This document shows positions 1-64,000 of a stretch of 64,000 nucleotides of DNA, one piece after another. The notes beneath the pieces were generated by a model. It did not search any database, had not been told where the DNA came from, and was given only the letters and a program-made list of their open reading frames with translations. The stretch lies in sequence record LR756511.1; one strand, written 5' to 3'. A program made the position numbers and the translations under genes. The first letter of the stretch is position 1, and each line of letters starts with the position of its first letter.

Positions 1-367
1 TGTCTGACGCAAAGAACCCCACAAAATTATTTTTGTCCCTAAGTCCATACGGGCCAAGGACAAAAAACTTGAAATTCGGTTAAGGTTTTTGCGTATTCCT
101 GGGTAGAACCCTTTTTCTGTTCTGTGACGCCAATAAACGATGTCGTTGGCGTGACAGGCTCCAGAGAAAGATGTTCCGCAAGTCCTTTTCCTGAAAAGGG
201 AAGGACTTTTCGGAATTTCCCGCAAAATGAACGCTAGCGTTCATCCAGTTCCTCCTTTGCTCTCCCCACTAGTAAAGGGGCAAAGGAGAATACGGAAACC
301 AACCAAAAACTCTGACAGTTAGAGAAGTATGGGTAAAAGGGTCGTTGGTTGCCCTTTCCTCTCTTCA

Positions 368-635
368 GTACAGCTCAATTTGAAATTATGTTCCCTAAGT
401 CGTTACGGGGGAAATAGTTGCCCCGAAATTCGGACAGTTCAGTTTTTCCCCCGTTACTACCCCGTAGGGGGTATTTCCTCCCTGCGACGTATAAAATTTA
501 TTTGTCCTTTACGTCGCAAGTCCTTGCTGGCATTCCTTTAAGAATGCTCAATTTTCGCTGCACAATTCCTATTGACTGGTCCGCCAATGTCAGTTCATGC
601 AGACAATTGCCGCAAGTTGGTTCGGTTGTACAGCT
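368..635 (-). promoter_or_regulatory. Two minus-strand AGCTGTAC motif copies (368-375, 628-635)
   Basis: GTACAGCT read directly; they point out of the window, divergent from the + copies at 717 and 894. Confidence 0.7.
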
Positions 636-930
636 TGCGCCGCACAATTTGCGATGTGGTACATATGGGCAATACTGTACCCGCAATNCATGTAGCAATC
701 ACCTTTATGACCTTGAAGCTGTACTGTGTCAGTTTGCCCAAAAAGAAAACGGGCGGCTGTGGCTGTTTGACCACTGGCTCGCCCGTTTCCCCTCTGGATG
801 GTGTTTCGGAGGGTGGGGTAGTGAACATTTGCTTTTTCTTGGAATCTTTTTACCATTGGTGTTTTTTAGGGTAAAGTAGAGTAGCCAAGTTGAAGCTGTA
901 CAAACTTGGTTGTATTACGGAGGTTCGATC

Positions 931-1977
931 ATGGCTCACATGCTGGCGACTGACAATCAGGGACAGGCAATGATGGCTTACGCGGGAGCTACTCCCTGGC
1001 ATAGCCTGGGAACGGCAATTACGGATGAAGCGGTTTGCTATGATCCGCAGGCGTTCATGACCGTGGCGAAGATGGATTGGATGGCGCACAAGCGTCGTCT
1101 TTCCCGTCCCGTGCCGCAGGCGGATGGCACGGTTAAGCATGAGGACGCGAATGCGTGGGAAGTGTATCGGGAGTCGGACGGTGCTATCCTGGCGGATATG
1201 GTGGGCCAGCGTTATACCATTCTCCAGAACAAGGAAGCGTTCAACTGGTTCAAGCCGTTCCTTGAGGCAAAGGAAGCGGCGCTCCATACGGGCGGTGTCC
1301 TGTTCAATGGTTCACGCATTTGGATTCTGGCGAAGTTGAACCGTGATCCGATGGAGATTGCGGCGGGTGACATTGTGGAGAAGTATATTCTTCTCTCTCA
1401 CTCGCACGATGGTTCCCTTGCGGTGCGTGCGGGGTTCACGCCGATTCGCGTGGTTTGCTGGAATACGCTGAGCATGGCGCACAGCGACGAAGCTAGCAAG
1501 CTGATCCGTTTGAAGCATTCGAAGAACATTCATAAGAATCTCGATAATCTTCGGGATGTTATGAATGCGGTTAATGCGGAGTTTGAGGCGACGGCTGAGC
1601 AGTATCGGCTGTTGGTTTCGAAGGCCATTAACCAGGCCGATCTTCGCAAGTATGTGAAGCGGGTGTTTAAGGTGGACGCGGAAGATAACGTTATCTGGCC
1701 GACTGGCGAGCGTAGCAAGGAGATGAAGGAACTCTGCTCCGAGCGTCAGAAGCACATCTTGGAGGAAGTCTTCAAGCTGGTCGAGTCGGGCAAGGGTAAC
1801 AACCTTCCCAGCGTCAGCGGGACGTATTGGGCGGCATACAATGGGGTTACGGAGTATCTGAGCTACGTCAACGGACGTAACGAAGATAATCGTCTCAATT
1901 CCCTCTGGTATGGTGTCAATGCGACCACCAATAAGGAAGCATTGAAGGCTGCGGTGCAAATGGCAATGGCTGTTTAA
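931..1977 (+). CDS. DUF932 / TIGR03299 phage-plasmid family protein
   Basis: MAYAGATPWHSLG N-terminus, Y-x-ILQN-x-EAF, SHDGS...FTPIRVVCWNTL, YNGVTEY; GGAGG at 919-923 favours ATG 931. Confidence 0.85.
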   Translation: MAHMLATDNQGQAMMAYAGATPWHSLGTAITDEAVCYDPQAFMTVAKMDWMAHKRRLSRPVPQADGTVKHEDANAWEVYRESDGAILADMVGQRYTILQNKEAFNWFKPFLEAKEAALHTGGVLFNGSRIWILAKLNRDPMEIAAGDIVEKYILLSHSHDGSLAVRAGFTPIRVVCWNTLSMAHSDEASKLIRLKHSKNIHKNLDNLRDVMNAVNAEFEATAEQYRLLVSKAINQADLRKYVKRVFKVDAEDNVIWPTGERSKEMKELCSERQKHILEEVFKLVESGKGNNLPSVSGTYWAAYNGVTEYLSYVNGRNEDNRLNSLWYGVNATTNKEALKAAVQMAMAV

Positions 1978-2005
1978 CCCTATAGCAGCTGTACTTACAA
2001 TTCTT

Positions 2006-2260
2006 ATGAGAAAAAATGCGGTCTATCATGCGTGTCGTGTTGCGTTTCTTTGTGGGGACGAGAGGATTCCCTGGCATATGGTATGCCATGCAATCAGGCA
2101 AGGCATGGAGTCGCCTTTCATTACTTATAGGCTTCAAGAGAAGGATTATAAGAAGTATCCTCGCTTGAGGGAGCTTGTTGAGTGGATGAATGGGGAGCGG
2201 ACTCAAGAGACGGAACGTGAAGCTGTACGAAAGATTAATGAGAGGAAACGGGCCAGATAG
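2006..2260 (+). CDS. Hypothetical protein
   Basis: ORF follows motif 1987; its 3' end overlaps the tmRNA-like 5' end. Confidence 0.55.
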   Translation: MRKNAVYHACRVAFLCGDERIPWHMVCHAIRQGMESPFITYRLQEKDYKKYPRLRELVEWMNGERTQETEREAVRKINERKRAR

Positions 2261-2383
2261 GTTTCGACATAGGAAATCAGCAACTCCCCGTGCGTTGTGG
2301 CACAAGCTGAAAAAGGCCAACTGAATTAGGCTGGGAGCCAAGTGATATGCCTATGGACTTGGGTTCAAATCCCAACTGGTCCA
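2250..2383 (+). ncRNA. ssrA: Minimal tmRNA-like RNA (tRNA-like domain intact, mRNA-like domain very short)
   Basis: 5' GGGCCAG-ATAGGTTTCGAC; 3' GGAC-TTGGG-TTCAAAT-CCCAA-CTGGTCC-A; G3:U70 pair, discriminator A; P2 ATAGG/CCTAT; motif 2221 upstream. Confidence 0.8.
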
Positions 2384-2415
2384 CTTAAAGTAACCTTTTC
2401 TTGGAGGTTTGTGAC

Positions 2416-2754
2416 ATGCGGAAGCGGCCTGTTGTGACGCAAGTGACGGAACCCGTAGCAAAGATTCAGCACGATGCCAATTCGTATACTGCAATCTATG
2501 TCCTGCGGGATGCTACACAAAAGTTCCGTATGCCTGGAGTCAAGGACGAAAGCCCGCGTGCTTGGGATTATGGTCCCAGCATAATTACGGAGCGAGTGGG
2601 TCCGATGGGTTGTGAGACGGTGACGCATGATCCTGACAACAAAGCGGTCTGGAAGTGGTTGGGGGCATTGATTGCGATTGGTGCCTATGCCATGAACCAC
2701 GAAGAACTTGCGTCAAAGTTGCCTGTTGAGTTGAAGAACTATTGGGCAGCTTAA
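2416..2754 (+). CDS. Hypothetical protein
   Basis: GGAGG at 2403; stop abuts motif 2754. Confidence 0.7.
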   Translation: MRKRPVVTQVTEPVAKIQHDANSYTAIYVLRDATQKFRMPGVKDESPRAWDYGPSIITERVGPMGCETVTHDPDNKAVWKWLGALIAIGAYAMNHEELASKLPVELKNYWAA

Positions 2755-2798
2755 GCTGTACAAACTGACTTACCAAACTCAAAACCTGGAGTATAGTA

Positions 2799-3152
2799 AT
2801 GGATAAGACTTGGCAGAACTACGAGACGTGGGTAGTCGGTTTGTGGATTGACAACGATGAACCGCTCTACCATGAAGTCAAGGAAATGGCGCAGTCTGCG
2901 TGGGATGGTGCATGGCGGTTGTCCGCTAACGCACGCTTGACGGGGACCGAGCCATTTACCCGTGAGGAAAAGGCTTGCCTGAATCTTTCTCGTCAGTTGC
3001 AGAATAAGTTTGAGGAAGATAAGCCAGAGACGACGGGGGTTTGGGCGGATTTGCTTAATGCCGCCCTGGAAGAAGTGAACTGGAAGGAACTGGCCGAGCA
3101 TTTCCTTGAGAATATAGACAAGGAAAGCACTGATGAGGACGAGGAATGTTAG
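2799..3152 (+). CDS. Conserved phage hypothetical protein (W-x-NYETW...LWIDND type)
   Basis: Recognisable N-terminal pattern; GGAG RBS; motif 2754 upstream. Confidence 0.75.
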   Translation: MDKTWQNYETWVVGLWIDNDEPLYHEVKEMAQSAWDGAWRLSANARLTGTEPFTREEKACLNLSRQLQNKFEEDKPETTGVWADLLNAALEEVNWKELAEHFLENIDKESTDEDEEC

Positions 3153-3246
3153 AATTTGTGTTAGTTTTGCCTTTGATGATTTTGGTGGTGCTGATTTCAC
3201 CATATCTTTTGGTTCGTTGGCTTGTTAAAGCTGTACTGAGGGCCAT

Positions 3247-3414
3247 ATGCAAAAGAAAATGTGGGTAGTAACGTTGGTTAAGCCTCCTACTACTAATGAC
3301 TTTCGTTCAGATTATTTCCCGCGAAGGTTTCATTATAAGCGGGATGCGAATGAGTTGAAGGTGGAAGTGGAGCATAAGGGTGGGGAGGCGAAGGTAGAGC
3401 GAGCAAAGGATTAA
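3247..3414 (+). CDS. Hypothetical 55-aa protein
   Basis: Translated by hand (MQKKMWVVTLVKPP...); GAGG after motif 3229. Confidence 0.6.
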   Translation: MQKKMWVVTLVKPPTTNDFRSDYFPRRFHYKRDANELKVEVEHKGGEAKVERAKD

Positions 3415-3630
3415 AAAAAGCGGGACTCATGCGTAAGACTTAACCTGTTGGCTTAGCATGGGTATAGACAATTGCTTCAACCTTGAAACTGTCAACAGAG
3501 TTTTCGAGGGGACAAGAAGCTACCGCTTGGGGCGAAGCCATTATACTGTTTACAGTCAATGGTGGCATACGTTTCCGCTAATATGCCCAAAGTATAACAT
3601 GGAAACGTATGTTTTCAAGCGTCCCTTTTT
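3415..3630 (+). ncRNA. Candidate structured RNA
   Basis: GGGAC/GTCCC closing pair; 11-bp stem CATACGTTTCC 3566-3576 / GGAAACGTATG 3601-3611. Confidence 0.35.
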
Positions 3631-3688
3631 GAAGCTGTACTAAATGGTTCAAGCGACGAAACCAAAACACTCTTGAAAGGGGTCTACA

Positions 3689-4489
3689 ATGTCGGCTTTG
3701 GACAAACTGAGCAAGTTGCAGAAGAAGGTAAGCACGACGGAGAAGGTGAAGGAGACGCGGGAACGTCCTGAAATGACGGTGCCCGCCATTGTGAAGCTGG
3801 CATTTACCCGTTTGATTCCTGCTCAGCGTATTGCGAAGATTGCTGAGGAGCGCATTAAGATTGAGAATGCGCTTGTATCTGATGAAATGATCGGGGTTTA
3901 TGCTGATTGTTTGTTTTCGCAGGGTTGTCGTCCGACGAATCCCCGCATCAATTTGGAGAAGGATGGTCGGCCTGATATTTCGGGGCTGTTCCAGGTGCAG
4001 GAACGGTTCAAAGTTCAGTGCGAAAAGACGACGGCGCCATTGCGTGACCGTCTTATCAGCGCCTTTGTTTCGGCTGGAGTTGCTCCTGCCGTCGCTGAAA
4101 AGCTGGTGGAAATGGAGATTAAGTATCTTCCCACCACTACCCTAAAGAAGCCTCTTAATGAGCTTGCCGAAGGGACGGACGTTGAGAAGTCAGCGGCGGA
4201 AAAGATTATCGGTCTGTGTATCGGTGAAGCGGTTGAACCGTTGACCGATGACGAACGAGAAGCGGCAATTTTACAGTATGAAGTTGCCGAAGTCAAGGAT
4301 GGATTCCTTGAGCGTGTAAGGGGTTACGTCACTTCGGCACAGCAGTTGAAGCTGGTGTTTAAGGTTGTGACGCCTGTTCATTTTGTGAGTCATGGGAAGT
4401 TTGGCGAGTCGGATACGCCAGAGGAACAGGTCAAGCGATTGGCAGAGGAAGCGGCCAAGCTGGTTCTTGGCACGCCACTGAAGAAGTAA
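3689..4489 (+). CDS. Hypothetical protein, 266 aa
   Basis: Long ORF, RBS, motif 3633 upstream, terminator downstream. Confidence 0.8.
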   Translation: MSALDKLSKLQKKVSTTEKVKETRERPEMTVPAIVKLAFTRLIPAQRIAKIAEERIKIENALVSDEMIGVYADCLFSQGCRPTNPRINLEKDGRPDISGLFQVQERFKVQCEKTTAPLRDRLISAFVSAGVAPAVAEKLVEMEIKYLPTTTLKKPLNELAEGTDVEKSAAEKIIGLCIGEAVEPLTDDEREAAILQYEVAEVKDGFLERVRGYVTSAQQLKLVFKVVTPVHFVSHGKFGESDTPEEQVKRLAEEAAKLVLGTPLKK

Positions 4490-4509
4490 GCGGCACGGTC
4501 CTGTCCCAA

Positions 4510-4543
4510 GGGGAGTAGGGTAACACCTACTCCCCTCTTTTTT
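4510..4543 (+). terminator. Intrinsic terminator
   Basis: GGGGAGTAGG-GTAACA-CCTACTCCCC then a T-run. Confidence 0.8.
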
Positions 4544-4593
4544 GCGCCACTTGTTATAAAGCTGTACTTAAGGCTAAACAAAGGGGGATTATC

Positions 4594-4785
4594 ATGTTGC
4601 CGAATACTGTGGGCGAGTTGAGGGAGTTTATCAAGGGCTTGCCTGATGAAATGCCGTTCAATCTGGAAGTAGATGTTAGTGTGGATACTGTCAAGCTGGA
4701 GGTAGAGGATCAGCTTTCGGGCTATGACGGCAAGAATTACGTCTATAAGAAGATGTTGGTCTTGACGGTGGACGTGTCTTGTTAA
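4594..4785 (+). CDS. Hypothetical protein
   Basis: Between motifs 4560 and 4786; GGGGG RBS. Confidence 0.7.
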   Translation: MLPNTVGELREFIKGLPDEMPFNLEVDVSVDTVKLEVEDQLSGYDGKNYVYKKMLVLTVDVSC

Positions 4786-4807
4786 AGCTGTACTAAAAGG
4801 GTTTACC

Positions 4808-5113
4808 ATGAAAAAAACAATGTCAATTCTGATGGTTGTGGGCAAACGATGGTTTAATCGTGGCCCTGGTAACACCTACCATTCGGCAGCGATTTATGTC
4901 GATGGTGATTGTGTCCATAAGATTGATTATGCCTATGGTTATGGCGATCAATACTTATGGAATGCATCGCTTTGGCTGGAAGAAAATGGTTATCTTCCTG
5001 GTCGAACGCACAGCAGTAACGGAAGTCGTGAAGCCCTATGGCGTTATTGCGAGCGCATGGGGATTAAATTCTCTTACAATGTCTCTGATGTGCAAAGGAA
5101 GAAAGACCTTTAA
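4808..5113 (+). CDS. Conserved phage hypothetical protein
   Basis: KRWF...GNTYHSA...YGYGDQY pattern; between motifs 4786 and 5115. Confidence 0.75.
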   Translation: MKKTMSILMVVGKRWFNRGPGNTYHSAAIYVDGDCVHKIDYAYGYGDQYLWNASLWLEENGYLPGRTHSSNGSREALWRYCERMGIKFSYNVSDVQRKKDL

Positions 5114-5157
5114 CAGCTGTACTAAAAGCGTTGTAACTCTAACTCAAGGAGATTCAG

Positions 5158-5628
5158 ATGAGCGTTGAAGATGCCATGAAGGATTTGATTGATGACCGTA
5201 TTTCTGAGGCTGACCTGAGTGACAAGATTCAGGATGAACTGCCTAACTTCAATGAGAAGATCGAAGAGGCGCTGAAGGATCACGATTTCAGGGATGCGAT
5301 TTCGGATGCGTTGGACGATTACGACATGGATCAGGACATCGGCAAGGCGCTGGAGCATTTCGACTTTAGCGATGCGGTTTCGGAAGCGTTTAGCTATGAC
5401 CGTCGCGTTCAGCACACGCTTAAGACGGAAGTGCGTGAGCGGGTTGACGATCAGGTGGGCGAATATGTCCAGTCGCCCGAATTCGTTTCGCTGGTGCGTG
5501 GCGTGGTCGTTAATGTCCTTTGGGACATTTTCACGCTCAAGGCATTGCGGGGCAAGGCAACGGTGTATAAGGCGGAAGTGATTAAGTTCACAAAGGATCA
5601 GGTGAGTCGGCTCCGTAAGGCAGCTTAA
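5158..5628 (+). CDS. Acidic helical-repeat hypothetical protein
   Basis: AAGGAG RBS; repeated D-F-x-D-A-I/V-x-D/E-A pattern. Confidence 0.75.
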   Translation: MSVEDAMKDLIDDRISEADLSDKIQDELPNFNEKIEEALKDHDFRDAISDALDDYDMDQDIGKALEHFDFSDAVSEAFSYDRRVQHTLKTEVRERVDDQVGEYVQSPEFVSLVRGVVVNVLWDIFTLKALRGKATVYKAEVIKFTKDQVSRLRKAA

Positions 5629-5687
5629 AGCTGTACTAAACGTGGTTGTCGGTTAAACAACAACTTTTCTCTTTCTCAAGGGGGTGC

Positions 5688-6077
5688 ATGATGGCGTTCG
5701 AAGTGTTCGGTTCCTACCGTGGTGAGGCGATGGTGGCGGGTGATGCTCTGGAGGTTTACGATGACGGGGTTGTGAATCCCGCTCCGAAGCTTCGCAAGCC
5801 GCGCAATGACAAGGGCGTGCCGCGTGGCCCGCGTAAGGTTGCTCCGAAAGTGGTCGCAAAGACCGCTCCGAAGGGTAGCAAGCGTGGCCCTGGTCGCCCG
5901 CGTGTCTACAATGGTCAGGTTCGCCGTATTGTGGGGTCGTTCCTCAAGAAGTACGGTCTGACCAAGGGAATCGAGAAGCTTGCGACGGAACGCAAGATCA
6001 AGGTTTCCCTTACGCTGGCCCGCTCCGTTGCGGAACAGTATGGGATTGAGTTCAAGCTGGGTCGTCCCGCCGCGTAA
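5688..6077 (+). CDS. Basic protein with AT-hook-like motif, putative DNA-binding
   Basis: KRGPGRPR and GRP motifs; K/R-rich. Confidence 0.6.
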   Translation: MMAFEVFGSYRGEAMVAGDALEVYDDGVVNPAPKLRKPRNDKGVPRGPRKVAPKVVAKTAPKGSKRGPGRPRVYNGQVRRIVGSFLKKYGLTKGIEKLATERKIKVSLTLARSVAEQYGIEFKLGRPAA

Positions 6078-6086
6078 TGCGGCTAC

Positions 6087-6128
6087 GGGGAGCAGGGGCG
6101 GATGTGCCCCTGTCTCCCCTTTTCTTTT
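6087..6128 (+). terminator. Intrinsic terminator
   Basis: GGGGAG-CAGGGGC...GCCCCTG-TCTCCCC plus T-run. Confidence 0.75.
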
Positions 6129-6308
6129 GCCCTCTAGCTTTTTATAAAGCTGTACTAAAAACGGGTGTAGCTTTACCTTACTGGAGGATTGCAATGGATC
6201 GTGAAGAGATGATTGAAGTGATTGTGGCTGACGATTGCGGGGATGTTGTGGTTGTGCGGGTTTGAAAAGGCTGGCGATTGGGTTCACGATAACATCTAAA
6301 GCTGTAAA

Positions 6309-6392
6309 GGCCGCGTGGCGAAATTGGCAAACGCAACGGTCTTAAGAACCGTTACCCGTAAGGGTTTGCGGGTTCAAGTCCCGCCGTGGCTA
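6309..6392 (+). tRNA. tRNA-Leu(TAA)
   Basis: Acceptor GGCCGCG/CGTGGCT; anticodon arm ACGGT-CTTAAGA-ACCGT; long variable arm; GCGGG-TTCAAGT-CCCGC; CCA not encoded. Confidence 0.92.
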
Positions 6393-6435
6393 TTATAAAG
6401 CTGTACTTAAAGGGTTATCTCTAACGGAGGATAAC

Positions 6436-6729
6436 ATGGATCTACGCGACGCGCTGGACGAGTTTGAAACGCAGGAAAACCTGAGTCGAAATGAGGGGAC
6501 AACGGGCGTCAAGAATCTCTGTCGCATTGTTCACGCGATGGGATATAAGGACCGCCAGTATTTCGGACAATTCCATCAGGCGGGAAGTTATGGCGATCTA
6601 ATCACTTTCCTTGAGGACAATCCTGGCTGCGTGGAAGCAATCAAGGACTGGATTGCCGAGCAAGACGCGATGGAATGGGCGGAAGAGTTGGAATCGCATC
6701 TTGATGCGAAAGATGAGGACGAAGATTAA
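6436..6729 (+). CDS. Hypothetical protein
   Basis: GGAGG RBS; between motifs 6399 and 6729. Confidence 0.75.
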   Translation: MDLRDALDEFETQENLSRNEGTTGVKNLCRIVHAMGYKDRQYFGQFHQAGSYGDLITFLEDNPGCVEAIKDWIAEQDAMEWAEELESHLDAKDEDED

Positions 6730-6766
6730 GCTGTACAAACAGCATTAGTGAAACACTGTGCGAGAT

Positions 6767-6944
6767 GGACGAAGGGTAAGCCGTAAGCCAAGCGCACTGT
6801 CTATCCAGTCGGCAACGGTTCTCTGGCTGGCTCCATGCAGGGGTTAAGCTGGGGCAAGATTTCTCTAGCGCAACCGCGATAAAACGGCAACGCCCGATCA
6901 GGGTGGGGCCGCTGACGGTGAGGAAGCAACAGTTACCCTAGTCC
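6767..6944 (+). ncRNA. Candidate structured RNA
   Basis: Closing stem GGAC-GA-AGGGTAA / TTACCCT-A-GTCC; no ORF in the track; follows motif 6729. Confidence 0.45.
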
Positions 6945-6965
6945 GTTACATTCAAAGGGGCAATC

Positions 6966-7238
6966 ATGGCAAAGGTCTATCAAGCGGTCAATCCTGTCTA
7001 TAACGAGGACATTCAACCCTGGCCTAGCTCTTATGAGCTAGTGGCCGAAGTGGACACGGACAATCTTGAGGTTGCTTTCCAGCAAACCAATACGATTATG
7101 CATCCGTGGTGGGAGAATGTGGACGTGGCGGCGTTCAAGCGTGCCCGCTCAACGTCAGTCGGTGACATTGTGGAAATCAAGGGTAAGTTTTGGATGGTTT
7201 GTATGGCTGGCTGGAAGGAAGTCACCAAGCTGTACTAA
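6966..7238 (+). CDS. YodL-like domain protein
   Basis: RSTSVGDIV...W-x-V-x-x-x-GW pattern. Confidence 0.55.
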   Translation: MAKVYQAVNPVYNEDIQPWPSSYELVAEVDTDNLEVAFQQTNTIMHPWWENVDVAAFKRARSTSVGDIVEIKGKFWMVCMAGWKEVTKLY

Positions 7239-7246
7239 AGGCTAAC

Positions 7247-7495
7247 ATGAAACTTTACGAGCAAGCCGACAAAACTGGTGACAAGGTGACGTATTCCTGG
7301 CTACTAGAAGCCCCTTATAACATGCGGGGGCGTTTAGTAGACTGGAAATGGGTCAAAGGTGTAGGTGGCAAGGGCTGTTATGTCACTAACAACCTATTGC
7401 TTGCTATCGTAACAGCAAGGCGGTTCGGGTTGGGCAAGCCGATTAGTAACGGAACGCACGGTTCTGTTAAGGCTGAGATGAGTAGCTTTAGCTAA
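7247..7495 (+). CDS. Hypothetical protein
   Basis: ATG 11 nt after motif 7228. Confidence 0.6.
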   Translation: MKLYEQADKTGDKVTYSWLLEAPYNMRGRLVDWKWVKGVGGKGCYVTNNLLLAIVTARRFGLGKPISNGTHGSVKAEMSSFS

Positions 7496-7544
7496 AGAGA
7501 GTCATGCAGCTGTACAAAACGGTGTTGTGTAACTGAGTTCTAAC

Positions 7545-7757
7545 GTGAAGGAGATTGGAATGCTGGTCGTGCTGAAGGGAACGCATCCTGTTGAGGGTGA
7601 GCTTTGCAATGAGTTTACCCTGAATGAACGGGATACGGCGGTGCATGTTGGGAAGCGATGGTTGGCGAAGGGATGGCGTCCGCGTCTGTTCATCAAGTCC
7701 TTCGATGGCCGCTTTACTTGGCTCACTTCTTCTCTGGCCGAGCGCAAGGCGGCGTAG
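7545..7757 (+). CDS. Hypothetical protein
   Basis: After motif 7508; hairpin follows the stop. Confidence 0.65.
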   Translation: MKEIGMLVVLKGTHPVEGELCNEFTLNERDTAVHVGKRWLAKGWRPRLFIKSFDGRFTWLTSSLAERKAA

Positions 7758-7950
7758 TGCTGGGACAGGGGAGGGGCAATCCTCTCCCCTGTCAGTAAAA
7801 GGGCGTGGATAAAGCTGTACAAACGTAAGTCATGGGAGCTTATTCAATGCTATTATGGCTGATTTGCTGTTGGTGGCCATGCCTTGTGATCCCGCACGGA
7901 AAGTCGCATGACATTTTACCATTGCTAGATTTTGGAGTAAAGTGTAAAAG

Positions 7951-8039
7951 GAACCTACCTATAGTCGTGGGCTGAACAGGGGCGGGGTTCGCTCCGTCCC
8001 TAAAGACTACTAAATTGGCGACTAATTAGAGGTTGGTTC
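7951..8039 (+). ncRNA. Candidate structured RNA
   Basis: Nested stems GAACC-T-ACCT/AGGT-T-GGTTC, TAGTC/GACTA, and a 10-bp UUCG-capped hairpin 7978-8001. Confidence 0.35.
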
Positions 8040-8062
8040 GATGAGACTGGTTTGCGAGACTG

Positions 8063-8100
8063 GCACGGTGGGCGAAGGCCAAGCCCACCGTGCATTTTTT
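8063..8100 (+). terminator. Intrinsic terminator
   Basis: 11-bp stem GCACGGTGGGC/GCCCACCGTGC then ATTTTTT. Confidence 0.85.
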
Positions 8101-8140
8101 CGCTGCTCACTCTTATAGAGCTGTACTAACTGAGGATACT

Positions 8141-8587
8141 ATGAGTCAAATTCTTGTAATCATGCAGGGTCCGAGCGGTGGTGGCAAGTCAACTCTTGCC
8201 AATACCCATATCAAGCCGTTGCTTGAGGCTATGGGGCACACTGTCCGCATCTGCTCGACGGACGATCAGTTTAAGGTGGACGGCGTTTATCGCTTTGATC
8301 CGACCAAGTTGACGGCCTACCATGCCATTAACCAGAAGCTTGCTGCTGAAGCTTTGGAGCGTGGCGAGAGCGTTATTGTGGACAATACGAATCTTGCTCG
8401 CTGGGAAGCGAAGCCGTATGTTCAGGTGGCGCATCGTTTAGGCATTCCTGTTTCTTTCCATCATGTCGATGGGAACTATAAGAATGTTCACGGTGTTCCT
8501 GATGGAAAGGTGGAGCTAATGCGTTCCCGCGTTGAACCTTTGACGCTGGAAGGGTGTCTAGGTGCCAAGGCGCCGTGGGAGAAGTAA
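8141..8587 (+). CDS. P-loop kinase (AAA_33 / polynucleotide-kinase-like, N4BP2-type)
   Basis: Walker A GPSGGGKST, CSTDD, VIVDNTN, NVHGVP. Confidence 0.85.
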   Translation: MSQILVIMQGPSGGGKSTLANTHIKPLLEAMGHTVRICSTDDQFKVDGVYRFDPTKLTAYHAINQKLAAEALERGESVIVDNTNLARWEAKPYVQVAHRLGIPVSFHHVDGNYKNVHGVPDGKVELMRSRVEPLTLEGCLGAKAPWEK

Positions 8588-8665
8588 AGCTGTACAAACC
8601 AAACTATCAATCCTTCAACTGGAGTGGTAAGATGGCACACAATAGTTTTAAGTGATGCCAGTGAA

Positions 8666-8761
8666 CCCGTTGTCACTCTTGACTGTCGTTTCCTGAACCT
8701 GATGCGAGTATCGGAAGAGTTTGTTCAGGCTCAGAGGGACGGCATTGGGGTGACAAGCGGG
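8666..8761 (+). ncRNA. Long irregular hairpin (candidate ncRNA)
   Basis: CCCG-TTGTCACTC / GGGGTGACAA-G-CGGG, TGTCGTTTC/GGGACGGCA, CTGAAC/GTTCAG. Confidence 0.45.
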
Positions 8762-8855
8762 GATTTGACAAAGCCGAAGCGAAGAAAGACGGAGGAGTAG
8801 AATATATCCTCCGTTGAAGCTGTACTAAATCAGCTATCTCTAACGGAGGATAAAG

Positions 8856-9962
8856 ATGTTGGCGGTTCAGGAATATCTCAAGAGCGGCAAGACGTTCGAT
8901 GATCTCCATACGGAGCTTGGAATCGAAGTCAATCGAAGCAAGAAGCTGCCGCTTGCAAATCTCAATTACAGTCAGATTAATTCCCCAAAGACGCACCCGA
9001 TTGTGCGGGAATGCCGTGGTCTGACGTTGCGCTCCGACGATTACTCTCTCGTTGCGCGGTCATTCTGGCGGTTTTATAATTGGGGTGAAGTCGCGGACGA
9101 AATGCCGTTATTCGATTGGTCTACGGCGTCTGCGGATGAAAAGGTGGACGGTTCACTCTGCAAGTTCTACTTCTTTGAGGGAGAATGGCGAGTTGAAACC
9201 CGTGGTTCATTCGCGGATATGCCGATGTTCTACAACGAATGGCAGGCAATGTATCATAACATGCCTGCGGATTGGACCTGGAAGCAAGGCATTCTCGTTG
9301 CGTTGAACATGAAGGATTTGAACGAGTTAGACTCATACCTGGATCGAAGCTGTACGTATGCGTGTGAGTTCTGCTCGCTCTGGAATAAGGTTGTAAGGGA
9401 TTACCCGAAGCCGTGCATTTACCAGCTTTCCCGATTCGTTGGGGAGGAGGAAATCGGGCCGAAGTCAGTTCCTTGTTTCCTTGACGTGCGACAGTTCCCG
9501 TTGCGGAATGCGGATGATGTGATGGAGTTTGTGACGGCGCATGATGGCAAGGAGCTTGAAGGGTGTGTGGTCAAGGATGCGGGGTTGCGACGTTGGAAGA
9601 TCAAGAATCCCAAGTATTTGTCCCTTCACAAGATGAAGGGAGCGAACGGGGATGCGCTGTATCATCCGAAGTCCTTATTCCCTTATATCATGGATGGGGA
9701 AGGGGATGAGTTGCTGGCGGTTTATCCTGAAGTCAAGGACGTATTCCGCCACTATAAGGATATGGTGGACGAATGTTACGTTGAATTGGATAAGCTGTAC
9801 GAAAAGACGAAGCACATTGAGAACCAGAAGGAATTTGCTCTGGCAATCGTGGGCAAGCACAAGTTGCATGGATTGTTGTTTGAAACTCGTAAGCGGGGTT
9901 TGCCGCTCAAGGAAACTTGGCGGTTATGTCCTGATTATGTGTATAAGGGGCTGTTCAAGTAA
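8856..9962 (+). CDS. T4 Rnl1-like RNA ligase
   Basis: EKVDGS (motif I), TRGSF (Ia), EFCSLWNKVV (III), EGCVV (IV), KIKNPKY (V). Confidence 0.88.
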   Translation: MLAVQEYLKSGKTFDDLHTELGIEVNRSKKLPLANLNYSQINSPKTHPIVRECRGLTLRSDDYSLVARSFWRFYNWGEVADEMPLFDWSTASADEKVDGSLCKFYFFEGEWRVETRGSFADMPMFYNEWQAMYHNMPADWTWKQGILVALNMKDLNELDSYLDRSCTYACEFCSLWNKVVRDYPKPCIYQLSRFVGEEEIGPKSVPCFLDVRQFPLRNADDVMEFVTAHDGKELEGCVVKDAGLRRWKIKNPKYLSLHKMKGANGDALYHPKSLFPYIMDGEGDELLAVYPEVKDVFRHYKDMVDECYVELDKLYEKTKHIENQKEFALAIVGKHKLHGLLFETRKRGLPLKETWRLCPDYVYKGLFK

Positions 9963-10121
9963 AGGAGTGATGATGTTTGATCTTGAGACATTGGCTGCAA
10001 TCAATAAGGAACGCGGCCTTGCATCAGCAATGCCGAGCAACGGCGTCGTGATTTCTTCTTGAAAGAGAAAGCTGTACAAACTGGGCTAGTGAATCCTCAC
10101 TATCCTTCCTAAGAGGTAACA

Positions 10122-10289
10122 ATGGGCTGGCAACGTAAGCAATATGACAAAAGTGGTGGCAAAGTCCGACGTGTGTTTAGTGGCTCAAAGGATTGGACCC
10201 GCGAGCAAAAGCAACAAATCGAACAGTATCAGGAGCGATACGACCGTGACAACGAATCTAATCAAGACGAACGACGAAAGGCGGGATAA
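10122..10289 (+). CDS. Hypothetical 55-aa protein
   Basis: Hand-translated MGWQRKQYDKSGG...; GAGGT RBS; motif 10070. Confidence 0.55.
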   Translation: MGWQRKQYDKSGGKVRRVFSGSKDWTREQKQQIEQYQERYDRDNESNQDERRKAG

Positions 10290-10415
10290 CCCGCTACCGT
10301 GGGAAGACCCCTGGATTGATCTTGGCGGCGAGGGGTGAGCATTGAATATCTCCGCTTTCTTCTTGGTTCGCCAAGGTGGAAGCGGAGAATTCGTTTAAGC
10401 TGTACTAACAACATC

Positions 10416-10646
10416 ATGACTGGAAAATACTCTCCCACGATCTATTGGGCCTATCAACATGACCAGGATTGGCATAGAGTCGCCAGCAATGGCGACCTTT
10501 ATGATCCCGATGGTTATGATAGCTATGGCTATAACAGTGACGGCGTGGACCGAGCGGGACATACGGAATGGGATTATGCCCAAGATGACTTGTATGAGCG
10601 AGTCTTACACCAATGGGCTGATAAAGCTGTACTAAAAACATCATGA
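10416..10646 (+). CDS. Hypothetical protein with YD-x-DGYD-x-x-GY repeat
   Basis: ATG 10 nt after motif 10398. Confidence 0.65.
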   Translation: MTGKYSPTIYWAYQHDQDWHRVASNGDLYDPDGYDSYGYNSDGVDRAGHTEWDYAQDDLYERVLHQWADKAVLKTS

Positions 10647-10831
10647 ACGAAGAACTCATAGCCGACCTGTATTACATTGGTGAGTATGCGAAGTATGCTC
10701 GCGTAATGATCGAGCATAATCGCCGTCCCCTTCCTGGGATACTCAACCAAATGCGGGATTTGGCTGAGAAAGTGCAGCGTCATTTCGATCCCCAATTAGA
10801 GGAGTGGTGCAATGGTGAAGCCCGACGTTGA
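10643..10831 (+). CDS. Hypothetical protein
   Basis: ATGA overlap with the previous stop; motif 10625. Confidence 0.6.
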   Translation: MNEELIADLYYIGEYAKYARVMIEHNRRPLPGILNQMRDLAEKVQRHFDPQLEEWCNGEARR

Positions 10832-11000
10832 ATTGACAAGTGCAATCGGCGGCAAAATCTTTTACAACGGGCGAATCTTCGACATCGCCAAGAGTAAACG
10901 AGGCTGGGAAGTATTCCACATGGCGAAGGAGGTTGCCGTAACCGCAACCGTAGAAAAGGCTTGTGCCTTTCTTGCGGAGCAAAAAGAACAGACCAAGTGA
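10812..11000 (+). CDS. Hypothetical protein
   Basis: GAGGAG RBS; coupled to the previous ORF. Confidence 0.55.
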   Translation: MVKPDVELTSAIGGKIFYNGRIFDIAKSKRGWEVFHMAKEVAVTATVEKACAFLAEQKEQTK

Positions 11001-11112
11001 GCTAGGGGGCTTAGGCGCTGGACGGGGATAAGGATGTGACCATCTGGCTGTGAGAGGGCCAGCCTCTTAAAGCTGTACTTAAAGCTTTATCTCTAACCTC
11101 AAGGAGTCCAGC

Positions 11113-11370
11113 ATGTATGATCCCGAAAAGGAAGGCAAGGAGTTCGCGGACGCTTTCAGCAGGTTTGTGAACAACATGAATCGCACGCCGAAAAAGCACG
11201 CGATTGAACACATGCTCCGCGATCACCCGACCTTGCAGCAAGGCATGGTGCGCTTCTTCATGGAATTCATGGAGGAACTGGCCAAACAGACAGGCGACTT
11301 GCGCAATGAGGGCAGCATCAAGCTGGCCAAGGAAATCAGCAAGATGGAGCGTTATCTTCCCTGCATCTAA
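11113..11370 (+). CDS. Conserved phage hypothetical protein (HPTLQQ type)
   Basis: Motif 11071 plus leader with AAGGAG; terminator-like hairpin after. Confidence 0.75.
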   Translation: MYDPEKEGKEFADAFSRFVNNMNRTPKKHAIEHMLRDHPTLQQGMVRFFMEFMEELAKQTGDLRNEGSIKLAKEISKMERYLPCI

Positions 11371-11377
11371 TGGGGCA

Positions 11378-11416
11378 AAAGGGCGGGACTGCAACCGCCC
11401 ACCCCTTTTCTTTTTT
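11378..11416 (+). terminator. Intrinsic terminator
   Basis: GGGCGG/CCGCCC stem plus T-run. Confidence 0.6.
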
Positions 11417-11634
11417 AAAGCTGTACTGAGAACAGGCAACATATCGCCAATGTGCCAACGGGCGCTTTGTCGATGGGTATTGCTCAGGTGCCGATGGCGG
11501 CAATCGTGCTGATGTGCCAGTTTGTTCGCGGGGAAATCGCAACAACGCGATATGAACAGTGGTCATGGGAATGGCAGCAACTCCCCCGTAATTAAAGCTG
11601 TACTAAAAGGGTTATCTCTAACGGAGGAAAACCC

Positions 11635-11871
11635 ATGATTGCTCGCGTCCTTGGCACCAATGCACGGTTCTGCAACAAGAATTGCAAGCAAAGCTTCAAG
11701 GAAGATCGACAGAGCGGCCTTAACTATGGCTTGCATCGCGTCAATGGCGTGTTTTGCTTGCATCGGGAAGAATGGTCACTGGTAGCGTGCCAGTGTGCCT
11801 ATTGCGGGGAGAAGGTGGAAGGGGAGATTCCCGACTACCTCAAGGAAAAGTTTCAGGTGGGGGCGGTTTAG
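11635..11871 (+). CDS. Cys-rich hypothetical protein
   Basis: C-x3-C and CQCAYCG; motif 11596. Confidence 0.7.
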   Translation: MIARVLGTNARFCNKNCKQSFKEDRQSGLNYGLHRVNGVFCLHREEWSLVACQCAYCGEKVEGEIPDYLKEKFQVGAV

Positions 11872-11928
11872 TTACAGCTGTACGAAATCGAGTTGTAACA
11901 GCAACGAATCCTTAACGGGGAGAATCGC

Positions 11929-12310
11929 AATGGACAATCGCTTCACCATCGAAGTCAACCGCTACTTCATCGAAACCGAAAAGAAGAACAGCAAGGGAAA
12001 GCCCGTCATGATCCCCATTGACGTGCGCAAGATGACCATTAACGGGGATTTCATCGGGGCGGTTTGCTTCCAAGCTACCGTCGTGAAGCGCGGCGGGGAA
12101 CAGTATATCTCCGTCAAAAAGCTGGTCCCCCCGACCAAACCCAAATGGCCGTGCGTGCTTATCGACAAGCCGCAAGAGCCGAAATGGGTGAAAGAGGGAA
12201 GCTATTCCCTGGAGAAATTCAAGAAATGGCTCAATCCCTACTTCAAGGGACGCGCCGAAGCAATCGTCAGCGAATTGCTGACGGCGCCGCCCGAAAACCT
12301 TGCGGCATAA
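11929..12310 (+). CDS. Hypothetical protein
   Basis: GGGGAG RBS; motif 11876. Confidence 0.7.
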
Positions 12311-12316
12311 GGGATT

Positions 12317-12352
12317 AGGGGACGGGGAGCAATCCCGTCCCCTTTTCTTTTT
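12317..12352 (+). terminator. Intrinsic terminator
   Basis: GGGGACGGG-GAGCAAT-CCCGTCCCC plus T-run. Confidence 0.8.
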
Positions 12353-12444
12353 GCTTTCTTGTTGATATAAAGCTGTACTTAATTCATCATACTACAGGAT
12401 TAAAGCTGTACAAAAAGAGGTATCTCTAACATAAGGAGAATGCG

Positions 12445-12753
12445 ATGCGGGCTACCTCTCCCGAAGGGCTGGTTGGCAAGAACGTGCAGTTTTCGTTGTG
12501 GGGCTATGTGCCCGATTGCACGGGCGAGGACGTGGACAAGGATACCAGCGGGGAAGTGCGCGGCGTCATTGAAGGGGTAAACCTCAAGACGGGCATTTGC
12601 AAGGTCAAGCCCACCGAATTCCGTCCCAATGTTGGCGGTGCGGAGTGGTCAGGCGACGTGAGCGACAGCAACATGCGGGGCCATTTGCTGAGCCTGAGTC
12701 ACTGGTATGACGACCATTTTGAGGAATACTTCTACAATCTGGACGTAATCTAA
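12445..12753 (+). CDS. Hypothetical protein
   Basis: Motif 12404 plus AAGGAG. Confidence 0.7.
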   Translation: MRATSPEGLVGKNVQFSLWGYVPDCTGEDVDKDTSGEVRGVIEGVNLKTGICKVKPTEFRPNVGGAEWSGDVSDSNMRGHLLSLSHWYDDHFEEYFYNLDVI

Positions 12754-12813
12754 GGGGAAGCGGGGACAGCAAACCCGCCTAATCTCTCTTATAAAGCTGT
12801 ACTTGAGGCTAAC

Positions 12814-13083
12814 ATGGACGCAAAAGACCTTGCCTTTAGTTTCTGTGGCTTGACGACAGATCAGAAGCGGCGGGAGTTCATCCAGCGTGAGCTAGGGAAC
12901 AATCCGTTGCATCATGCTCTGTTTGCCCGCGAATTAACCTTCCTGGGACATCCGCACGATTGGATTTGCTACAGAGATGCCATGAAACAGCTATATGGGC
13001 GATGCCCCGTATGCGATAGTTTCGGCACCTCTCCCGTTACGGAGCATACCTACGATGAGGGTTGTCTGTGTAAGCGACCCTAG
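12814..13083 (+). CDS. Hypothetical protein, C-terminal CPVC...CLC
   Basis: Between motifs 12795 and 13088. Confidence 0.7.
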   Translation: MDAKDLAFSFCGLTTDQKRREFIQRELGNNPLHHALFARELTFLGHPHDWICYRDAMKQLYGRCPVCDSFGTSPVTEHTYDEGCLCKRP

Positions 13084-13141
13084 TAAGAGCTGTACAAACT
13101 GAGTCAGTGGCACCTAACACCTTTTAGGAAAGGAACGACTG

Positions 13142-13396
13142 ATGACGAATCTGGAAGTGATGAAAGCCGTGGCAGAGGGCAAGATGACGGCAGAAGAGGG
13201 CGAGCGCTTGCTCAAGGAAAAGAAGCTGAAGCTCAAGGTGAGCAACAAGGGCGCCGTGCAACTCGACGGGCTGCGCCGCTTCCCTGTCACGCTCTACAAG
13301 AAAGAGTGGCAGGCGGTGCTGGAAATGAAGGACAGCATCCTCAAGTTCATTCAGGAAAACGACAAGCGGCTGACGGAAAAGGGTAGCGACGACTAA
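13142..13396 (+). CDS. Conserved small protein, SHOCT-like N-terminus plus KVS-x-KG...RFPVTLY domain
   Basis: EGKMTAEEGERLL and RFPVTLY-x-x-EW patterns. Confidence 0.7.
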   Translation: MTNLEVMKAVAEGKMTAEEGERLLKEKKLKLKVSNKGAVQLDGLRRFPVTLYKKEWQAVLEMKDSILKFIQENDKRLTEKGSDD

Positions 13397-13486
13397 CCTT
13401 GTGGGGCGGGGACAGCAAACCCGCCCCTATTCTTTCTTATAAAGCTGTACTAAAGAGGGTATAACCTTAACCCAAAGGAGTCAGCA

Positions 13487-13681
13487 ATGCCGCGAATGAC
13501 GAAAGAAGAGAAGCGAATCGAGAAGGAAACGGAACAGGCTTTCAACAAGAACGCCAGCGGTATTCAGTTCGACATCATGGATTTGGGCAAGATTCATCAG
13601 GCAGGAGTGAACGCGGGCAAGGCCAACCAGAGCATCGAAGAAGCGGTCAAGGCCGCAATCCAGACCTACCGCAAGAACTAA
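13487..13681 (+). CDS. Conserved phage hypothetical protein
   Basis: Motif 13443 plus AAGGAG. Confidence 0.7.
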   Translation: MPRMTKEEKRIEKETEQAFNKNASGIQFDIMDLGKIHQAGVNAGKANQSIEEAVKAAIQTYRKN

Positions 13682-13743
13682 GGGGCACGGCGGGGACAGC
13701 CAACCCGCCTATTCTCTTTTAAAGCTGTACTAAATGAGGCATT

Positions 13744-13935
13744 ATGCAACTCATTCGCTTCCAAGTTGGCGACCGTGACATGCTGATTCAAGCGGCAGAT
13801 GAGTGGTCCGCCCGCGAAAAGCTGAAGCAATACCTCAAGCGGCATCCGATGCTGCTGGTGCGATATGAGGATTGTCGATGCAAGGAAGTATGCGGGCATG
13901 TTGCAGATGGCATCTATACGCTGGGGAACAAATGA
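13744..13935 (+). CDS. Hypothetical protein
   Basis: Motif 13723, GAGG. Confidence 0.6.
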   Translation: MQLIRFQVGDRDMLIQAADEWSAREKLKQYLKRHPMLLVRYEDCRCKEVCGHVADGIYTLGNK

Positions 13936-14165
13936 ACGAACCGCAAGTAGGCGACCGTGTATTGTATCATGGTCGTTTTGACAACGTGGTGGAAGGGATA
14001 CTAGCGGAACGTATCCTGTCCCCACTGACGGGCAATCCCCGTTACCGCGTGGTCGATTCATGGGCAGAAGCCAAGGACGAAGAAGCTGGAAGATGGATCG
14101 ACGTGATGGAAATAATTGGCATCTATCCCAGCTGTACTAAAAGGAATATCTCTAACAAGGAGTGA
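13932..14165 (+). CDS. SH3-like hypothetical protein
   Basis: QVGDRVLY start; ATGA coupling. Confidence 0.55.
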   Translation: MNEPQVGDRVLYHGRFDNVVEGILAERILSPLTGNPRYRVVDSWAEAKDEEAGRWIDVMEIIGIYPSCTKRNISNKE

Positions 14166-14168
14166 CCT

Positions 14169-14348
14169 ATGTGCCAGTTTTGCGGTCAGCCGTGCGGTCA
14201 GCGGGAGTTCTGTGACGAAGCCTGCTACAAGGAGTATCAGGAAGAGAAGGCGATTCAGGAAGCCAGCATGAGAGAGGACGGAATCTCTCAGTTCTACGTC
14301 GATCCCTTCGATGAACCCTACCATTCCGACGTGCAAGGCGGGCTATAA
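14169..14348 (+). CDS. Cys-rich 59-aa protein (TRASH-like CxxC...FC-x-x-x-C)
   Basis: Hand-translated MCQFCGQPCGQREFCDEACY; motif 14130 plus AAGGAG. Confidence 0.6.
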   Translation: MCQFCGQPCGQREFCDEACYKEYQEEKAIQEASMREDGISQFYVDPFDEPYHSDVQGGL

Positions 14349-14416
14349 AAGCCCGTCCGTTTTCTTGTTTGTAAAGCTGTACTTAATACATTACCTCTAA
14401 CGCAAAGGAGAATGGA

Positions 14417-14716
14417 ATGGCACAGCGGCATATCATCAAGACGATCAACCCCAACGGCATCCCATCGCGGCTCGAAATCGACTTGTGGGAAATGAAGCAC
14501 GATTGCAACATCCAGCATGTGCAACGGCTTTACGTGGCATTCAAGCAAGGCAAGCGGCGCAAGATCAAGCGGCTCCGAGTCAATGAATACAAGAGCTACC
14601 CGTGCGAGTTGTGCGGCTCGCATACCTATCTTGATGCGGTTGTGGGCCGAAGTGTATTAAAGCTGTACGAAATACAGCAAAGGGAGGACAAACATGGGAC
14701 CATGCTTGTGCGGTGA
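14417..14716 (+). CDS. Hypothetical protein with CxxC
   Basis: Motif 14375 cassette leader. Confidence 0.7.
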   Translation: MAQRHIIKTINPNGIPSRLEIDLWEMKHDCNIQHVQRLYVAFKQGKRRKIKRLRVNEYKSYPCELCGSHTYLDAVVGRSVLKLYEIQQREDKHGTMLVR

Positions 14717-14903
14717 TCTTCGTTGTGGGTCATGTGGACCAGCACAAGGCAACAGCAAGTGCATCATTTGCGGCAAATGGGCCGATGAGGGGGGCTGCAC
14801 TGATCCCAAGAAGTGCGAAGAGGAACTAATCAAGTTTGAGGAAGCGTGGGCGAAGCAAGAGGAAGAATGGTCCAGAATGGAGGCAAACCTCGACCTGTAT
14901 TAA
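14694..14903 (+). CDS. Cys-rich hypothetical protein
   Basis: CLCG-x-x-x-C-x-x-C, CIICG; GGAGG RBS. Confidence 0.65.
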   Translation: MGPCLCGDLRCGSCGPAQGNSKCIICGKWADEGGCTDPKKCEEELIKFEEAWAKQEEEWSRMEANLDLY

Positions 14904-14939
14904 GCTGTACAAATGAGGGAGCAGGCTCAAACCTGCGTT

Positions 14940-15090
14940 GACAGGATGGACGGGGAATACTGGTTGCGGATTCGCACTCCGCTAGGGGCGTACGACCCTA
15001 TGAACTCCAACCCGCTTGAGATGGGAGGGAGAAGGCTAACCAGACTTAAAAAGCGGAGCTAAAAGGCCGCTGAACCCGTCCTACCCTGTC
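14940..15090 (+). ncRNA. Candidate structured RNA (or 49-aa ORF 14913-15062)
   Basis: GACAGG-AT-GGACGGG / CCCGTCC-TAC-CCTGTC closing stem; bracketed by motifs 14903 and 15096. Confidence 0.4.
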
Positions 15091-15131
15091 GTTAAAGCTG
15101 TACGAAATCCATTACCTCTAACACAAGGAGA

Positions 15132-15317
15132 TTGGTGATGGACAGTCTGGAAGCGTGGTTGGATTTTCGTCGTGGTGAGCGTTACGAACCGTCCCATCCT
15201 TGCTGCTTCCATTGCGGCGGGGAATGTAGCGGGGACACAACCGAAACCGTCACCATATACGACGACGTAACAGCGGAAAAGCCCATCTGCGATAACCCCG
15301 AAGAGTGTCCCAAGTAA
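15132..15317 (+). CDS. Cys-rich hypothetical protein
   Basis: CFHCG...ICD-x-x-x-C. Confidence 0.65.
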   Translation: MVMDSLEAWLDFRRGERYEPSHPCCFHCGGECSGDTTETVTIYDDVTAEKPICDNPEECPK

Positions 15318-15397
15318 AGGCAGGCAGGGGAATGCAAACCCTGCCTATTCTTGTTTATAAAGCTGTACTTAAAGCTTTACCTAACAAGGAGAATACT

Positions 15398-15661
15398 ATG
15401 AAGGTCGATTTCAAGCTTGCGGATTATCTCTCTCCTCGCGGCAAGTATCCTTACTCGCAACTGGCGACCGACTTGGAAACGGCGCTTGCCAGCGGCAATA
15501 CCGTCTATCTCTGGTCGGTTCCTGGTTTCTTCATGCTCAGTGGTCATCCCGATCCCAACAATTACGGCAAGAAGTGGCGCCCGTGGTCGGACGGCGAACT
15601 TGACTATCGAACCGCGAAGGATGCGCTTAACGGGAAGAACGGGAAAGCTCCATTGCGTTAA
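15398..15661 (+). CDS. Hypothetical protein
   Basis: Cassette leader shared with the next gene. Confidence 0.7.
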   Translation: MKVDFKLADYLSPRGKYPYSQLATDLETALASGNTVYLWSVPGFFMLSGHPDPNNYGKKWRPWSDGELDYRTAKDALNGKNGKAPLR

Positions 15662-15698
15662 AGCTGTACTAAAAGCTTTACCTAACAAGGAGAATACC

Positions 15699-15938
15699 AT
15701 GACGAAGGCAGAACTGGCAAAGGCCGTGGAACTGGCTCAGAACAAGCAAGAGATCAAGGACGATGATAGCGTTCTTGATGGGTTGTATCTGGCCAACTTC
15801 AAGCCCGTCGCCACTACGCTCGGCGCCGTCGCCCGTTTCATTCGCTGGCATTGTATCTACTTGAATGGAACGCTTGCAACGGATGAACTGGCCGAATTCG
15901 CGGGATTCGCCCGCCACCGCATCACGATAATCGGTTAG
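15699..15938 (+). CDS. Hypothetical protein
   Basis: Cassette leader AAAGCTTTACCTAACAAGGAGAATAC. Confidence 0.7.
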   Translation: MTKAELAKAVELAQNKQEIKDDDSVLDGLYLANFKPVATTLGAVARFIRWHCIYLNGTLATDELAEFAGFARHRITIIG

Positions 15939-16025
15939 AGGGAAAAGCGGGGGAAAGCCAACCCCGCTATTATTGCTTATAAAGCTGTACAAATAGCTTT
16001 ACCTCTAACGCAAAGGAGTCCGAAA

Positions 16026-16199
16026 ATGCGAATCCTCGACGCATGGGAAAAGGACCACAAGCCCGTCAAGCCCGAACAGGTCAAGGCCGATCTTCCGCGA
16101 CTTCAAGCGGAGCATGACAAGGCGTGCAAGCAAGACCCAACGTGGCAATTCTTCGGCGGCATCCTCACCGTCGAACAGCGACAGTATCAAGTAGTCTAA
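16026..16199 (+). CDS. Hypothetical 57-aa protein
   Basis: Hand-translated MRILDAWEKDHKPV...; motif 15983. Confidence 0.6.
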   Translation: MRILDAWEKDHKPVKPEQVKADLPRLQAEHDKACKQDPTWQFFGGILTVEQRQYQVV

Positions 16200-16257
16200 G
16201 CGGGGGGAAAGCTAAAGCTGTACTAAAAGCTTTACCTCTAACGCAAAGGAGTCAGAC

Positions 16258-16473
16258 ATGGGATCGCCAGTCGTCACCTGGATGGATGTGGCTTATAACG
16301 GCGGCATCGCAGAGGACGTTTTCGGCGTCCCCGATGAATGGTATGAGCAGGAACCCATCGAACCCGAACCCGAACCATGCCATTGTCGCGCTTGCGAGTA
16401 TGTCGCTTCCCTCCCATCCGACATGCAACTGCTCGCCGCAATGGTCCACGTCTGCGAGTCGGACGGCAACTAA
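16258..16473 (+). CDS. Hypothetical protein with CHC-x-x-C
   Basis: Motif 16216 cassette. Confidence 0.65.
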   Translation: MGSPVVTWMDVAYNGGIAEDVFGVPDEWYEQEPIEPEPEPCHCRACEYVASLPSDMQLLAAMVHVCESDGN

Positions 16474-16551
16474 AGGGAAGCGGGGGAAAGCCAACCCCGC
16501 TATTCTTGTTTATAAAGCTGTACTTATAGCTTTATAACAAAGGAGGAAGAA

Positions 16552-16680
16552 ATGGACGAAACCGATTTCGACTTGGTGCAAGAGGCGTGCGAGTGCGGGG
16601 AATTGCTCTACACCGATTGCAACGGCGGCAAACGGTGCGAACTCTGCGATCCACCCTGTCCGTCATGTTCCGATCAGTAA
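16552..16680 (+). CDS. Cys-rich 42-aa microprotein
   Basis: MDETDFDLVQEACECGELLYTDCNGGKRCELCDPPCPSCSDQ; AGGAGG RBS. Confidence 0.6.
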   Translation: MDETDFDLVQEACECGELLYTDCNGGKRCELCDPPCPSCSDQ

Positions 16681-16779
16681 AGGGAAAAGGCAGGGATTTA
16701 ATCCCTGCCAGTTTAATATCAATTCTCAAGCTGTACTTAAAGGGTTATCAACAACTCAACCCCTTCTAAGGAGAATGCG

Positions 16780-17019
16780 ATGCAGGCCAACAAGCTCAAC
16801 GTGGTGGTGGCTTACAAGGTCGAACGCAAGGCGTTCGCCAAGCCCCAAACCTTGACCGAAATCAAGGTCCGCTTGGGTGAGGAAGTGGTGGCAAGCCGCA
16901 CCATTCCTGGCCGCTGGAGCCAGAAGCAGGCGCTGGGGGAGTTCAAGCGCTTCCCCACCCGCTTCACGCAAATCGCCCCGCTCGACTTGGCGGGAGTCGC
17001 CACCTGTGCGGCAGCGTGA
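16780..17019 (+). CDS. Hypothetical protein
   Basis: Motif 16729, AAGGAG. Confidence 0.7.
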   Translation: MQANKLNVVVAYKVERKAFAKPQTLTEIKVRLGEEVVASRTIPGRWSQKQALGEFKRFPTRFTQIAPLDLAGVATCAAA

Positions 17020-17104
17020 GCCGCAGGGGGAGGACCGCCACTCCCCGCATCTTCCTTTATAAAGCTGTACTTAATACATTACCTCTAACACAAAGGAGTC
17101 GGAG

Positions 17105-17347
17105 ATGCGGGACACTTTCGCCACGATCATGAGCCAGCGATTGCCCGTCCGTTCCATCGAAGAACTGTCCAAGTGGCAACTCTTCTCCGCGTTGGGCGGC
17201 AAGGGCGTCAATGCCTGCCTCAAAATCGGAGGCGTCACCGTCTTGCTCGTCAGCATCGAACGCGAAAGCGGTTGCGGGTCAAGCTACAACCTCACCGTCC
17301 ACTACAACGGCGAGAACCACAAGGTCTATTGCCGCACGAAGGACTAA
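17105..17347 (+). CDS. Hypothetical protein
   Basis: Motif 17063 cassette. Confidence 0.7.
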   Translation: MRDTFATIMSQRLPVRSIEELSKWQLFSALGGKGVNACLKIGGVTVLLVSIERESGCGSSYNLTVHYNGENHKVYCRTKD

Positions 17348-17428
17348 CGGCAAGCGGGGACCGCCAACCCGCATACAGCTTTATAAAGCTGTACTTAATA
17401 CATTACCTCTAACGCAAAGGAGTCGAAG

Positions 17429-17584
17429 ATGGAACCGATCTACCGTGGCATCCCGTTCCCTCGCATCCTCCAATTCATCTTCACCCCCAACCCGCCCGAC
17501 CCGAAGAAGCGCCGCAAGGCACGGCTCACCCGCAAGCGCCGCCGCAAGCTGGTCAACCGTCAATCGCGGAGCATGGCCGCTTAA
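17429..17584 (+). CDS. Basic 51-aa protein
   Basis: Hand-translated; KKRRKARLTRKRRRK. Confidence 0.6.
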   Translation: MEPIYRGIPFPRILQFIFTPNPPDPKKRRKARLTRKRRRKLVNRQSRSMAA

Positions 17585-17641
17585 TGCGGCCTCTTCTCAT
17601 TCTTCTAAAGCTGTACTAAATAAAGCTAAAGGAGAACGAAC

Positions 17642-17818
17642 ATGCATAACGTGCAGATGAAGAAGAAGGACGAGTATCATTGCGGCACCATCAAGACGCC
17701 CATCAACCGCAACATCATCCCGATCCAGTATCAGATCATGGCCGTTGCGGTCTGCAAGCGGCATGATAAGAGCAAGAGCCGCGCCAAGCAGAAACGTGCT
17801 TGGCAGAAGGGGGACTAA
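17642..17818 (+). CDS. Basic 58-aa protein
   Basis: Hand-translated MHNVQMKKKDEY...; AAGGAG. Confidence 0.6.
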   Translation: MHNVQMKKKDEYHCGTIKTPINRNIIPIQYQIMAVAVCKRHDKSKSRAKQKRAWQKGD

Positions 17819-17948
17819 AATGGTAGATGGGGACAAGCGCCGCCGTCGTTTCTCCACCGAAGCCCGCCGTAAGTGGTATGCTTACTGGCGAACCCTACGT
17901 TTTGCAAAGCTGTACAAATTGGGGATACCCTAACCCAAGGAGACAGAC

Positions 17949-18103
17949 ATGCACAGCCGCGAGTCGATCCAGGCGTTGCTCATGAACAACCCCAAGGCCG
18001 TCTCAGCAAGGCGCAACTGGAACGCGCCCGCGACATGCTCATGAAGTATGCGGCGCAACTCGCCCGTGTTGCCAACGGGGAGGACGTGGCCACCCCCGTC
18101 TAG
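17949..18103 (+). pseudogene. Internally deleted, frameshifted gene remnant
   Basis: MHSRESIQALLMNNPKAV in one frame joins LSKAQLERARDMLMKYAAQLARVAN in another. Confidence 0.55.
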
Positions 18104-18160
18104 GGGGCTTGCCCGTTTTATAAAGCTGTACTTAATGCAGTATCTAACCAAGGAGATGCC

Positions 18161-18349
18161 ATGAGTGACGCGGAAAGCGCCCTGATCGACGCGGAGTATG
18201 CCATGAAGCAAGTGCAATTCGGCCTTGCTCATAAGGGCGAAGCTCCCAAGAATGCCGTCGATTATGTCGCATGGTATGCCATGAGTGATTGCCTCCAACG
18301 TGCGAGCGACGGCTTGGAACGGCTCATCGACAAGCTGAAGAGTATGTAA
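18161..18349 (+). CDS. Hypothetical protein
   Basis: Between motifs 18124 and 18350. Confidence 0.7.
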   Translation: MSDAESALIDAEYAMKQVQFGLAHKGEAPKNAVDYVAWYAMSDCLQRASDGLERLIDKLKSM

Positions 18350-18392
18350 AGCTGTACGAAAAGCTTTACCTCTAACCCAAAAGGAGCAACGC

Positions 18393-18626
18393 ATGAGAGA
18401 GCAAATCCGCAAGGCAATGGAGCGCGGCATCATCACCGAAGTCGAAGCGGCAACCGCAAACAAGGTGGCCGACTGGCGGGAAAGCTGGATCAACGGCAAC
18501 CGCAAAGACGTGGTTGTTGAACTGATCGAGAACGGCTTGCTCTCCGACGCCATCGCCTTCGCTGGCACCCTGGATCATGACGACAGGGAAACCCTGCTGA
18601 AAATGCTCCGCAACCGCGACAAGTAG
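18393..18626 (+). CDS. Hypothetical protein
   Basis: Cassette leader. Confidence 0.7.
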   Translation: MREQIRKAMERGIITEVEAATANKVADWRESWINGNRKDVVVELIENGLLSDAIAFAGTLDHDDRETLLKMLRNRDK

Positions 18627-18707
18627 AGGGAAGCGGGGACCGCCAACCCGCATACAGCTTTATAAAGCTGTACTTAATACATTACCTCTAACGCAAAGGA
18701 GCAAGTC

Positions 18708-18908
18708 ATGGGTAAGCTGGCCTACTGGTCGTTCGAAGTGTTCGCCGTTGTCGCGCCCGTCGTCTTTGGGGCGATGTTCACCTGGGTTTGGTGGCTGCTG
18801 TTCACCTACGGCAGCGATCATACCCTTGGCGTCAAGCTGGGCACGTTGTTCGGCATGAGCGTCACCGCATGGGTGCTGTATCTCATGTGGACGGCAACCC
18901 GATCCTAA
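18708..18908 (+). CDS. Small two-TM membrane protein
   Basis: Two hydrophobic segments; cassette leader. Confidence 0.7.
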   Translation: MGKLAYWSFEVFAVVAPVVFGAMFTWVWWLLFTYGSDHTLGVKLGTLFGMSVTAWVLYLMWTATRS

Positions 18909-19048
18909 AGCTGTACGAAATACGTTACCTCTAACGAAAGGAGAGCTAGCCCTACAGGAACTACGCAACAAGAGATGGGTCAGCGCCTTCTGCGTCAGCG
19001 CCATGCTGGTGCTGGTATGGTGGGTCAAGCTACCATTCTAATGAGCAT

Positions 19049-19071
19049 GGGCTAGGCTAACAACCTAGCCC
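19049..19071. terminator. Hairpin at the convergence of the two gene blocks
   Basis: GGGCTAGG-CTAACAA-CCTAGCCC. Confidence 0.5.
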
Positions 19072-19456
19072 AATTGTATTTAAATACATTACATCAGTAC
19101 AGCTATATGAGCATAGCACTTAGTACCATATGCAGTACCTGCTATAATGGTATATGTTTATAAATTGTTATAGCCAGCTGTACGCAAAGTTATTAATAGA
19201 GAAATTAAAGTCAAAAAGCGTTTCAATTTGGTTCCATAGGGACGGGGATGGAGGCGCACTGCCTTTACTTTCCGTCTATGGAGTGATAAAGTAGGTGTAT
19301 GCCGTGAAGGGCGAACACGGCTTACGGGAACAGCGGTGGTTCGTCCCATCCTGTTCCTATCACATTTCGTATTCTGCAATACTGCTATTCTGCGATTCTG
19401 TAGTTTGGGTCAAGAAAGCGAGTCCCTGGATGGACTCGCTTTCTTGTTTTGTACAG

Positions 19457-19735
19457 CTACACCATCACAGCCTCGCCCCGCTTCTTAGCCAATAAGAAGT
19501 TCATCTCGCTCTCAATCACCATCACAACGTAGCTCACATCCGAAGGGTGCTTAGCTCTCGTCTGAACAATCCAGTTACCATTGAAGCCACTACTTTCAGG
19601 ATATAAGTAATTATTGCCAAATGGATCACAAATGTTCCTTAAAACATTCTCCGCTTCCTTTGACGTAATACCCTGATTATAGTAGTCTTCAAAATGTAAC
19701 CATATACTCGTCGTCGTGTGATAGTGAATCCTCAT
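19457..19735 (-). CDS. Hypothetical protein
   Basis: Last gene of the leftward block. Confidence 0.55.
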   Translation of the reverse strand: MRIHYHTTTSIWLHFEDYYNQGITSKEAENVLRNICDPFGNNYLYPESSGFNGNWIVQTRAKHPSDVSYVVMVIESEMNFLLAKKRGEAVMV

Positions 19736-19997
19736 TGGAAACCTTTCATTAAGCCATAATTTAGTTCCAATTCACATGGAAATGTTTCCAAAATCCCTGA
19801 AAATTGAAATTAAAAGGCACTAAAGAGAACGGGCTAGACCCAATATCTGCCAAACTTTTCTGCCCAAAAATTCGCCTCGTCACAAATCGTTTCACAGTCT
19901 CAACTTGCGCTCAGCATTATTTTCTCCCACTTTTCCCCACTTATAACCACAATTCACCACATTTCCTAGCTTTTCTGGTACAGCTGGTGGAATATTA

Positions 19998-20246
19998 TTA
20001 ATGTGCCTTAGATAGAGCGTGGACCATGATGAAGATAAGTCCGAATGGGCTTCGTGGTCGTTGAAATGGATTCAATTTTCTTTGGTAGTCATCCATATCC
20101 TTGAGCCATTCCACAAATGCCCCTGTTGTGCTACAGCAATAATCAAATGGTGCTACGCCTAATTCTTCTACTTTATCACAGACAATTTCAATTGGCACAG
20201 TGCCACGGGCATATGCAATGGTCAATTGGTCTAAATCACTGAGCAT
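19998..20246 (-). CDS. Hypothetical protein
   Basis: Tiled ORF. Confidence 0.6.
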   Translation of the reverse strand: MLSDLDQLTIAYARGTVPIEIVCDKVEELGVAPFDYCCSTTGAFVEWLKDMDDYQRKLNPFQRPRSPFGLIFIMVHALSKAH

Positions 20247-20430
20247 CGTTATTAATAACCTTTTCCGCTTTACGTTGTTCGGCGTCTCGTCTATCGAGTA
20301 ATGCGCATGTAGCGGTGGTCACAAGGGTCTGGAGTGTAACAAGGAATTCGGGATTAAGTTCTCGTCCATATGCCCATTTCTGGACATAATCATCGAGGAA
20401 CCGTGCTTCATTCATGGAAATCTTAGCCAT
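20236..20430 (-). CDS. Hypothetical protein
   Basis: Tiled ORF. Confidence 0.55.
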   Translation of the reverse strand: MAKISMNEARFLDDYVQKWAYGRELNPEFLVTLQTLVTTATCALLDRRDAEQRKAEKVINNDAQ

Positions 20431-20432
20431 TA

Positions 20433-20648
20433 TTAACCTTTCATGAAGTAGGCGATTGCAAAGGTAATGGCCCAAACGATGCCAATGGGAATAAGGTATA
20501 ATACCTTGAACATACTTTCCACATCAGGAATCCAGAAACGTCCATGAAATTCTTTATTTTGCGAGGGCCAGAAGAAAGCGGCCAAGCATAATACCGTAAT
20601 TACAACAGGGATAGCCCAAAGAACAGACGTAGGAATGAAGATACTCAT
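20433..20648 (-). CDS. Small two-TM membrane protein
   Basis: Hydrophobic segments. Confidence 0.65.
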   Translation of the reverse strand: MSIFIPTSVLWAIPVVITVLCLAAFFWPSQNKEFHGRFWIPDVESMFKVLYLIPIGIVWAITFAIAYFMKG

Positions 20649-20746
20649 TTTGGTAAAAATTAGTGTGCCAAGGTCTTGTATTGTTCTTTCCCCAGCACAT
20701 ATTACGCGGTTTGGTGCAACAGCCCGCGCATCATAAATAGTTCCAG

Positions 20747-21112
20747 CTAGTCTACAAGGAGTTTGAGTCGAATTTTGGCTAATTCTTTTTCGTTATCGGT
20801 CAGTTTTCGCCATGTTCCGAAAAGGAAGTTTTGCCTTCGGTGTTCTCTTTTGATACGCTTAATGAGTCGAATGGCTCTTGCGGCCAGCCGTCTTTCTTTA
20901 GCGTAGCAGAAGTTGGCGATAACGACGTAGAAATTCCAATCTCTGTTCATGGTTGGGCGCAAGGCCAGGGGAGTATCGTCTTTGGGGATCATTTCTCCCT
21001 TTAGGCAATTTGGGAGTTGGTGGCCGCGTTCCATGAGGTAGTCATGGAGGGCCATCCAAGCTCCGCTATCTCCCTGATAAGCTGCCCGCACCATGTTAAG
21101 GATTTGGTCCAT
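20747..21112 (-). CDS. Protein with TIGR02996-like N-terminal motif
   Basis: GDSGAWMALHDYLMERG; motif 21124. Confidence 0.55.
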   Translation of the reverse strand: MDQILNMVRAAYQGDSGAWMALHDYLMERGHQLPNCLKGEMIPKDDTPLALRPTMNRDWNFYVVIANFCYAKERRLAARAIRLIKRIKREHRRQNFLFGTWRKLTDNEKELAKIRLKLLVD

Positions 21113-21137
21113 GTCCTCTGTTTGTACAGCTGCATTT

Positions 21138-21422
21138 TCATGCGGGGATTGGGATTACGATTTGGACACATTCAAGAGCATGGTCATCGACTTTGAATGG
21201 TGGGGTTAGTCCCTTTGCCCAGCAATTAGCCACCATTGGTTCTGGCAATTCAATATCCAATTCGGGCAGAGCGTCATCCTCAATATCCGAATACCAGATA
21301 TTAACGATTTTCCCATTCGGGAGTGTAATTTCAACAACATCGCCATCTTGCTCTAGCGTTACAGACTTTTTCATGGCTTTTTCCTTTTTAGCAGAAGGTT
21401 GCGGCTTTTTCAAAATCTTCAT
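21138..21422 (-). CDS. Hypothetical protein
   Basis: Tiled ORF. Confidence 0.6.
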   Translation of the reverse strand: MKILKKPQPSAKKEKAMKKSVTLEQDGDVVEITLPNGKIVNIWYSDIEDDALPELDIELPEPMVANCWAKGLTPPFKVDDHALECVQIVIPIPA

Positions 21423-21834
21423 TAGCGATACATTCTAGCTTATCGCCGTGGAGCTTAATAAGCTGTTCTTTTACTTTAGGTTCATATGGATGTTTGATAA
21501 CATGCCATGCGCCGACTTTATCTCCAGTAAGGCGGAACCACGTTGTATTTTTGGTTCTTCGCTTGAGGGTATTGACGACTTCGACCAATGCGGTGAGTTT
21601 GCTGATAATTTGGTCAAGTTTTTCGAATTCGAATTCCGTGGGTTGGGTTTTGGCCCAATTTTCGATAGATTGTCCGATAGTGCGGTCTGTCCAATAATAA
21701 TCATTACAGCCGCCGTTGCCGCGATTGCTGGCCTGTCCTACCTTCTTCCCATCCAGGTAGATATCGCAAGTAAAGCAATCAGTCTCTTCGGAGAGTTTAG
21801 CGACTCGTTTATAGCTCTTAATGGTCAGGTTCAT
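21388..21834 (-). CDS. Conserved phage hypothetical protein
   Basis: SEET-x-CF...NRGNGG pattern. Confidence 0.75.
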   Translation of the reverse strand: MNLTIKSYKRVAKLSEETDCFTCDIYLDGKKVGQASNRGNGGCNDYYWTDRTIGQSIENWAKTQPTEFEFEKLDQIISKLTALVEVVNTLKRRTKNTTWFRLTGDKVGAWHVIKHPYEPKVKEQLIKLHGDKLECIANEDFEKAATFC

Positions 21835-21838
21835 GATT

Positions 21839-22159
21839 TCACCAGCTTATTGTGATAGAGGCGAAAGGAGTTCGTACACGTTCTGCTTTATAGTCTACAT
21901 ACATTGCCGCTTTATAATCCCGCTTCAATTCTTTGGCCAGTTTTTCAGGGATTGGTCTACTGGTAGAAAATTCAGTAATATAATCTTCTTCGGAGTAGAG
22001 TTTGGTGATATTTTCGATTAGTGGGAGGAAGGCGAACCAGTCTTCGGGTGAAATATACTTAAATTCGCCTTGCTCATATTCATTGGTGAGTTGTTCGATA
22101 GTGCATCCGCCTTGGAGAGTTCTTTGAACAGCTTCGCCAAGTAATTGCATTGCGGTCAT
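21839..22159 (-). CDS. Hypothetical protein
   Basis: Tiled ORF. Confidence 0.65.
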   Translation of the reverse strand: MTAMQLLGEAVQRTLQGGCTIEQLTNEYEQGEFKYISPEDWFAFLPLIENITKLYSEEDYITEFSTSRPIPEKLAKELKRDYKAAMYVDYKAERVRTPFASITISW

Positions 22160-22170
22160 TATTTGTTCCT

Positions 22171-22485
22171 TTAGATGCCAGGGGTAATTGGGTTTTTTTG
22201 CAGGTCAAAATAGCCTACGCCGAGATTGATTATATCACCAATTTCGGGGGTTTCGGGGAAAATACCGATAAATTGGTCGCCAGCGTGTCCAGACTGGCGG
22301 GTTTCGATAATTTGTGCCCAAAGCTTAACCTTTTTGCCTAGAAAAGTTTGCGCTGTAAGTAGGTCAAAATGGGGGTTAACGGTGGCGGTGCCGTGGAAAT
22401 TTACGTCTGAGAGATAGAAGTAGCCGTAACGTTGGGATTGTCGTTCGGGGGAATCCCACATGAAGATACCAGAGCCTAGCCGCAT
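22171..22485 (-). CDS. Hypothetical protein
   Basis: Tiled ORF. Confidence 0.6.
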   Translation of the reverse strand: MRLGSGIFMWDSPERQSQRYGYFYLSDVNFHGTATVNPHFDLLTAQTFLGKKVKLWAQIIETRQSGHAGDQFIGIFPETPEIGDIINLGVGYFDLQKNPITPGI

Positions 22486-22666
22486 GGTTTCTCCTTAGCT
22501 GAGTTTGGCGGTGTTTTCGTCGGCAATTTCTTCGATAGAGCAAGCGAAGAGTTGGTGAGCGATTTTGTCTACGATACGGTCTAGTTCGTCGTGTTGTTCT
22601 TTGGTGCAAGTATCATCAATGTTCATGTAAAGATGATACAATTCGTCTTTGGTAACGTGTTCCATG

Positions 22667-22879
22667 TTATTCTCCGTTAATTTTCATCCACTGGCGAGTG
22701 AATTCGTTAAGAGCGTCTTCCATTTCTTCGGTTTTATTACGGACGAAATCAATGAGTTCGTTATCGGGAAGGCTATTGGTATAGGATGCAAGGTCGCAAC
22801 CCAGGAGCCGTTCTGCCTGATTATGTCCGTGAACAGCGAATTCAGCGATTAATTCCCGCATTTTTTGTGGTGTCATCAT
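22667..22879 (-). CDS. Hypothetical protein
   Basis: Tiled ORF with RBS. Confidence 0.6.
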   Translation of the reverse strand: MMTPQKMRELIAEFAVHGHNQAERLLGCDLASYTNSLPDNELIDFVRNKTEEMEDALNEFTRQWMKINGE

Positions 22880-22983
22880 AGTTTCGCCTTGCCAATCGTT
22901 TTTGAAAGCGTTTAGCGGACTGTTTAATACGTCGGGTGCCCCGTTTGCCGTTGGTTTTCCAGCCTAAGAGGACGCCAGGGGTT

Positions 22984-23253
22984 TTAGCGGACAGACTCAT
23001 TTACCTTTCGTCTCTCCATAATAGTTTGTACAGCTTGACGGGTGACATCGAGTTTAGTGACTAGGGAAGCGTAGACTTCGCGTGCATCGCGGCGAAGGAA
23101 ATCGCCCCAGCGATATTCGCGTTTCATATCTCCTTCTGGCCCATCAATTACTTGCTTCCGTGCCTCATCTAAAACAGATGGAGGCATAAAGAACAGCAAT
23201 TCATGGATCAGACGCATTTCAGAGGGAGTGAGTTCTAATTTATATGTTTCCAT
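22984..23253 (-). CDS. Hypothetical protein
   Basis: GAGGA RBS. Confidence 0.65.
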   Translation of the reverse strand: METYKLELTPSEMRLIHELLFFMPPSVLDEARKQVIDGPEGDMKREYRWGDFLRRDAREVYASLVTKLDVTRQAVQTIMERRKVNESVR

Positions 23254-23403
23254 TTATTCCTCAACATCTTCGAAGGATTCGGCTTTAACGTTAGCCATTA
23301 ATTCCGCTTGTTCTAGGGCATTGCAGACAATTTCTTCTGCATCCTCAAGCGTAATGTCATCGCTGAAAACGACGCGGACGGTGAGGACGATTTGGCGTTG
23401 CAT

Positions 23404-23763
23404 TTAAGCGGCCTTTCGGAGTTTGCGGATTGCGGTTTTCCAGGCTTCGTCATACTGTTTGTACAGCTGCTGGACGAGGCTATAATCCTTCTTATTGAGT
23501 CGTCCCGTTTGCTTATCCGTCATAGAGAAACCGTAGCGGGCGCCAGCATCGAGAGCGACATTCATGGGGACATTATAATGGAATTCTGGCTTGATGATAA
23601 TGGCCTTTATGCCTTCGGGGAACGTCCCGTAAAGCTGGCCCAAGATACAATTCTTGCCATTCCTTAGACTAAGCGTGGTAAGTTTGACTTTATTGTACCA
23701 GCCAGGGTTGCGGCGGTTGAGCAGTTTAACGCCAGCGTTGACTTTACGGGTGATGGTGTCCAT
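23404..23763 (-). CDS. Conserved phage protein, paralog of 32992-33351
   Basis: V-x-x-GVK-x-L...PGW...L...C-x-x-GQLYG shared. Confidence 0.8.
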   Translation of the reverse strand: MDTITRKVNAGVKLLNRRNPGWYNKVKLTTLSLRNGKNCILGQLYGTFPEGIKAIIIKPEFHYNVPMNVALDAGARYGFSMTDKQTGRLNKKDYSLVQQLYKQYDEAWKTAIRKLRKAA

Positions 23764-23809
23764 GTTTTAGCTCCTGTGTTTTGGTGTCGTTGGTTCTGAT
23801 TGTACAGCT

Positions 23810-24271
23810 TTATCGGCTTTTATCCCAGCATTTAGGGTTATTGCGTGTTTGGTGGTGTTTGGCGAATTGTTCCATAATCATAGGAATATGGGCTTGTGGG
23901 AAAGTGACCGCCATTTTAACTTGAACATTTGGTTCGGCGCGGTAGCCGTCGTCACTGAGTCCTGTATGATCTTCGACAAATGGGTAGTAATCCCAGCAAT
24001 CATCAGTTTTAATTGGAGGACAGAATATGAAGGTATGAAACTGGCAATCTCTTGGGGTTGCGTCTAGTCGAGCGATGCAAATATTCATGAATTTGGTAAA
24101 ATCTTGCATACTTGGAAAGGATATGAATACTTTTCCAGGTGTATGTTCTTGGCAAGATTCTTCGGTTTCGATGAAGGATTCCCACATAGCCTTGATTAGA
24201 GGGGCAATGAGGGTATCGACTTCAGCGCGTGTCTTGCCGACTTTAATCAGTTTAGGCTTATGTTCTTTCAT
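23810..24271 (-). CDS. Hypothetical protein
   Basis: Tiled ORF. Confidence 0.7.
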   Translation of the reverse strand: MKEHKPKLIKVGKTRAEVDTLIAPLIKAMWESFIETEESCQEHTPGKVFISFPSMQDFTKFMNICIARLDATPRDCQFHTFIFCPPIKTDDCWDYYPFVEDHTGLSDDGYRAEPNVQVKMAVTFPQAHIPMIMEQFAKHHQTRNNPKCWDKSR

Positions 24272-24450
24272 GGTTTGCCTTTAAGGATTTTGAGGCGGAA
24301 TTTAGCCTTATCGTATTTGATTTTATATTTTTCGTATTCTTCGGGGTCACGTTCCTTGAAGTTTTTGGATGCAAGGGCGCGTTGGAGTAGGGCGATCCAT
24401 TTCTCTTCGTGGGCAATTTCTTGTGCCTTAGTCATTTTCTTCTTTTTCAT
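24268..24450 (-). CDS. Basic hypothetical protein
   Basis: Coupled to the next ORF. Confidence 0.6.
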   Translation of the reverse strand: MKKKKMTKAQEIAHEEKWIALLQRALASKNFKERDPEEYEKYKIKYDKAKFRLKILKGKP

Positions 24451-24456
24451 GATTTT

Positions 24457-24777
24457 CTAGCATCCGTCACAATACCAGTGGACTTTGCCCTTGAACCATG
24501 ATGCAACGTTTTGGATTTGGGCTACGAAAGCTGGCATATTATCAATATCGCCTACGTCAACGGGCGATTCTTGGATAATCTTGCTAACTTCCTCTTCGTT
24601 GGTTTCGTTGGGGACTTCGACACGGAAGGACAAATTACCTTCCCATACGGTTTTGGTATTGGCGTTGAGGATTTCGCCTAGAGCGTTGGCAAAATCTTCT
24701 TTGGTCCAGCCTTCGGCTTTCTTTTGTTCAACGAAAGCTTTGGCTTCTTCAAGAATTTTTTGGGTAGAGGGTTTCAT
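24457..24777 (-). CDS. Hypothetical protein
   Basis: GGAG RBS before MKPST. Confidence 0.6.
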   Translation of the reverse strand: MKPSTQKILEEAKAFVEQKKAEGWTKEDFANALGEILNANTKTVWEGNLSFRVEVPNETNEEEVSKIIQESPVDVGDIDNMPAFVAQIQNVASWFKGKVHWYCDGC

Positions 24778-25196
24778 TCCCACTCCAGGGGTTCGCCTTG
24801 TTCGTCGCAAAGGAGGACAAAAAGATCATCGTAAGCATGATCTTTGTCGGGGATATTGGTATAAATCCATTCCCAGCCGTCATCGAAGGTATCGAAGGTT
24901 TTGCCGCCAGTATTAACTTCGTTGTTAGCCCAATCATAGATTTTATACATTACTTCTCCAATTCATTGACGCGGTTTTGGAGTTCATTGACTTCTGCCTG
25001 TAAGACCTGATGGGCTTCGGCGTTTTCAGTTTCTTCGTTATTAACCTTCTGTTTCATGTTGTACAGCTGCTTATTAATCCGCTCCACTTCCCATTCCAGG
25101 TTATTAATCCTATGGGTTTGATGCATATTGGTTAAAGCAGAGGCAATAGATTGTAGTAATTGTAAAAATTCTTTCTTACGGGCTTAAAATTGATTT

Positions 25197-25514
25197 CTAG
25201 CTATATTTGTCCGCTAGTGCGTTTGCCCCTTGGACAATATTTTCGATATTAACAGAGTAATCGGATAGAACGTCGTAGCCACTATTGCCATAGACGAGGA
25301 ATGCCCAGCCGATGCGTTTATCGTCCTTATAGAAGCGTAGGGTTTCTTCATCGGTTTGGAACATGGCATTGAGGATATCTTTGACGTTAGTGGACTTGGA
25401 GATAGCGATATCTTCTCCGTTGTCTACGGTGACGGTATATCCTTGGTGGATTGCGTCAAGGATGATACGTCGGGCGATAACTCGTTCAACGTGTTGGCGC
25501 ATCTTAACGCTCAT
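25197..25514 (-). CDS. Conserved phage hypothetical protein
   Basis: LVYGNSG-x-DV-x-SDYS pattern; start MSVKMRQ. Confidence 0.7.
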   Translation of the reverse strand: MSVKMRQHVERVIARRIILDAIHQGYTVTVDNGEDIAISKSTNVKDILNAMFQTDEETLRFYKDDKRIGWAFLVYGNSGYDVLSDYSVNIENIVQGANALADKYS

Positions 25515-25698
25515 TAAGAACTTCCTTTGCCTTTTCGACAGGGTTGATGGGGTCGCCAGTGTTTCTTGCATAAAAGAACGGAAGCGTATCGTTATGATAG
25601 CTGAGCAGTTCACCGACACATTCTAGGTCATAAGGGGAAGTTAGTTTAACTCCCTCTTCATGGCAAACCAGAATGATTTTTGCAATTAGTTTGTTCAT
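25504..25698 (-). CDS. Hypothetical protein
   Basis: ATG 10 nt after motif 25709. Confidence 0.6.
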   Translation of the reverse strand: MNKLIAKIILVCHEEGVKLTSPYDLECVGELLSYHNDTLPFFYARNTGDPINPVEKAKEVLNER

Positions 25699-26006
25699 AG
25701 CTTTTGTTGTACAGCTTGTGGTGGATCAGGTCGCCAGAATTCGCTATTGCTATCGAGCAATTCATCTTCGGTAGCAACAGCTTCGAAACCGTCTTCAAAT
25801 CGCACATAATAGCAAAGGACCATTCCAGCCTCATATCGTTCCTCTTGGGAAGCGATATTAATGCCATCACAATCGGCTATGCCCAGGACGGTAGCTTTCT
25901 GGTGTGAATGATACCATAGTTTTGCATCTTGGGATTTATGGCTTTCCCAGCAATGGTATTCAAACCAGAGAGTTTCGCCAGCTTTGCGTTCTTTTTCTAG
26001 AATCAT
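25695..26006 (-). CDS. Hypothetical protein
   Basis: ATG 10 nt after motif 26017. Confidence 0.7.
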   Translation of the reverse strand: MILEKERKAGETLWFEYHCWESHKSQDAKLWYHSHQKATVLGIADCDGINIASQEERYEAGMVLCYYVRFEDGFEAVATEDELLDSNSEFWRPDPPQAVQQKL

Positions 26007-26063
26007 AGCTTTTGTTGTACAGCTTTAGGAAAGTAGATTTCGTCCATGAACTTATACCATTCC

Positions 26064-26474
26064 TTATGCGTGCGCTAACCCTTTTAGTACAGCTTTAATT
26101 ACGGGGGAGTTGTCTTCTACACTAAAGGCGCGGAGAAGGTTAATTACTTCTGGATCAAATCCGCGTTCTTCTAATAGGTCAGCGGCAACTCCGAATTCCG
26201 TCTTACCATTATGTTGTTCTACATAGCCGTAATTCTCAATTTGGTCCCAAACCAGTTTGCCGTAATGGTAGATTTGGATACCGAATCGAGCTTCTTGGCT
26301 TCGTAGGGTTGCGTTACGGGAGAAAATATGGGTTACTTCTTTGGCAAGTTGTTCCTTATCTTCGGCGGTAGCGGTAATGAGTTCAGAGCTATAATATTCC
26401 ATATCGCAACCGCGAATACGTTCGGTTGATTCAGGCTTATAGGCGATGATGGTATACATTATTCTCCTTTCCAA
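26064..26474 (-). CDS. Protein with C-terminal TIGR02996-like motif
   Basis: GVAADLLEERG. Confidence 0.55.
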   Translation of the reverse strand: MERRIMYTIIAYKPESTERIRGCDMEYYSSELITATAEDKEQLAKEVTHIFSRNATLRSQEARFGIQIYHYGKLVWDQIENYGYVEQHNGKTEFGVAADLLEERGFDPEVINLLRAFSVEDNSPVIKAVLKGLAHA

Positions 26475-26800
26475 CTGCTCATGAGACGGCGCCAGCCTTC
26501 TTCAAGCGATTCAATTAGGTCACAGACCTGTACTTTGAATAGCTTTGACGGGACAAGGCAACACTGGCAATTGGCATCAAAGGGTCTAATGCCCTGTTCA
26601 GTAAACATGATAGGAGTATCCCATGCCCAGCCATAATATGCCATTTGCCAAGGGTATAGGGACGGATGCTTTTTGTTATCATATGCCCAGCGGAGGCAAT
26701 TAGCGTTCTTTTGTTCTCCGCGTTCTTCGAACCAGTCTGCCGCGATAAGGACAGCGGAATAATCTTCAACGGTTGCCCGTAGAATATTATCGACGGCCAT
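26459..26800 (-). CDS. TIGR02996-like domain protein
   Basis: ILRATVEDYSAVLIAADWFEERGEQKNANCLR. Confidence 0.65.
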   Translation of the reverse strand: MAVDNILRATVEDYSAVLIAADWFEERGEQKNANCLRWAYDNKKHPSLYPWQMAYYGWAWDTPIMFTEQGIRPFDANCQCCLVPSKLFKVQVCDLIESLEEGWRRLMSSWKGE

Positions 26801-26801
26801 A

Positions 26802-27023
26802 TTATTCTCCGAAATACATATCGAATTGGGAGCATAGATCGGTGGATTCTTTATCGTCGGTCAGTTTAACTCTCACGCCGCTATTAAGTACAACTTCGTA
26901 TGTATCATCTTTACAGACGACGCAAGCGATTTGGCTAACGACAACGAAATCGCCTTTTGCATCTTTAATAACGGGAATTTTCATGATAATCTCCGAGGGT
27001 TTGCAAACAATTTGCCGCCGCAT
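26802..27023 (-). CDS. Hypothetical protein
   Basis: Tiled ORF. Confidence 0.55.
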   Translation of the reverse strand: MRRQIVCKPSEIIMKIPVIKDAKGDFVVVSQIACVVCKDDTYEVVLNSGVRVKLTDDKESTDLCSQFDMYFGE

Positions 27024-27196
27024 TCAAGACACGTTGGAATCATTCGAATGATATTATTTCCGTGTCTACTAATGTTTTCCCACCAATTTTTATGGGCAAC
27101 ATAGATTTTGTTGCGGTAACAATTTTCGCAAACTGAAAGGAACGGTGTTTCTGGCGTTTGTTGGTCTGTGCAAATTAAAGGAATGCGCGTCGCCAT
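26981..27196 (-). CDS. Small Cys-containing protein
   Basis: CENC...CLECG. Confidence 0.55.
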   Translation of the reverse strand: MATRIPLICTDQQTPETPFLSVCENCYRNKIYVAHKNWWENISRHGNNIIRMIPTCLECGGKLFANPRRLS

Positions 27197-27439
27197 TTAA
27201 ACCTCTTTGTCCACGGGCACTGTGCAGAAGATTAGGTCATCTTTAAACCGCATGAATTCCCCAGGCTTGGCGTTATTAAGCCATTCGATTTGTTCAACTG
27301 AGCATTGATAACGCCGCATGGCAATATCAGCGCTCATATACATCCAATTAATAGGGAATGAGGGTCTGCAACAAACAAAATCTAATTTTGCCATTGCGAC
27401 TCCTGATCGTATTTGGGCAAGGTTTCCTGCATATCCCAA
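27197..27439 (-). CDS. Hypothetical protein (start uncertain)
   Basis: Tiled ORF. Confidence 0.5.
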   Translation of the reverse strand: MGYAGNLAQIRSGVAMAKLDFVCCRPSFPINWMYMSADIAMRRYQCSVEQIEWLNNAKPGEFMRFKDDLIFCTVPVDKEV

Positions 27440-27777
27440 TGATTAGGGGTATATTCGGTTCGGCTTTCGATATAGGTAAGGACACGTTCAAGGATTACGT
27501 TGAGGGCGGTTTCATAATCCTCATTTTCGGCGCCATCGCTGAGCATGAGTTCCTTGCGAAGATCAATTGGCGCGAATTCCCGCAAGAAAGCTTCGGCGGG
27601 GCCAGCGGTTTCGATGCCATAGCCATCATACCAATAATCGCCATCGTTGTAGTAGCGATAAATGATTTTGTTCAAGGCGCGGAGCGTTTCACCTTCAATA
27701 GTAGCGGCCTTTCCCATAAAGGGAACGAGCTTCTTGAAAAGCTTATCGTTACGGTCATCGAGATTCTTGGGGACCAT
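27382..27777 (-). CDS. Conserved phage hypothetical protein
   Basis: GE-x-LRA-x-x-KI-x-YRYYNDGD pattern; motif 27817. Confidence 0.75.
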   Translation of the reverse strand: MVPKNLDDRNDKLFKKLVPFMGKAATIEGETLRALNKIIYRYYNDGDYWYDGYGIETAGPAEAFLREFAPIDLRKELMLSDGAENEDYETALNVILERVLTYIESRTEYTPNHWDMQETLPKYDQESQWQN

Positions 27778-27827
27778 TGGTTACTCCTTATTTTGGTTTT
27801 CTCAATAGTGCTGTTTGTACAGCTGTA

Positions 27828-27971
27828 TCATTCGTAGTCTTCTTCGTCTAAAACAGCGGCGGTTACTTCCTTCGGGTCCAGTCCAAGTTCACGGATTTGC
27901 CAGTCGGCAAGCATGGCCAGCCGTTTAATTTCGGCTACGCGAATATCATCCAAATAATCGTGAAGAGTCAT
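27828..27971 (-). CDS. Hypothetical protein
   Basis: AAGGAG before MTLHDY. Confidence 0.55.
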   Translation of the reverse strand: MTLHDYLDDIRVAEIKRLAMLADWQIRELGLDPKEVTAAVLDEEDYE

Positions 27972-27981
27972 GGTTTGCTCC

Positions 27982-28344
27982 TTATAGACTTTTGGTTTTT
28001 TCCCAATATTCATAGCATTCAGCGGTAAGATCGCCAATTCGGTCTTTGACAATCGGGTAGTAAGCTTTAATTAGGGCATAACGCCGATAGGAGATTTCTT
28101 GGCGTTGCTGTTCATAGTTTTTCTTTAAAAGCTTCATTTGGTCAGGAATCATGCGGCTAATTCGCAAACCTTGCCTTCCGCCACAAACTGAAGGAATTGA
28201 GTTATATTCCCATTCGGAGCAAGCTAGGTTTCTAGCAATGTTATAGTGTTCAAGAAGTTCTGCATCTTCTCTTCCGAGGGCATTGAGTTGTTCAAAGAAC
28301 AATTCAATCTGAACATTCTTGAGATGGGTTTTTGTAAGTTTCAT
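27982..28344 (-). CDS. Hypothetical protein
   Basis: ATG 10 nt after motif 28355. Confidence 0.65.
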   Translation of the reverse strand: MKLTKTHLKNVQIELFFEQLNALGREDAELLEHYNIARNLACSEWEYNSIPSVCGGRQGLRISRMIPDQMKLLKKNYEQQRQEISYRRYALIKAYYPIVKDRIGDLTAECYEYWEKTKSL

Positions 28345-28360
28345 AGTTTTGTTTGTACAG

Positions 28361-28825
28361 CTACATCTTCCGTCGAATGTTGTCAGGGATTTCGTAACGT
28401 AGTTCAGCACGCCATACGGCGCCATAACCTTCTTGCCATTCCTCATAGGTTCCATCTGACTTAACGATAAAATCATCGCCAAAATGATGATGGAAGATAA
28501 TGAGACAAGCGGTGACAGCGGCATCGTAGGGTCGTCGTGCCGTCTTACAGAAAGCAAAATACTTGCCTTCCTTTTCTACCGAATACGGCAGCGTAAATTC
28601 CTGTTCGATAAGGAAGGTTTCATAGCCTTCATCCCCCTTACCGTTTAGATAAACGAAATCTCCAGAACGAACAAGTTCCGAAGGATTAGGAGAGGGAAAT
28701 TCAGATTCAAGAAGAAGACCTTCGTGAGCCAAAAGATCGCAAACCTTCTTGCAATCTTCGGCTGCGGCCTTAAACTTGTTCTTATCCAGAGTCTTAGGAC
28801 GATACCAGTAATGCGTGTAGCCCAT
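28361..28825 (-). CDS. Conserved phage protein (MGYTHYW family)
   Basis: MGYTHYW...FCKTAR-x-PYD...SDG. Confidence 0.8.
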   Translation of the reverse strand: MGYTHYWYRPKTLDKNKFKAAAEDCKKVCDLLAHEGLLLESEFPSPNPSELVRSGDFVYLNGKGDEGYETFLIEQEFTLPYSVEKEGKYFAFCKTARRPYDAAVTACLIIFHHHFGDDFIVKSDGTYEEWQEGYGAVWRAELRYEIPDNIRRKM

Positions 28826-28827
28826 TG

Positions 28828-29520
28828 TTACTTCTCCTTTGCGAGTTGTTCGTACAGCTTGACAAAGTGCGGGCAATAATCCCCTTGCGTGCAACCAGGG
28901 ACAGGAGTAAGGGTATTAGAGCCTTTAACATCGCAATTAGGCAATGCCGCCATACGTTTATACCAATCTGGAACGTGTTTAATTAAATCAAGCGTAGCCA
29001 GAACATGATAGCCGCCCTTAGTCTCTAAAGACTTATAAGTGCCAGCAGGAAGAATATTAAATACTTCTTTGAGAATGTTTACGTCTTTGGAGTCATAATC
29101 AAAATCAATAAAGATTTTGCGGCTTAGAGCATTATGAACAGCCGTAGTAGCGAGGGAAATAGGGCTTACGTTAAACTTTCCATCGGCGCACAGCGTTGCC
29201 AATTCGACCAATAGGTTTTTATTGGCTTTAATGATGGAGCGTGGGTTAATGGTAATGTATAGGGCTAGTGCTTCTTGGGGGACGGCAATCCCGTCGCGGA
29301 CAAAGGAACCGATGGGAGCTTCCAGTCTACGGATTTTCTCGTATAAATCTTCCTTATTGGAAGTGAAGCGAACCAGTTGGTTATCGGCCTTATAGTCTTT
29401 GGAGTATTTGCTACGGGCGAAGAGGGAGAGATAGAAGACTTCATTAGCTTCCAGGTTAGGGAGGAAGTTATTGATGAAGTTTTCTAGTTCGCCAGGGTCT
29501 TTAATGATTTCGTAGTTCAT
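28828..29520 (-). CDS. Primase-polymerase (AEP)-like fold protein
   Basis: IDFDYD (DxD) followed by ETKGGYH. Confidence 0.5.
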   Translation of the reverse strand: MNYEIIKDPGELENFINNFLPNLEANEVFYLSLFARSKYSKDYKADNQLVRFTSNKEDLYEKIRRLEAPIGSFVRDGIAVPQEALALYITINPRSIIKANKNLLVELATLCADGKFNVSPISLATTAVHNALSRKIFIDFDYDSKDVNILKEVFNILPAGTYKSLETKGGYHVLATLDLIKHVPDWYKRMAALPNCDVKGSNTLTPVPGCTQGDYCPHFVKLYEQLAKEK

Positions 29521-29696
29521 ACGGTTACGTGTGCCTTACATTGTGGACAAACGATCCAGCTAACAATTTCCGTTTCGCACATGCAGGAGTATGATTTAAA
29601 CTGAACATCTTTGGGAAGGTATTCCAGTTTAGTCGCACAGTTCTTGCATGTGACCTTTTTGTACAGCTTCTTATCTTTGCCGACTTTGCGCACCAT
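29517..29696 (-). CDS. Zinc-ribbon microprotein
   Basis: Hand-translated: TCKNC...CPQC. Confidence 0.65.
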   Translation of the reverse strand: MVRKVGKDKKLYKKVTCKNCATKLEYLPKDVQFKSYSCMCETEIVSWIVCPQCKAHVTV

Positions 29697-29782
29697 GATT
29701 ATCTCCTAGTAGGGACTATAGGCGCCGCGATAGATTGGTCCAAGAATCTTTTCGGCCTTTTCCACTTGAAGATCGTAGGGCA

Positions 29783-29965
29783 TTAATCGAAGAATAGATC
29801 ATCGCCGTGCAGGATAATTTTAACGCCGCGTGGGTCGATGTTAAAGAAGCTGAATAAACGGTGGATCGCATCAAAGGGGCCAGAGGCACGAATGATGAGA
29901 TTTTCCCCGTTTGCTTCAATAACATAACTTTTCCAGGCGACGACTTGAGGCTTAGGCATCAGCAT
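29783..29965 (-). CDS. Hypothetical protein
   Basis: AGGA RBS. Confidence 0.5.
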   Translation of the reverse strand: MLMPKPQVVAWKSYVIEANGENLIIRASGPFDAIHRLFSFFNIDPRGVKIILHGDDLFFD

Positions 29966-30178
29966 GATTCGGTTTCCTAAAGCACAGTGACAGATTGGAG
30001 CAATAGTCTCTTATGGCGTAGTCCACTTGTACAGCTTGACGATCAGGCGAGTGATTGCCGCCGCATTCTTCTGGCGTATGGTGGTCTACAAGGCAATTGC
30101 ATTCCTCACACTGAGGACATATTAGCTCGATAGCTCAGCCATCCCATTTGAATCCACATTTCCAGCATTGGTAGTGTT

Positions 30179-30457
30179 TCATGTTGGATAGCGTTCGTTA
30201 ATCTTGTCGATTAAGTATTGTTTGTGTTCTGGATCGATTTTGATATAGATGCTTTGCACGCCTCTTCCGCCATAGCCTTTTATTTTTAAACCGCCAGGGA
30301 CTTCCATTTGAATCTTGATTACGCCAGGAGTAAATGAGTGTCGTGCCGATTCAGCCAGTCCAAGGACGACTCTGCTAACGCAATCGAATGATTCCAGCCA
30401 GCGTATTGTTTGTTTTAGTTCACGGTCTACGCTGGTATGTTGTCCCTTCTTGCTCAT
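30179..30457 (-). CDS. DUF2103-like protein
   Basis: HTS...GGLKIKGYGGRGVQ-x-IY. Confidence 0.5.
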   Translation of the reverse strand: MSKKGQHTSVDRELKQTIRWLESFDCVSRVVLGLAESARHSFTPGVIKIQMEVPGGLKIKGYGGRGVQSIYIKIDPEHKQYLIDKINERYPT

Positions 30458-30464
30458 AATTTCA

Positions 30465-30480
30465 TATTTAGTCCTAAATA
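30465..30480. promoter_or_regulatory. Palindromic pair of late-type CTAAATA boxes
   Basis: TATTTAG-TC-CTAAATA between divergent starts 30457 and 30486. Confidence 0.5.
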
Positions 30481-30485
30481 GATTT

Positions 30486-30881
30486 ATGTTGACATTCACC
30501 GAATGGTTAGAAACCAATCATCCTAAAGAAGCGTGGTATCATCAGGCATTACATGGTGTTGCGAATGTTGCCGATTATTTAAACCAAAAGCTAGGCATAA
30601 TTAATACAATTTTTATTGCAGCTTTGGGTGGTGTCGGCGGTGCTTATTATGGTGCCAATGTAGATTCAAGTTTATTGCATCTTTTACATTCGGCAGCTTC
30701 TAAAGCTATTCAGGGCGTTATTGTTGGTGGCGGATTTGGGATTGCCACCCATAGCTTTATTGATTATGTTATTGATAAGATTAAACAGCTTGCAAAGGAA
30801 GAAGGCAATAAACTAACGCCAGAAAAAGTTCGTTCAACGGTGATGAATGCCGCAAGAGAGTTTAAACCTTCTTACGAGTAG
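30486..30881 (+). CDS. Membrane protein with CTS-like N-terminus (MLTFTEWLE)
   Basis: Antisense to neighbours; two hydrophobic segments; CTAAATA upstream. Confidence 0.7.
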   Translation: MLTFTEWLETNHPKEAWYHQALHGVANVADYLNQKLGIINTIFIAALGGVGGAYYGANVDSSLLHLLHSAASKAIQGVIVGGGFGIATHSFIDYVIDKIKQLAKEEGNKLTPEKVRSTVMNAAREFKPSYE

Positions 30882-31183
30882 TAGTCGGACTCTTCGATTT
30901 CTTTAATTCTCGCTAGCCATTCGGCGCGGGTATCATCGTCCATCATTACAATAATTTCAATCGCTTTGAATTTAAAATCTATATCTTCCTGATCGACGTA
31001 AATGGTGTCGGTGTCTGTAATGATGGTGATTCTGCCGCCGTCGCCTTCGGTGCGGTAGAAATGGACCTTGCCCTGTTTCCCTTTGTGCTTACCACGAACG
31101 ACTTTAACCTCTTGGTGGAGTTTTAAAGCTGGTTCTGGTTCTTCTTGTATTAGTCCTTCCCACGGATCGTTTTTCTTTCGCAT
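30872..31183 (-). CDS. KOW/SH3-like protein
   Basis: VKVVRGKHKGKQGKV. Confidence 0.65.
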   Translation of the reverse strand: MRKKNDPWEGLIQEEPEPALKLHQEVKVVRGKHKGKQGKVHFYRTEGDGGRITIITDTDTIYVDQEDIDFKFKAIEIIVMMDDDTRAEWLARIKEIEESDYYS

Positions 31184-31555
31184 TTAAACCTCATGAATTT
31201 GGACAGACCATTCCGCGTGCTTACTAGGAATATAGGTGCCATATTCCTCTAATTCCTTGCGAATCTTTTCCTTAGATTCGCTGGCGCCTTGATCCTTGGC
31301 GAGTGTAACGGCAATTACACTGAGAATGGCGTGGCTTGCATCGCCTAAGTGGTATGGTGGGCGATACTTACCCAAGCTTTGTAGACCTTGCGTGATTAAA
31401 TTAAAATCACCGCCGCCCATAATAACGGTTTCTGATTCAAGGTTCTGGATTTGCTCATCTGTAATTAGAATAAACGAAACCAGATACTTGTAGGCTGGCT
31501 TGCCTTCGACTTCGACTTCCTTATGATCGAAGATAAACCCTTTTAATGCTTCCAT
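31184..31555 (-). CDS. Hypothetical protein
   Basis: Tiled ORF. Confidence 0.7.
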   Translation of the reverse strand: MEALKGFIFDHKEVEVEGKPAYKYLVSFILITDEQIQNLESETVIMGGGDFNLITQGLQSLGKYRPPYHLGDASHAILSVIAVTLAKDQGASESKEKIRKELEEYGTYIPSKHAEWSVQIHEV

Positions 31556-31835
31556 TTAAACCTCATCCTTTTCCTTGGAGACGTAGACGAATTCTCCATT
31601 CTCTAAGATTCGGTGGAGATATTCCTTACAATCGTCGCATTGAAAGTACTTAGCACCAGTTTCATCGTTGCCAATAATCGTAACGTGCTTGTGTTCGCAC
31701 ATAATTACCTCATAATGAAGTAGGTGATTGTTGCGCCAATTACGCCGCCAACGACCAAAACAATGCCGATTAGCACAATTAGGAAACAGCCTTCTCGTTC
31801 GGCAACGGCGCCAGCAAATTGACCGTCAATCATAA

Positions 31836-32147
31836 TTAAACCCTATGTGCGGTGAAAATGGTTGTAACTGTTTTGAGCATTTCTGCTTCAGCCTTATAGA
31901 AGATTTCCTTCTTCGATGGCTTTAATTCCAGTTCCACATAGCTTACGTCCTTGAAGGAAGCAGCAATCGGCTCATCAACGATATGGTTCCATTGATCGCC
32001 GTCGAATAGTTCGACATTCTGATAGGATTGATCGTCATAAGAATTACGACGAATTGTAACCCTAAGACAGCGATTTGCCAGGGACCAATGCGCCCGATAG
32101 TTCCAACTTTGGTCGCCATTCCAGAAAGTTTCAGTTAATTTCTTCAT
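31836..32147 (-). CDS. Hypothetical protein
   Basis: ATG 10 nt after motif 32158. Confidence 0.7.
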   Translation of the reverse strand: MKKLTETFWNGDQSWNYRAHWSLANRCLRVTIRRNSYDDQSYQNVELFDGDQWNHIVDEPIAASFKDVSYVELELKPSKKEIFYKAEAEMLKTVTTIFTAHRV

Positions 32148-32168
32148 AATGTTGATTGTACAGCTGTG

Positions 32169-32360
32169 TTACTCGTCCTCTTCATCTTCCCCAAAATCGC
32201 CTTCGTCTTGGAGATGATTAGACCATTCTTCGGCTTCTTCTTTGATTTCCTTGAGGGTTGCTAGCTCACTGACAGTCAGCTTATCTTTAAATCGCTCCAC
32301 GATTTGCGTAAGATAGTTGATACTATCGCAAGCGGACCAAAGTGAATGCTGATAATCCAT
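32169..32360 (-). CDS. Hypothetical protein
   Basis: Tiled ORF. Confidence 0.55.
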   Translation of the reverse strand: MDYQHSLWSACDSINYLTQIVERFKDKLTVSELATLKEIKEEAEEWSNHLQDEGDFGEDEEDE

Positions 32361-32361
32361 G

Positions 32362-32610
32362 TTATGCCTTTGGAGTTCTGTTTTTGTCGTAATTGTAAAG
32401 ACTGGACCCCACATACGAATCAGGGAAATTCAGAACAATTTCGCCCGCATCGCTTAATTCAATCTCAGCGTTCGGGTATTCGGTTCGCACAATCGTATAC
32501 AAACGATGGAGATTACGACACACATTAAGGCGAGGAAAGGCATTAAAACCTTTTTCCTTATCCCATGCAAGCCAGAATCCATCGTCATTATAGTCTATGC
32601 AAATAATCAT
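32362..32610 (-). CDS. Hypothetical protein
   Basis: Tiled ORF. Confidence 0.55.
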   Translation of the reverse strand: MIICIDYNDDGFWLAWDKEKGFNAFPRLNVCRNLHRLYTIVRTEYPNAEIELSDAGEIVLNFPDSYVGSSLYNYDKNRTPKA

Positions 32611-32801
32611 GATTTTGCAGCTAGTGCGTTGTGTCCGTAGGGATCGTGTTCTTTTTGGATAAACTCAAGGATTTCATCGGCCAGCATGATTGCCATGTTG
32701 TGTTCGGGGTTGTTGGTGGCAACAGCGATGTTCTTGAGTTCGTTAATAACGTCAACAACCTGTTCCCAAGACTCGATTTTGAACGGATCAGGACTTCCCA
32801 T
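32607..32801 (-). CDS. Hypothetical protein
   Basis: GGAGG RBS; motif 32829. Confidence 0.6.
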   Translation of the reverse strand: MGSPDPFKIESWEQVVDVINELKNIAVATNNPEHNMAIMLADEILEFIQKEHDPYGHNALAAKS

Positions 32802-32805
32802 TGTT

Positions 32806-32991
32806 TCAATCCTCCTTTACCGTTTCTTGTACAGCTTTGTAAACGATATCCTTGTCGGGCATACTGAGTTCAAACTGACGTGGCACGCCGTATTTAACAA
32901 GATATTCCTGAAATAGCGTAGGACTTACCTTAGTTAAATCCAGCCATTCCCGTCCCCATTCAACAATCAGCCGTGCCTTGTCATCGTCCAT
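32806..32991 (-). CDS. Hypothetical protein
   Basis: Tiled ORF. Confidence 0.6.
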   Translation of the reverse strand: MDDDKARLIVEWGREWLDLTKVSPTLFQEYLVKYGVPRQFELSMPDKDIVYKAVQETVKED

Positions 32992-33351
32992 TTAACTCAC
33001 CTTTCGAAGCTTATGAATTGCTTCCTTCCAAACCTTCGTAAGTTCCTTATGTGCCTTAGCTTCGCCTATGTCGCCACGAAAACTTCGAAGTTCCCGTTCA
33101 CTAAAGCTAAAGCCATACTTAGCACCTTTGGTCATGGCATCAACACGATCAACGCCACCCCAGGATTCATTTGCCATGCCAAATTGGTGCATTGCATTGA
33201 AGAAGTTTCCGTACAATTGGCCCATGAGACAATGAAGCGGGTGATAAAGGTCAAGCTCAGTCAGTTTAACTTCCTTATGCCAGCCAGGGCGCTTTTGGTT
33301 AAGGAACTTAACGCCACGATTCACGCGATTGACAAGTTTGGAAGTTTCCAT
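32992..33351 (-). CDS. Conserved phage protein, paralog of 23404-23763
   Basis: Shared N-terminal pattern; motif 33363. Confidence 0.8.
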   Translation of the reverse strand: METSKLVNRVNRGVKFLNQKRPGWHKEVKLTELDLYHPLHCLMGQLYGNFFNAMHQFGMANESWGGVDRVDAMTKGAKYGFSFSERELRSFRGDIGEAKAHKELTKVWKEAIHKLRKVS

Positions 33352-33372
33352 GTGTGTCCTTTGTACAGCTGG

Positions 33373-33645
33373 TTAAACGAAATAGACCTTCTGCCCGTCT
33401 GAGAGTTCCTTTACGGACTCATCCTTGTAGAGATTGTCCATATACTTAATTGCAGGAATCCACTTCTCTTCTTCCTTTTTGGATTGCTCAATTAAGTGTT
33501 GGAAGAATGCATCATCGACCACTTCCCGATTAAATGATACTTCGACTGGCGTTACATACCACTTATGGTCGGGTTTCAGGTCAAAATGCTTCATAAATTC
33601 ATTGCGTTGACGATCCGCAACGAAAAGGGTCATGGTATGTTGCAA
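33373..33645 (-). CDS. Hypothetical protein
   Basis: GGAGG RBS. Confidence 0.65.
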   Translation of the reverse strand: MQHTMTLFVADRQRNEFMKHFDLKPDHKWYVTPVEVSFNREVVDDAFFQHLIEQSKKEEEKWIPAIKYMDNLYKDESVKELSDGQKVYFV

Positions 33646-33656
33646 ATGATCCTCCT

Positions 33657-33908
33657 TTAGTCAATCACCCAGCGGTCATATTCCGCATCGTGCTTAACTT
33701 TACTTTTAATGGTATCTTCAAGTTCGTGCGCGTTCTTCCAGAGCAATTCGGAAAGCATGAGCATGATTAATTGCTGATTAAGCAGAATTTGCTCTTTGGC
33801 TTCCTTGCGATCTGTATGATAAGCGCTTTCTACATTCAAATTCCTCCGCTTGCATTCAGCGGAAAGAATATTGAGCATTACGGTTTCACGCAATTCTAGA
33901 CTAGCCAT
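33657..33908 (-). CDS. Hypothetical protein
   Basis: Tiled ORF. Confidence 0.6.
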   Translation of the reverse strand: MASLELRETVMLNILSAECKRRNLNVESAYHTDRKEAKEQILLNQQLIMLMLSELLWKNAHELEDTIKSKVKHDAEYDRWVID

Positions 33909-34255
33909 TATTTTGTGTCCTTTGTTTGTACGGCTGGGAGAATAGTTGCTTCCCAGCGGACATAGTATTCGTTACCCTGTCTATCTTTAATTGCAATCGG
34001 TTCAATACCGTCTTTATTCTTTAGAATATTGATCCACTTGATTGCTTCTTCGATAGTCCAGACGAATACGCCAACTTCTGAGTCTTCGTAACAGATTTCA
34101 AAATTGCCAGAGGGAAATTCTCTCTGAATCACAGCCATTGCTTCGGCTTGCAGCTTTTCTAATTCTGTATTCTCTTCTGGCGTGCGATTATGATTGCGAA
34201 TGAGTTCCGCACGCCGATGATTCATTGTGTCCCATTCTTTTGAGTTCAGTTCCAT
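33908..34255 (-). CDS. Hypothetical protein
   Basis: Tiled ORF. Confidence 0.65.
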   Translation of the reverse strand: MELNSKEWDTMNHRRAELIRNHNRTPEENTELEKLQAEAMAVIQREFPSGNFEICYEDSEVGVFVWTIEEAIKWINILKNKDGIEPIAIKDRQGNEYYVRWEATILPAVQTKDTK

Positions 34256-34454
34256 CTATATCTCCCATCAGTTCAACCCATTGGTAGTTAATCCATGCTA
34301 CTAGTACAGCTGCGCCAACAGCCTGTGTCACAGTAAGGAGGAGTATGACATCCTTTGGCCCAAACTTAAATATAAGTCCGAGAATAGGGATATCACAAAG
34401 TAAAGCTAAAGATACTGCATCGGCAATAGCAAGCTTAGCTTTCCTTAATTTCAT
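34188..34454 (-). CDS. Small membrane protein
   Basis: Hydrophobic segments. Confidence 0.55.
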   Translation of the reverse strand: MKLRKAKLAIADAVSLALLCDIPILGLIFKFGPKDVILLLTVTQAVGAAVLVAWINYQWVELMGDIDGTELKRMGHNESSACGTHSQS

Positions 34455-34743
34455 TTTCTTTAATCCTGTTACGGGGATTCTTTTGCTTAATTCGCTTGGC
34501 CTTAGCCTTGCGACTCACATATTTCCTACTTCCCGCGTCTCCGCTAGGATCAAAGTTGAAGCTAGGCGGGCGCCGATACTTCAATTCGTCGGGATTAGCT
34601 GGCCGAATGGAATAATTAGTTCGTTGTCCCCTTTGACTCTGTTCCAAAGCTTTCTTGCGGGCTTTAACTTTGGGCAGAGCGTCGGTCATATAGACCGTTT
34701 CTTTGCCCGATTGAATCTTAACCAAAGTGTATAGCGTTGTCAT
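34435..34743 (-). CDS. Basic hypothetical protein
   Basis: Start MTTLYT. Confidence 0.6.
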   Translation of the reverse strand: MTTLYTLVKIQSGKETVYMTDALPKVKARKKALEQSQRGQRTNYSIRPANPDELKYRRPPSFNFDPSGDAGSRKYVSRKAKAKRIKQKNPRNRIKENEIKES

Positions 34744-34864
34744 GGTCGCCCTACAATCAGAAAGATCATTGTTCCAAATACTACAAACAGCCAGAACCAC
34801 AAGCTGCTCAATGGTCGAAAGTACAGCTTGATTGTCTCCATAGCGGCGTTCTTTATAACTTCAA

Positions 34865-35263
34865 TTACCCTTGCCATATTACATTGTTCCAGTCGATGTT
34901 AGGGTCATCACGGTCTACTTCTACCTCTTCTAGCTTGGTAGGCGGAAAGTAAAGATGCCCGTCTCCATCTTCGTCAAGGTAGACACTTCCGTTCTTCCCG
35001 CATTGAATCAGCGTTCCTTTTGGGTATAGCTTGCCCTTTGCAGGTTCGGAGTGATAGCCGCCCTGGTCATATTCCTTGGAAAGCTGAACATCTTCCGTCA
35101 GCCGCATTAGGCGATACTTATTGCGTTCCTGTAGATCGAGATTATCAGACCAATCAAGATGGTTTTTGGCTCGATAAACAGGCGAATTCTCCACATGCTC
35201 AACAAGCTCGCGTGTAAGCTTGGCAAGTTCAAAATATCGTGCTTTCCAGTCAGTAGGGGTCAT
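34865..35263 (-). CDS. Hypothetical protein
   Basis: Tiled ORF. Confidence 0.65.
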   Translation of the reverse strand: MTPTDWKARYFELAKLTRELVEHVENSPVYRAKNHLDWSDNLDLQERNKYRLMRLTEDVQLSKEYDQGGYHSEPAKGKLYPKGTLIQCGKNGSVYLDEDGDGHLYFPPTKLEEVEVDRDDPNIDWNNVIWQG

Positions 35264-35265
35264 AA

Positions 35266-35607
35266 TTATTCCGCTTCAAATGGTTTGTATTGTTCAGCGC
35301 GAAGTCTTAATTGTTCCGCAGCAACCCTAAATCCTCTTTCCTCAAGGAAGTCAGCCGCTACCAGCATTTCGTCAATTTGGCTTTTCGTTAATTCGGTCAT
35401 TTCGACCACTTCAACGACAGGAATCATTTCAAATTTAGTTGCTTCATTGTCACAGCCACTTTGGGAGTGCTTAGACCAAAACCTATGCGCATCTTGCCAG
35501 CATTTTCCCCAAGCACTCCCGCCCGTTTCGGTGTAGCAAAGATAATCAGCTACGCCCCATATCGTTCTTCTTAGAACATACTTTCTTACTACCATGTGAT
35601 TTGGCAT
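35266..35607 (-). CDS. Protein with C-terminal TIGR02996-like motif
   Basis: IDEMLVAADFLEERGFRVAAEQLR. Confidence 0.6.
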   Translation of the reverse strand: MPNHMVVRKYVLRRTIWGVADYLCYTETGGSAWGKCWQDAHRFWSKHSQSGCDNEATKFEMIPVVEVVEMTELTKSQIDEMLVAADFLEERGFRVAAEQLRLRAEQYKPFEAE

Positions 35608-35935
35608 AGCGTTTCCTCCTATCGCTTAGCATTTCATAGGCTTGATTCATTGCCTGTTCTGCATACTCAATACTTCGCTCCAGCATTTCTTCTGAATCGA
35701 AATGAGTAATACGGCATCGAAGTGTATTACAATCAAATCCATTAGTTACATCATGAAAATGAGCCAACAAAGGATTATTAGACTCATTACATACTCGCAG
35801 ATAGCGTTCCCACGCATTCCAAACTAGATCATGGAGCGATTCGCCATCCGCCGTAATTGCCGCAACTGGATCGCCCCACTTCTCAGGCAATTCAAGTTGA
35901 ATATAGACGCCAATTAGTTTATCGAAATGTTTCAT
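35546..35935 (-). CDS. Hypothetical protein
   Basis: Tiled ORF. Confidence 0.6.
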   Translation of the reverse strand: MKHFDKLIGVYIQLELPEKWGDPVAAITADGESLHDLVWNAWERYLRVCNESNNPLLAHFHDVTNGFDCNTLRCRITHFDSEEMLERSIEYAEQAMNQAYEMLSDRRKRYAKSHGSKKVCSKKNDMGRS

Positions 35936-36360
35936 TTCTTCCGCTTTTCTTCCCTAAGCTGAATTGCCTCATTCAGCCGATGCTCAATACTGTCAACATA
36001 AACATTGCCAGTCTCGCAACGTCGTAGGTCGCGGATGATATTGCGAGTAATTTGCACATGCCGATCAAATTCACTTTGAGGGCCACGCTTCATTGCATGA
36101 ATCTCGCACGTTGCCGCAGAACAATCAGCAAAATAAGCGAGCTTATCAATCAGCCATTTAAAGCCATTTTCATTATTGAGAAGATTCGCAATCTGTAATG
36201 CCCGCCCCTTGCTGAGTGTTCTTGCGACTACAGTAAATTCGTCCTTTGGCCCATAGCCAATTTCGTAATCAGGTGCGTTCTCTTGGACATAATACTTGTC
36301 AGTCGGCTTAGGTTCAGGCAAGAATGGTTCAGTTTGAGTGTTTTCCATAGTAAACCACAT
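35932..36360 (-). CDS. Hypothetical protein
   Basis: Follows motif 36362. Confidence 0.65.
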   Translation of the reverse strand: MWFTMENTQTEPFLPEPKPTDKYYVQENAPDYEIGYGPKDEFTVVARTLSKGRALQIANLLNNENGFKWLIDKLAYFADCSAATCEIHAMKRGPQSEFDRHVQITRNIIRDLRRCETGNVYVDSIEHRLNEAIQLREEKRKK

Positions 36361-36666
36361 TGTACAGCTTTACCTTACGTCTCTATCCACGGCGTCTAGG
36401 CGTTCCATTAGGAAATCATAGTCGTCTGCTTTAGAGGCGCGGATAACGTTGTTATGAAAGTGCCAGAAGCTTTTTGCTAATTTATCAAGGTCGCCAAGGG
36501 TGCGTCCGCAACAATGAGTGCGCCGCCAAGCTTTATGTTTTATTTAAAATGTGATGAGCCAGGGTCCATTAGGTTATCTTACTACGAATTTGCGCAATGT
36601 CAAGTGCAGCTGAAAGGCCAAGAGCCACGCGCCCTTGGCCTTTCCTGTCCGATAGCAAAACGTCTA

Positions 36667-37266
36667 TTATTGATTTCTGATTTTGGTTTCGTAGCCTTGC
36701 TGAGCATATTCGTCAGCCGTGGTATCAGCGTCAGCTTCGTTATCATAAAGACCGACTAATACCCAGCCGTCATTTGTGTTCACATAAACTGCCCAATTGT
36801 TGACATAATTCCAATTGTAGTTTACACCACACCAGTTACCATTATCATAGTAACCATATAACCAAACGTTATTAACAAACTTCCAATAGCAATGAACCCA
36901 AACGTTATTTGTAAAATGCCAGTGATTCCAAATAACAACTGGCTGCACTTTAACAGGTGCGGGTGGAATATTAACTGGAGGCTTTGGCTTAGGAGGAAGC
37001 GGTTTTGGTGGCAATGGCTTAGGCGGCAATGGCTTCGGAGGAAGCGGAATTGGCTTAGGTGGAATAGGTAATGGTTTTGGTGGTATTGGATGCGGCGCTG
37101 GCACTGGATGAGGCAATGGAACAGGGTGCGGCGCTGGCACTGGATGAGGCAATGGAACAGGGTGCGGCGCTGGCACTGGATGAGGCGCTGGCTTCGGTGG
37201 TGGGTTGTTTGCAAATACCGATGCGCACAACCCTAATGTTATCAATGATACAAGTAGCTTTTTCAT
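36667..37266 (-). CDS. Secreted proline-rich repeat protein
   Basis: Signal-peptide-like N-terminus; PHPVP(A/L) and PPKPL repeats; W/Y-rich C-terminus. Confidence 0.75.
   Translation of the reverse strand: MKKLLVSLITLGLCASVFANNPPPKPAPHPVPAPHPVPLPHPVPAPHPVPLPHPVPAPHPIPPKPLPIPPKPIPLPPKPLPPKPLPPKPLPPKPKPPVNIPPAPVKVQPVVIWNHWHFTNNVWVHCYWKFVNNVWLYGYYDNGNWCGVNYNWNYVNNWAVYVNTNDGWVLVGLYDNEADADTTADEYAQQGYETKIRNQ
37091..37186. repeat. 36-bp coding tandem repeat (about 2.7 copies)
   Basis: TGCGGCGCTGGCACTGGATGAGGCAATGGAACAGGG at 37091, 37127 and partial at 37163. Confidence 0.9.
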
Positions 37267-37299
37267 TTAATACTCCTTTTGGTTAAAGGAGTATTCGTT

Positions 37300-37662
37300 T
37301 TACATTTCTTTAGCGGACAAATTACGCAAGTTATCAGCAACTTCCTTCAAATTATGGAAATTGGTTTCAAACTGGTTGTAATAACTGATTACAGTAAGAA
37401 AACGGCTTAGCTCTAACTCCCCTGATGCCAACCACTTACACAGAGCTATCTTGCCGCAAATACCAAGGCAGCGAGTTTGGATTTCAGGGTCATCATCTGG
37501 CCCTTCAATCTTCGCCATTGTAAAGCTACCATCGCCATCCAAACGGCATTCGTATTTTCTATTGCCAGTGAGGGTTATTTCCATTAAGTTTTTGTCGGGA
37601 TAATTAGAAACAACAATCCACCTAATCTTGTCTCTTTTTTCTTTAAGCCAGAAGTTTCTCAT
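37300..37662 (-). CDS. Hypothetical protein
   Basis: Tiled ORF. Confidence 0.65.
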   Translation of the reverse strand: MRNFWLKEKRDKIRWIVVSNYPDKNLMEITLTGNRKYECRLDGDGSFTMAKIEGPDDDPEIQTRCLGICGKIALCKWLASGELELSRFLTVISYYNQFETNFHNLKEVADNLRNLSAKEM

Positions 37663-37674
37663 TCCCTATTAGAG

Positions 37675-37944
37675 TTAAACGTCGCCAGGATTTCCTACGG
37701 ATACTGTCATCTTTTGCGGATCGTAGCCCACATAATAATGGTAATCCATGCTGCTATCTGTTATTGTTTCCATAGCAGCAATAAACTCTGGCCGCGTCAT
37801 CCAGCTTACTTGGAACGTGCTATCGGTTGGAGCTTTTTCAATACGCTTAAGAATGGATTGAACCTGCGGATTCAATCGCGGATCATTCATCCCAAATCCA
37901 ACGGTGGACTCTTTTAGTGCGGCGAATTCTTTAAATGTCTTCAT
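37675..37944 (-). CDS. Candidate internal head protein with CTS-like N-terminus
   Basis: MKTFKEFAALKE; ATAAATA upstream. Confidence 0.6.
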   Translation of the reverse strand: MKTFKEFAALKESTVGFGMNDPRLNPQVQSILKRIEKAPTDSTFQVSWMTRPEFIAAMETITDSSMDYHYYVGYDPQKMTVSVGNPGDV

Positions 37945-37962
37945 GACATTATTTATGCTTAA

Positions 37963-38208
37963 TCATACATTTCCCCATGCTGTTTCAATAGGATCGGCTA
38001 ATTGATTCAAACGCTGTTTGAATTCCTCAAGCTCGCTATATTCGCCCGTCGCAAGCAAATGATTCATGCTCATTGAATTAGGGTGAGCGTATTCATACAA
38101 TGCCACGCTACCCTTGCTAAACAGCATAGGGCGACGGACTTCAATGTAATAATTGCCAGCGCTGATAAGTTCGCCGTCAATCCAGCCTGAATCAATAGTG
38201 TAAATCAT
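37963..38208 (-). CDS. Hypothetical protein
   Basis: Tiled ORF. Confidence 0.55.
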   Translation of the reverse strand: MIYTIDSGWIDGELISAGNYYIEVRRPMLFSKGSVALYEYAHPNSMSMNHLLATGEYSELEEFKQRLNQLADPIETAWGNV

Positions 38209-38361
38209 TTGACTGGTAAAACCGTTGCTGTTTCAGTTTCAGTATGAAGATTTTGGAAAAGTTTCTCCGCTGGCACGAATGCGTGACCATTGAGGTTGAT
38301 AACTCGCTCATGTTCCTCTTCGGGAACATTATCAAGTGCATGACCCGTAACGTCAGGCTGT

Positions 38362-38658
38362 TTAAAGTGCAGTCGGATTTTCATTTCGTTCCCTTTCTAT
38401 TTGTCCACATTTGCAACCATACGCCATCAGCTTGATAATATCGCAAGTGCATACGCTTGCTTTTGGCGCGGGAGTCTCTGTCGCTACATGCAGTTTGAAT
38501 CTTCTTTGGTAGAAACCTTGGACAATGCCTTTTATCCAAACCATATTATCTGGATCATTGGTCTTTGATCCTCTAGAAACCTCATATATTTTTCCTTTTA
38601 CCAACACTCCATTGCTGTGAGGCTCAATACATTCAACTTGGTCCCCTTGTTTAAACAT
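38362..38658 (-). CDS. SH3-like protein with C-terminal CxC...GCxCG
   Basis: FKQGDQVEC...; CTCDIIKLMAYGCKCG. Confidence 0.7.
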   Translation of the reverse strand: MFKQGDQVECIEPHSNGVLVKGKIYEVSRGSKTNDPDNMVWIKGIVQGFYQRRFKLHVATETPAPKASVCTCDIIKLMAYGCKCGQIERERNENPTAL

Positions 38659-38866
38659 ATGCTTCCCTCATTTTGGATAGGATTTCCAAAGCGGTGTCCA
38701 TTGCCGCCTTCATTGTCTGATGATTCCCGATACAGACAATATTATCCCCTAAAATGGTATTTCCTGTCCAAATGCCTTCATCCGTGAAAACCCCACAACC
38801 ATTCTTCTCTGTTCCGTAAAGATAAGCCTCTTGCGGCTTACTATAATGCCATTGTTGCTCGTTCAT
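38651..38866 (-). CDS. Hypothetical protein
   Basis: Start MNEQQW. Confidence 0.6.
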   Translation of the reverse strand: MNEQQWHYSKPQEAYLYGTEKNGCGVFTDEGIWTGNTILGDNIVCIGNHQTMKAAMDTALEILSKMREAYV

Positions 38867-39061
38867 ATTCAGCCTTTTCCTTATCAGCCTTAGCAAGATC
38901 GTGTGCGTGCTGCTTCTGGAGCGCGGCAAGAGCCTGGACCGTATTATGCGGATTAAAGATACGGGCATCGTTCCAACGGAATCCTTCCATCAATTCGTAA
39001 GAAAGAGTTGATCTTCAAAGAAGTTAATGGTTGCGTTCGTCATCAGATCGTCAATTGTCAT
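38841..39061 (-). pseudogene. Gene with apparent 1-nt deletion near 39002-39004
   Basis: MTIDDL...FFEDQL continues as SYELMEGFRWNDARIFNPH in a shifted frame. Confidence 0.5.
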
Positions 39062-39449
39062 TAATTTTCTCCTTCGTGCCTTGCCGACTATCGCCATCGT
39101 AACGCGGCAGATCAAGATTCTTACCTTGATTATGTTCAGGATAATCCTGCTTAAATGGAGCCTTAATTACTTCAAACTCCACCCAATCGGGGCAAGTGGC
39201 AGGAATACCATCAACGTCGATTGCATTATGATATCCAGGTATAATTTCCCCAGCTTTAGCCATTTGTTCTCCGCTTGGAAAAAAGTGGTCCTTTGCAACC
39301 TTTTTCATATGAAGAACTTGAATGCCGCTTGGCAAAATGTTCTGCAATTTGACAAAAACGCGGGGCTTATCAGGCCGCAATTCGCGGAACCACTGACCGT
39401 ATCGCATTTCGCCAAACTTCATGATTTTCTTTTTAGGCATATTAGTCAA
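39051..39449 (-). CDS. Hypothetical protein
   Basis: Tiled ORF. Confidence 0.65.
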   Translation of the reverse strand: MTNMPKKKIMKFGEMRYGQWFRELRPDKPRVFVKLQNILPSGIQVLHMKKVAKDHFFPSGEQMAKAGEIIPGYHNAIDVDGIPATCPDWVEFEVIKAPFKQDYPEHNQGKNLDLPRYDGDSRQGTKEKINDN

Positions 39450-39657
39450 TCCTTATCCACGGTTGATCGTAAAGAGCATTAGGAGAGAAATTTAGCTCTC
39501 GCTCGCTGTCATCAAGAACAGGCTTATTGCCCACTTGCCAACCAATTTGACGAATATAACGTTTGCCATCCTTGGTGAAAACGGTATAGACTTCGTTGTA
39601 AGTGTCTTCAATTACCGTTGCGCCATCTGGCACTTCATTCCAACTGTTAATATACAT
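39442..39657 (-). CDS. Hypothetical protein
   Basis: GGGGAG RBS. Confidence 0.6.
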   Translation of the reverse strand: MYINSWNEVPDGATVIEDTYNEVYTVFTKDGKRYIRQIGWQVGNKPVLDDSERELNFSPNALYDQPWIRID

Positions 39658-39658
39658 T

Positions 39659-40033
39659 TTACTCCCCTACAATGAACGTGCTACCTCTACCGCCCTCATA
39701 GAAAGCGCCAATCGCGCCAGGAGGAGTAGGAGTAACGCCAGCCCGATACAACCCAGCATCACCATCTTCAAACCAATGCATAATCTGAGCGGGACAAGGA
39801 TTATCGTTCATAGCTTCGATAATCTTTTCCTTCTTGCCAATGTATAGAACATGGGCAATGCCGCCGCTATAATGCCAGTCGATCTTTTGCTTGGACTTCT
39901 TGCGGATTGCCTTGATCCATTCTTCAAAGCCAACCGCCCTAATAGGCTTATCTTGTGGATGCCACGTATTAGCGGCAAACAAGGATTTACCTTCCTTGAA
40001 AATCTTTTGATCGCATGGTTCTGGTTCTGGCAT
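39659..40033 (-). CDS. Conserved phage hypothetical protein
   Basis: DWHYSGG-x-A-x-VLY-x-G pattern. Confidence 0.7.
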   Translation of the reverse strand: MPEPEPCDQKIFKEGKSLFAANTWHPQDKPIRAVGFEEWIKAIRKKSKQKIDWHYSGGIAHVLYIGKKEKIIEAMNDNPCPAQIMHWFEDGDAGLYRAGVTPTPPGAIGAFYEGGRGSTFIVGE

Positions 40034-40036
40034 AAT

Positions 40037-40279
40037 TTACCTCAGTTGTAGGACAACTTCATGGGGTTTCTGGTAGTTAGGAAGACGGAGCGCGTCAAGA
40101 TGCTTGCAATTACGGTGCCGCTTCCAGCCAGGGCAAGAACAGGCCCAATGTCGATGGGTCTTATTCTGAGCCACAATATACACACGATCAGACGTAGCCG
40201 AATGGATTTCGAATCGGTTCGTCCACTGTGCGTTATCTTCAAGAACTTGGTCACGTCGCAAAACAAGAGCATTAGCCAT
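40037..40279 (-). CDS. SWIM-type zinc finger protein
   Basis: W-x-CSCPGW...CKH. Confidence 0.7.
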   Translation of the reverse strand: MANALVLRRDQVLEDNAQWTNRFEIHSATSDRVYIVAQNKTHRHWACSCPGWKRHRNCKHLDALRLPNYQKPHEVVLQLR

Positions 40280-40484
40280 TTTGAGCCTCCACTTTTGCAA
40301 GGGTTCTACCTAGTGCCACACCCTCCGCGTACAGCTTCGCCTTTGGATAGGTGAAGACGATCTTAACGGTGCCATCATTCCAAAAGAATTGGTAGCAATG
40401 CTGTCCCCGTTGGATACTGCATGTCACCTTAAGAGCGGAAATACTTTCAAGAGTGTTAATTCGATCTTGCATAGTTTCTCTCAC
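40272..40484 (-). CDS. Hypothetical protein
   Basis: Tiled ORF. Confidence 0.5.
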   Translation of the reverse strand: MRETMQDRINTLESISALKVTCSIQRGQHCYQFFWNDGTVKIVFTYPKAKLYAEGVALGRTLAKVEAQNG

Positions 40485-40638
40485 TTCAAAGCCGCCTTAA
40501 CACCTGAAAGGTAAGCGACCCGCATATAAGTGACAACAAAACCCACACAAAAGGACGCAAGACATAGAGGCTGGATCAATACGAGAAGCAAGATTTGAAT
40601 GATTTGCCAGCCAATATACAGCCAATCTAGTATGGCTT

Positions 40639-40947
40639 TCATCGGTTCTTTTCCTCTAAGATTTCGTAAGCCGCTTGAATTTTCTTGAACAGCATTGCAT
40701 CGCCGCCACGATCAGGGTGATGCTGCATTGCCAGCTTACGATATTGTTTCTTGATTTCTTCCCAGCTTGGATTCCCACTAAGCTCAAGTACAGCTAGAGG
40801 ATCATCACCGCCCAATGTCTTCTTAGCCTCATCATAACCCATACGGGCATGAAAGGCACTATTCCATTGAGTAGCGTTCCCATAACCCTCTTTATTGGGG
40901 TTATAACGCTTGTAATTCATGAAATTAGACTTGCGACGTTCCGACAT
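40639..40947 (-). CDS. J-domain (DnaJ-like) protein
   Basis: PLAVLEL...EEIKKQYRKLAMQHHPDRGGD...FKKIQAAYEIL. Confidence 0.9.
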   Translation of the reverse strand: MSERRKSNFMNYKRYNPNKEGYGNATQWNSAFHARMGYDEAKKTLGGDDPLAVLELSGNPSWEEIKKQYRKLAMQHHPDRGGDAMLFKKIQAAYEILEEKNR

Positions 40948-40965
40948 TTTTGTTACCTTTCTTTA

Positions 40966-41436
40966 ATGGACATTAGCTATATTGCTGGACTTTTCGATGG
41001 AGAAGGAAGCATAAGCATCATTCACCAAAGAGCAGGAGTCAAGAAAAATCCAGAAAAACGGTGGCATATTCTACAGGTTAATATCACCAATTCTGATTTA
41101 CCTGTGCTTAAAGCGGTCAAAAAATTCCTTGGTTTTGGCGGTCTTAGAACAAAGCCTGTTTACGGAAAAAATTCAAATATTAAAGTTGTGTATTGTTGGT
41201 ACGTTCGTTCTATTGGCGCCGCAAAATTCTTAAAAATGGTCTATCCGCATCTTTACATTAAGAAGAAAAGGGCAAAAATAGCTTTGGACTTCCAAGCGAA
41301 AGTTAGCAAACATCGTTACGACTTCAAAATGAATCGTACTTGGGTATATGACGCTTGCGATAAAATGCGCCACCTTAATCACAAATTTGGGTCAGCAAAG
41401 GTTCTCACCTATTGTAAATACCGCCCTCATGGGTAA
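40966..41436 (+). mobile_element. Free-standing single-motif LAGLIDADG homing endonuclease
   Basis: YIAGLFDGEGSISI; FL-x-x-VYPHL-x-IKK; antisense to neighbours. Confidence 0.88.
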
Positions 41437-41489
41437 AGATATTTCAGGAGTTCTAGTTGTCTGTAATTGAGCCATTGAAAGTTAAAAGA

Positions 41490-41606
41490 TCACAGAGCCG
41501 ACACCCGTGTACCCTAACGCAATTTCAGCTTCTTTCAACGGTTGAAACAACCGTGTGTATATGTCGCCTACTTTATAACTAGGGAATGGACCCTTCGGCT
41601 CTGTGA
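41490..41606 (-). ncRNA. Candidate structured RNA
   Basis: Perfect 12-bp closing stem TCACAGAGCCGA/TCGGCTCTGTGA, internal ACGGTTG/CAACCGT hairpin; 6 nt after motif 41613. Confidence 0.5.
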
Positions 41607-41621
41607 GTCTTCGTACAGCTG

Positions 41622-41837
41622 TTACTCGTATTTAACAACTTCGGAATGGGTAATCTTACCAGCGACAGTCAAGCCGTCTTCGGTTTTTGTCCATACATTT
41701 ACGCGGTAGGAGTTAGCATAGATACGCTTGACATCCACCTTGATTACGTTCTTGGGGTGCCCAAGCTTCTCTAAGACTCCGAGACGAATCGCAGCCATCG
41801 GATCGACTGGCACAGCTTCCAAAATTGCTTCGGTCAT
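41622..41837 (-). CDS. Hypothetical protein
   Basis: NSYRVNVW pattern; GGGGA RBS. Confidence 0.65.
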   Translation of the reverse strand: MTEAILEAVPVDPMAAIRLGVLEKLGHPKNVIKVDVKRIYANSYRVNVWTKTEDGLTVAGKITHSEVVKYE

Positions 41838-41899
41838 GTTAATTCCCCTTTAGTGGTATCTACTATTCATAACTTGCTTATTCATTGTTAGTACAGCTG

Positions 41900-42103
41900 C
41901 TAATCGTAGTTGACTTCTAGCACAAGATAATGCCCATGCTCGCCCTCTTCAATACGAGTAGTAACATTCATGGGATGCTCATGCTCAAAGGCAATGCGAA
42001 TGCCTTGCCGAGTATCAGATACAGTGAACAGTATTTCACTACTGCCCATGACATGAATTTCGTTGTTAAATCCAAGATGGACAGTTTCTTTCACCTTTTC
42101 CAT
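41900..42103 (-). CDS. Hypothetical protein
   Basis: Tiled ORF. Confidence 0.55.
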   Translation of the reverse strand: MEKVKETVHLGFNNEIHVMGSSEILFTVSDTRQGIRIAFEHEHPMNVTTRIEEGEHGHYLVLEVNYD

Positions 42104-42474
42104 GTTAAATCCATCAGTTTGCGAAATTCGTGCTTAAACTCACCACGCCCATGCCAATTGCCAGTCGCCAGCAAGATCAATGAAAGCTTGTGCAGCCGCT
42201 CATGCCCATTAAACTCAAACAGCTTGGCAATGATAAGGTCTTTCAGATTTGACTTATCCTTTTTCTTGATTAGCTTTGCCATTGCATCATACCACTGACC
42301 ATCGCCCTTAATGCGGATGTTCAGATCGGTCAATTCGACTATGGCAACATTCGCCCCTTCTTTTGCCTTAGCGTCGAGAGATTTTCCAAGGCCGATGTAG
42401 ATATCGCCATCATCATACCGCTTTTCAACGGTATGACCCTTTGAATTTTCGAGCAGATTGAGTTCAATAAGCAC
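42091..42474 (-). CDS. Hypothetical protein
   Basis: AGGAG RBS. Confidence 0.65.
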   Translation of the reverse strand: MLIELNLLENSKGHTVEKRYDDGDIYIGLGKSLDAKAKEGANVAIVELTDLNIRIKGDGQWYDAMAKLIKKKDKSNLKDLIIAKLFEFNGHERLHKLSLILLATGNWHGRGEFKHEFRKLMDLTWKR

Positions 42475-42482
42475 TGTTACTC

Positions 42483-42776
42483 CTACAGAATAAACGGGAT
42501 TTCAGGTCGAATGGTATACATAACCGCTTTTTGTTTATAGAATTCTTTCGTAATCTCTACAACCTTAACGATTTGCCAGGGTTCAGCGGCAATGCGCACA
42601 CGGATCATTGCTTCGGCATACATCACACCCTGATGAATCCATCGGCCTTTCTTCGTCTTAAAGACGGTAAGACCACCAGCAATTTCACTTACTTTCTTGT
42701 CCCACTTCCGATGCTTCTTTTTCTTGATTTTCTTGCCGTTCTTCGTTGCTGGCACTAGGACTTCGTACAGCTTCAT
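42483..42776 (-). CDS. DUF3574-like ferredoxin-fold protein
   Basis: GGLTV...G-x-W...E...V...Y-x-QKAV pattern. Confidence 0.45.
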   Translation of the reverse strand: MKLYEVLVPATKNGKKIKKKKHRKWDKKVSEIAGGLTVFKTKKGRWIHQGVMYAEAMIRVRIAAEPWQIVKVVEITKEFYKQKAVMYTIRPEIPFIL

Positions 42777-43089
42777 ATTCTCTCCATAGTTCTATTAGTT
42801 TAGCTACACCCTTGCGACCATTGCCATACTTCATCTTAGCAAGGATTAAACACATGCTCATAGCTTGGCAACCATTAATGTTAAGCTTATGTCTCATCCA
42901 TTCGTCAAAATGATGCCATTGAAAAGCCTCTTCTTTAGGGGCACCACAGATATATCCTGCAATAAATGCCTGAAAAGCATAAAGAGTAGGCTTGTTGCCG
43001 ATATACATGCACACTCTGCCCAGCGGAGTATTGACATTAGGGTGCCGCCCACGGCAGATATGATTCATCATTTCACGAAATTTCATCAT
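42685..43089 (-). CDS. Hypothetical protein
   Basis: Tiled ORF; 3' end overlaps the next gene. Confidence 0.55.
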   Translation of the reverse strand: MMKFREMMNHICRGRHPNVNTPLGRVCMYIGNKPTLYAFQAFIAGYICGAPKEEAFQWHHFDEWMRHKLNINGCQAMSMCLILAKMKYGNGRKGVAKLIELWREYEAVRSPSASNEERQENQEKEASEVGQESK

Positions 43090-43421
43090 GACTTGAACGC
43101 CTCCATAGGCGGATATTCCCCCGCTTCCGCCGCTTTATTCATTTGTTTAATCAATTCCTGAACAGTAATTACAGGACGCAATGATCCTCTCGTCTTCACA
43201 GTGAGCTTAGCACCCCACGTTGGCCCACTGATTAGAGCATGATTCATCAGATAAACGTTGATCTTATCGCCACTTGTATTCTTGTCGTAAATAGCCTTGT
43301 CTTTTGGCGTAACAAAACACGCCCAAATACCTTCATTCTGCCCGTCATGGGTGATATTAAGCTTGAAGGTGCCAATACCTTGTCCAGCTTCAACGCGGTC
43401 TTCTAGGTCTTTGATAGTCAT
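43086..43421 (-). CDS. Hypothetical protein
   Basis: ATG 11 nt after motif 43433. Confidence 0.7.
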   Translation of the reverse strand: MTIKDLEDRVEAGQGIGTFKLNITHDGQNEGIWACFVTPKDKAIYDKNTSGDKINVYLMNHALISGPTWGAKLTVKTRGSLRPVITVQELIKQMNKAAEAGEYPPMEAFKS

Positions 43422-43439
43422 GGTTGTTCTCAGTACAGC

Positions 43440-43664
43440 TTAACCAAAGCCAGGAGTATTTCCTTTTCTTGTGGTTTGCTCTTTATGTTCTAACTCAAAG
43501 CCAAATTTAGAATACCATTCTATTTGTTTTTCCGTCTCTTCTGCGGAATAACCATAAGCGGGTGAATTATCCGCCATGTTAATACAAGGTCTTAGCCCCC
43601 GCTCGCCTAACCAGAACAATAGGCCGCTTGCGCTTTCTCGGAACAAAATTAGATAATTGTCCAT
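43440..43664 (-). CDS. Hypothetical protein
   Basis: Tiled ORF. Confidence 0.55.
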   Translation of the reverse strand: MDNYLILFRESASGLLFWLGERGLRPCINMADNSPAYGYSAEETEKQIEWYSKFGFELEHKEQTTRKGNTPGFG

Positions 43665-44056
43665 TATGAAATACCGTGCCCGATGGATACGTGGAATGGC
43701 AACACAGGTTCCCTGCCTAAGCCTAATTCTTGCCTCATGTCTAAGGCTAAATCACACTTCACAGGAAACCAATAGTAATCGCCGTTCGTTTCGATTTGCG
43801 GAATTACCTGGAAATCTATCTATTGACCATTATACTTCTCCCATAATTCTTTATTGGGAGGTTCTTCATCACGAATAACGGTTATGTGACATTCCCAAGC
43901 GGGACGCTGTAGTTTGTAACAGCGATTGGTCATTAAGTAGAAAAGATTGCGATAATACTTGCCAAATTCAGGATCACAGTCGATTACCAACCACCATTTA
44001 GAGGAGGATTTATCCCCTAATAGTTTAGGACTGTATCGGAGTATACCCACGTCCAC
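43664..44056 (-). pseudogene. 2H-phosphoesterase-like gene interrupted by an in-frame TAG (43820-43822)
   Basis: CHITV before the TAG and FHVSIG after it, same frame. Confidence 0.6.
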
Positions 44057-44315
44057 GATTAATTGCCTCGATCACTTTGTCAGTTTTCAGGAAAGTCAAA
44101 TAAACTTCATACCTTGAAGCTTCCCCAAATGAGGTTACACTATCAGAGAAATCTTCAATTCGCAAGGTACAGCTTGAAATATACACTTCTGGCCCACTAA
44201 ATGCGAGTGATGGTTTTAACGCCGCATTCACATAAACAACTACGCAATCCTCACTTTCATGCAGAATTGCGTAAAACTCTATAACCTTTGCAGGATCATC
44301 AAGTGTGATTTTCAT
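44025..44315 (-). CDS. Hypothetical protein
   Basis: Tiled ORF. Confidence 0.55.
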   Translation of the reverse strand: MKITLDDPAKVIEFYAILHESEDCVVVYVNAALKPSLAFSGPEVYISSCTLRIEDFSDSVTSFGEASRYEVYLTFLKTDKVIEAINRGRGYTPIQS

Positions 44316-44740
44316 TACATATTTCCATAGAAATCAGACACAGCTTTCTTTGCAGCCTGCTGTGCTTGTGGCGATGCTTTGCTGTAATTGAGCTTATTCA
44401 CATCGTCCATTAAATGCCTGTAAAGGGATCGCAATGCCTCTGATTCAGCCGAGAACCGTTGAATTTGTGGATGCTGGTCCAAAAACTGAATTAACTGATT
44501 AATTGGACTGCCACTTGGAACACTGATTCCAGAAAGTGTTATAGATGGTGACGTAAAACTATTAAGCCATGCATATCGCTGGGACAGATCAAGTAACTGT
44601 CCCTTTAATGGAGCCGTATTTTGAACTTCTCCACCTCTAGGCGTAAGATGATCTAACTCTGTACGAACAGCCGCCACTTCCTCTGGTGACACATGATCTA
44701 AATTCTCTTTAGCCATGAAAAATTCTTGAAAGGTTCTCAT
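44315..44740 (-). CDS. Candidate internal head protein with CTS-like N-terminus
   Basis: MRTFQEFFMAKE; CTAAATA at 44745-44751. Confidence 0.6.
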   Translation of the reverse strand: MRTFQEFFMAKENLDHVSPEEVAAVRTELDHLTPRGGEVQNTAPLKGQLLDLSQRYAWLNSFTSPSITLSGISVPSGSPINQLIQFLDQHPQIQRFSAESEALRSLYRHLMDDVNKLNYSKASPQAQQAAKKAVSDFYGNM

Positions 44741-45159
44741 GCCCTATTTAGAGCATTATCTTGTTCTTTTATCCAAGAAATCACAGCGCCAAAGTTGTTG
44801 GCATCTACGCGAGCTTTACGGGCGCCGTTGTCATAAGTGGGATTACAATTCTTATCCAACCAATCTTCGACCATCTTATAATCCGCAAGAAGACTGCAAC
44901 AATTGTAAAACATAATCAAATGACCATTGAGTTTAGCCCAATAAATCTCGATGGAGATTGGCCGCTTCTTAATATAACCAATAGTTTCGATATAACCTGG
45001 ACTAAGCTGTTCCCATTTGATTGTGTTAAAGTGACTGTCGCTGCCGTCCTTCCAGATATGCTTAATGAGGGACTGAGCAGACCATTTCTCCCACAAAGTA
45101 TGTTGGGCAAAGGTATCCGCTTCGACCACGAATTCAGTTTCTTTGAGTTGGTTATTCAT
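44737..45159 (-). CDS. Conserved phage hypothetical protein
   Basis: ATG after motif 45171. Confidence 0.7.
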   Translation of the reverse strand: MNNQLKETEFVVEADTFAQHTLWEKWSAQSLIKHIWKDGSDSHFNTIKWEQLSPGYIETIGYIKKRPISIEIYWAKLNGHLIMFYNCCSLLADYKMVEDWLDKNCNPTYDNGARKARVDANNFGAVISWIKEQDNALNRA

Positions 45160-45167
45160 ATGGGTCG

Positions 45168-45800
45168 TCAGTACAGCTTGAGGTATTGCGTTTTGATCGT
45201 GTGTTGTTGATTTGTATTGAGGAAATTATGGATACCGTGATAGCCTAATGTTCCTAGTTTGAAACGCTCGCATCCAAACTTGCTTGCAATATCCAGTGGC
45301 GCAACTTTAGCACCAATTTTCTGCATATTGCGGTGATAGTAGAAATCTTCCGATTCCCATTGGTAGTGGAATCGGTTGAGTATTTCTAATGTTTTGCTTC
45401 TGGATCGAATTGTTAATCCGCCGTTATATCCTCCCCACCATGAAGGCGTGCCAATCCAATCCCATTCTAAAAACTCACAAATACCCTTCTTTAATAACCC
45501 GCTATCATGCTGGAAAATTAGTATCTTTTCATGCGGAATCTTTAACCAAAATTCCTTGCTGCATAAAAGATTACTGTAACCTGCCCAAGTCAGACTATTA
45601 ATATTGAATTTCTTGGCATTGATATTTTTTACTAGATGCTCGTTATTATTGCCGTGGAAGATGTATAGTTTCCAGGTGGAATCAAGCATCCTTGTATGGT
45701 TGTATATTAGCGTTGGTAGATTTGGGAACGGTCGTGTCTCAACTATTACGGCTGCATGGATTTTCCAGCTTGGAATCAGTGAGTTCGTTAATTTGAGCAT
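45168..45800 (-). CDS. DUF5672 glycosyltransferase-like protein
   Basis: LIFQ-x-DS...WD-x-IG-x-P...NGG-x-x-IRS...EDFYY. Confidence 0.75.
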   Translation of the reverse strand: MLKLTNSLIPSWKIHAAVIVETRPFPNLPTLIYNHTRMLDSTWKLYIFHGNNNEHLVKNINAKKFNINSLTWAGYSNLLCSKEFWLKIPHEKILIFQHDSGLLKKGICEFLEWDWIGTPSWWGGYNGGLTIRSRSKTLEILNRFHYQWESEDFYYHRNMQKIGAKVAPLDIASKFGCERFKLGTLGYHGIHNFLNTNQQHTIKTQYLKLY

Positions 45801-45809
45801 TAACAGTAT

Positions 45810-46130
45810 CTAGCTGGCTTTTGTACAGCTGAGACTGTCTTTTGGATAAAATACGAGACGATCCTTATAAAATCCGCCCAAATTACTACAACTTTCAATT
45901 CTCCAGCCGTGATAGCGATTAACAATTTCTTTTAGGACAAAATGATTGGTCTGCTCTGGACAAAGAACCAGTGGCGTTGTCCCAAAACCAGCTTCGTAAG
46001 CCTTTATTAAGTCTGAATCAATTCTGCCTTCTATTGTGTCCACAATTTTAACCGCTTCTTCCTCGCTGGCCTGATCCCATTTTCTGCTCAGGCCAAACTT
46101 TTTACCTAAGTCATTTGGTTGCAATGCCAT
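45810..46130 (-). CDS. Hypothetical protein
   Basis: Tiled ORF. Confidence 0.6.
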   Translation of the reverse strand: MALQPNDLGKKFGLSRKWDQASEEEAVKIVDTIEGRIDSDLIKAYEAGFGTTPLVLCPEQTNHFVLKEIVNRYHGWRIESCSNLGGFYKDRLVFYPKDSLSCTKAS

Positions 46131-46183
46131 ACGCTTACTCCTTGCGCGGTTATTACCCTATTATTATCTTACTACGTTTCTGT

Positions 46184-46759
46184 TCAATCGCCAGTGGGTT
46201 TTTTCGGTTTTTGGCCATACCAGCCATGCACAATGAGGCGTCGGAGTTTTTTTGTGCGTGGACGGCGGTGCAACGTTCCTGGGATGTCGGGAATGCTCTT
46301 GTTTCTCCCGCTTGCGGTAATAAACAAGGTCCAGCCCAACGGAATCGGGGATTCGCCTAGCTCGGTCATTATTAACGTCGGTTCGCCCTTCATCACACAT
46401 AAAGAGCGAATATAATGGCCATCGACATGCCAGTTGCAAACTTTGCGGTCAGTCTTATGCTTTTCATTTCGAATGCTAAGACTGTCGGATTCTATGCGAA
46501 GGTTCTCATTGGGCAGGGCTTTATGTAATAATTTGTCTTGCCAGCCCACGAATTCTGTAATCCAATCGGTCATACATTCTTTTAGGGATATGTAATGACC
46601 ATATTTCTTTCCGTTTAGGGCTTTGAAAGTGAGACTTTTTTGGCTCGGCCACGTTTTACGACTTAGAAAAAGTGAAGTGTCTATTAAACTGTAGCCTTTC
46701 GTGTTCATATCCTTGGCTACACGCGATGCTAAAGACTTTGAAATAACGGGAAGAGTCAT
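46184..46759 (-). CDS. 2OG-Fe(II) oxygenase-like (DUF1826-type) protein
   Basis: WHVD...G-x-x-T...LHRRP...RRL. Confidence 0.55.
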   Translation of the reverse strand: MTLPVISKSLASRVAKDMNTKGYSLIDTSLFLSRKTWPSQKSLTFKALNGKKYGHYISLKECMTDWITEFVGWQDKLLHKALPNENLRIESDSLSIRNEKHKTDRKVCNWHVDGHYIRSLCVMKGEPTLIMTELGESPIPLGWTLFITASGRNKSIPDIPGTLHRRPRTKKLRRLIVHGWYGQKPKKPTGD

Positions 46760-46760
46760 G

Positions 46761-47150
46761 TTATTTACCTTTTATTTGTCGCCCCGCTCTTAAAAAGCGG
46801 CATTGAACGGTTCCATCGCCAACTAAAAAATAAACCTGTAACTTCCAGCCTTCTATCTTCTTTTGTTCTATTAACTCTGCAAACTCTCTAGAGGTAGGAT
46901 GATGCTTCGTCTCCACTATCCGATACGTAATATCAATACGACCATTATTATCAAGTACGTAATATTTCTCTAAGACAACTTCGGCTCGGTGTTGTATTTC
47001 TAAATCCTTATGGAAGTATGCGGCTCGTTCGACTTCATAGGATATAAGTTCATTATGGCAGCAATAATCAAATGTTTTGGTAGCGAACTCTCTGGTTTGC
47101 CAGTCATCCGCACCCATTAAAGCTATTAATAAGAATCCAATTGCATTCAT
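46761..47150 (-). CDS. Exported protein with HEAT-like DD-W-x-x-RE-x-AT motif
   Basis: Short hydrophobic N-terminus followed by ADDWQTREFATK. Confidence 0.55.
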   Translation of the reverse strand: MNAIGFLLIALMGADDWQTREFATKTFDYCCHNELISYEVERAAYFHKDLEIQHRAEVVLEKYYVLDNNGRIDITYRIVETKHHPTSREFAELIEQKKIEGWKLQVYFLVGDGTVQCRFLRAGRQIKGK

Positions 47151-47208
47151 GGCTCCGATGTTACCTGGACAAAAGCAAAAAAGCAATATTTGCGTATATA
47201 AATTTACA

Positions 47209-47667
47209 ATGGATTTCCGTGAATGGTATGACTTAAATGAGGGATTTTACTTTCCTGGGTTGAAGTTCTTCCGTCAATGGTTGTTGCCTAACACAACCAT
47301 GACCAAGAATCCTCTTTATAAGTGGTTAGAGTTGCCACAAATGACGAAAGACGCGGGCAATTACAATGCCCTATCGCAAGAAGGAAGTTCGCTTTTAAAT
47401 TCTTTGAAGGAGCGGTTGAAGTGGGCTTATGCTCAAGGTGGGGTCCATGCCGCATTACTACCATTTAATATTATGGAGCTATTGGGCAGCTTGGACAGCA
47501 AGACAGGCATGACCATTGCTACAATTGGTATTTTAGTTAATTTATATGCAGCAATTAACCAACTTGACCTTAGCCTCAGATTAAAGAAAGCGATTAATTA
47601 TAGAGCGGCAAAACAGCATTTACAGGACGTTGGCCGCGAACTAGCTAAACAGTCGCACGCTCCCTAA
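47209..47667 (+). CDS. Membrane protein with CTS-like N-terminus (MDFREWYDLNE)
   Basis: Antisense to neighbours; TATAAAT upstream. Confidence 0.65.
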   Translation: MDFREWYDLNEGFYFPGLKFFRQWLLPNTTMTKNPLYKWLELPQMTKDAGNYNALSQEGSSLLNSLKERLKWAYAQGGVHAALLPFNIMELLGSLDSKTGMTIATIGILVNLYAAINQLDLSLRLKKAINYRAAKQHLQDVGRELAKQSHAP

Positions 47668-48236
47668 CCATTTGACCACAGACGCAGCCAGTCCGTAAAG
47701 CTCTCAATTCAAATGCAAAATACCCCTTTGCGCAACTACTAGAAAATAATCTTGAGCTAATTAAGGAAGTTGAAATCCAGAAATGCATTTGCGATATTAT
47801 GGTGTTAATGCACATCGTCCATTAAATGCCTGTAAAGGGATCGCAATGCCTCTGATTCAGCCGAGAACCGTTGAATTTGTGGATGCTGGTCCAAAAACTA
47901 GAACCAATACCTATGTGGAGCATTAATCCCGTGGAAGCGAACAACTTCCCATTCGCCTTCATAGTTTTTAGAGTTTCCTGTATATTTTACCCTATCTCCA
48001 GGCTTATACACTGTCGCAGCAACTGCTGTAATGAGTTCTATATTGTTTTCTATCAGCATGGCATTATGATTAGGTTTAGTTGGATCGTTGAGTAGTTTGC
48101 AATGCCAATATCTAAGACCCTTTATAGGTTTTGCGGCACGGACAATTTCCCATTCCCCTTGAAGAGTAGGCGCCATGCCTTTGTAACGGACTTTATCACC
48201 AGCCTTAAACATTTCTTTCCCTCTCCATTTGGCCAC
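47645..48236 (-). pseudogene. Tandem SH3-like / CxC-GCxCG gene broken by an 89-bp insertion and a 117-bp inversion
   Basis: Removing the insert and re-inverting 47695-47811 gives a 167-aa open frame. Confidence 0.75.
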
Positions 48237-48263
48237 ACTTACAACCGCGTGCCATCAAATCCA

Positions 48264-48512
48264 TTACTCGCCTCGGTATTGCTTCCTTAGTTTGTCAATA
48301 GCTTCGTGATTTTTGTTCTTTTTAACGTCTACATCGCCATAATTCTTCTTTAAACTGCCAGCCTTGCCGATGTTTCCTTGAATGCCTATAAGCTTAAACT
48401 CGCCGCCAAGCTTCTGAATTGCTTGAGCGTGTTCAACACATAGCTCAGTATCAGGAATGATTTCCATACGTTCCTGGGGTATTTCTTTGCCGCAAATGGT
48501 GCAATACGTCAT
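48264..48512 (-). CDS. DksA/TraR-type zinc finger protein
   Basis: YCTICGKEIPQERMEIIPDTELCVEH. Confidence 0.7.
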   Translation of the reverse strand: MTYCTICGKEIPQERMEIIPDTELCVEHAQAIQKLGGEFKLIGIQGNIGKAGSLKKNYGDVDVKKNKNHEAIDKLRKQYRGE

Positions 48513-48526
48513 ATTTTCTCCTTAAA

Positions 48527-48647
48527 AGCTGGTAGGAGGAATTGAACCACAGTGCGTACGTAGTACTCCGTCGTGACTGTAATGAGCCGTCGCCCATATC
48601 CGTTTGATGATTAATAGTCATCTGTTCTACCGTTAAACTATACCAGC
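48527..48647 (-). tRNA. tRNA-like element (Asn-like, ATT anticodon) with 54-nt variable region; possibly pseudo-tRNA
   Basis: GCTGGTA/TACCAGC acceptor; GTTT/GAAC D-arm; GATGA-CTATTAA-TCATC; imperfect T-stem around TTCAATT. Confidence 0.6.
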
Positions 48648-48820
48648 GTCTTTCTGAATACCATAATAGAAGTCAGAATTGCAATCAAAACAGTAAAAAC
48701 AACTCCCGCTCCAAAAAAGCCCGTAATAAACGCTTGCATTGCCGCCCCAAAAAGTGCAAAGATACTGCAAAGCAGAATTACGTTGTACTCCCCATTCTGA
48801 TCTTTCCTATCTTGATCCAT
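48638..48820 (-). CDS. Small two-TM membrane protein
   Basis: Hydrophobic segments. Confidence 0.55.
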   Translation of the reverse strand: MDQDRKDQNGEYNVILLCSIFALFGAAMQAFITGFFGAGVVFTVLIAILTSIMVFRKTLV

Positions 48821-49041
48821 TCGACTTTAAACCCTTCATATTGAGTCAATGCTAATTGTTTGGCATTAGGTTTAGTGGTTGTATAAACGACCAATTCATC
48901 TTCTTTTTGCTCGCCCGCAAAGCGTTCAGGATTCGCTTTGTAAGCTTCAACATTATTCTCTCTCAATCCCACCGATTGAATATTAGTATATTTTGCTCTA
49001 AGCTCCTTCGAAAGCTTACTCCCCGCTTCTCTGAGTGTCAT
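48778..49041 (-). CDS. Hypothetical protein
   Basis: GGAG RBS. Confidence 0.6.
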   Translation of the reverse strand: MTLREAGSKLSKELRAKYTNIQSVGLRENNVEAYKANPERFAGEQKEDELVVYTTTKPNAKQLALTQYEGFKVEWIKIGKIRMGSTT

Positions 49042-49409
49042 TCGACTCTCCTTATAGTTTTAAGATAATCAGTGCTTGTTATGCGCCAGCTATCAGGATC
49101 ATCAGGAACAAGCTTCTCAATATAAATATCAAGATAAACAGTAACGTAAAGGTTCTTCTCCATGTCTGTAACCTTACATCGCACCCGCAATTTATATTGA
49201 TTGGATTCATCAACGGAAACGTTGTGTATTTTGACTACTTCTGCTCTTTTGGTGAATTTCCATGATTCGTTGTATAATGAACCATAATGTCGTGCAATCA
49301 ACTCAGCTTTAATTGCGTTCTTTAGTTCAGTTTCATCAACCTTCGGGTCGGCGGCAACTGCAAAAGTAATCCCCAAAAGAACTGGAATCGCCAAGATAAA
49401 AGTCTTCAT
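49038..49409 (-). CDS. Exported hypothetical protein
   Basis: MKTFILAIPVLLGITFAVAA signal peptide; AGGAGG RBS. Confidence 0.7.
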   Translation of the reverse strand: MKTFILAIPVLLGITFAVAADPKVDETELKNAIKAELIARHYGSLYNESWKFTKRAEVVKIHNVSVDESNQYKLRVRCKVTDMEKNLYVTVYLDIYIEKLVPDDPDSWRITSTDYLKTIRRVE

Positions 49410-49476
49410 AAAAAAACCTCCTGTAAGTCGGTCTAACTTACCAGAAGGTTTCTCGATTCGCAATCGAAAAATCGAA

Positions 49477-50184
49477 TTACGCAAACTTGTTATACTTGAA
49501 GTCATCTGACATGAGACTGCCTACTTCGTAGTCGGTATAAATACCTTCGATCACGCCTTCACCCTGACGACCTGTAGACTCGCGTGCCTTTCCGTCGAAA
49601 TCAGCAGTTTGACCGATAATACCATGTGGACGAACATTCTTGTTTAGAATGCTAGCCAGGAAGTTTAAGAAAAATCCTCGACTACCATCACTTAATGGCT
49701 CAGATGATTTAAGAACCTGAATTTCGTACGCTGGGAGACGTAAGTGTAATAAAGCTCCTTCGAATGATCCTGCATGACGAATATCTGGCGTGTCCACGTT
49801 AAATCCGTCGAAAGTAGTCTTAGGCTCAGCGAAAGCTAAGTAACCATTAGAATCAAAATCAAAAACCATTCTAGACGATAATTTCTCACCATTAAACGTA
49901 ATGAGTCCATCATTTTCCATAACTATGTAATTAAAACTGGTAGGTTGGCCCACTTTAATTCCAATTTTCTTAATGATGGTGCTTTCTGGCTCATTATTCC
50001 AATTTCCAAAAAGAGCATTGATCTGCAAATTAACATCACTTAGAAGGTTGTAGTATTTGTTTGGCTCGCCATGCAAGTCAAATCGTTCGCCCTCAAAACC
50101 ATACAGATGAGGGTCGCCAAAAAGCAATGTGGAAAGACCCGCCGCAATACAGCCTGGACAACCACTGAAAATAGGATTAGCCAC
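49477..50184 (-). CDS. VWD/root-cap-like domain protein with GDPH motif
   Basis: GDPHLYGFEGERFDLHGE...YNLLSD...HGIIGQT. Confidence 0.7.
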   Translation of the reverse strand: MANPIFSGCPGCIAAGLSTLLFGDPHLYGFEGERFDLHGEPNKYYNLLSDVNLQINALFGNWNNEPESTIIKKIGIKVGQPTSFNYIVMENDGLITFNGEKLSSRMVFDFDSNGYLAFAEPKTTFDGFNVDTPDIRHAGSFEGALLHLRLPAYEIQVLKSSEPLSDGSRGFFLNFLASILNKNVRPHGIIGQTADFDGKARESTGRQGEGVIEGIYTDYEVGSLMSDDFKYNKFA

Positions 50185-50193
50185 TCATTCTCC

Positions 50194-50880
50194 TTACACC
50201 AACAAATAATTTTCCCAAGATAACAACGTCATTGCAACACCGCCGCTCGTCGTATTAGAATTAACCGCAAACCCTATTTGATCGGCAGTCGTTGTAAAGA
50301 AATTGTTTACAGCACTAGTAAATATCGACTCAAAATTAACTCCGTCTGAACTTATAAGCCAAGAGAAGTTAGTTCCATCATTTTTTATTCTAAACCAAAC
50401 AGTCGGCCCCTTTAGCACATTGGCACTAACTTTTGTGTAATTGCCGCTCAATGTAGTTTCATTAGTAAACTTGTCTAGTGATACAAGTGTATCGCTTTTA
50501 GAATTATTTTTATCAAAAAATAAGCTCAAAAATATAATCTTAGATGTAGAACTTTCACGGAGGATTAGACCACAACTAGTATTGTTAAAGGCATCTATCT
50601 GAGGAATAAATCCAGCATCTAGACCATAGGGCGTTGCAATTGGCGCAATCGTTCTAGCATGGATGTTGTCACCCGAACTCCCTGGAGCGGGCATTGCCAG
50701 GATTATTGCACCAGCCGTAGCATCCACGGTAGCTGAACCTTGATTTAGCCAAGCAAAGCTTCCCGCTGGCACCACCAATTGATTAAGCAAGCCCCATTTA
50801 ACCCACATGCTGCCATCATCATGATAGAAATGCCAGCCTGGGGTTTCGTCAAACCATATTCTTCCTGCTGCGTCTGCCAT
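50194..50880 (-). CDS. Putative virion beta-sandwich (ConA/lectin-like) protein, paralog 3
   Basis: W-x-NQGSATV, GL-x-LRES, SA-x-VLKGP-x-x-WF shared with 52268 and 53278. Confidence 0.65.
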   Translation of the reverse strand: MADAAGRIWFDETPGWHFYHDDGSMWVKWGLLNQLVVPAGSFAWLNQGSATVDATAGAIILAMPAPGSSGDNIHARTIAPIATPYGLDAGFIPQIDAFNNTSCGLILRESSTSKIIFLSLFFDKNNSKSDTLVSLDKFTNETTLSGNYTKVSANVLKGPTVWFRIKNDGTNFSWLISSDGVNFESIFTSAVNNFFTTTADQIGFAVNSNTTSGGVAMTLLSWENYLLV

Positions 50881-50882
50881 AA

Positions 50883-52235
50883 TTATAACCCATTACCTTG
50901 TGCCGCTCCCGCCTGTGGTCGCTGCGGAGGCTGACCTTGTGGAGCATAATTATTAAATAGAACCTTTTTACCCTGCCATGTCATAACCGCTGTTATACAA
51001 GAGCCAGTTGGATGTTCCGCTTGAGTAGAAATTAACCTCGTAGCAGTCCAATCAGATGTAAAAACGGTTGCATTTAAATTAACATTTGTATATTCGATAG
51101 CTGTAACTTTAAACAACTCGTTGTCTATCTTGCAATAAAATGGTGGAGCAGGCCACTGTAAGCCTAATTTGCCTCCACATTTATCGACAATTGGTTGGTC
51201 CACAATTGTATTATAAACTGTAAACGTAATTTCGTCGTCAACATTACCGTTTGGAATATCAGAGCTAGTATATGTTGTCAAGCACTGAATAATTGTATAA
51301 GGGTCAGGAGTAGTCGTCAAATCCCCCGAATTTGCAAACAAAAACCAAGATATACAGTTATTGCTAGTTCTTAAATAGGTTTGATTGCCATTGCTCGGTA
51401 ATAGCTTTATACCTTTTACGTCTTTCCAAGAAATAGTTGTTCCGTATTTAGGCCAAGCATTATTAGGTGGACGCCAAGGAATATTATTGATGGTTACATT
51501 TGTGCCGCCTAAAGAGGGGTGAACGTCGCCTGTAACCCATGTGCAATGACCATTAGAGTTATAGAAGCCTACAGGTGTACCAGCATTATAAAAAGTGGTA
51601 AAATTAAACCCAAATTGGTTTGCACCACCCCAAATGCCAGGATTATTGTCAATCAACACGGCTCCCGAATACAAATTTACCTGCCTTACTTTCGCCTTCG
51701 CGGGAGCATTATTGTTTGCATACTCATAAGCAACAAACAATGCCGCTCCTTGACTGCTTTGGCATCCAGGCAAACGGCACCCATCAAATCCAATTGGTTG
51801 ACCAAGATCAACAGGAATACCATTGATTGCGTAAGTTCCATTACCATTAACAATGTTGTCCCCCGCTGGGCCTACATCAAATGCATATACTCTATTTCTT
51901 AAATAGGTTGTGTTTTCTGGTCCTAAGTTCTGCCAGCAAGTTGAATTACATAATCCAAATGGTGTATCAGTAAGAGGAGTCGAAGGCGTGTTTTTACCAA
52001 ACCCAATAATAGGATCAGGCTGATTATTAGATTGATAAGTGTTTACCAATAACCATGCATTTGATACAGTTGCTCCACGCGGAATACTTCTAAGATAGAA
52101 GGTTCCTGTTCCTGTGTTCCTAGTGCCAGCTACAACAACCACATAATCGCCGTAAGTAGGCTCTTGCTCTAATAAAATACCCAAATTCTGCACATAAACC
52201 GCAGATGGATTGGGTGCTGTTGGACATAGTGCCAT
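50883..52235 (-). CDS. Putative virion structural / tail-associated protein
   Basis: N/G/T-rich 450 aa; C-terminal F-x-x-KIDNE...V-x-A...TR module like the N-termini of neighbours. Confidence 0.6.
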   Translation of the reverse strand: MALCPTAPNPSAVYVQNLGILLEQEPTYGDYVVVVAGTRNTGTGTFYLRSIPRGATVSNAWLLVNTYQSNNQPDPIIGFGKNTPSTPLTDTPFGLCNSTCWQNLGPENTTYLRNRVYAFDVGPAGDNIVNGNGTYAINGIPVDLGQPIGFDGCRLPGCQSSQGAALFVAYEYANNNAPAKAKVRQVNLYSGAVLIDNNPGIWGGANQFGFNFTTFYNAGTPVGFYNSNGHCTWVTGDVHPSLGGTNVTINNIPWRPPNNAWPKYGTTISWKDVKGIKLLPSNGNQTYLRTSNNCISWFLFANSGDLTTTPDPYTIIQCLTTYTSSDIPNGNVDDEITFTVYNTIVDQPIVDKCGGKLGLQWPAPPFYCKIDNELFKVTAIEYTNVNLNATVFTSDWTATRLISTQAEHPTGSCITAVMTWQGKKVLFNNYAPQGQPPQRPQAGAAQGNGL

Positions 52236-52267
52236 AATAAACCTATATTAGTATAAAATTACAAAAT

Positions 52268-53275
52268 CTACGACAAATTAAGCACAACCATAGCGGCACT
52301 ACCATTAGCATCATTGCTTGACAAACAATAACCAAATTGATCTGGCGCCGTTGTAAAATAGTCTGTTATTGTAGTCGTTAGCACTGTCGTAAAGTTTACA
52401 TTATTATTAGAATACTTGAATGTTAAATTGCTGTCGTCATTACCAATCTGGAACCAAATGAGCGGACCCTTCAACACTGATGCTGAAATGCCTACATATG
52501 TGCCAGCAGGCGTCGTAGGATTGGCATATTTGTCCACCGAAACTACCATATCCGTATTAGTAAGACTCGTAGCGGTGTCAAATAACAGCCTCAGAAAAAC
52601 AACCTTGCCAGTAGCACTCTCTCTCAAAACTAATCCAACACACGTTTGATTAGCAGGGTAAAGAGTTGCTAAGAATCCAGCCGTAAATGTATATGGAGTA
52701 GCAGGCGTGGTCTTCAAATACATCATCAAATTAGCTGGATTAACACCAACGCCAGGACTTCCAAATGCTAAACCGCCATCGGTAGTCACCACGGTAGCCG
52801 ATCCCTGATTGACCCAGCTAAAACCAGTCGTAGTAGGCTCAGTAAGAGTAAATAGTGGTCCCCATGTCTGCCAGCCGCCAAAATCAGTGCTAGCATCTCT
52901 ATTCAAATAAAAGCTGGTATCATTAAACCAAAGCCTTCCAGGGAAATCAGTAGTAGCAGCAGGGCGAGCGGAAAAGTTCCCCTCTTGACAATAACACCAC
53001 GTTGTATTATTCAAACCTTCTAAGGTAAAAACGTTAGCAATGTCAAGACCCGCCGCATGAAATACAGCCGTAGTGCTTTCTTCCGCTCTCGTTACCGTGA
53101 AAGTATTTCCCGTAACGCCCGTTACCAACATAATCTCATCTTCGACCCTCACTCGAAAAGGAGTTTGAGTCGGGAAACTAGTAACATCTAAAACCAAAAT
53201 AGTTGTATCAGATATTTGACAATCATTAACTATTGTGGACTTACTATTATTACCGAAATATTCGCAGAATGCCAT
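52268..53275 (-). CDS. Putative tail fibre / receptor-binding protein, paralog 2
   Basis: DTTI-x-V...FP...F-x-V-x-V-x-DEIMLVT...TVTRAEE-x-T N-module plus lectin-like C-domain. Confidence 0.7.
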   Translation of the reverse strand: MAFCEYFGNNSKSTIVNDCQISDTTILVLDVTSFPTQTPFRVRVEDEIMLVTGVTGNTFTVTRAEESTTAVFHAAGLDIANVFTLEGLNNTTWCYCQEGNFSARPAATTDFPGRLWFNDTSFYLNRDASTDFGGWQTWGPLFTLTEPTTTGFSWVNQGSATVVTTDGGLAFGSPGVGVNPANLMMYLKTTPATPYTFTAGFLATLYPANQTCVGLVLRESATGKVVFLRLLFDTATSLTNTDMVVSVDKYANPTTPAGTYVGISASVLKGPLIWFQIGNDDSNLTFKYSNNNVNFTTVLTTTITDYFTTAPDQFGYCLSSNDANGSAAMVVLNLS

Positions 53276-53277
53276 AC

Positions 53278-54342
53278 TTATGCCTTATACCAAGAATATA
53301 TGTTCATGCCAGAACCGCCCGTTGTATTATTTGTACCAAATGCAAACCCAATTGTATCTGGCCCACTTGTCAAGAAGTCTGTCCTTGACCGCGAATCAAA
53401 TAATACGAACGAATAGCCATCATTAGAAAAATACCACTTTAAATTAGTACCATCATCCTCAATAACGAAAAAGATCACCGATCCCATCAATGTAGCCGCA
53501 CTCAGCTTCGTATAATTAGAATTGAAGGTGTTTGGATCATCATACTTGTCTAATGATATGACAAGATTGCCGTTAGAAACAACGTTAGTGGTATCATATT
53601 CAATTTTAAAATAGATAAACTTATCTGTCGCACTATCTCTAAACACTACGCCGCAAGAAGTCTGATCTGCGGGATATAAAGTAGGCGTAAATGCTATTAC
53701 AACAGAATAAGGTGGGGAGGTAGGTGCCTCTTCGTTTACAGGCGTGACAAATAACTTTAAATTAGTGCCAGCGCCAACATTAGCCCCTACGCCCAAACAA
53801 AGCGAACCATTTTCAGAATTACCGCCAGCGATAGGATTTACAGTATCGTCCTCATTTACCCATTGCCAAATAGGATCAAATGTCGTTTGATTTATTGCGT
53901 CGAAATTTCGATAATCATTAAAGGTGAATGTCGGTCCCCAAGCATTCCATGAGACTCCATCTTCACGATAGACAAACCAGCCTGGACCTTGGGTTAAATA
54001 AATACGACCATTCATGCCAGGAGCGGGTAGATTTGCTCTGGTATCGCTAGAAAAGCGGCAGGAACTCCAGGCGTTAAAACTGCCTTGAGTAAAGACATTA
54101 GCAACAAGTGAGCCTGTCGTATGGGCAACAGCCGTGGTATCTTCTTCGGCTCGCGTGACAGTCCACGTTGTTGTCATTTCTCCCGCCGTTACGAGCATGA
54201 TTTCATCATCAATCATGATACGAAACGGAGAAGCAGGGAATCCTGTATTAGAAGCGACTTGAATTGTAGTGTCGCTAATAGTAACATTAGCCGCCAACGT
54301 CGTTGTCGGATAATTCGCAAAATTTTCGCATACAATAGCCAT
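53278..54342 (-). CDS. Putative tail fibre / receptor-binding protein, paralog 1
   Basis: Same two-domain architecture as 52268-53275. Confidence 0.7.
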   Translation of the reverse strand: MAIVCENFANYPTTTLAANVTISDTTIQVASNTGFPASPFRIMIDDEIMLVTAGEMTTTWTVTRAEEDTTAVAHTTGSLVANVFTQGSFNAWSSCRFSSDTRANLPAPGMNGRIYLTQGPGWFVYREDGVSWNAWGPTFTFNDYRNFDAINQTTFDPIWQWVNEDDTVNPIAGGNSENGSLCLGVGANVGAGTNLKLFVTPVNEEAPTSPPYSVVIAFTPTLYPADQTSCGVVFRDSATDKFIYFKIEYDTTNVVSNGNLVISLDKYDDPNTFNSNYTKLSAATLMGSVIFFVIEDDGTNLKWYFSNDGYSFVLFDSRSRTDFLTSGPDTIGFAFGTNNTTGGSGMNIYSWYKA

Positions 54343-54363
54343 ACCCTACAATAGTAAATTATC

Positions 54364-54588
54364 CTAATTTCCTATGCATGGTTGACCATATTCACTCAAA
54401 ACTTCACGCAATACATCCTCACTAACCATTGGCATCGCCTCGCCCTTTACAATCCAGTAATTTGAGCTAGGCTTACGAATACATTCCATTTGCAGAAAAC
54501 GATGCCCGCCAAACTTTCCGAATAGCCGCGTTAGCAAATCCGAAAGCCTAACCGTCTCCACTCCATCAACACTCCACCAATAATTCAT
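54364..54588 (-). CDS. Hypothetical protein
   Basis: Tiled ORF. Confidence 0.5.
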   Translation of the reverse strand: MNYWWSVDGVETVRLSDLLTRLFGKFGGHRFLQMECIRKPSSNYWIVKGEAMPMVSEDVLREVLSEYGQPCIGN

Positions 54589-54611
54589 GATGCTACTCCC
54601 CTAAATAAGAC

Positions 54612-55070
54612 ATGATTAACTTCTTCTTCGTCCTCTTCGGATGGTATATTGCCGACCTTGTTACTGGAATATATCACTATTTTGTAGATAACTACGGCTC
54701 AGCCAAGACCCCAATCTTCGGCAAGCAAATCAAAGAATTTCAAGAACACCACATTCGTCCAAGAGCCTTCCTATACCACTCGCAATGGGACAGTCTCAAA
54801 TTACCACTTATAGCATCAATTCCATTCCTGTTTCTGGCGGTCTTTAATCCTTATTTCTTCTTGCCGCTAGCGATTGGTATTGCCTTCTCTCAATGGATTC
54901 ATAAATGGTCCCATATGGACAGTCCACCCGCAATAATAAAAGCATTGCAGAAATGTTGGATAGTGCTACCGAAGGAAGAACACCAGCGGCACCATACAAC
55001 TTTCGACAATGCTTACTGTATCGTAAACGGATGGTCAAATCCGCTATTGGATAGACTTATTAACCGTTAG
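54612..55070 (+). CDS. CarF/TMEM189/FAD4-family lipid desaturase
   Basis: ADLVTGIYHYFVDNYGS...FQEHH-x-x-P...WIHKWSH...HQRHH...YCIVNGW-x-NP. Confidence 0.85.
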   Translation: MINFFFVLFGWYIADLVTGIYHYFVDNYGSAKTPIFGKQIKEFQEHHIRPRAFLYHSQWDSLKLPLIASIPFLFLAVFNPYFFLPLAIGIAFSQWIHKWSHMDSPPAIIKALQKCWIVLPKEEHQRHHTTFDNAYCIVNGWSNPLLDRLINR

Positions 55071-55341
55071 CAGGAATACTTAAAGTAATTAGTTTGCTAC
55101 CAAAGGTAGGATTCCAGCTAACATGCCAGCCAGCCTTACGGTAATCAAGAACCGCATCAATAATAACAAACGGCTTCAATCCATCCAAATTCACTACGAT
55201 GGACGGAGGAGGCTGTTCAACCGCAAATGCTTTGGAGATTGCATGATTGATTTTGGTTCTCGCCAAATCAAGTTCAGCATTATGATCGAGAAGGTTATCA
55301 CCAACGGCAACATAAAGAGCATGATTAGGAGAAATAGTCAT
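55060..55341 (-). CDS. Hypothetical protein
   Basis: Tiled ORF. Confidence 0.6.
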   Translation of the reverse strand: MTISPNHALYVAVGDNLLDHNAELDLARTKINHAISKAFAVEQPPPSIVVNLDGLKPFVIIDAVLDYRKAGWHVSWNPTFGSKLITLSIPANG

Positions 55342-55352
55342 AATTAAACCCC

Positions 55353-55694
55353 TTAAACACTATACTTGAGACTAGGAGGCGAAACTTTCATACGCTCATT
55401 AAAAATATTAGGATGAAGTTTAGACATTTCAATCCTAACCCTGTATAACATATCCGCATAGGCATCAACGACTTCCGTAAACAATTCTTTATCATTTACG
55501 AATGCTTCGGTAACGTCAATGACAACATTGCCAGCCATTGTGCCCGCATCAGCATCGCTTAAACCATGCTTCTTGAAAGCTTCAAAGAGAGCCTTTGTGG
55601 TAAGATAATCTGGAGTTTTAGGGATATCCAAAGCCCTCATTGCCTTAACCATATCCATGAAATCATTACGTAGGCTCATTTTGACTCCAAACAA
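55353..55694 (-). CDS. Hypothetical protein
   Basis: Tiled ORF. Confidence 0.65.
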   Translation of the reverse strand: MFGVKMSLRNDFMDMVKAMRALDIPKTPDYLTTKALFEAFKKHGLSDADAGTMAGNVVIDVTEAFVNDKELFTEVVDAYADMLYRVRIEMSKLHPNIFNERMKVSPPSLKYSV

Positions 55695-55896
55695 TGAATT
55701 GTTGAGTATCTGGACGCCAGAAAGACGTTATGTAAGCTTTCGCTTCGTCTAACCCCTTAAACGTATTCAGATACCTTGTTGGGTTGTTAGGATTACATTT
55801 CGCCACTTCAACCGCATTCACTACAGCCAAATATTCATTTGAAATAACTGTAATAGTGCCGATTACCAGTGGCCCAATTGTTGCTGTATAACTCAT
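55666..55896 (-). CDS. Hypothetical protein
   Basis: After motif 55904. Confidence 0.55.
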   Translation of the reverse strand: MSYTATIGPLVIGTITVISNEYLAVVNAVEVAKCNPNNPTRYLNTFKGLDEAKAYITSFWRPDTQQFIVWSQNEPT

Positions 55897-55990
55897 GTCT
55901 TATGTACAGCTGTAGCCTTCAAAAAGGACGCGCGTGAGGTAGGCTCCCACATACACCTTACTTGGGCTTTTAGCAGGAGTTAGTCCCCCT

Positions 55991-56239
55991 CTAACCGCGC
56001 GTTTTATTCATGTAATGGAAATAACCAACTAGCTGACCTTCCGCATTATACCGATCCAACAGCTTAATCTTAATTTCCTTTACGTCTTCAGGATTAAGAT
56101 TCATTTCCTTGATACGATCAAAAACCTTTTGTGTATCCTGAATCTTCTCACCCGCATGAGCAGAACCATATGTAGACCACATTAAATGCTCTCTGCCGTC
56201 CCTAGTGACCGCAAAGACGTTATCAAGCAATCCCATCAT
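55991..56239 (-). CDS. Hypothetical protein
   Basis: Coupled ORF. Confidence 0.6.
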   Translation of the reverse strand: MMGLLDNVFAVTRDGREHLMWSTYGSAHAGEKIQDTQKVFDRIKEMNLNPEDVKEIKIKLLDRYNAEGQLVGYFHYMNKTRG

Positions 56240-56739
56240 TTTGCAAACTCCAGTAATCGTTTAATATATTCCGTCGCCTTCTCATAACTCCACGCATGAA
56301 TCAACTGGCCCTCCTTCGTAGTATCTTCATGCGGAAAGATTTCTTGAGCATTTTGCTTAACATCCGTGCCCTTCCAAGAGATAGAGATAACCCGCTTTCG
56401 CCAGCCAATCTCAACAGGGCCAATCTTCGTGGTTACAATAAACCAGGGGCGATGAGAGCAACACCAATCATTACAGTAACCATTAGGGATTTCTTTAACG
56501 TAAACTTCGTTGGAGAAGCAAGCCAGAAGCTTCGCTTTCTCAATACGCGCATTTTCCATTCGCTCAGGGTCAGAACGAACATAAGTTGTAAGAATCATCT
56601 TCTTGATTTCTTCAACCTTATCCTCGATGAAATTAAATTCGCTTTCGGTGAGATTACGAGTAAGGGCAACATCAACCTTAATCCCATAAGTAAAATCTCC
56701 ACCAATCGACTCTCGCTTGCAAACTTCTTTATAGTTCAC
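56236..56739 (-). CDS. Conserved phage hypothetical protein
   Basis: EIPNGYC...PWF-x-VTT-x-x-G-x-x-x-IGWRKRVI pattern. Confidence 0.75.
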   Translation of the reverse strand: MNYKEVCKRESIGGDFTYGIKVDVALTRNLTESEFNFIEDKVEEIKKMILTTYVRSDPERMENARIEKAKLLACFSNEVYVKEIPNGYCNDWCCSHRPWFIVTTKIGPVEIGWRKRVISISWKGTDVKQNAQEIFPHEDTTKEGQLIHAWSYEKATEYIKRLLEFAK

Positions 56740-56998
56740 TGGTTTCTCCCTTCGTTTGTTGCCTTATCTCCCAAGCGGCAATGAGCAATTTATCCCGTTC
56801 ATCGCAGAATTGTTCCGCTTCCTTAATCGAATTAAATGGAATCTGGTGAAAATCCCACCCTTCCATTACAAGGTAATATCCATTGCCATTGACGTTAGGC
56901 GGGAAGTAATAGATTTCATAGCCTCGATATTTCTTAACCAATTCGTAGCCCATTATTGCACCTTCCTCGCCCATCTTGTGTACAGCTTCGACTTCCAA
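56729..56998 (-). CDS. Hypothetical protein
   Basis: Tiled ORF. Confidence 0.55.
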   Translation of the reverse strand: MEVEAVHKMGEEGAIMGYELVKKYRGYEIYYFPPNVNGNGYYLVMEGWDFHQIPFNSIKEAEQFCDERDKLLIAAWEIRQQTKGETSEL

Positions 56999-58119
56999 GA
57001 ATCGTCCTCATCTTCAAACTCATTACAGACAATCCAAATGCTTAGTCCAACATTTACCGCAACGGTTAGGAAAAATGTCAGCATCACCGTCCACATCGGC
57101 GGCTCAACGGTCAAATAGTCAAAATCCTTAAAATGCTTACGCACGAATCCAGCCTGAACCTTCTCCCCCACCACATCTACCGACTTACCAAGATCAAACT
57201 TATCTTGTTCAATAATAAACTGCTTAACTTCCGCCTTGAGCATTTCTTGCTCAGTCCAACTAATAACATGGCACCACTTAACCTTTTCCCCATCCAGCCC
57301 AACCGCAACAATAAATTCGTTCTTATTGCCGCCTTGCCAGTGGTTTTCCTGATTAAGAGCAACGTCGAATGGAAGATCGTGATACAGAGCAAAAATCAAG
57401 CGGCATTGTTTATTATGTCCATTGCGAGCGTTCCAAAGAGTAAGCTTACGCTCCGCAACAGGGTCCGCGCCGCCAAGAATGAATTGAGAGTCATAGAATC
57501 CACGCACCAGCGGATATTCATACAACCCTTCCTTAGAATCAGGCTCAGGGAATTTGAATACACTATTGCTGGCGATAACCCTGTTCTTATAGCGATGCTG
57601 AGTAGTGCAAATCTCGCACTTATCATCGCTACCGTCCCAATTCGAAGCATACTTGTTGCCATTAATCGAATGATAATGGCGATGCATATTAATGAACTGT
57701 TTATTACCAAACTTCTGAACCAATTCAGAAAACTTACGCTCATTAACGCCAACCGTAATGCCATTGGTATCAACGACTTGCCAAACGGGAGGATGATAGT
57801 CTACGTCATACGCATGTTCGTAGCCGTCTTGGACTTCTGACGTAGTGCCATCCGAATTCTTAACGGTCTTATATTTGGGGTGACGGCATGGAACTTCTTC
57901 ATCCCATGCCTCATAGAATTCGGCGGTTTGAACGGCTCCAGTCCACCATTCTGTATCGGAAGTCTGAACAGCTTCGACAGTCCACTTGAGGATAAAGCAA
58001 AGAATCAGGGACACGCCAAAGGGAATGAGGAATTCCCACCACTTAGTTTTATGCTTGAAATAAGCATAGAGAAGGATTGCTGTAATGATAGGAATAATCA
58101 TTGAGCAGTAGATAAGCAT
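56953..58119 (-). CDS. Membrane-anchored protein (TPM-like central domain)
   Basis: N- and C-terminal TM segments; W-x-GGNKNE-x-IV. Confidence 0.75.
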   Translation of the reverse strand: MLIYCSMIIPIITAILLYAYFKHKTKWWEFLIPFGVSLILCFILKWTVEAVQTSDTEWWTGAVQTAEFYEAWDEEVPCRHPKYKTVKNSDGTTSEVQDGYEHAYDVDYHPPVWQVVDTNGITVGVNERKFSELVQKFGNKQFINMHRHYHSINGNKYASNWDGSDDKCEICTTQHRYKNRVIASNSVFKFPEPDSKEGLYEYPLVRGFYDSQFILGGADPVAERKLTLWNARNGHNKQCRLIFALYHDLPFDVALNQENHWQGGNKNEFIVAVGLDGEKVKWCHVISWTEQEMLKAEVKQFIIEQDKFDLGKSVDVVGEKVQAGFVRKHFKDFDYLTVEPPMWTVMLTFFLTVAVNVGLSIWIVCNEFEDEDDSWKSKLYTRWARKVQ

Positions 58120-58126
58120 ATATTCC

Positions 58127-58345
58127 TCAACGGTCTATTGAACTTTCACTAATGTATTCTTGAATCTCAGACAGGTTGACGATTGACTGGCCAATTCTCG
58201 CTCTTTGTTGTTCTTTTGATACGTCAAAGCTGTTCATGTATTCATGAAGAAGACTAGCCGCTTCTTCCAGGTCTTTCAACCATTGTACAGCTGTGCGACT
58301 TTCAACGTTCATGTTTCTTCTCCCCTTACATAACGTCTTATACAA
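58127..58345 (-). CDS. Hypothetical protein
   Basis: Tiled ORF. Confidence 0.55.
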   Translation of the reverse strand: MYKTLCKGRRNMNVESRTAVQWLKDLEEAASLLHEYMNSFDVSKEQQRARIGQSIVNLSEIQEYISESSIDR

Positions 58346-58506
58346 GCGGCATAGCGGGATGCCGTAAACCCAGCGGGGACTAGATTGTTGTCAACAATGA
58401 ACGATCTAATCTGGTTGAATTCAAGGCATCCAGCCTCTATACATCGCTTGGAAGTCCGTTCCATAACCTTATGGCGGTCCCAAGCTAATTTTTCAGCAAA
58501 TGACAT
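58309..58506 (-). CDS. Hypothetical protein
   Basis: Tiled ORF. Confidence 0.55.
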   Translation of the reverse strand: MSFAEKLAWDRHKVMERTSKRCIEAGCLEFNQIRSFIVDNNLVPAGFTASRYAACIRRYVRGEET

Positions 58507-58905
58507 TTATAGCAGCGTTTCCCATTTTATGACAGGTGCAACTTCGATTGAAATAATAGTATGGATTCCGTGTTCGCCAAATGGAAGATAACTCTCAAAA
58601 ATATCAAAAACCTTATCGTTAAATCCTTTATAGACTTTTCTAGGCGGCAGTTCGCCCAAATCTTCCCGTGGACAGTATTCGCCATGAGGATAATTATTGC
58701 TATGCGTCCAAGTCATTCCGTCAACTTTAGTGGTATATGGTTTGAATGCCTTAATAGCCTCAATCAAAGGCTTAATTTTATTCAAGTCAGCATCGGAAAT
58801 CTGCGATATTTCAGTTACATAATCAGCATCGTTCGTATCAGCCTTGATCTTAATTTCCCACATCTTTTTCTTCGTCGCCACGGCAATGACTCCTTTATGT
58901 CTCAT
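58507..58905 (-). CDS. Conserved phage hypothetical protein
   Basis: ADTNDADY...P-x-GE-x-GIHTI-x-SI pattern. Confidence 0.7.
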   Translation of the reverse strand: MRHKGVIAVATKKKMWEIKIKADTNDADYVTEISQISDADLNKIKPLIEAIKAFKPYTTKVDGMTWTHSNNYPHGEYCPREDLGELPPRKVYKGFNDKVFDIFESYLPFGEHGIHTIISIEVAPVIKWETLL

Positions 58906-59089
58906 AACCCAATCGCTTCTTGAGTTCCTTGACCCTTATTCTCAAGCAATCTACGCAAGTTACTTGGTCCTCAACATAGCTGAGATGGACCTGATCGTGC
59001 CCACTAATGCCAAGCACTTTGCCACAGAGAGCCATTAAATCACTGCCCATACCACAGTGAATCAAACCATCTGGCGGTTCTGTTCTCAT
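58895..59089 (-). CDS. Small Cys-containing protein
   Basis: LCG...VTC-x-x-C. Confidence 0.6.
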   Translation of the reverse strand: MRTEPPDGLIHCGMGSDLMALCGKVLGISGHDQVHLSYVEDQVTCVDCLRIRVKELKKRLGYET

Positions 59090-59313
59090 TAATACCTCTC
59101 GTAAACATCCTTAATTGCTGCCGCAAACCCCTCGCAATCTTGCTTGTCTCCTTCAAGATCGAAGTCAATGGATTCGTTTTGAAGGGCGATAGTTCCATTG
59201 AGCCTAAAGGCCGCAGCGAGTTTCTTTAGATGCGGCATAGCCGCACCCAAATCTTCGTTGTAGCCTTTAAGCGTAAGTTTAGCCTTGTAAGTATGCATTA
59301 GCACTGATACCAT
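59089..59313 (-). CDS. Hypothetical protein (weak acylphosphatase-fold resemblance)
   Basis: L-x-G-x-I...EG...F pattern only. Confidence 0.45.
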   Translation of the reverse strand: MVSVLMHTYKAKLTLKGYNEDLGAAMPHLKKLAAAFRLNGTIALQNESIDFDLEGDKQDCEGFAAAIKDVYERY

Positions 59314-59564
59314 CGGTTATTGGTTGTTACCCAAATAAACCACTTCTCATCTTGAGAACCTTTGCCATGCCCACCAGGAGGCACCAGCTTAATCTGCCCA
59401 TGCTTCTTGGCGAATTCATGTAAGTCTTCAATTTCGACTTCATAATCGCCACGCATTTCACCCGTAGGCTTACCACTAAAGTAGTGAACTTCATGTTCGC
59501 CTACCTTAATAGCTTCGGGAACGGGAGGCTGTTTACCATACCAATGAGCAATGGCATATCTCAT
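59298..59564 (-). CDS. Hypothetical protein
   Basis: Tiled ORF. Confidence 0.6.
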   Translation of the reverse strand: MRYAIAHWYGKQPPVPEAIKVGEHEVHYFSGKPTGEMRGDYEVEIEDLHEFAKKHGQIKLVPPGGHGKGSQDEKWFIWVTTNNRWYQC

Positions 59565-59749
59565 AATGAATCACTGTTCGTTTTTGTTTCTTTCAAGAAA
59601 GCAGAAAGTTCTTCGTCTGTTAAAAACTCGCCCGTAGTCCAGTATGGCTTGCACGGCGCATATTCACTATAGTTTCCATTCGGGTCTATAAACTTAGGGG
59701 GAACAAACACCGTGCCACCATTCCAGTCAACATAAAAAGCTATCGACAT
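59561..59749 (-). CDS. Hypothetical protein
   Basis: Coupled ORF. Confidence 0.55.
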   Translation of the reverse strand: MSIAFYVDWNGGTVFVPPKFIDPNGNYSEYAPCKPYWTTGEFLTDEELSAFLKETKTNSDSL

Positions 59750-59754
59750 TACGG

Positions 59755-60294
59755 TTACTTCTGGAACAGGGTTTGGTCATCCTTACCAGTTTCAAACACT
59801 TCTTCCGTATTGGTAGAAGTGACGATAGTAACATCGACCTTGGCGCGGCCAGCCAGGAACCATGAAGACGGAGGCTGATCGAGCAACGTATCATGCTGCC
59901 GCTTCAAATCCCGAAGCTTCTTCTGCTCACGCAGAAACATCTTCCGCTCCGCTTCAATCGACGCCATCAAATCCTTATAAAGCGAAGTATCAAACTTCGG
60001 GTTCGCTTCCTTGACGAACTGCATAAGCAACTGCTTCCGATCTTCATATCGACCAGCAATCAGCTTCGGGTAAATCTCAGCGAAGGCGTTCTTATACTCG
60101 CTGGTAACACCCGCCTTGTCCTTGAGAATCTTCCACATGGTATCATGGGAAGCCTTATTGGTATCTTGCTGAGCCTCAATCTGGTTACGCAACTGGACTT
60201 CTGACCGTGCGCAACTCATCCAGTAGAAACCCATCAGCAAAACCACGCCAAGAAACACTCCACCAACCGCCAGAACCTTGCTAAAGTTACTCAT
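59755..60294 (-). CDS. LemA-like membrane protein
   Basis: N-terminal TM; LRNQIEAQ; P-x-FDTSLYKDLM-x-x-IEAER. Confidence 0.7.
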   Translation of the reverse strand: MSNFSKVLAVGGVFLGVVLLMGFYWMSCARSEVQLRNQIEAQQDTNKASHDTMWKILKDKAGVTSEYKNAFAEIYPKLIAGRYEDRKQLLMQFVKEANPKFDTSLYKDLMASIEAERKMFLREQKKLRDLKRQHDTLLDQPPSSWFLAGRAKVDVTIVTSTNTEEVFETGKDDQTLFQK

Positions 60295-60302
60295 AAATCC
60301 TC

Positions 60303-60569
60303 CTAGACTTGTGTGTGAAAAATACTGATATTCTTTACCTTCATAGAGTCTCCAGCCTTAGAATTGGCAATAAATTCATTGACCAATTCAAAGGCCAAAG
60401 GCTCATGAACAAACTTAGCTCGCAATTCAACTGGAAGTAAAAGCTTTGAAGTAATTGCTCCTTCCTTGTTGATAAGAATGAGGAAACGGTCAGGAACCAT
60501 CGACTTCTTAATCCGTTCGATGAGATTCATGTTCCCCTTACGTTTAGCAGTCAACATCCTAGTCACCAT
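60303..60569 (-). CDS. Hypothetical protein
   Basis: Tiled ORF. Confidence 0.55.
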   Translation of the reverse strand: MVTRMLTAKRKGNMNLIERIKKSMVPDRFLILINKEGAITSKLLLPVELRAKFVHEPLAFELVNEFIANSKAGDSMKVKNISIFHTQV

Positions 60570-60789
60570 GACCCCTTTGATCTAAATGGACAACGCCATT
60601 ACTTAATTCATTTACCTTAATCATTAAATACGCATAATCTAAATGGACAACGCCATTACTTAATTCATTTACCTTAATCATTAAATACGCATAATCGTAA
60701 TTGGTCAAAGGGACAATCTTACGACTCTCCCCTTTCCTCTTTCGTTGGTACAGCTGCCAGATTTGAGCTAGCCTTTTCTTCTTGTTCAA
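60559..60789 (-). CDS. Hypothetical protein with internal 19-aa duplication
   Basis: DYAYLMIKVNELSNGVVHL occurs twice. Confidence 0.5.
   Translation of the reverse strand: MNKKKRLAQIWQLYQRKRKGESRKIVPLTNYDYAYLMIKVNELSNGVVHLDYAYLMIKVNELSNGVVHLDQRGHGD
60580..60696. repeat. 57-bp perfect tandem duplication
   Basis: 60580-60636 equals 60637-60693. Confidence 0.95.
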
Positions 60790-60958
60790 GAATCACCATC
60801 GCTTCTTCTAGTTTTCTACGAACCGCACCAAAGTATCCAGGGCTAAAATTCCCTTGCGGCCCGCCAAGAAACCGATCTATCAGCACCGCGAGCAACGCTT
60901 GATCCGTAATCGCCATATTGGGATTTAAACCTAATATTAAGATCGCCCGCTGGAGCAT
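60719..60958 (-). CDS. Hypothetical protein (start uncertain)
   Basis: Tiled ORF. Confidence 0.45.
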   Translation of the reverse strand: MLQRAILILGLNPNMAITDQALLAVLIDRFLGGPQGNFSPGYFGAVRRKLEEAMVILEQEEKASSNLAAVPTKEERGES

Positions 60959-61033
60959 AGATTGTATATTGGTAGGGGCGGTTTAAATTATCATGTTTTT
61001 CACCGCACGCTACACTTAGAGGCGGAAGATTCT

Positions 61034-61432
61034 TTACTGTGAACATAATCTCCCCCGAATATCGCCCTCAAGTTTCGCATTCTTAATAAGCTCCAGAATA
61101 TTTAGAGCTTCAGGATAAGAGATACGTTCCTTGAGAGTAACAGGCGAACCCTGCTCCTCTACGAAATCCTTAGCCTCTCTTAATCCCAAATTTAGAACTT
61201 CGCGGGTGAGCTTAATAACCCGAATCTTCTGTTCAGGACTCCAGTGAACGACTACGGCATGGTCAAAATGCTCAACAATCTGAATTTGCGTCGGCATTTT
61301 GGTATGCAAAACGCCCTTGTTATCCATAAGGGTAACATAAAGCTGTTCTCGATCTTGATGAACAAGAACAATTTCGCCACGGTCGCCGCAATCGTTAAAC
61401 ATCGCCAATCGACCAAGCAAATTAGTAAGCAT
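61034..61432 (-). CDS. Protein with C-terminal ribosomal bL12 (L7/L12)-CTD-like domain
   Basis: QKIRVIKLTREVLNLGLREAKDFVE. Confidence 0.7.
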   Translation of the reverse strand: MLTNLLGRLAMFNDCGDRGEIVLVHQDREQLYVTLMDNKGVLHTKMPTQIQIVEHFDHAVVVHWSPEQKIRVIKLTREVLNLGLREAKDFVEEQGSPVTLKERISYPEALNILELIKNAKLEGDIRGRLCSQ

Positions 61433-61612
61433 GTTTAACTTTCTTCCTTATAAACCTCAAAGCTGTCTTTGATAATTGTTACAGATTCACCAGTTGAAGG
61501 ATCGGTTAAGTTAATATTGAACTTAATAATCCTTCCCCACTCCCGATATTCGTCGCTAATATCCAGACTCAGATTGTCCTTCAAATACTCAAATACTTCT
61601 TGCTTAGTCATG

Positions 61613-61984
61613 CTAGTCCCAAAAGTTCACCTTTTTACATTTGTTACACCGAAATAGAGGATACATTTCGTCTGGAATATGCGTGCTATGATTGTAGAGA
61701 CAGGCACCACAATCGCAGAATGCAACACCTTCATGTAACGTATTACATTCCTTGCAATAGGTGCGATGCCCGCCACCTTCGACCCAATCTTTACCAATCT
61801 CCTCCGTTGGCAGAATAGCCTTTTTGGTATCGCCTTCGAAGTTAATAATGGTAACGCATTCCCATTCCCCATTAACTTCTTTGACGGTCCCTAACTGAAC
61901 CTTGCCGTGAAAACGGTTCTCATAGCTACAAGAAAGGGTGCCATCATCTGCCGTAACCCAAGTATAAGGACTGGTAGTAGTCAT
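61613..61984 (-). CDS. Zinc-ribbon hypothetical protein
   Basis: CKEC, CDCG, C-x-KC motifs. Confidence 0.65.
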   Translation of the reverse strand: MTTTSPYTWVTADDGTLSCSYENRFHGKVQLGTVKEVNGEWECVTIINFEGDTKKAILPTEEIGKDWVEGGGHRTYCKECNTLHEGVAFCDCGACLYNHSTHIPDEMYPLFRCNKCKKVNFWD

Positions 61985-62267
61985 TCAGAAATAATCTCCC
62001 CAACGCTCAGCTTGAGCTTATATTCAGCGATATAGATGAATTCACGCCACTTGCGCGACCCATCCGTTTGTTCAGGACCACACTTCTGAAATTGAAGAAT
62101 GCCCTTATCAAACATAATTGCGGCACTATCAAACTTGGTGCCAGGGGGTGTTTGCCAACCTGAACCTTAAGGACAGGATTATAAAAAATCATGCACTCAA
62201 TGTCGCCATCCCACTCTTCCCAATCAAAAATTTGGCACTCAATGGTCTGCTTTTCGGTTGCATTCAT
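61981..62267 (-). pseudogene. Gene with apparent 1-nt deletion in the G5 run at 62144-62148
   Basis: VGKHP continues as PGTKFDSAAIMFDKGILQFQ in the shifted frame. Confidence 0.55.
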
Positions 62268-62342
62268 GGTATCTCCTTTGTTTTCTTCGTTCATTCGTTG
62301 TTTGTACAGCTGGGAATTTGTGTTCTAGGACTAGATAGAAGT

Positions 62343-62717
62343 ATGTTAAACTTCAAAGAATATTGCGAGGCTATGGCTGGCGGTAGAGCAGATGTTTATA
62401 AGATCAGACATGATCTACCCTCTAGTGTGGCTGCACCGCCACCACAAATGGGACAAAGAAGCAAGCCATTGGAAGACACTCTTGATTATTCAAAGTTAAA
62501 AGCTAGCGATATTGGCAAATATGAAAACGCTTTAACAGCAATCGCCAATTCAATTGTTGCCCCACCTTCTTTTGCTCCTAAGCCTACCAAGATGGGAGAA
62601 ATAAGGGAGTTAGAACCAGCCGACATTGCTGCAACTCACGCAAAGGCAGCAATGGCATGGCTAGGTAATTATGCTAGGTATCGCGCAACATCGCATTTGC
62701 GCTATGGTACTTATTAA
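62343..62717 (+). CDS. Candidate internal head protein with CTS-like N-terminus (MLNFKEYCEA)
   Basis: Antisense to neighbours; CTAGATA upstream. Confidence 0.55.
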   Translation: MLNFKEYCEAMAGGRADVYKIRHDLPSSVAAPPPQMGQRSKPLEDTLDYSKLKASDIGKYENALTAIANSIVAPPSFAPKPTKMGEIRELEPADIAATHAKAAMAWLGNYARYRATSHLRYGTY

Positions 62718-62901
62718 CGCTTAAACTATAGAACACGTAGGTCGAACCAGTCGTCAGCATTTGCTGTATATTTGGCGAGTGTTGGATTGTTTGGCCACCA
62801 ATGACAAAAATACCTTAATGCGTGCCGCTAAGTATGCTGGAATTGATGAAAAGGATTTGGATGCAGCAATTCGCGCATTGGGGAATAGAATTATGCATAG
62901 C

Positions 62902-63333
62902 TTAACGCTCCACCTTCTGTCTCATAATGCCATATTCTTCGTAATTTGGTTCGCCGTTTATAAGCCTAGTAGGTCCACCAAATGTAAATTCAACCTTATG
63001 TAAAGTTTTAACGCCTTGAGTATTGGTAATACGAAATGTTACATTTAACTGGACTTTCTCAAAAAGGCACCCGTCGCAATAACGATATTCCTTTTCCTTG
63101 AAATCCACTTGGTTAGGATCGTCAAAATGATTGTCAATCCATTCCATCACCTTTTCCATATACTTCTTGTCTTCCTCTTCGGACATATCATACTTCTTAT
63201 AAGTATAATCACGCCCCTTTACAGGCATCGTATCTGGCTCTTTTTCATATTTACAACCCGCAAACACCAACATAATTAAAGCTAGCTTTCTCATACATAC
63301 ACCGTCCTGTAATAATGGGAAACAGGCATACAT
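62902..63333 (-). CDS. Putative lipoprotein
   Basis: MRKLALIMLVFAGC lipobox. Confidence 0.65.
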   Translation of the reverse strand: MYACFPLLQDGVCMRKLALIMLVFAGCKYEKEPDTMPVKGRDYTYKKYDMSEEEDKKYMEKVMEWIDNHFDDPNQVDFKEKEYRYCDGCLFEKVQLNVTFRITNTQGVKTLHKVEFTFGGPTRLINGEPNYEEYGIMRQKVER

Positions 63334-63614
63334 CCCAACGCCGTCAGTAATGCCTTTATATCTTCACGATTAAAAACAACAACATCTTCCATCCACCTCC
63401 ACCGATATCCGCATCGAGCAAATCTCCTAAAAGGAATCAATTCGCTAGGCAACCTTGTACGTAAAGCTACTATCTGTTCGTATTTGGCGAACAGATAGCA
63501 GTATGGTTTACCGATTTCGCGTTGGCAAAAGCCACGTTCCTCAATATAATCGCACATAACTAGCAATTCATCTATTGGAACGGACTTTGGCTTACGTGGT
63601 TTAACCTTTATCAT
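63291..63614 (-). CDS. Protein with TIGR02996-like motif
   Basis: PIDELLVMCDYIEERG. Confidence 0.55.
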   Translation of the reverse strand: MIKVKPRKPKSVPIDELLVMCDYIEERGFCQREIGKPYCYLFAKYEQIVALRTRLPSELIPFRRFARCGYRWRWMEDVVVFNREDIKALLTALGCMPVSHYYRTVYV

Positions 63615-63964
63615 TTCACTTTAAACCCAAGCTCTCTCATTCTGTTTCTATCCCAAAGTTCAGAATTAGGGTATAATAAATGAAACTCGTCCCATTTATC
63701 CTTCGATATTTGTTGCCTCCACCATCCTTTAATCTCTACATAAAGGTCTTTATCTTTTAAATAAAGATCGCAGTAATAGGTTCCGCAACTCAAATTAAAT
63801 GCCACTTGCCAATCGAAATCAATTTTGTTTGCATTCAAATATTCTACCACTTGCTTCTCGTACCCACCACAGCAAAATAGTTGGTCGCCCGTTTTCCAAT
63901 GTGTAAATTTGCATGTTTTGCGTGCGCTTTGTTTGCTTTTTACCAGAAATTCTCTTTTCAGCAT
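63611..63964 (-). CDS. PD-(D/E)XK endonuclease-like protein
   Basis: YEK-x-V...Y-x-x-DLYL...YVEIKGW. Confidence 0.7.
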   Translation of the reverse strand: MLKREFLVKSKQSARKTCKFTHWKTGDQLFCCGGYEKQVVEYLNANKIDFDWQVAFNLSCGTYYCDLYLKDKDLYVEIKGWWRQQISKDKWDEFHLLYPNSELWDRNRMRELGFKVK

Positions 63965-64000
63965 TACATGCTCAACGCCGTATCGTTCTAAGCAAGTTTG

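What the first reader, a model, noticed from the sequence alone, without database searches (positions are those of the whole stretch)
11041..18945. Array of single-gene expression cassettes built from a repeated hairpin-motif-leader unit
Seen: the recurring order is stop, GC hairpin (GCGGGGACAGCAAACCCGC, GCGGGGGAAAGCCAACCCCGC and variants), T-rich tract, TATAAAGCTGTAC, 9 nt, TA(C/T)CTCTAAC, (GC)AAAGGAG, ATG. One 71-bp unit is identical at 17352 and 18631. Other near-identical parts occur at 15360/15660, 15947/16480 and 12759/13404/13690. About 25 unrelated small ORFs are each wrapped this way. Established analogy: PeSL (promoter-early stem-loop) cassettes that shuffle genes in some T4-like phages. 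Inference: a gene-shuffling accessory array in which recombination between leaders deletes, duplicates or reorders genes.
Basis: partly seen in the sequence, partly recalled or inferred. Interest (0 to 1): 0.78.

Follow-up and report, generated by a model that had tools for sequence, protein, structure and literature searches.

The report
Private-promoter gene cassette array, huge phage
A 595-kb T4-like phage packs about 50 tiny genes of unknown function into a 19-kb block in which almost every gene has its own copy of an unusual, lineage-specific promoter-like motif (often behind a terminator hairpin), and relatives show that this block gains, loses and reorders genes while the genes beside it keep their order.

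Summary
AGCTGTAC occurs 93 times in the window (about 2 expected), always co-oriented with the local genes. In 11041-18945, 27 of 29 small unrelated ORFs have their own copy, and about 16 junctions add a GC hairpin plus T-rich tail. The motif is not array-specific. It covers the whole + block (0.7-19.2 kb, a GC-rich island), thins out over the next ~280 kb, and is absent from the other half of the genome. It is not a sigma70-consensus promoter. Five related huge-phage lineages each have their own variant around a shared TGTAC core, and an orthologous promoter switches variant with its genome. A sharp 10-11 nt spacing to SD-less ATGs puts the start ~11 nt downstream, which is extended -10 geometry with some leaderless mRNAs. 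The genome encodes a divergent full-length sigma factor, the candidate reader; no phage RNA polymerase was found. For shuffling, the backbone beside the array is collinear among relatives (tau 1.0) while the array is reordered (tau 0.56-0.78) with heavy gene turnover, and hairpin and leader modules are mosaic. No breakpoint or circle was observed. Verdict: a PeSL-like hyperplastic cassette array with a private promoter, a new variant of a known kind.

The parts
717..19183 (+). Whole co-oriented + strand block. It holds 55 copies of AGCTGTAC, about one per gene, and is a GC-rich island (50-52% against 41-43% elsewhere).
931..1977 (+). DUF932 protein, a collinear backbone gene preceded by the motif at 894.
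2250..2386 (+). Short tmRNA-like RNA gene, 21 nt after the motif copy at 2221.
6309..6392 (+). tRNA-Leu(TAA). It lies downstream of promoter copy 6148 and a 23-aa ORF, and directly after a one-mismatch copy (AGCTGTAA, 6300-6307).
8141..8587 (+). AAA_33 / polynucleotide-kinase-like protein (backbone). Motif at 8119, 14 nt before the ATG.
8856..9962 (+). T4 Rnl1-type RNA ligase (backbone), used as the anchor to find relatives. Motif at 8818.
11041..18945 (+). Flagged interval: 29 motif copies, 29 small ORFans, 78% coding.
11071..11370 (+). Cassette: core 11071, 34-nt gap with SD, ORF 11113-11370 (85 aa). In L133 the homologue sits upstream of the ligase.
11419..11595 (+). Cassette: hairpin, core 11419, ORF 11473-11595 (40 aa; 47 aa if the GTG at 11452 is used).
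11596..11871 (+). Cassette: the upstream stop TAA abuts core 11596. ORF 11635-11871 (78 aa, Cys-rich).
11876..12310 (+). Cassette: core 11876, ORF 11930-12310 (126 aa). Homologues sit at quite different positions in L133, L129 and L131.
12317..12343 (+). Canonical intrinsic terminator: 11-bp stem with 8 GC pairs, then a T-run.
12371..12753 (+). Cassette with two core copies (12371, 12404). ORF 12445-12753 (102 aa).
12795..13083 (+). Cassette: GCGGGG-family hairpin, core 12795, ATG 11 nt after the core (leaderless class), ORF 12814-13083 (89 aa).
13088..13396 (+). Cassette: core 13088, ORF 13142-13396 (84 aa).
13443..13681 (+). Cassette: GCGGGG-family hairpin, core 13443, ORF 13487-13681 (64 aa).
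13723..14165 (+). Bicistronic cassette: hairpin, core 13723, ATG 13 nt after the core. ORF 13744-13935 (63 aa) overlaps by ATGA with ORF 13932-14165 (77 aa), which has no motif of its own.
14130..14348 (+). Cassette: core 14130 lies inside the 3' end of the previous ORF. ORF 14169-14348 (59 aa, Cys-rich).
14337..14716 (+). Cassette: terminator 14337-14357, core 14375, leader TTAATACATTACCTCTAAC, ORF 14417-14716 (99 aa).
14661..15062 (+). Two cassettes without hairpins: core 14661 with ORF 14694-14903 (69 aa), and core 14903 with ORF 14913-15062 (49 aa; ATG only 2 nt after the core, so the start is uncertain).
15096..15317 (+). Cassette: core 15096, ORF 15138-15317 (59 aa, Cys-rich).
15361..15938 (+). 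Two cassettes with near-identical motif and leader (15358-15412 and 15659-15713, 80% identical). ORFs 15398-15661 (87 aa) and 15699-15938 (79 aa) are unrelated to each other.
15945..16680 (+). Three cassettes: cores 15983, 16216 and 16516, with ORFs of 57, 71 and 42 aa. The hairpin-plus-tail units at 15945 and 16478 are 93% identical but have different leaders.
16689..17347 (+). Two cassettes: hairpin 16689-16709, core 16729, ORF 16780-17019 (79 aa); then hairpin, core 17063, ORF 17105-17347 (80 aa).
17349..17422 (+). 74-nt hairpin-tail-motif-leader unit, 99% identical to 18628-18701. The two are direct repeats 1279 bp apart that bracket six ORFs.
17387..18626 (+). Cassettes between the two near-identical units: ORFs 17429-17584, 17642-17818 (followed by 17820-17933, which has no motif of its own), 17949-18044/18103 (apparent frameshift), 18161-18349 and 18393-18626.
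18628..18701 (+). Second copy of the 74-nt unit.
18666..18908 (+). Cassette: core 18666, ORF 18708-18908 (66 aa, hydrophobic).
18909..18960 (+). Decayed cassette: motif, leader and SD present, but no start codon at the right spacing.
19176..19460 (+). Last + strand motif copy (19176), followed by a highly structured non-coding stretch and a 15-bp-stem terminator (19411-19446). Candidate ncRNA.
19104..62311 (-). 36 - strand copies of the same core ahead of - strand genes. The flank consensus is looser (AGCTGTACAAA), and many sit 10-11 nt from an ATG with no SD.

Best explanation
The flagged interval is the densest part of a 19-kb hyperplastic, early/middle-type gene block in a giant T4-like phage. 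In it, almost every small ORFan is its own transcription unit.

The promoter:
- The repeated motif (T)AAAGCTGTAC(TAAA) is a promoter, not a recombination site.
- It reads as an extended -10-type element: TG, one base, a -10-like hexamer ACTAAA/ACTAAT, then a G-rich discriminator.
- Transcription is inferred to start about 11 nt after TGTAC.
- This gives two classes of mRNA: leaderless (ATG 10-14 nt after the core) or with an unstructured 5' UTR of about 20-27 nt. That UTR begins A(Y)CTCTAAC and carries AAGGAG.
- The motif is inferred to be read by host core RNA polymerase carrying a phage-encoded sigma70-family factor. The candidate is at 152,577-153,575 on the - strand of the record, outside the window.
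- The promoter code has drifted in concert across each related lineage: AGC-, AAT-, GGT- or AGT-TGTAC.

The rest of the unit:
- GC hairpins with U-rich tails at about half the junctions act as intrinsic terminators or insulators.
- Elsewhere the stop codon is fused to the promoter's TAA.

Turnover:
- The 40-90 bp terminator-promoter-leader units are 75-99% identical direct repeats.
- They are inferred to provide homology for unequal or ectopic recombination, as shown for PeSLs.
- That would explain why the array turns over and reorders genes in one orientation while the flanking backbone stays collinear.

Shown here: motif statistics, polarity, lineage variants, spacing, presence of a sigma gene, absence of a recognisable RNA polymerase gene, and the array-versus-backbone contrast in synteny.
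For: Motif statistics and distribution:
- Enrichment and strict co-orientation with genes.
- Genome-wide polarity: 55 + copies in 0.7-19.2 kb, - copies declining to about 300 kb, essentially none in 300-595 kb.
- Copies also precede a tmRNA-like gene and a structured ncRNA candidate, so the signal is not translational.

Promoter reading:
- Terminator-like hairpins lie 13-27 nt upstream of the motif, so the downstream gene needs a fresh start.
- Sigma70-consensus sites are not enriched: 22 found against 15.9 expected, and none coincides with the motif.
- Five lineages have distinct variants around the TGTAC core, 44-53 copies per 21 kb.
- The orthologous sigma-gene promoter keeps its leader but switches from TTGCAGCTGTAC to TTGCAATTGTAC.

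Start-site geometry:
- Core-to-ATG distance is bimodal in every lineage, with a spike at 10-11 nt (WIN 16 of 95, L135 10 of 50, random control 2%).
- T is the commonest base at the 10th nt after the core (37 of 55) and A at the 11th (35 of 55).

Candidate reader:
- A sigma70-family protein: Pfam Sigma70_r2 at 23.8 bits (just below the cutoff of 24), profile match to sigma-H at E = 8e-7, and the 47 best of 48 Foldseek hits at E <= 0.001 are chains from RNA polymerase-sigma A initiation complexes, aligned over the full length.
- No RNA polymerase signature or Pfam family in 57 large ORFs.

Plasticity:
- Backbone tau 1.00 against array tau 0.56-0.78, with genes crossing the ligase.
- ORFs unrelated to each other and without homologues in 50,697 phage records or in Pfam/PHROGs.
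- Mosaic hairpin and leader modules.
- A 99% identical 74-nt direct repeat pair.
- A tandem duplicate with a borrowed leader in L131.
Against: - There are no transcript data, so the promoter function and the start site are inferred from sequence geometry only.
- Six short + strand leaders contain GAGG/AGGG. That could be an SD, which would imply a start right at the motif's 3' end. I read it as the conserved G-rich discriminator, because the - strand short class lacks it and all lineages conserve GG at that position.
- The candidate sigma gene itself sits behind the motif in two lineages, so there is a bootstrapping problem unless the sigma is injected or a host sigma gives basal reading.
- The -10-like hexamer lacks the canonical A(-11) and T(-7).
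- The collinear backbone carries the motif too, so the motif alone does not drive rearrangement.
- Near-identical relative pairs show no cassette indels.
- The one duplication junction I could read (L131) looks illegitimate, not leader-to-leader homologous.
- The relatives' loci are only 21 kb long, so some 'absent' genes may lie beyond the fetched flanks.
Confidence: 0.6

Rival explanations
1. Turnover without leader-mediated recombination. The array is simply a permissive, fast-evolving region where genes are gained, lost and moved by illegitimate recombination. The regulatory units look alike only because each gene needs the same promoter, terminator and leader (selection, or gene conversion), not because they act as crossover points.
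For: - The backbone carries the motif before nearly every gene yet is perfectly collinear.
- The readable duplication junction in L131 joins a leader's ATG to 6 nt upstream of the duplicated gene, which is not a leader-to-leader crossover.
- Near-identical pairs show no indels.
Against: - Units of 40-90 bp at 75-99% identity, including non-functional-looking tail and loop positions, are more similar than promoter or terminator function requires.
- Hairpin and leader modules recombine freely around the core.
- Gene moves preserve orientation.
- The same mechanism was demonstrated experimentally for PeSLs (PMC2839356).
Confidence: 0.3
2. The motif is the promoter of an unrecognised phage-encoded or virion-borne RNA polymerase. 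Transcription starts at the 3' edge of TGTAC, as with T7-like or yeast-mitochondrial nonanucleotide promoters. All short leaders would then be real 10-14 nt 5' UTRs.
For: - A strictly conserved 8-mer with a lineage-specific specificity triplet and an AT-rich upstream part resembles how T7, T3 and SP6 promoters vary (my own knowledge).
- Six short + strand leaders contain GAGG-type SDs that would then be transcribed.
- tRNA-Leu begins 2 nt after a motif variant.
- A packaged polymerase would solve the time-zero problem.
Against: - No DxDGD two-barrel signature in any long ORF, and no T7-type A/B/C motifs.
- No RNA polymerase Pfam family among 57 ORFs of at least 450 aa.
- The sharp 10-11 nt spacing to SD-less ATGs has no reason to exist under this model.
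- Classic intrinsic terminators suggest a bacterial-type multisubunit polymerase.
Confidence: 0.13
3. True PeSLs: the motif is read directly by the host's own primary sigma factor as an early promoter, in a host whose promoter consensus is unusual.
For: - T4-like phages use host RNA polymerase for early genes, and PeSL promoter consensus varies between phage groups (PMC4122927).
- The motif contains a TGn-type extended -10 pattern.
- The candidate sigma gene is itself behind the motif.
Against: - There is no -35/-10 consensus at the motif.
- Five related lineages each use a different variant, and an orthologous promoter switches variant with its genome. A host-set consensus would not do this unless every lineage has a host with a different sigma specificity.
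- The motif is absent from half of the genome.
Confidence: 0.1
4. The motif is an RNA-level processing site. A phage or host endoribonuclease would cut long polycistronic transcripts into monocistronic mRNAs and release the tRNA and tmRNA.
For: - The motif lies between every pair of genes.
- It abuts stop codons.
- It sits 2 nt before a tRNA and 21 nt before a tmRNA-like gene.
Against: - Terminator hairpins immediately upstream would already end transcripts.
- The first genes of divergent blocks, and an isolated ncRNA, also carry the motif.
- The fixed 10-11 nt distance to the ATG and the T/A preference at the predicted -1/+1 fit initiation.
- The conserved block in relatives extends about 20 nt upstream.
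Confidence: 0.07
5. An integron-like array. The repeated unit is an attC-type site for a site-specific recombinase that inserts and excises promoterless cassettes.
For: A same-orientation array of small unrelated ORFans separated by lineage-specific repeats, with variable content between relatives, resembles chromosomal integrons (my own knowledge).
Against: - The motif occurs across about 300 kb ahead of ordinary genes such as the ligase, the kinase and the sigma gene.
- No integrase family appears among the larger + block proteins or in the Pfam lists of the relatives' loci fetched around the ligase.
- Hairpins are short GC stems with U tails, present at only about half of the junctions, and there is no GTTRRRY core.
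Confidence: 0.03

Closest known systems
PeSL (promoter-early stem-loop) and PmSL cassettes of T4-like myoviruses (Arbiol et al. 2010, PMC2839356; Comeau et al. 2014, PMC4122927)
   Same: - Composite terminator-like stem-loop, promoter, SD and start, placed ahead of small ORFans.
- Clustered in hyperplastic regions of a phage with T4-type capsid and portal.
- Unit sequences are lineage-specific.
- Flanked genes differ between relatives.
- The 2014 paper already allows a non-early promoter version (PmSL, Mot-box).
   Different: - The promoter is not sigma70-consensus and not a Mot-box. It is a TGTAC-core, extended -10-like element with no -35 at canonical spacing, probably read by a phage sigma.
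- The same promoter also serves more than 100 ordinary genes over about 300 kb.
- Density is far higher, about 3 units per kb over 19 kb.
- A subset of the mRNAs appears leaderless.
- The block is a GC-rich island.
- Recombination at the units and mini-circles were not shown here.
Phage-encoded sigma regulons, e.g. SPO1 gp28 middle promoters and the SPO1 terminal 'host-takeover module' of many small genes with strong promoters and SDs; T4 gp55 late promoters (TATAAATA, -10 only). From my own knowledge; not tested here.
   Same: - A phage sigma redirects host core RNA polymerase to a private promoter class.
- There are blocks of small takeover genes, each with its own strong promoter and SD.
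- Recognition needs only a -10-region element.
   Different: - The motif sequence is unrelated to those promoters.
- TATAAATA is not enriched in this genome.
- The code differs between sister lineages.
- The sigma-to-motif link is unproven.
Halovirus HF2 intergenic repeats that carry promoters (PMC8707807; abstract seen)
   Same: Repeated intergenic sequence units in a virus genome that turned out to be promoters.
   Different: That is an archaeal virus with AT-rich archaeal promoters. It has no hairpin-promoter-leader cassette array of ORFans.
Chromosomal integron cassette arrays (attC repeats). From my own knowledge.
   Same: A same-orientation array of small, unrelated ORFs separated by species-specific repeats, with variable content between relatives.
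   Different: The repeats here look like promoters and terminators, each gene is self-expressed, there is no integrase or attC architecture, and the motif is used genome-wide.

Membership tests
PeSL cassettes (T4-like phages) | Sigma70-consensus early promoter (-35 TTGACA-like, N17, -10 TATAAT-like) within the unit | tested here: not met
   The sigma70-type scan of 500-19600 found 22 sites against 15.9 +/- 4.4 in shuffles, and none sits at the motif. The unit consensus shows no -35.
PeSL cassettes (T4-like phages) | Stable GC-rich stem-loop (terminator/attenuator) joined to the promoter | tested here: met
   About 16 of the 29 junctions in the flagged interval, and 25 of 55 in the whole block, have such a stem-loop, against 20% of random positions. 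Twelve different stem sequences are all self-complementary and are followed by pyrimidine-rich tails. Terminator activity itself was not tested.
PeSL cassettes (T4-like phages) | SD and start codon of a small ORFan at the 3' end, clustered in a hyperplastic region | tested here: met
   (SD and ATG). (ORFans). (array plastic, backbone collinear).
PeSL cassettes (T4-like phages) | The host genome is a T4-like myovirus | tested here: met
   Pfam Gp23 major capsid (2.5e-86) and T4-like portal Gp20 (2.6e-73) among the large ORFs. At 595 kb this is a very distant relative.
PeSL cassettes (T4-like phages) | Recombination between units creates indels, replacements and mini-circles | tested here: inconclusive
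   Indirect support comes from reordering and turnover, mosaic modules, a 99% repeat pair and a duplication with a borrowed leader. The near-identical pairs show no indels, and no reads or circles were available.
Phage sigma-factor regulon with extended -10-type promoters | The genome encodes a sigma70-family protein | tested here: met
   Record 152,577-153,575 (-). Sigma70_r2 scores 23.8 bits, just under the cutoff of 24. The family profile matches sigma-H at 7.7e-7. AlphaFold pLDDT is 78.5, and the 47 best of 48 Foldseek hits at E <= 0.001 are chains from RNA polymerase-sigma A initiation complexes, aligned over the full length. Orthologues occur only in related phages.
Phage sigma-factor regulon with extended -10-type promoters | A promoter element about 7 nt upstream of the transcription start (TGn plus hexamer, then discriminator) | tested here: inconclusive
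   The sequence pattern TG-T-ACTAA(A/T)-n-GGG is present. The start site is inferred only from the 10-11 nt spike of SD-less ATGs and the T/A preference at the 10th and 11th nt. There are no transcript data.
Phage sigma-factor regulon with extended -10-type promoters | That sigma specifically directs transcription from the motif | not testable with these tools
   This needs in vitro transcription or a reporter assay. Only two sigma/motif pairs are known (WIN and the L129 lineage), too few to test co-variation.
Single-subunit (T7-like) or two-barrel phage RNA polymerase promoters | The genome encodes the cognate RNA polymerase | tested here: not met
   No DFDGD/DxDGD in a long ORF. No T7 motifs A, B or C. 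No RNA polymerase family among 57 ORFs of at least 450 aa. A very divergent or split enzyme cannot be excluded.
Integron cassette array | attC sites plus an adjacent IntI integrase; promoterless cassettes | tested here: not met
   There is no attC-like architecture. No integrase family appears among the + block proteins or in the Pfam lists of the relatives' loci fetched around the ligase. Every cassette has its own promoter-like motif.

The most novel reading that the evidence does not exclude
A clade of ~590-620-kb T4-like huge phages runs its early/middle programme on a private promoter code. The code is NNN-TGTAC, an extended -10 type with frequent leaderless mRNAs, read by the phage's own full-length sigma factor. 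The code has been rewritten in concert across more than 100 promoters in each lineage. The GC-rich 19-kb array is a self-expressing 'gene nursery': promoter-ORFan-terminator cassettes are exchanged by recombination between their regulatory units, in effect a recombinase-free analogue of an integron that supplies host-takeover or anti-defence genes.
Probability: 0.3. Interest if true: 0.75.

Novelty: new variant of a known kind. Interest (0 to 1): 0.58.

Why it matters
- Huge phages are known almost only from metagenomes, and their gene-expression programmes are essentially uncharted.
- A near-invariant, strand-specific 8-mer marking about 130 transcription units gives a sequence-only way to split a 595-kb genome into temporal or regulatory classes. 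The same logic applies to its relatives through their own variants.
- The motif nominates a specific sigma factor for testing.
- It flags about 50 individually expressed ORFans as likely host-takeover or anti-defence candidates.
- The concerted switch of promoter code between sister lineages is a tractable case of promoter-reader co-evolution.
- The contrast between a collinear backbone and a shuffled array, both using the same promoter, helps separate what makes a PeSL-like region plastic (long, near-identical composite units) from what does not (the promoter alone).

Tried and rejected
- Stop-codon reassignment as the reason for the few long ORFs: no code gives a clear gain.
- Exact-pattern scans for the motif-leader unit in viral contigs and metagenome contigs found nothing. 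The 15-mer scan gave only single chance hits.
- L052 has 8 core copies, but they lie on both strands with no common flanks, so it is unrelated.
- The apparent single-gene differences between L129/L130 and L131/L132 in the gene tables were gene-calling noise. The DNAs are 99.7-99.99% identical and collinear.
- tblastn of all 28 cassette proteins against 50,697 phage records gave only a self-hit and one marginal match.
- A search for a close relative of ORF 17105-17347 returned only the protein itself.
- RNA polymerase hunts were all negative: DFDGD and DxDGD regex, T7 motifs, and Pfam on 57 large ORFs.
- RNAalifold on 17 hairpin units gave no consensus structure because the aligner did not put the stems in register. 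I relied on the per-unit stems instead.
- The T4 late promoter TATAAATA is not enriched anywhere.
- No second dominant oriented 8-mer appears in the motif-free half of the genome.
- Leaders do not fold onto the SD more than shuffled controls do.
- Literature searches for the accession and for the motif strings found nothing relevant.
- I first read the motif as ending right at the transcription start, because of the tRNA 2 nt downstream and the GAGG in short leaders. I dropped this in favour of a start about 11 nt downstream after seeing the conserved 10-11 nt spike and the conserved GG in all lineages.

Full report
IDENTITY AND CHECK OF THE OBSERVATION

The window is bases 1-64000 of LR756511.1, an unannotated 595,163-bp 'uncultured phage' genome.

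- AAGCTGTAC with up to 1 mismatch has 111 matches against 11.3 +/- 3.6 in shuffles.
- The exact 8-mer AGCTGTAC occurs 55 times on the + strand (717-19176) and 38 times on the - strand, with about 1 expected per strand.
- TAYCTCTAAC is also enriched: 22 matches against 5.2 expected, with all exact + strand copies inside the + block.

In 11041-18945 I count 29 core copies and 29 ORFs of 31-126 aa.

- 27 ORFs have their own copy upstream. One ORF has two copies, and one copy (18909) heads a cassette that has lost its start codon.
- About 16 junctions have a GC hairpin followed by a pyrimidine-rich tail.
- In about 8 junctions the upstream stop is fused to, or lies within 4 nt of, the core, typically as TAA|AGCTGTAC.
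- The ORFs are unrelated to each other.
- They have no homologues in 50,697 phage records apart from one marginal hit.
- They have no convincing Pfam or PHROG family. Several are small Cys-rich proteins.

THE MOTIF IS NOT AN ARRAY-SPECIFIC ELEMENT

The core is strictly co-oriented with the coding strand: + genes from 0.7 to 19 kb and - genes from 19.5 kb onward. I fetched the rest of the record, only beyond base 64000 so as to leave the masked N at 688 alone. Across the whole genome there are 134 copies against about 18 expected.

- 55 + strand copies lie in the first 19 kb.
- The - strand copies decline from about 1 per kb to about 0.1 per kb by 300 kb.
- There are essentially none between 300 and 595 kb.
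- No other oriented 8-mer dominates anywhere.

The + block is also a compositional island, at 50-52% GC against 41-43% elsewhere. The motif also precedes a tmRNA-like gene (21 nt downstream of the copy at 2221). It also precedes a strongly structured non-coding stretch (19184-19460, z = -5.3) that ends in a 15-bp-stem terminator. It is therefore a transcription-level signal, not a translational one.

RELATIVES

Pattern scans of the contig collections found nothing. I therefore anchored on the Rnl1-type RNA ligase at 8856-9962. With the PNK-like kinase at 8141-8587 it forms a tRNA-repair pair. Its homologues include several on contigs of 587-623 kb. Loci fetched with 10-kb flanks show the same layout: DUF932 ... 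kinase ... ligase, then a long same-strand run of small genes.

None of the four closest lineages except one uses AGCTGTAC. Each has its own variant around a shared TGTAC core, with 44-53 copies per 21 kb, all on the gene strand:

- Window phage: TAAAGC-TGTAC-TAAA
- L133/L134: ATCGCAGC-TGTAC-CAAT
- L129/L130 (623-kb contig): AATTGCAAT-TGTAC-CA
- L131/L132: TAATTGAGGT-TGTAC-TAAT
- L135 (590-kb contig): CTTAGT-TGTAC-CAAT

A more distant relative, L136, has a sparse TTTAAT-TGTAC, and the most distant, L137, has none. In the relatives the conserved block spans 20-30 nt.

WHAT KIND OF PROMOTER

- The sigma70-consensus scan is not enriched (22 found against 15.9 expected), and no site coincides with the motif. 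These are therefore not PeSL-type sigma70 promoters.
- The distance from the core to the first ATG opening an ORF of at least 40 aa is bimodal in every lineage. There is a sharp spike at 10-11 nt, mostly without an SD. It accounts for 7 of 46 window + strand copies, 9 of 49 - strand copies and 10 of 50 L135 copies, against 2% of random positions. Then there is a gap, then a broad 25-45 nt mode with AAGGAG-type SDs.
- A fixed 10-11 nt spacing to an SD-less ATG is what leaderless mRNAs give. It places the start at about the 11th nt after TGTAC.
- The 10th and 11th nt after the core are T (37 of 55) and A (35 of 55), the usual pyrimidine/purine start context.
- With that start, the motif reads as TG (-15/-14), one base, a -10-like hexamer ACTAA(A/T), one base, then a G-rich discriminator. 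The GG at that position is conserved in all lineages.
These leaders are no more structured than shuffled controls.
- Canonical intrinsic terminators at 12317-12343, 14337-14357, 4509-4536 and 19411-19446 also point to a bacterial-type multisubunit polymerase.

WHO READS IT

I found no phage RNA polymerase.

- There is no DFDGD or DxDGD in a long ORF.
- There are no T7-type motifs.
- No polymerase family appears among 57 ORFs of at least 450 aa.

Those same screens show T4-type Gp23 capsid and Gp20 portal proteins, so this is a very distant, giant T4-like myovirus.

A weak Sigma70_r2 protein beside the ligase in L137 led, by tblastn, to a homologue in the window's genome at 152,577-153,575 on the - strand. 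The evidence that it is a sigma factor:

- Sigma70_r2 scores 23.8 bits against a cutoff of 24.
- All PDB sequence matches of any weight are sigma factors.
- A profile of 27 homologues matches sigma-H at 7.7e-7.
- The AlphaFold model (pLDDT 78.5) gives 48 Foldseek matches at E <= 0.001. The 47 best are chains from RNA polymerase-sigma A initiation complexes, aligned over the whole length.

Its 39 database homologues are 43-66% identical, and several sit on huge contigs, including the 623-kb lineage.

This gene is itself preceded by the motif. In the 623-kb lineage the orthologous promoter keeps its leader (AAACCCAA(A)CCCAAA...AGAAGGTAGGA) but carries that lineage's variant, TTGCAATTGTAC in place of TTGCAGCTGTAC. 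An orthologous promoter that switches in step with about 50 others in its genome argues strongly for a phage-specific reader and against a host-set consensus.

The sigma is the obvious candidate, but the link is inferred. Its position behind its own motif leaves a time-zero problem. The sigma could be injected, there could be basal reading by a host sigma, or there could be another reader.

DOES THE ARRAY SHUFFLE?

The near-identical pairs L129/L130, L131/L132 and L133/L134 are 99.7-99.99% identical and collinear, so they say nothing. Across lineages the contrast is clear.

- Among L129, L131 and L133 (ligase 76-82% identical), reciprocal best hits upstream of and including the ligase are perfectly collinear (12-19 genes, Kendall tau 1.00).
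- Downstream array genes give tau 0.56-0.78, with single genes displaced by several kb or moved across the ligase, always in the same orientation.
- For the window phage, only 4-11 of the 29 flagged-interval genes have a homologue in each relative's 21-kb locus. Their order is only loosely kept (tau 0.2-0.67, not significant).
- The genes ending at 5113, 11370 and 12310 sit on opposite sides of the backbone in different lineages.
- Homologous genes carry the local lineage's motif, so the regulatory units are homogenised within each genome.

Within the window, similarity of the hairpin module and of the leader module is uncoupled (r = 0.16, Mantel p = 0.09).

- Of seven unit pairs with hairpin modules at least 80% identical, only one also shares a leader.
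- The commonest leader sits behind three different hairpins. That is what crossovers at or near the core would leave.

In L131 a tandem gene duplicate (85% nt identity) has acquired a copy of another cassette's motif and leader. The junction itself looks illegitimate, not homologous.

Against a simple 'motif causes shuffling' view, the collinear backbone has the motif before nearly every gene. What sets the array apart is the long (40-90 bp), 75-99% identical composite units.

COMPARISON WITH WHAT IS KNOWN

The closest described system is the PeSL of T4-like phages. A PeSL combines a sigma70-consensus early promoter with a stem-loop ahead of ORFans in hyperplastic regions. Recombination between units and encapsidated mini-circles were shown experimentally (PMC2839356). 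Lineage-specific variants and a Mot-box version (PmSL) were described later (PMC4122927).

- Met here: the anatomy, the location and the T4-like lineage.
- Not met: the defining sigma70-consensus promoter.
- Not shown: the recombination.

I therefore file this as working like a PeSL array without being a member in the strict sense. It is a new variant with a private, probably phage-sigma-dependent promoter that doubles as the genome's early/middle promoter class. An integron-like reading and an RNA-processing reading are possible in principle but fit the data poorly (see rivals).

VERDICT

- Promoter function, start site, reader and recombination mechanism remain inferences that need transcript ends, in vitro transcription and read-level or close-relative comparisons.
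- Still unexplained: why the array is a conserved GC-rich island (52% against 43.6% elsewhere in the L129 lineage as well), and how the first round of transcription is primed.

Noticed in passing
window 19184-19460 (+): A non-coding stretch after the last + strand motif copy (19176). It folds to -99.9 kcal/mol (z = -5.3 against shuffles) and ends in a 15-bp-stem bidirectional terminator (19411-19446). There is no Rfam match. It is a candidate novel phage ncRNA at the point where + and - strand genes converge.
   Followed up: partly
window 2250-2386 (+): An Rfam tmRNA hit (50.4 bits, gathering score 47) that is only 137 nt long, 21 nt after a motif copy. It may be a miniature or partial phage tmRNA.
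   Followed up: no
window 48527-48647 (-): A tRNA hit spanning 121 nt, probably an intron-containing tRNA gene.
   Followed up: no
window 8141-8587 and 8856-9962 (+): An AAA_33 / polynucleotide-kinase-like protein plus a T4 Rnl1-type RNA ligase, a tRNA-repair pair. They sit in the same block as tRNA-Leu(TAA) and the tmRNA-like gene, and are conserved and collinear in all relatives.
   Followed up: partly
window 17949-18103 (+): A cassette gene that looks frameshifted. The ATG frame stops at 18044 (31 aa), while a second frame runs on to 18103, just before the next hairpin. This could be a pseudogene, an assembly error or programmed frameshifting.
   Followed up: no
window 18909-18965 (+): The last cassette has the motif, the leader and the SD, but no start codon at the right spacing. 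It looks like a decayed cassette.
   Followed up: no
window 1-19300, compared with the rest of the record: The promoter-dense + block is a GC-rich island (50-52% against 41-43%). The same holds in relatives: array loci are 48-53% GC, against 43.6% for another locus of the 623-kb lineage. The cause is unknown. GC-biased gene conversion from frequent recombination is one idea.
   Followed up: partly
window 6300-6307 (+): A one-mismatch motif copy (AGCTGTAA) ends 2 nt before the first base of tRNA-Leu. Under the start-site model I favour it is a decayed promoter. Under the rival model it would start the tRNA with no leader.
   Followed up: partly
record LR756511.1 beyond the window (64-595 kb): Pfam hits among the large ORFs include PolIII alpha, PrkA/SpoVR, two protein kinases, a PARP domain, NAD-synthesis enzymes (NAPRTase, NAD synthase), CTP synthase, ribonucleotide reductase with inteins, and poly(A) polymerase. 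A tRNA-rich zone at 150-300 kb is suggested by 25 copies of GGGTTCGA.
   Followed up: no
L131 11715-12233: A tandem duplicate of a 70-aa gene (85% nt identity). The second copy is fused in frame to the ATG of a borrowed motif-plus-leader unit that is copied from the first gene after the ligase.
   Followed up: partly
L137 5839-6792: The most distant relative (622-kb contig, no TGTAC motif) has a sigma-like gene right beside its RNA ligase, next to AAA and Csm2-like (faint) genes. The gene neighbourhood there is operon-like with overlapping genes, not a cassette array.
   Followed up: no
window 375 and 635 (-), 717 and 894 (+): Motif copies face outward from about 640-717, a divergent promoter zone at the very start of the record. 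The single masked N (688) lies inside it and was left untouched.
   Followed up: no

What the first reader, a model, noticed from the sequence alone, without database searches (positions are those of the whole stretch)
20747..63614. Five phage proteins carry a TIGR02996-like (A/C)D(W/F/Y/L)(L/F/I)(E/M)ERG helix motif
Seen: 20747 (ALHDYLMERG), 26064 (VAADLLEERG), 26459 (IAADWFEERG...ANCLR), 35266 (VAADFLEERG...AEQLR), 63291 (VMCDYIEERG), fused N- or C-terminally to unrelated domains. Established: TIGR02996 (RLVYADWL-x-E-x-GD-x-x-RAEFIR-like) is a repeat-companion domain expanded in Gemmata-type planctomycetes and myxobacteria; its function is unknown. Inference: a host clue, and possible mimicry or decoying of a host interaction or immunity module.
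Basis: partly seen in the sequence, partly recalled or inferred. Interest (0 to 1): 0.65.

Follow-up and report, generated by a model that had tools for sequence, protein, structure and literature searches.

The report
Shared TPR-like helix module, huge phage
Several small orphan proteins of a 595-kb environmental phage share a short three-helix module that looks like a diverged copy of the uncharacterised TIGR02996 domain. That domain turns out to be common on viral contigs, so it is neither a reliable host clue nor evidence of mimicry.

Summary
The motif is real. D[WFYL][LFIM][EM]ERG occurs five times in the window, against none in 200 shuffles, each time in a tightly packed minus-strand ORF. 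The window is the first 64 kb of LR756511.1 (595,163 bp, vernal-pool mud). A sixth copy lies at 192.7 kb.

The link to TIGR02996 is partly supported.
- No copy reaches the curated cut-off of 29.05 bits. The best copy in the window scores 14.6-15.8 bits, and the sixth copy 21.7-23.2.
- A profile-profile comparison with 58 bona fide domains gives 94.8% probability.
- A profile of 94 canonical domains ranks five of the six copies as its top five hits among 6,394 phage ORFs. Three of these are significant and two marginal.
- The copy at 20747-21112 is unsupported, and its start codon is ambiguous.

Models and weak Pfam hits indicate a TPR-like three-helix unit.

The partner regions are unrelated orphans. 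The canonical domain occurs on at least 66 IMG/VR loci (36-75% GC) and in PHROG 18306. It is patchy even within Planctomycetota, though abundant in Gemmatales. No PADLOC model matches. The host therefore stays unknown, and mimicry has no support. My best guess is a portable protein-binding handle.

The parts
26459..26800 (-). ORF P0003 (113 aa), with the N-terminal TIGR02996-like three-helix module at residues ~2-46 (26663-26797). The motif AADWFEERG is at 26717-26737. This is the best-supported copy in the window.
   Evidence: TIGR02996.1 scores 14.6 bits, E 0.021, and 15.8 bits in six frames. The canonical profile gives E 3.3e-7. The AF2 model has pLDDT 85-96 over residues ~10-45, with helices 2-9, 15-26 and 30-43. 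There is one distant homologue, P0006, at E 6e-5 in 1.84 billion proteins. A GGAG lies upstream of the start.
26064..26459 (-). ORF P0002, most likely 131 aa from the ATG at 26459 (the ORF is listed from a TTG at 26474). The motif AADLLEERG at 26160-26180 is C-terminal. Translationally coupled to P0003.
   Evidence: The P0003 stop and P0002 start overlap as TAATG, with an AGGAG 7 nt upstream. The canonical profile gives E 0.09-0.02, ranking 4th of 6,394 ORFs. The leave-one-out phage profile gives E 0.016, the top non-training hit.
35266..35607 (-). ORF P0004 (113 aa), with the module at the C-terminus (~35278-35412). The motif AADFLEERG...AEQLR is at 35332-35352.
   Evidence: The canonical profile gives E 2.1e-4, and 4.8e-8 after one iteration. 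Leave-one-out gives E 6e-7. TIGR02996.1 scores 12 bits in six frames. An AGGAGG lies upstream.
63291..63614 (-). ORF P0005 (107 aa). The N-terminal motif MCDYIEERG is at 63531-63551. A marginal member.
   Evidence: Leave-one-out gives E 0.005, the top non-training hit. The canonical profile gives only E 0.7-0.3, though it ranks 5th of 6,394. BLASTP against P0004 gives 69% identity over 16 aa. The start overlaps the stop of the upstream ORF 63611-63964.
20747..21112 (-). ORF P0001 (121 aa from the ATG at 21112, or 102 aa from the ATG at 21055). The motif LHDYLMERG is at 21023-21043. This is the weakest copy and its membership is unsupported.
   Evidence: No profile finds it: leave-one-out gives E 98 and it is absent from the canonical-profile hits. 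The database gene call starts at M20, which has the better GGAG spacing.

Best explanation
The window is the first 64 kb of a complete 595-kb huge phage. Within a long, co-directional array of small orphan genes, four of the five flagged ORFs carry the same module of about 35-45 residues. A sixth gene at 192.7 kb carries it too, and the ORF at 20747 may.

The module has three helices: helix 1, then a helix with the core (A)AD-aromatic-hydrophobic-EE-R-G, then a helix ending in LR. It is a diverged, sub-threshold relative of the TIGR02996 'repeat-companion' domain, which both models and weak Pfam hits indicate is itself a TPR-like one-and-a-half-repeat unit.

Shown: the motif recurs, it is clustered, its similarity to the canonical domain is limited to the module, the fold is helical, and the partner regions are unrelated.

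Inferred: the module is a portable protein-protein interaction or capping handle that has been joined to different small payload domains, at either end. It would give several accessory proteins (probably early or host-takeover proteins) a common binding mode. That could be to one shared partner or to each other. The translationally coupled pair P0003/P0002 is the most likely case of binding to each other.

The same domain is frequent on other viral contigs. Its presence here therefore reflects a widespread mobile module rather than a signature of a particular host.
For: - Motif: 5 found against 0 in 200 shuffles.
- Clustering: 5 of 6 copies lie within 42.9 kb, p about 8e-4.
- Coding evidence: the ORFs sit in a same-strand array of tightly spaced genes, with Shine-Dalgarno motifs or start/stop overlaps.
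- Homology: hhalign gives 94.8% probability, E 5e-8, over 32 columns against verified TIGR02996 domains.
- Ranking: the canonical profile's top five hits in the whole phage are exactly five of the six copies.
- Leave-one-out recovery succeeds for four window copies.
- Fold: the AF2 model of P0003 has three confident helices. Its best structural matches are TPR units, with Z 5-5.9 and rmsd 2.1-2.4 A over 45 residues.
- Canonical protein: a viral TIGR02996 protein models at pLDDT 92, and its first 47 residues superpose on TPR units at 1.3-1.8 A.
- Pfam: canonical domains give recurrent weak TPR hits.
- Variable partners are the rule for this domain: LRR, HEAT, DUF1963, a conserved viral C-domain, and GYG repeats.
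- Spread in viruses: 66 IMG/VR loci and PHROG 18306 carry the canonical domain.
Against: - No copy passes the curated TIGR02996 cut-off.
- The nearly invariant Trp is kept only in P0003, and the upstream Arg is lost in all window copies.
- P0002 and P0005 are only marginal, and P0001 fails every profile test.
- The module is short and helical, so convergence cannot be excluded.
- The P0003 model used canonical domains as its alignment, so its TPR-like shape is not independent evidence.
- The structural Z-scores are below the noise level quoted for helical proteins.
- Nothing tested here shows binding.
- The partner regions have no recognisable fold or family.
Confidence: 0.55

Rival explanations
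1. The phage motif is a convergent or generic TPR-like amphipathic helix-turn element. It resembles the TIGR02996 core by chance of composition and is not homologous to it. The five proteins may still share the element through duplication within the phage.
For: All copies score below the curated threshold. The canonical Trp and Arg are mostly lost. Canonical domains themselves hit generic TPR models weakly. Fold searches return only generic TPR or helical matches at low Z.
Against: hhalign gives 94.8% probability. The canonical profile ranks the copies 1st to 5th of 6,394 ORFs, three of them at E <= 2e-4. In P0003, P0004 and the sixth copy the similarity extends over all three helices, including the terminal A-x-x-L-R.
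Confidence: 0.22
2. The module was captured from a host rich in TIGR02996 proteins (Gemmatales or Myxococcota). The phage uses it to mimic or decoy the host's TIGR02996 interaction network or an immunity module.
For: The family is hugely expanded in Gemmatales and in an Archangium genome, with up to 57-72 copies. Planctomycetes is the third-ranked phylum (2.2%) in the paper's taxonomic profile of this phage. One of the ESM Atlas nearest clusters is mostly Planctomycetota (weak).
Against: - The phage is 42% GC, against a median of 65% (minimum 47%) for bacterial loci with the domain.
- The paper could not assign a host.
- The canonical domain is widespread on viral contigs of 36-75% GC.
- The phage copies are far more diverged than a recent capture would be.
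- No PADLOC defence model includes the domain.
- Only 2 of 61 evenly sampled Planctomycetota have it at all.
Confidence: 0.1
3. The motif recurrence is a chance or annotation artefact, and some of the ORFs are not genes.
For: All five are orphans. Searches found no relatives for P0001, P0004 and P0005; P0002 was not searched on its own. The start of P0001 is uncertain.
Against: None was found in 200 shuffles. The ORFs fit a tightly packed same-strand gene array with ribosome-binding sites or coupled starts. P0003 has an independent environmental homologue that conserves the module.
Confidence: 0.03

Closest known systems
TIGR02996 (NCBIfam 'rpt_mate_G_obs', repeat-companion domain; function unknown)
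   Same: The length is about 45 residues and the layout is three helices. The core is A-D-(aromatic)-(L/F/I)-E-E-x-G, followed by A-x-x-(L/I)-R. It is fused to variable partner regions and occurs in several copies per genome. The profile-profile probability is 94.8%.
   Different: Scores are below the curated cut-off. Trp and the upstream Arg are mostly replaced, and Gly is followed by E/F/H rather than D. Two copies are C-terminal. The proteins are small (107-131 aa) and have no LRR or HEAT repeats.
PHROG 18306 and the IMG/VR viral proteins with an N-terminal canonical TIGR02996 domain plus a conserved C-domain of about 150 aa
   Same: They are virus-encoded, the module is N-terminal, several copies can occur per contig, and the function is unknown.
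   Different: The phage proteins do not match phrog_18306. The phage has no homologue of the conserved C-domain.
Tetratricopeptide (TPR) repeat units
   Same: Both are helix-turn-helix packing. The module superposes on TPR units of EMC2, NrfG, APC3 and others at 1.3-2.4 A over 45-47 residues. Canonical domains give weak hits to TPR_15, TPR_19, TPR_17 and TPR_16.
   Different: It is a single isolated unit rather than an array. No Pfam TPR model is matched by the phage proteins themselves. Z-scores are low.

Membership tests
TIGR02996 (NCBIfam domain model) | Score at or above the curated cut-off of 29.05 bits against TIGR02996.1 | tested here: not met
   P0003 scores 14.6 bits and 15.8 bits in six frames. 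P0004 scores 12 bits. P0001, P0002 and P0005 have no hit. The sixth copy, outside the window, scores 21.7-23.2 bits. Bona fide bacterial members score 48-81 bits.
TIGR02996 (NCBIfam domain model) | Homology of the module detectable by profile-profile or iterated profile search | tested here: met
   hhalign gives 94.8% probability, E 5.3e-8. The canonical profile gives E 3.3e-7 for P0003, 2.1e-4 for P0004 and 1.4e-8 for the sixth copy. P0002 (0.09) and P0005 (0.7) are marginal, and P0001 is not found.
TIGR02996 (NCBIfam domain model) | Conserved core R-L-V-Y-A-D-W-L-E-E-x-G-D ... R-A-E-F-I-R (nearly invariant R, A, D, W, L, E, E, G, R) | tested here: inconclusive
   D, E-R-G and mostly A and E are kept. 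W is kept only in P0003 (F, L, Y and Y elsewhere). The upstream R is lost in all window copies. The terminal L-R is kept in P0002, P0003 and P0004.
TIGR02996 (NCBIfam domain model) | N-terminal position ahead of a repeat region (LRR, HEAT) or another C-terminal domain | tested here: not met
   The module is N-terminal in P0003, P0005 and P0001, but C-terminal in P0002 and P0004. No repeats or Pfam domains occur in any partner region. Canonical members carry LRR_6, HEAT or DUF1963.
TIGR02996 (NCBIfam domain model) | Occurrence in a lineage where the family is expanded (Gemmatales, Myxococcota) | not testable with these tools
   The host is unknown. The family's distribution was verified, but the canonical domain also occurs on many viral contigs.
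TPR-like helical repeat superfamily | Helix-turn-helix unit that superposes on solved TPR repeats | tested here: inconclusive
   For P0003 residues 1-45, Z is 5-5.9 at 2.1-2.4 A. For the canonical viral protein, residues 1-47, Z is 3.2-4.5 at 1.3-1.8 A. Z is below the noise level quoted for helical folds. The P0003 model depended on a canonical alignment. No phage protein hits a Pfam TPR model.
PHROG 18306 | Match to the phrog_18306 profile | tested here: not met
   It is not among the hits at E <= 1 for P0001-P0005. By contrast, 56 of 58 canonical domains hit it.
Known anti-phage defence modules (PADLOC) | Match to any PADLOC model | tested here: not met
   No hit for the five proteins, the sixth copy or the canonical TIGR02996 module. 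Only the HEAT repeats of one bacterial protein hit.

The most novel reading that the evidence does not exclude
The six proteins form a phage 'adaptor set'. One diverged TIGR02996-type handle plugs six different small payload domains into a single hub. That hub would be either the still-unknown partner bound by the dozens of cellular TIGR02996-LRR/HEAT paralogues, or a phage-encoded one. If so, this compact phage set would be the first experimental handle on what the TIGR02996 domain binds.
Probability: 0.1. Interest if true: 0.7.

Novelty: new variant of a known kind. Interest (0 to 1): 0.33.

Why it matters
TIGR02996 has no known function. It is nevertheless present in tens of copies in Gemmatales and myxobacterial genomes and, as shown here, on many viral contigs.

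A huge phage that carries the module in a diverged form, on six tiny proteins with unrelated partner regions, offers a small and tractable set for finding what the module binds. The translationally coupled pair is the obvious place to start.

For genome scanning the practical lessons are negative. The motif should not be used to assign a host. It is not evidence of immune mimicry.

Tried and rejected
- Word-based protein search with P0003, P0001 and P0005 found only the queries themselves.
- An exhaustive search of 1.84 billion representatives with P0003 found one distant homologue, P0006, with no genomic context.
- IMG/VR scans with the phage alignment and with P0004 found nothing. P0003 found only two domain-level matches.
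- INPHARED tblastn with one canonical domain found nothing, and with P0003 only itself.
- A sequence search of the PDB with the canonical profile found nothing.
- Foldseek against PDB and BFVD gave nothing at E <= 0.001 for either model.
- The ESM Atlas gave only unnamed clusters, with recognition below the useful level.
- I considered an F-box-like reading, because the canonical layout is an N-terminal module of about 45 aa followed by LRRs. I rejected it because no F-box model appears among even the weak Pfam hits of the 58 canonical domains, whereas TPR models recur.
- The conserved C-domain of canonical viral proteins is absent from the phage.
- Promoter and terminator scans of 20-37 kb were at chance level.
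- A first phylum tally at E <= 1e-16 was too strict to be informative and was repeated at 1e-5.
- The genome-contig scan with the phage alignment failed for lack of a conserved stretch.
- Literature searches for TIGR02996 and its synonyms found no paper.
Full report
**What the window is.** Megablast places the window at bases 1-64,000 of LR756511.1, an unannotated 'uncultured phage' record of 595,163 bp. A supplementary table of Al-Shayeb et al. 2020 (PMC7162821) lists a genome of exactly this length. It is SR-VP_PHAGE_COMPLETE_CIR-CU-CL_42_23, from vernal-pool mud in Lake County, California. Its taxonomic profile there is 82% unknown, Proteobacteria 4.0%, Parcubacteria 2.3% and Planctomycetes 2.2%. 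The top-to-second ratio of 1.69 is below the paper's threshold of 3, so no host phylum was assigned. I fetched the rest of the record. It is 42.1% GC, and ARAGORN finds 63 tRNA genes.

**The observation.** A six-frame scan finds the five peptides on the minus strand. They are LHDYLMERG (21023-21043), AADLLEERG (26160-26180), AADWFEERG (26717-26737), AADFLEERG (35332-35352) and MCDYIEERG (63531-63551). The pattern D[WFYL][LFIM][EM]ERG occurs 5 times, against 0 in 200 shuffles of the window.

The ORFs are P0001-P0005, of 107-136 aa. They sit in a long same-strand array of small, tightly spaced genes that runs from about 18 kb to 64 kb.
- Four have GGAG-type ribosome-binding sites, and P0005 overlaps the stop of the gene upstream.
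- The P0003 stop and an ATG of P0002 overlap as TAATG behind an AGGAG. P0002 therefore most likely starts at 26459, giving 131 aa, and is translationally coupled to P0003.
- For P0001 the public gene call starts at M20, giving 102 aa. That ATG has the better Shine-Dalgarno spacing. If it is the true start, the motif sits at the extreme N-terminus without a preceding helix.

Pairwise comparison shows similarity only across 14-30 residues around the motif, and the rest of the proteins are unrelated. A sixth copy (TADALEESG...SFLR) lies outside the window at 192,661-193,158 on the plus strand. No further copies were found in the whole genome. Five of six copies within 42.9 kb has a simulated probability of about 8e-4.

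**Is it TIGR02996?** Against the curated NCBIfam model (cut-off 29.05 bits), no copy passes.
- P0003 scores 14.6 bits (E 0.021), and the other four window proteins score nothing.
- In six frames the sixth copy scores 23.2 bits, P0003 15.8 and P0004 12.

To test homology properly I collected canonical domains from public genomes with a degenerate ADWLEExGD DNA pattern. I confirmed that full-length examples are bona fide members, scoring 48-81 bits, with LRR_6, HEAT, DUF1963 or no recognisable C-terminal domain. I then aligned 58 diverse domains as alignment A2.
- hhalign of the five window copies against A2 gives 94.8% probability, E 5.3e-8, over 32 columns.
- A profile of 94 bacterial and viral canonical domains was searched against all 6,394 six-frame ORFs of the phage. 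Its top five hits are exactly five of the six copies: the sixth copy at 1.4e-8, P0003 at 3.3e-7, P0004 at 2.1e-4, P0002 at 0.09 and P0005 at 0.7. P0001 is not found.
- Leave-one-out profiles built from the phage copies alone recover P0004 (6e-7), P0003 (4e-4), P0005 (5e-3) and P0002 (0.016), each as the best non-training hit. They do not recover P0001 (E 98).

So three copies are significantly TIGR02996-like, two are marginal but consistently ranked, and P0001 rests on the seven-residue core alone. The divergence is visible in the alignment. The nearly invariant Trp survives only in P0003, the upstream Arg is lost in all window copies, and Gly is followed by E, F or H rather than D.

**What the module is structurally.** AlphaFold2 of P0003, with the canonical domains as its alignment, gives confident helices at residues 2-9, 15-26 (AADWFEE) and 30-43. 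pLDDT is 85-96 over residues 10-45. The C-terminal half has low confidence.

A canonical viral TIGR02996 protein (locus L160, 200 aa, 20-sequence alignment) models at pLDDT 91.9 and pTM 0.85, with the same three helices followed by an alpha/beta domain. Foldseek finds nothing significant for either model.

VIA-align returns almost only TPR units for the first 45-47 residues of both models. Examples are 4r7s, EMC2 6ww7_B, NrfG 2e2e_B and APC3 4ui9_F.
- The canonical model superposes at 1.3-1.8 A with Z 3.2-4.5.
- P0003 superposes at 2.1-2.4 A with Z 5-5.9.

These Z-scores are below the noise level the tool quotes for helical folds, and the P0003 model is not independent of the canonical alignment. 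Independently of the models, the 58 canonical domains give recurrent weak Pfam hits to TPR_15 (13 members), TPR_19 (12), TPR_17 (7) and TPR_16 (best E 9.8e-5), and to no other fold class. I therefore read TIGR02996 as a TPR-like one-and-a-half-repeat unit. The PDB holds no relative detectable by sequence.

**Distribution, host and mimicry.** The family's stated expansion is real, but patchy.

| Genomes searched | Result |
|---|---|
| Limnoglobus genome | 28 copies |
| Archangium genome | 72 copies |
| Gemmatales | 16 of 31 genomes at E <= 1e-14, up to 57 copies each |
| Planctomycetota, even sample | 2 of 61 |
| Patescibacteria | 1 of 81 |
| 14 control genomes | none |

More important for the inference, the canonical domain is common in viral sequence.
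- 56 of 58 canonical domains hit PHROG 18306.
- A scan of IMG/VR for ADWLEExG gave 66 confirmed loci with 36-75% GC.
- Several contigs carry two or three copies, and one contig is 354 kb.
- The partner regions there are also variable. Twenty share a conserved C-domain of about 150 aa. Others carry LRR, FGE-sulfatase, a DnaJ-type zinc finger or GYG/GSGW low-complexity repeats.

Bacterial loci with the domain have a median GC of 65% and a minimum of 47%, against 42% for this phage. No PADLOC model matches the phage proteins or the canonical module. The domain therefore does not point to a particular host, and nothing supports an immunity or decoy role. These ideas remain untested rather than refuted.

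**Relatives of the phage proteins.** The five proteins are effectively orphans.
- Pfam, NCBIfam and PHROGs give nothing significant outside the module.
- Word searches return only the queries.
- INPHARED returns only the phage itself.
- The exhaustive search of 1.84 billion representatives with P0003 finds one homologue. This is P0006, 105 aa, from run ERR1700727, at 39.5 bits and E 6e-5. It conserves LVAADWF..ANCLRW..NKKRP but has DDNN in place of EERG. No contig is on record for it.
- The phage lacks the conserved C-domain of the canonical viral family.

**Mechanism.** What is shown is a recurrent, clustered, helical module of TIGR02996/TPR type, attached at either end to unrelated small regions, in a block of small co-oriented genes, with one translationally coupled pair. 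From this I infer that the module is a portable protein-binding or capping handle. It would give several accessory proteins a shared binding mode, either to a common partner or to each other.

**Novelty and verdict.** This is a diverged variant of a known but uncharacterised domain, in a known huge phage. The variant features are sub-threshold sequence, C-terminal placement in two copies, very small proteins without repeats, and clustering. Interest is modest at 0.33.

Noticed in passing
window 61034-61432 (-): A 132-aa ORF carries a ribosomal protein L7/L12 C-terminal domain (PF00542, 44.2 bits against a cut-off of 25.9). Its GLREAKDFVEEQG stretch superficially resembles the motif under study but is unrelated to it.
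   Followed up: partly
window 8856-9962 (+) and 910-1977 (+): A T4-type RNA ligase 1 domain (PF09511, E 1e-11) and a DUF932 protein (E 4e-48). These are the only other Pfam-recognisable products among the ten largest ORFs scanned. The 335-450-aa ORFs at 50883-54342 and 56953-58119 have no family.
   Followed up: no
window 6309-6392 (+); record 179588-179661 and 290614-290689 (outside the window): The window holds a tRNA-Leu(TAA). ARAGORN finds 63 tRNAs in the whole phage, most of them between 233 and 291 kb. They include one with anticodon CTA (amber-reading) and one called with a four-base anticodon.
   Followed up: no
window 26457-26461 (-): The P0003 stop and P0002 start overlap as TAATG, preceded by AGGAG. 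This is classic translational coupling of two genes that both carry the module, one at its N-terminus and the other at its C-terminus.
   Followed up: partly
L223:3001-3087 and L224:3001-3075 (IMG/VR contigs, 62-64% GC): Viral proteins with an AADWFEE(F/V)G module, followed directly by long GYG or GSGW low-complexity repeats. This is another kind of 'companion repeat' for the domain.
   Followed up: no
genome handles G004 (Candidatus Peregrinibacteria, 1.1 Mb) and G086-G145: A 1.1-Mb CPR genome has three TIGR02996 matches, one with an in-frame TAG. In contrast, only 2 of 61 evenly sampled Planctomycetota genomes have any. The family is much patchier than 'planctomycetes' suggests.
   Followed up: partly
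L160:3001-3600 and 19 related IMG/VR loci (alignment A7); 37 bacterial ORFs in loci L037-L156: A conserved C-terminal domain of about 150 aa (motifs RGF, HPV, L-[ST]-D, LS-x-AC) follows the canonical TIGR02996 module. It models at pLDDT 92, and the listed structural matches cover only the first ~75 residues of the model, so this domain was barely tested by the PDB fold searches.
   Followed up: partly
window 688: A single N in the sequence. It was left as it is.
   Followed up: no

What the first reader, a model, noticed from the sequence alone, without database searches (positions are those of the whole stretch)
54601..55070. Phage-encoded CarF/TMEM189-type lipid desaturase behind a late-type promoter
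Seen: compact 152-aa membrane protein with the family His boxes (HYFVD, EHH, HKWSH, HQRHH), antisense to neighbours, with CTAAATA at 54601. Established: Myxococcus CarF and animal TMEM189 are plasmanylethanolamine desaturases for plasmalogen synthesis; plant FAD4 is a relative. I do not recall a characterised phage member. Inference: remodelling of host ether or other lipids late in infection.
Basis: partly seen in the sequence, partly recalled or inferred. Interest (0 to 1): 0.7.

Follow-up and report, generated by a model that had tools for sequence, protein, structure and literature searches.

The report
Minimal FAD4-like lipid desaturase in megaphage
A 595-kb uncultured phage carries a real, well-conserved gene for a very small membrane lipid desaturase. 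It belongs to the CarF/PEDS1/FAD4 family but sits nearer the plant FAD4 branch than the plasmalogen enzymes, and the proposed "late promoter" in front of it is no more than chance.

Summary
The ORF is real: 54612..55070 (+), 152 aa, with all four His boxes, and it is the only + strand gene in a long - strand block. It matches Pfam PF10520 (Lipid_desat) at E=3.6e-40. The window is bases 1-64000 of LR756511.1, an "uncultured phage" of 595,163 bp. A neighbouring gene is most similar to genes of Tenacibaculum and Prevotella Lak phages, so the contig is viral.

The "CarF/TMEM189-type" label holds only at family level. The protein scores 90 bits against a 500-bit cut-off for the CarF equivalog model. 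In trees it falls in a supported clade of short proteins (152-173 aa) that groups with eukaryotic FAD4-like enzymes, not with PEDS1/CarF (84/72 support; AU p=0.036 against the alternative). These short forms lack the first of the family's four transmembrane helices and the C-terminal helix. They keep all eight family-wide His plus the essential Asp and Phe. The AlphaFold2 model has pLDDT 96.7.

Other clade members sit in jumbo-phage contigs. One sits in a bacterial lipid gene cluster.

CTAAATA is not a promoter signal here: 7 copies against 10 expected, and it is not conserved in relatives. The phage's real gene-start motif is AGCTGTAC (93 copies against 1 expected), and this gene lacks it.

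Substrate and role remain inferred.

The parts
54612..55070 (+). CDS of the 152-aa PF10520 lipid desaturase homologue (end coordinate includes the stop codon)
   Evidence: ORF list; Pfam PF10520 E=3.6e-40; AlphaFold2 pLDDT 96.7, pTM 0.90
54615..54674 (+). Hydrophobic helix a (residues 2-21). It corresponds to TM2 of four-TM family members and leads into the first His box.
   Evidence: Hydropathy; model helix 2-28; alignment A3 shows no counterpart of TM1
54675..54689 (+). His box 1, HYFVD (H22, D26)
   Evidence: H22 and D26 are invariant in 44 family sequences. They correspond to the essential His and Asp of PEDS1 (PMC9131029).
54738..54752 (+). FQEHH (F43, H46, H47)
   Evidence: H46 and H47 invariant, F43 nearly invariant. 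The equivalent Phe and the HH pair are essential in PEDS1.
54777..54779 (+). H56, at the position of the PEDS1-specific ninth His (CarF H113, mouse H131)
   Evidence: This column is His in the PEDS1 clade, Arg in the FAD4 clade and variable (H/Y/N/I/G...) in the short clade
54792..54899 (+). Hydrophobic hairpin (residues 61-96) with an NP turn at residues 79-80; counterpart of TM3-TM4, and several residues shorter than in long forms
   Evidence: Hydropathy; model helices 58-75, 80-91 and 93-99; gap in A3
54900..54914 (+). His box 3, HKWSH (H97, H101)
   Evidence: Invariant
54981..54995 (+). His box 4, HQRHH (H124, H127, H128)
   Evidence: H127 and H128 invariant, H124 nearly invariant
54589..54611 (.). 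23-bp divergent intergenic spacer. The + strand ctcccc at 54596-54601 is the reverse complement of GGGGAG, a Shine-Dalgarno-like site 7 nt before the ATG of the - strand gene 54364..54588. No comparable site precedes the desaturase ATG.
   Evidence: Read directly from the sequence; upstream strings
54601..54607 (+).
   Evidence: 7 copies against 10.1 expected; not conserved upstream of orthologues
54364..54588 (-). Divergent 74-aa neighbour; no family hit; not hydrophobic
55060..55341 (-). Convergent 93-aa neighbour that overlaps the desaturase 3' end by 11 nt. The same convergent-overlap layout is seen in L028 and L003.

Best explanation
The gene encodes a functional, minimal membrane-bound di-iron lipid desaturase of the PF10520 (CarF/PEDS1/FAD4) family, carried as an auxiliary gene by a roughly 595-kb megaphage whose host is probably a Bacteroidota bacterium.

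Shown here: family membership; retention of every residue known to be essential across the family; a confident fold; strong purifying selection; and membership of a distinct short-form clade found in other jumbo phages.

Inferred: the protein inserts into the host inner membrane with its N-terminus outside, using three hydrophobic helices and placing both His-rich loops in the cytoplasm. There the eight His bind two irons. Using O2 and host reducing equivalents, it introduces a double bond close to the glycerol end of a chain on an intact host glycerophospholipid. The two characterised relatives both act there: FAD4 at C3 of the sn-2 acyl chain of phosphatidylglycerol, and PEDS1 at C1' of the sn-1 alkyl chain. 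Because the protein groups with FAD4-like enzymes and not with PEDS1, an ester-linked acyl chain of host PG or PE is a more likely substrate than a plasmanyl ether lipid.

The benefit to the phage is unknown. Candidates are altered membrane properties during a long infection cycle, exclusion of other phages, or lysis timing. The gene has its own orientation and lacks the phage's common gene-start motif, so it is probably regulated separately. When it is expressed cannot be told.
For: Family and fold:
- Pfam PF10520 at E=3.6e-40.
- Invariant H22, D26, H46, H47, H97, H101, H127, H128, and near-invariant F43 and H124, across 44 family members that include Dictyostelium PEDS1 and FAD4. These are the residues that mutagenesis showed to be essential (PMC9131029).
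- AlphaFold2 pLDDT 96.7, pTM 0.90.
- Best solved-structure match is the di-metal lipid hydroxylase Scs7p (TM 0.54). Best viral matches are giant-virus 'Lipid desaturase domain' proteins (TM 0.75).

Topology:
- Hydropathy shows segments 1-21 and 61-93, and all Lys/Arg lie in the loops that carry the His boxes.

Selection:
- pN 0.23-0.41 against saturated pS 0.78-0.92 among five clade members.

Phylogeny:
- The short clade has 96/95 support, and short+FAD4 together 84/72.
- Holding the short clade with the PEDS1-like and other long forms costs 9.9 lnL, AU p=0.036.

Phage context:
- The record is LR756511.1 'uncultured phage'.
- Two tail-fibre-like neighbours and a phrog_2087 neighbour. The latter's best hits are Tenacibaculum and Prevotella Lak phages.
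- Relatives L003 and L028 share other genes with the window.
- P0008 lies between split phage RNA polymerase genes.
- P0024 lies in a contig with an HNH endonuclease and a virion-like protein.

Lipid role:
- P0040 lies between a FadL-type transporter gene and a cyclopropane-fatty-acid-synthase-type gene.
- The Flavobacteriales short form lies in an operon with two His-box desaturases.

Precedent:
- Cyanophage Delta-9 desaturases were shown to be active (PMC5776448).
Against: - No activity data exist for any short-form member.
- The first transmembrane helix and the C-terminal helix present in every characterised member are missing, so activity is not guaranteed.
- No redox partner (ferredoxin, flavodoxin, cytochrome b5, thioredoxin or peroxiredoxin) was found among 81 ORFs of the window. 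Only 64 of 595 kb were examined.
- The sister relationship with FAD4 has only moderate support (84/72; AU p=0.036).
- The window protein does carry a His at the PEDS1-specific position (H56).
- Codon adaptation is at the low edge of the phage's genes (0.689 against 0.773 +/- 0.030).
- The host is inferred from one neighbouring gene only.
Confidence: 0.6

Rival explanations
1. The protein is a PEDS1/CarF-type plasmanylethanolamine desaturase that converts host ether lipids into plasmalogens late in infection.
For: The protein belongs to the same Pfam family. It has all nine His positions required in CarF/TMEM189, including H56 at the PEDS1-specific position, plus the essential Asp and Phe.
Against: - The CarF equivalog model gives 90.5 bits against a 500-bit cut-off.
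- The protein lies outside the PEDS1/Myxococcota clade in both trees. Holding it with the PEDS1-like and other long forms has AU p=0.036.
- H56 is replaced by Y, N, I, G and other residues in close relatives, so it is not under the constraint seen in PEDS1.
- Family members outside the PEDS1 clade (Arabidopsis, Bradyrhizobium) failed to complement a carF deletion (PMC9131029).
- The aerobic plasmanyl pathway is concentrated in Myxococcota (bioRxiv 10.1101/2025.10.10.681575), whereas this phage lineage points to Bacteroidota hosts.
- Nothing supports 'late' expression.
Confidence: 0.12
2. The protein has the same fold but different chemistry. It would be a hydroxylase, or another di-iron oxidase acting on a lipid such as a sphingolipid, ornithine lipid or isoprenoid of a Bacteroidota host, rather than a desaturase.
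For: There is a weak Pfam FA_hydroxylase hit (E=2.9e-4). The best solved-structure match is the sphingolipid alpha-hydroxylase Scs7p. Desaturase and hydroxylase outcomes are known to switch with few changes in this superfamily (from my own knowledge).
Against: The FA_hydroxylase hit is below the Pfam cut-off (21.7 against 31 bits). The Scs7p match is weak (E=0.63, TM 0.54). Both characterised PF10520 activities are desaturations.
Confidence: 0.15
3. The gene is a passenger or decaying gene with no role in infection. It would be a recent capture from a bacterium, truncated at the N-terminus and not expressed.
For: It has the opposite orientation to all neighbours. It lacks both the phage's AGCTGTAC gene-start motif and a clear Shine-Dalgarno site. 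Its codon adaptation is low. It lacks TM1.
Against: - The short architecture is shared by about 25 sequence clusters and by a second, independent phage clade. It is therefore a stable form, not a truncation.
- All catalytic residues are kept, and pN is far below pS.
- Orthologues at 56-66% identity persist in related phages in the same inverted, convergent-overlap layout.
- GC content is typical of the phage.
Confidence: 0.08

Closest known systems
FAD4 (palmitoyl-[glycerolipid] 3-(E)-desaturase) of plastids, and FAD4-like proteins of algae
   Same: Same Pfam family and same eight-His, Asp and Phe constellation. FAD4-like enzymes are the nearest named group in the trees. They share the VDNYGSxxTPxxGxQIxxFQxHH motif. 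Identity to Porphyridium FAD4 is 38-43%.
   Different: The phage protein is 152 aa against roughly 260-340 aa. It has no transit peptide, no first transmembrane helix, no C-terminal FFRxLE helix, and a shorter TM3-TM4 hairpin. It has His, not Arg, at the position that distinguishes FAD4 from PEDS1. It is sister to the FAD4 clade rather than inside it. No PRXQ-like partner was seen in the window. It is bacterial or phage, not plastid.
PEDS1 / TMEM189 / Myxococcus CarF (plasmanylethanolamine desaturase)
   Same: Same family and essential residues. H56 occupies the PEDS1-specific His position. The His boxes are predicted to be cytoplasmic, as in CarF.
   Different: It fails the CarF equivalog model, lies outside the PEDS1 clade, has three rather than four hydrophobic helices, and the ninth His is not conserved in its own clade.
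Cyanophage Delta-9 lipid desaturases (vFADs; Roitman et al. 2018, PMC5776448)
   Same: Both are phage-encoded auxiliary membrane lipid desaturases thought to remodel host membranes.
   Different: By my own knowledge the vFADs belong to a different family, the acyl-lipid Delta-9 desaturases. They are larger, occur in cyanomyoviruses, and their activity has been shown experimentally.
Short PF10520 proteins of other phages (Erythrobacter phage vB_EliS-L02 UIS25202.1 and 24 IMG/VR contigs) and PF10520 proteins of giant viruses (Harvfovirus, Mollyvirus Mo1-1 as named in the record)
   Same: Virus-encoded PF10520 proteins. The phage ones also start at the helix just before the first His box.
   Different: The other phage proteins form a separate, well-supported clade (100/99), are 161-187 aa long and keep the C-terminal helix, with only 24-35% identity to the window protein. 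The giant-virus proteins are 215-220 aa and infect eukaryotes. All are uncharacterised.

Membership tests
Pfam PF10520 Lipid_desat (CarF/PEDS1/FAD4 family) | Score above the curated gathering threshold | tested here: met
   138.3 bits against 26.4, E=3.6e-40, profile positions 2-154 of 175
Pfam PF10520 Lipid_desat (CarF/PEDS1/FAD4 family) | Eight His conserved in all homologues, in the pattern HxxxD / HH / HxxxH / HxxHH | tested here: met
   H22, H46, H47, H97, H101, H124, H127 and H128 align with the conserved His of 43 family members. The definition comes from PMC9131029.
Pfam PF10520 Lipid_desat (CarF/PEDS1/FAD4 family) | Conserved Asp and Phe shown to be essential in mouse PEDS1 (D100, F118) | tested here: met
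   D26 is invariant and F43 nearly invariant in A3
Pfam PF10520 Lipid_desat (CarF/PEDS1/FAD4 family) | Four-transmembrane-helix topology with all His cytoplasmic | tested here: not met
   Only three hydrophobic helices. The protein starts at the counterpart of TM2, and an in-frame stop two codons upstream forbids an extension. Charge distribution agrees with cytoplasmic His loops.
Pfam PF10520 Lipid_desat (CarF/PEDS1/FAD4 family) | O2-dependent lipid desaturase activity | not testable with these tools
   Needs expression and lipid analysis
PEDS1 / CarF orthologue group | NCBIfam NF045946 equivalog cut-off | tested here: not met
   90.5 bits against a 500-bit cut-off
PEDS1 / CarF orthologue group | Ninth essential His (CarF H113, mouse H131) | tested here: inconclusive
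   Present in the window protein (H56), but Y, N, I, G and other residues occupy it in close relatives
PEDS1 / CarF orthologue group | Phylogenetic placement with the Myxococcota, Amorphea and Discoba PEDS1 proteins | tested here: not met
   Placed in a separate clade that groups with FAD4-like enzymes. Holding the short clade with the PEDS1-like and other long forms gives AU p=0.036.
PEDS1 / CarF orthologue group | Complements an M. xanthus carF deletion and makes vinyl ether lipid | not testable with these tools
   Experimental
FAD4 (plastid Delta-3-trans desaturase) | Placement inside the FAD4 clade | tested here: not met
   Sister to the FAD4 clade, not inside it. The FAD4 clade has 100/99 support without the short forms.
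FAD4 (plastid Delta-3-trans desaturase) | Arg at the position of the PEDS1 ninth His | tested here: not met
   His in the window protein; Arg in the FAD4 rows
FAD4 (plastid Delta-3-trans desaturase) | 16:1 Delta-3-trans formation on sn-2 of phosphatidylglycerol; stimulated by PRXQ | not testable with these tools
   No peroxiredoxin or thioredoxin family hit among 81 window ORFs. The rest of the genome was not examined.
T4-type late promoter | TATAAATA consensus placed about 10 nt upstream of the transcription start site, recurring upstream of late genes | tested here: not met
   The sequence is CCTAAATA, ending 4 nt before the ATG. CTAAATA occurs 7 times against 10.1 expected. TATAAATA occurs twice in the window. 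It is not conserved in L028 or L003.

The most novel reading that the evidence does not exclude
The 152-173-aa proteins would be a third functional type within the PEDS1/FAD4 family: the smallest membrane di-iron desaturases seen here, spread mainly by jumbo and mega-phages. In this reading the phages use them to put an unusual headgroup-proximal double bond into host phospholipids as part of host takeover. Possible purposes are conditioning the membrane for a long infection, for infection-associated compartments, or for exclusion of rival phages. As a by-product, the protein would be a tractable minimal model for a family that includes the human plasmalogen enzyme and has no matching sequence among solved structures.
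Probability: 0.25. Interest if true: 0.7.

Novelty: new variant of a known kind. Interest (0 to 1): 0.5.

Why it matters
Lipid desaturases carried by phages have so far been shown to work only for the unrelated Delta-9 enzymes of cyanophages. Here the CarF/PEDS1/FAD4 family turns up in at least two independent phage clades, which suggests that remodelling host membrane lipids is a more general phage strategy, including in the largest known phages.

The short form keeps every catalytic residue in about half the length of the characterised enzymes. It gives a very confident predicted fold, and no PDB sequence matches it. That could make it a useful minimal system for working out how this family, including human PEDS1, binds iron and chooses its position on the lipid chain.

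The tentative sister relationship with plastid FAD4 also bears on where that enzyme came from.

Tried and rejected
- PHROGs: no family matches the desaturase.
- PDB sequence search: no hit.
- Foldseek against the PDB: only a weak Scs7p match.
- IMG/VR scan with the single protein: nothing. It succeeded only with an alignment.
The close alignment A7 found one distant Flavobacteriales MAG.
- JGI metagenome scan with A7: nothing.
- Accession search in papers: LR756511 is not mentioned anywhere. The Al-Shayeb 2020 text has no mention of desaturase or lipid. The link of this record to that study rests on my own recollection only.
- Cluster look-up gave no names or accessions.
- Several context look-ups hit contigs of about 1 kb and were uninformative.
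- Sigma-70-type promoter and terminator scans around the gene were at chance level.
- I considered whether a neighbouring small ORF supplies the missing TM1 in trans. I rejected this because the 74-aa and 93-aa neighbours are not hydrophobic.
- I considered a T4-like late promoter and rejected it.
- I considered that the short forms are truncated gene calls and rejected it. All start with Met 6-10 residues before the GW(Y/F)xADL motif, and in the window an in-frame stop lies two codons upstream.

Full report
**Observation**

The region holds an ATG-initiated ORF at 54612..55070 on the + strand, encoding 152 aa. An in-frame TAA two codons upstream of the ATG (54606-54608) rules out a longer N-terminus.

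The gene is the only + strand gene in a block of - strand genes that runs from about 19 kb to the end of the window. It diverges from a 74-aa gene 23 bp upstream. It converges on a 93-aa gene and overlaps it by 11 nt. CTAAATA is at 54601-54607, as stated.

**Family**

The protein matches Pfam PF10520 (Lipid_desat) at E=3.6e-40, 138 bits against a cut-off of 26.4. There is a sub-threshold hit to FA_hydroxylase. It matches no PHROG family. The NCBIfam CarF equivalog model gives only 90.5 bits against a cut-off of 500. So it is a family member but not a CarF equivalog.

**Is the contig viral?**

The window is identical to bases 1-64000 of LR756511.1, an unannotated 595,163-bp "uncultured phage" record. 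I believe this record belongs to the huge-phage survey of Al-Shayeb et al. 2020, but I could not verify that.

- The genes at 52268-53275 and 53278-54342 are paralogues with tail-fibre-like PHROG hits.
- The gene at 56953-58119 is phrog_2087. Its best phage matches are Tenacibaculum phages pT24, PTm1 and PTm5 and the Prevotella Lak megaphages. This points to a megaphage lineage with Bacteroidota hosts.
- The window also encodes a ribosomal L7/L12-like protein, a T4-type RNA ligase, a LAGLIDADG endonuclease and one tRNA-Leu.

The refuting condition "the contig is not viral" is not met.

**Promoter claim**

CTAAATA occurs 7 times in the window against 10.1 +/- 3.2 expected. It ends 4 nt before the ATG. 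It is absent upstream of the orthologues in L028 and L003. The sigma-70-type and terminator scans are at chance level.

The ctcccc just before CTAAATA is the reverse complement of GGGGAG, a ribosome-binding site for the divergent 74-aa gene.

While checking this I found the motif that really recurs before genes in this phage. AGCTGTAC occurs 93 times against 0.98 expected.

- It lies on the + strand from 0.7 to 19.2 kb (55 copies, consensus t..TaAAGCTGTACtaAa).
- It lies on the - strand from 19 to 62 kb (36 copies).
- Start codons usually lie 16-45 nt downstream.

The desaturase lacks this motif. It lies inside a 10-kb stretch without the motif (45.8-55.9 kb) that also holds the tail-fibre-like genes. 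Its 5' flank, GCTACTCCCCTAAATAAGACATG, resembles the gene start GCTACAGCTGTACATAAGACATG of the gene at 55666-55896, but the motif core is missing. The timing of expression therefore cannot be inferred, and "late-type promoter" is unsupported.

**Architecture**

According to the CarF/TMEM189 review (PMC9131029):
- CarF has four transmembrane helices with all His residues in the cytoplasm.
- Eight His are conserved and essential in all homologues.
- A ninth His (CarF H113, mouse H131) is specific to PEDS1-type enzymes. It is Arg in plants.
- An Asp and a Phe are also essential.

In an alignment of 44 family members, the window protein has H22, D26, H46, H47, H97, H101, H127 and H128 at invariant columns, and F43 and H124 at nearly invariant columns. 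H56 sits at the ninth-His column. That column is His in the PEDS1 rows, Arg in the FAD4 rows and variable in the protein's own clade.

The protein starts at the helix that leads into the first His box. It therefore lacks TM1 and the N-terminal region. It also has a shorter TM3-TM4 hairpin and lacks the C-terminal amphipathic helix.

Hydropathy shows hydrophobic segments at 1-21 and 61-93. All Lys and Arg lie in the His-bearing loops. This fits a topology with the N-terminus outside and the His boxes inside.

AlphaFold2 gives pLDDT 96.7 and pTM 0.90. No PDB sequence matches the protein. The best structural match is the di-metal lipid hydroxylase Scs7p (TM 0.54). In the viral structure library the best matches are giant-virus "Lipid desaturase domain" proteins (TM 0.75).

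**Relatives and phylogeny**

An exhaustive phmmer search found 1,984 hits. The best hits are nearly all 150-175 aa long.

- In a 111-row quick tree the window protein lies in a clade of 21 short forms with 98% support.
- In a 77-row careful tree that clade has 96/95 support. It groups with a eukaryotic FAD4-like clade (itself 100/99) at 84/72.
- The PEDS1-type sequences (Dictyostelium, Myxococcales and others) lie elsewhere.
- Holding the short clade with the PEDS1-like and other long forms costs 9.9 log-likelihood units, AU p=0.036.

The motif VDNYGSxxTPxFGxQIxxFQxHH is shared with FAD4-like proteins. The placement nearer FAD4 is the better-supported reading, but the support is only moderate.

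**Where the short clade lives**

- The closest relatives (56-66% identity: P0001-3 and P0007) come from small metagenomic contigs. L003 and L028 share other genes with the window: the L7/L12-like gene and a gene at 48.8-49.1 kb. They show the same inverted, convergent-overlap layout.
- P0008 (46% identity) lies between split phage-type RNA polymerase beta and beta' genes in a 40.8-kb contig.
- P0024 lies in a contig with a phage HNH endonuclease and a virion-like protein.
- The clade is not purely viral. P0040 lies between a FadL-type transporter gene and a cyclopropane-fatty-acid-synthase-type methyltransferase gene.
- The only hit among 185,579 reference genomes is a 189-aa short form in a Flavobacteriales MAG, in an operon with two His-box desaturases.
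- A profile search found about 25 short-clade clusters, all metagenomic and none named.

Among five clade members, nonsynonymous differences are 0.23-0.41 per site while synonymous sites are saturated at 0.78-0.92. This indicates purifying selection. The gene's GC content (42.0%) is typical of the phage. Its codon adaptation (0.689) is at the low edge of the phage's genes (0.773 +/- 0.030).

**A second phage clade**

Erythrobacter phage vB_EliS-L02 encodes a homologue annotated as a hypothetical protein, located between phoH and the portal gene. Another 24 IMG/VR contigs carry 161-187-aa homologues. Together these form a separate clade with 100/99 support. Two of the contigs have clear phage replication or nucleotide-metabolism neighbours. 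The record named Mollyvirus Mo1-1 and Harvfovirus also carry the family. Viral carriage of PF10520 is therefore recurrent but uncharacterised. I found no paper on it.

**Mechanism**

Shown here: family membership, retention of the catalytic residues, a confident fold, purifying selection and phage carriage.

Inferred: a three-helix, N-terminus-out membrane protein binds two irons through eight cytoplasmic His. Using O2 and host reductant, it desaturates an intact host glycerophospholipid near the glycerol end of a chain.

Both characterised family activities act at that end. PEDS1 acts at C1' of the sn-1 alkyl chain. FAD4 acts at C3 of the sn-2 acyl chain of phosphatidylglycerol. The placement nearer FAD4, the bacterial lipid-gene contexts and the restriction of the aerobic plasmanyl pathway mainly to Myxococcota make an ester-linked acyl chain a likelier substrate than an ether lipid.

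FAD4 activity is stimulated by peroxiredoxin Q. No such partner, nor any ferredoxin, thioredoxin or cytochrome b5, was found among 81 window ORFs. Only 64 of 595 kb were examined.

The benefit to the phage is speculative. The only tested precedent is the cyanophage Delta-9 desaturases (PMC5776448).

**Verdict**

It is not supported for the PEDS1/plasmalogen assignment or for late expression.

This is a new, minimal, largely phage-borne variant of a known enzyme family. It is moderately interesting (0.5) as an unreported class of phage lipid-remodelling gene and as a small model for a family that has no matching sequence in the PDB.

Noticed in passing
window 368-62311 (for example 12404-12411 +, 55904-55911 -): AGCTGTAC occurs 93 times against 0.98 expected. 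It is on the + strand from 0.7 to 19.2 kb (consensus t..TaAAGCTGTACtaAa, usually followed by CTCTAAC..AAGGAG..ATG) and on the - strand from 19 to 62 kb, with start codons mostly 16-45 nt downstream. It follows gene orientation and switches strand at about 19.1 kb. It is probably the phage's own promoter or gene-start signal. There is a motif-free gap at 45.8-55.9 kb. The motif also occurs twice in the 3.5-kb relative L003.
   Followed up: partly
window 61034-61432 (-): A 132-aa protein carries a ribosomal L7/L12 C-terminal domain (Pfam E=2.5e-11). A homologue lies 1.8 kb from the desaturase in relative L003.
   Followed up: partly
window 52268-53275 (-) and 53278-54342 (-): Two adjacent paralogous genes have tail-fibre-like N-termini and a shared phrog_19068 C-terminal part. 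The 450-aa gene at 50883-52235 next to them has no family hit.
   Followed up: partly
window 56953-58119 (-): A phrog_2087 protein of unknown function with a hydrophobic N-terminus and C-terminus. Its best phage matches are Tenacibaculum phages and Prevotella Lak megaphages, which suggests a Bacteroidota host lineage.
   Followed up: partly
L002 2337-2873 (Erythrobacter phage vB_EliS-L02) and L004-L027 (IMG/VR): A second, phylogenetically separate clade of short (161-187 aa) PF10520 proteins in phages. It includes a cultured Erythrobacter siphophage, where the gene lies between phoH and the portal gene and is annotated as hypothetical.
   Followed up: partly
contig of P0040 (no DNA held) and L036 839-3550: Cellular contexts of short forms. 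One lies between a FadL-type outer-membrane transporter gene and a cyclopropane-fatty-acid-synthase-type methyltransferase gene. One lies in a Flavobacteriales MAG operon after two His-box fatty acid desaturases.
   Followed up: no
P0009 (682 aa): A 682-aa protein with two matched stretches to the desaturase domain. It may be a tandem or fused form of the family. Its context was not examined.
   Followed up: no
window 1-19200: This block consists of many very short + strand genes at 250-400-bp spacing. Each is preceded by the AGCTGTAC motif and a strong AAGGAG site. A simple longest-ORF caller assigns several of them to the wrong strand. tRNA-Leu(TAA) is at 6309-6392. Strong Shine-Dalgarno use is unexpected if the host is Bacteroidota.
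   Followed up: no
window 54589-54614 compared with 55897-55919 (-): The desaturase 5' flank GCTACTCCCCTAAATAAGACATG matches the gene start GCTACAGCTGTACATAAGACATG of the 76-aa gene at 55666-55896 in 15 of 20 positions plus the ATG, but lacks the motif core. This could be a decayed or variant copy of the gene-start cassette, or it could be chance.
   Followed up: no
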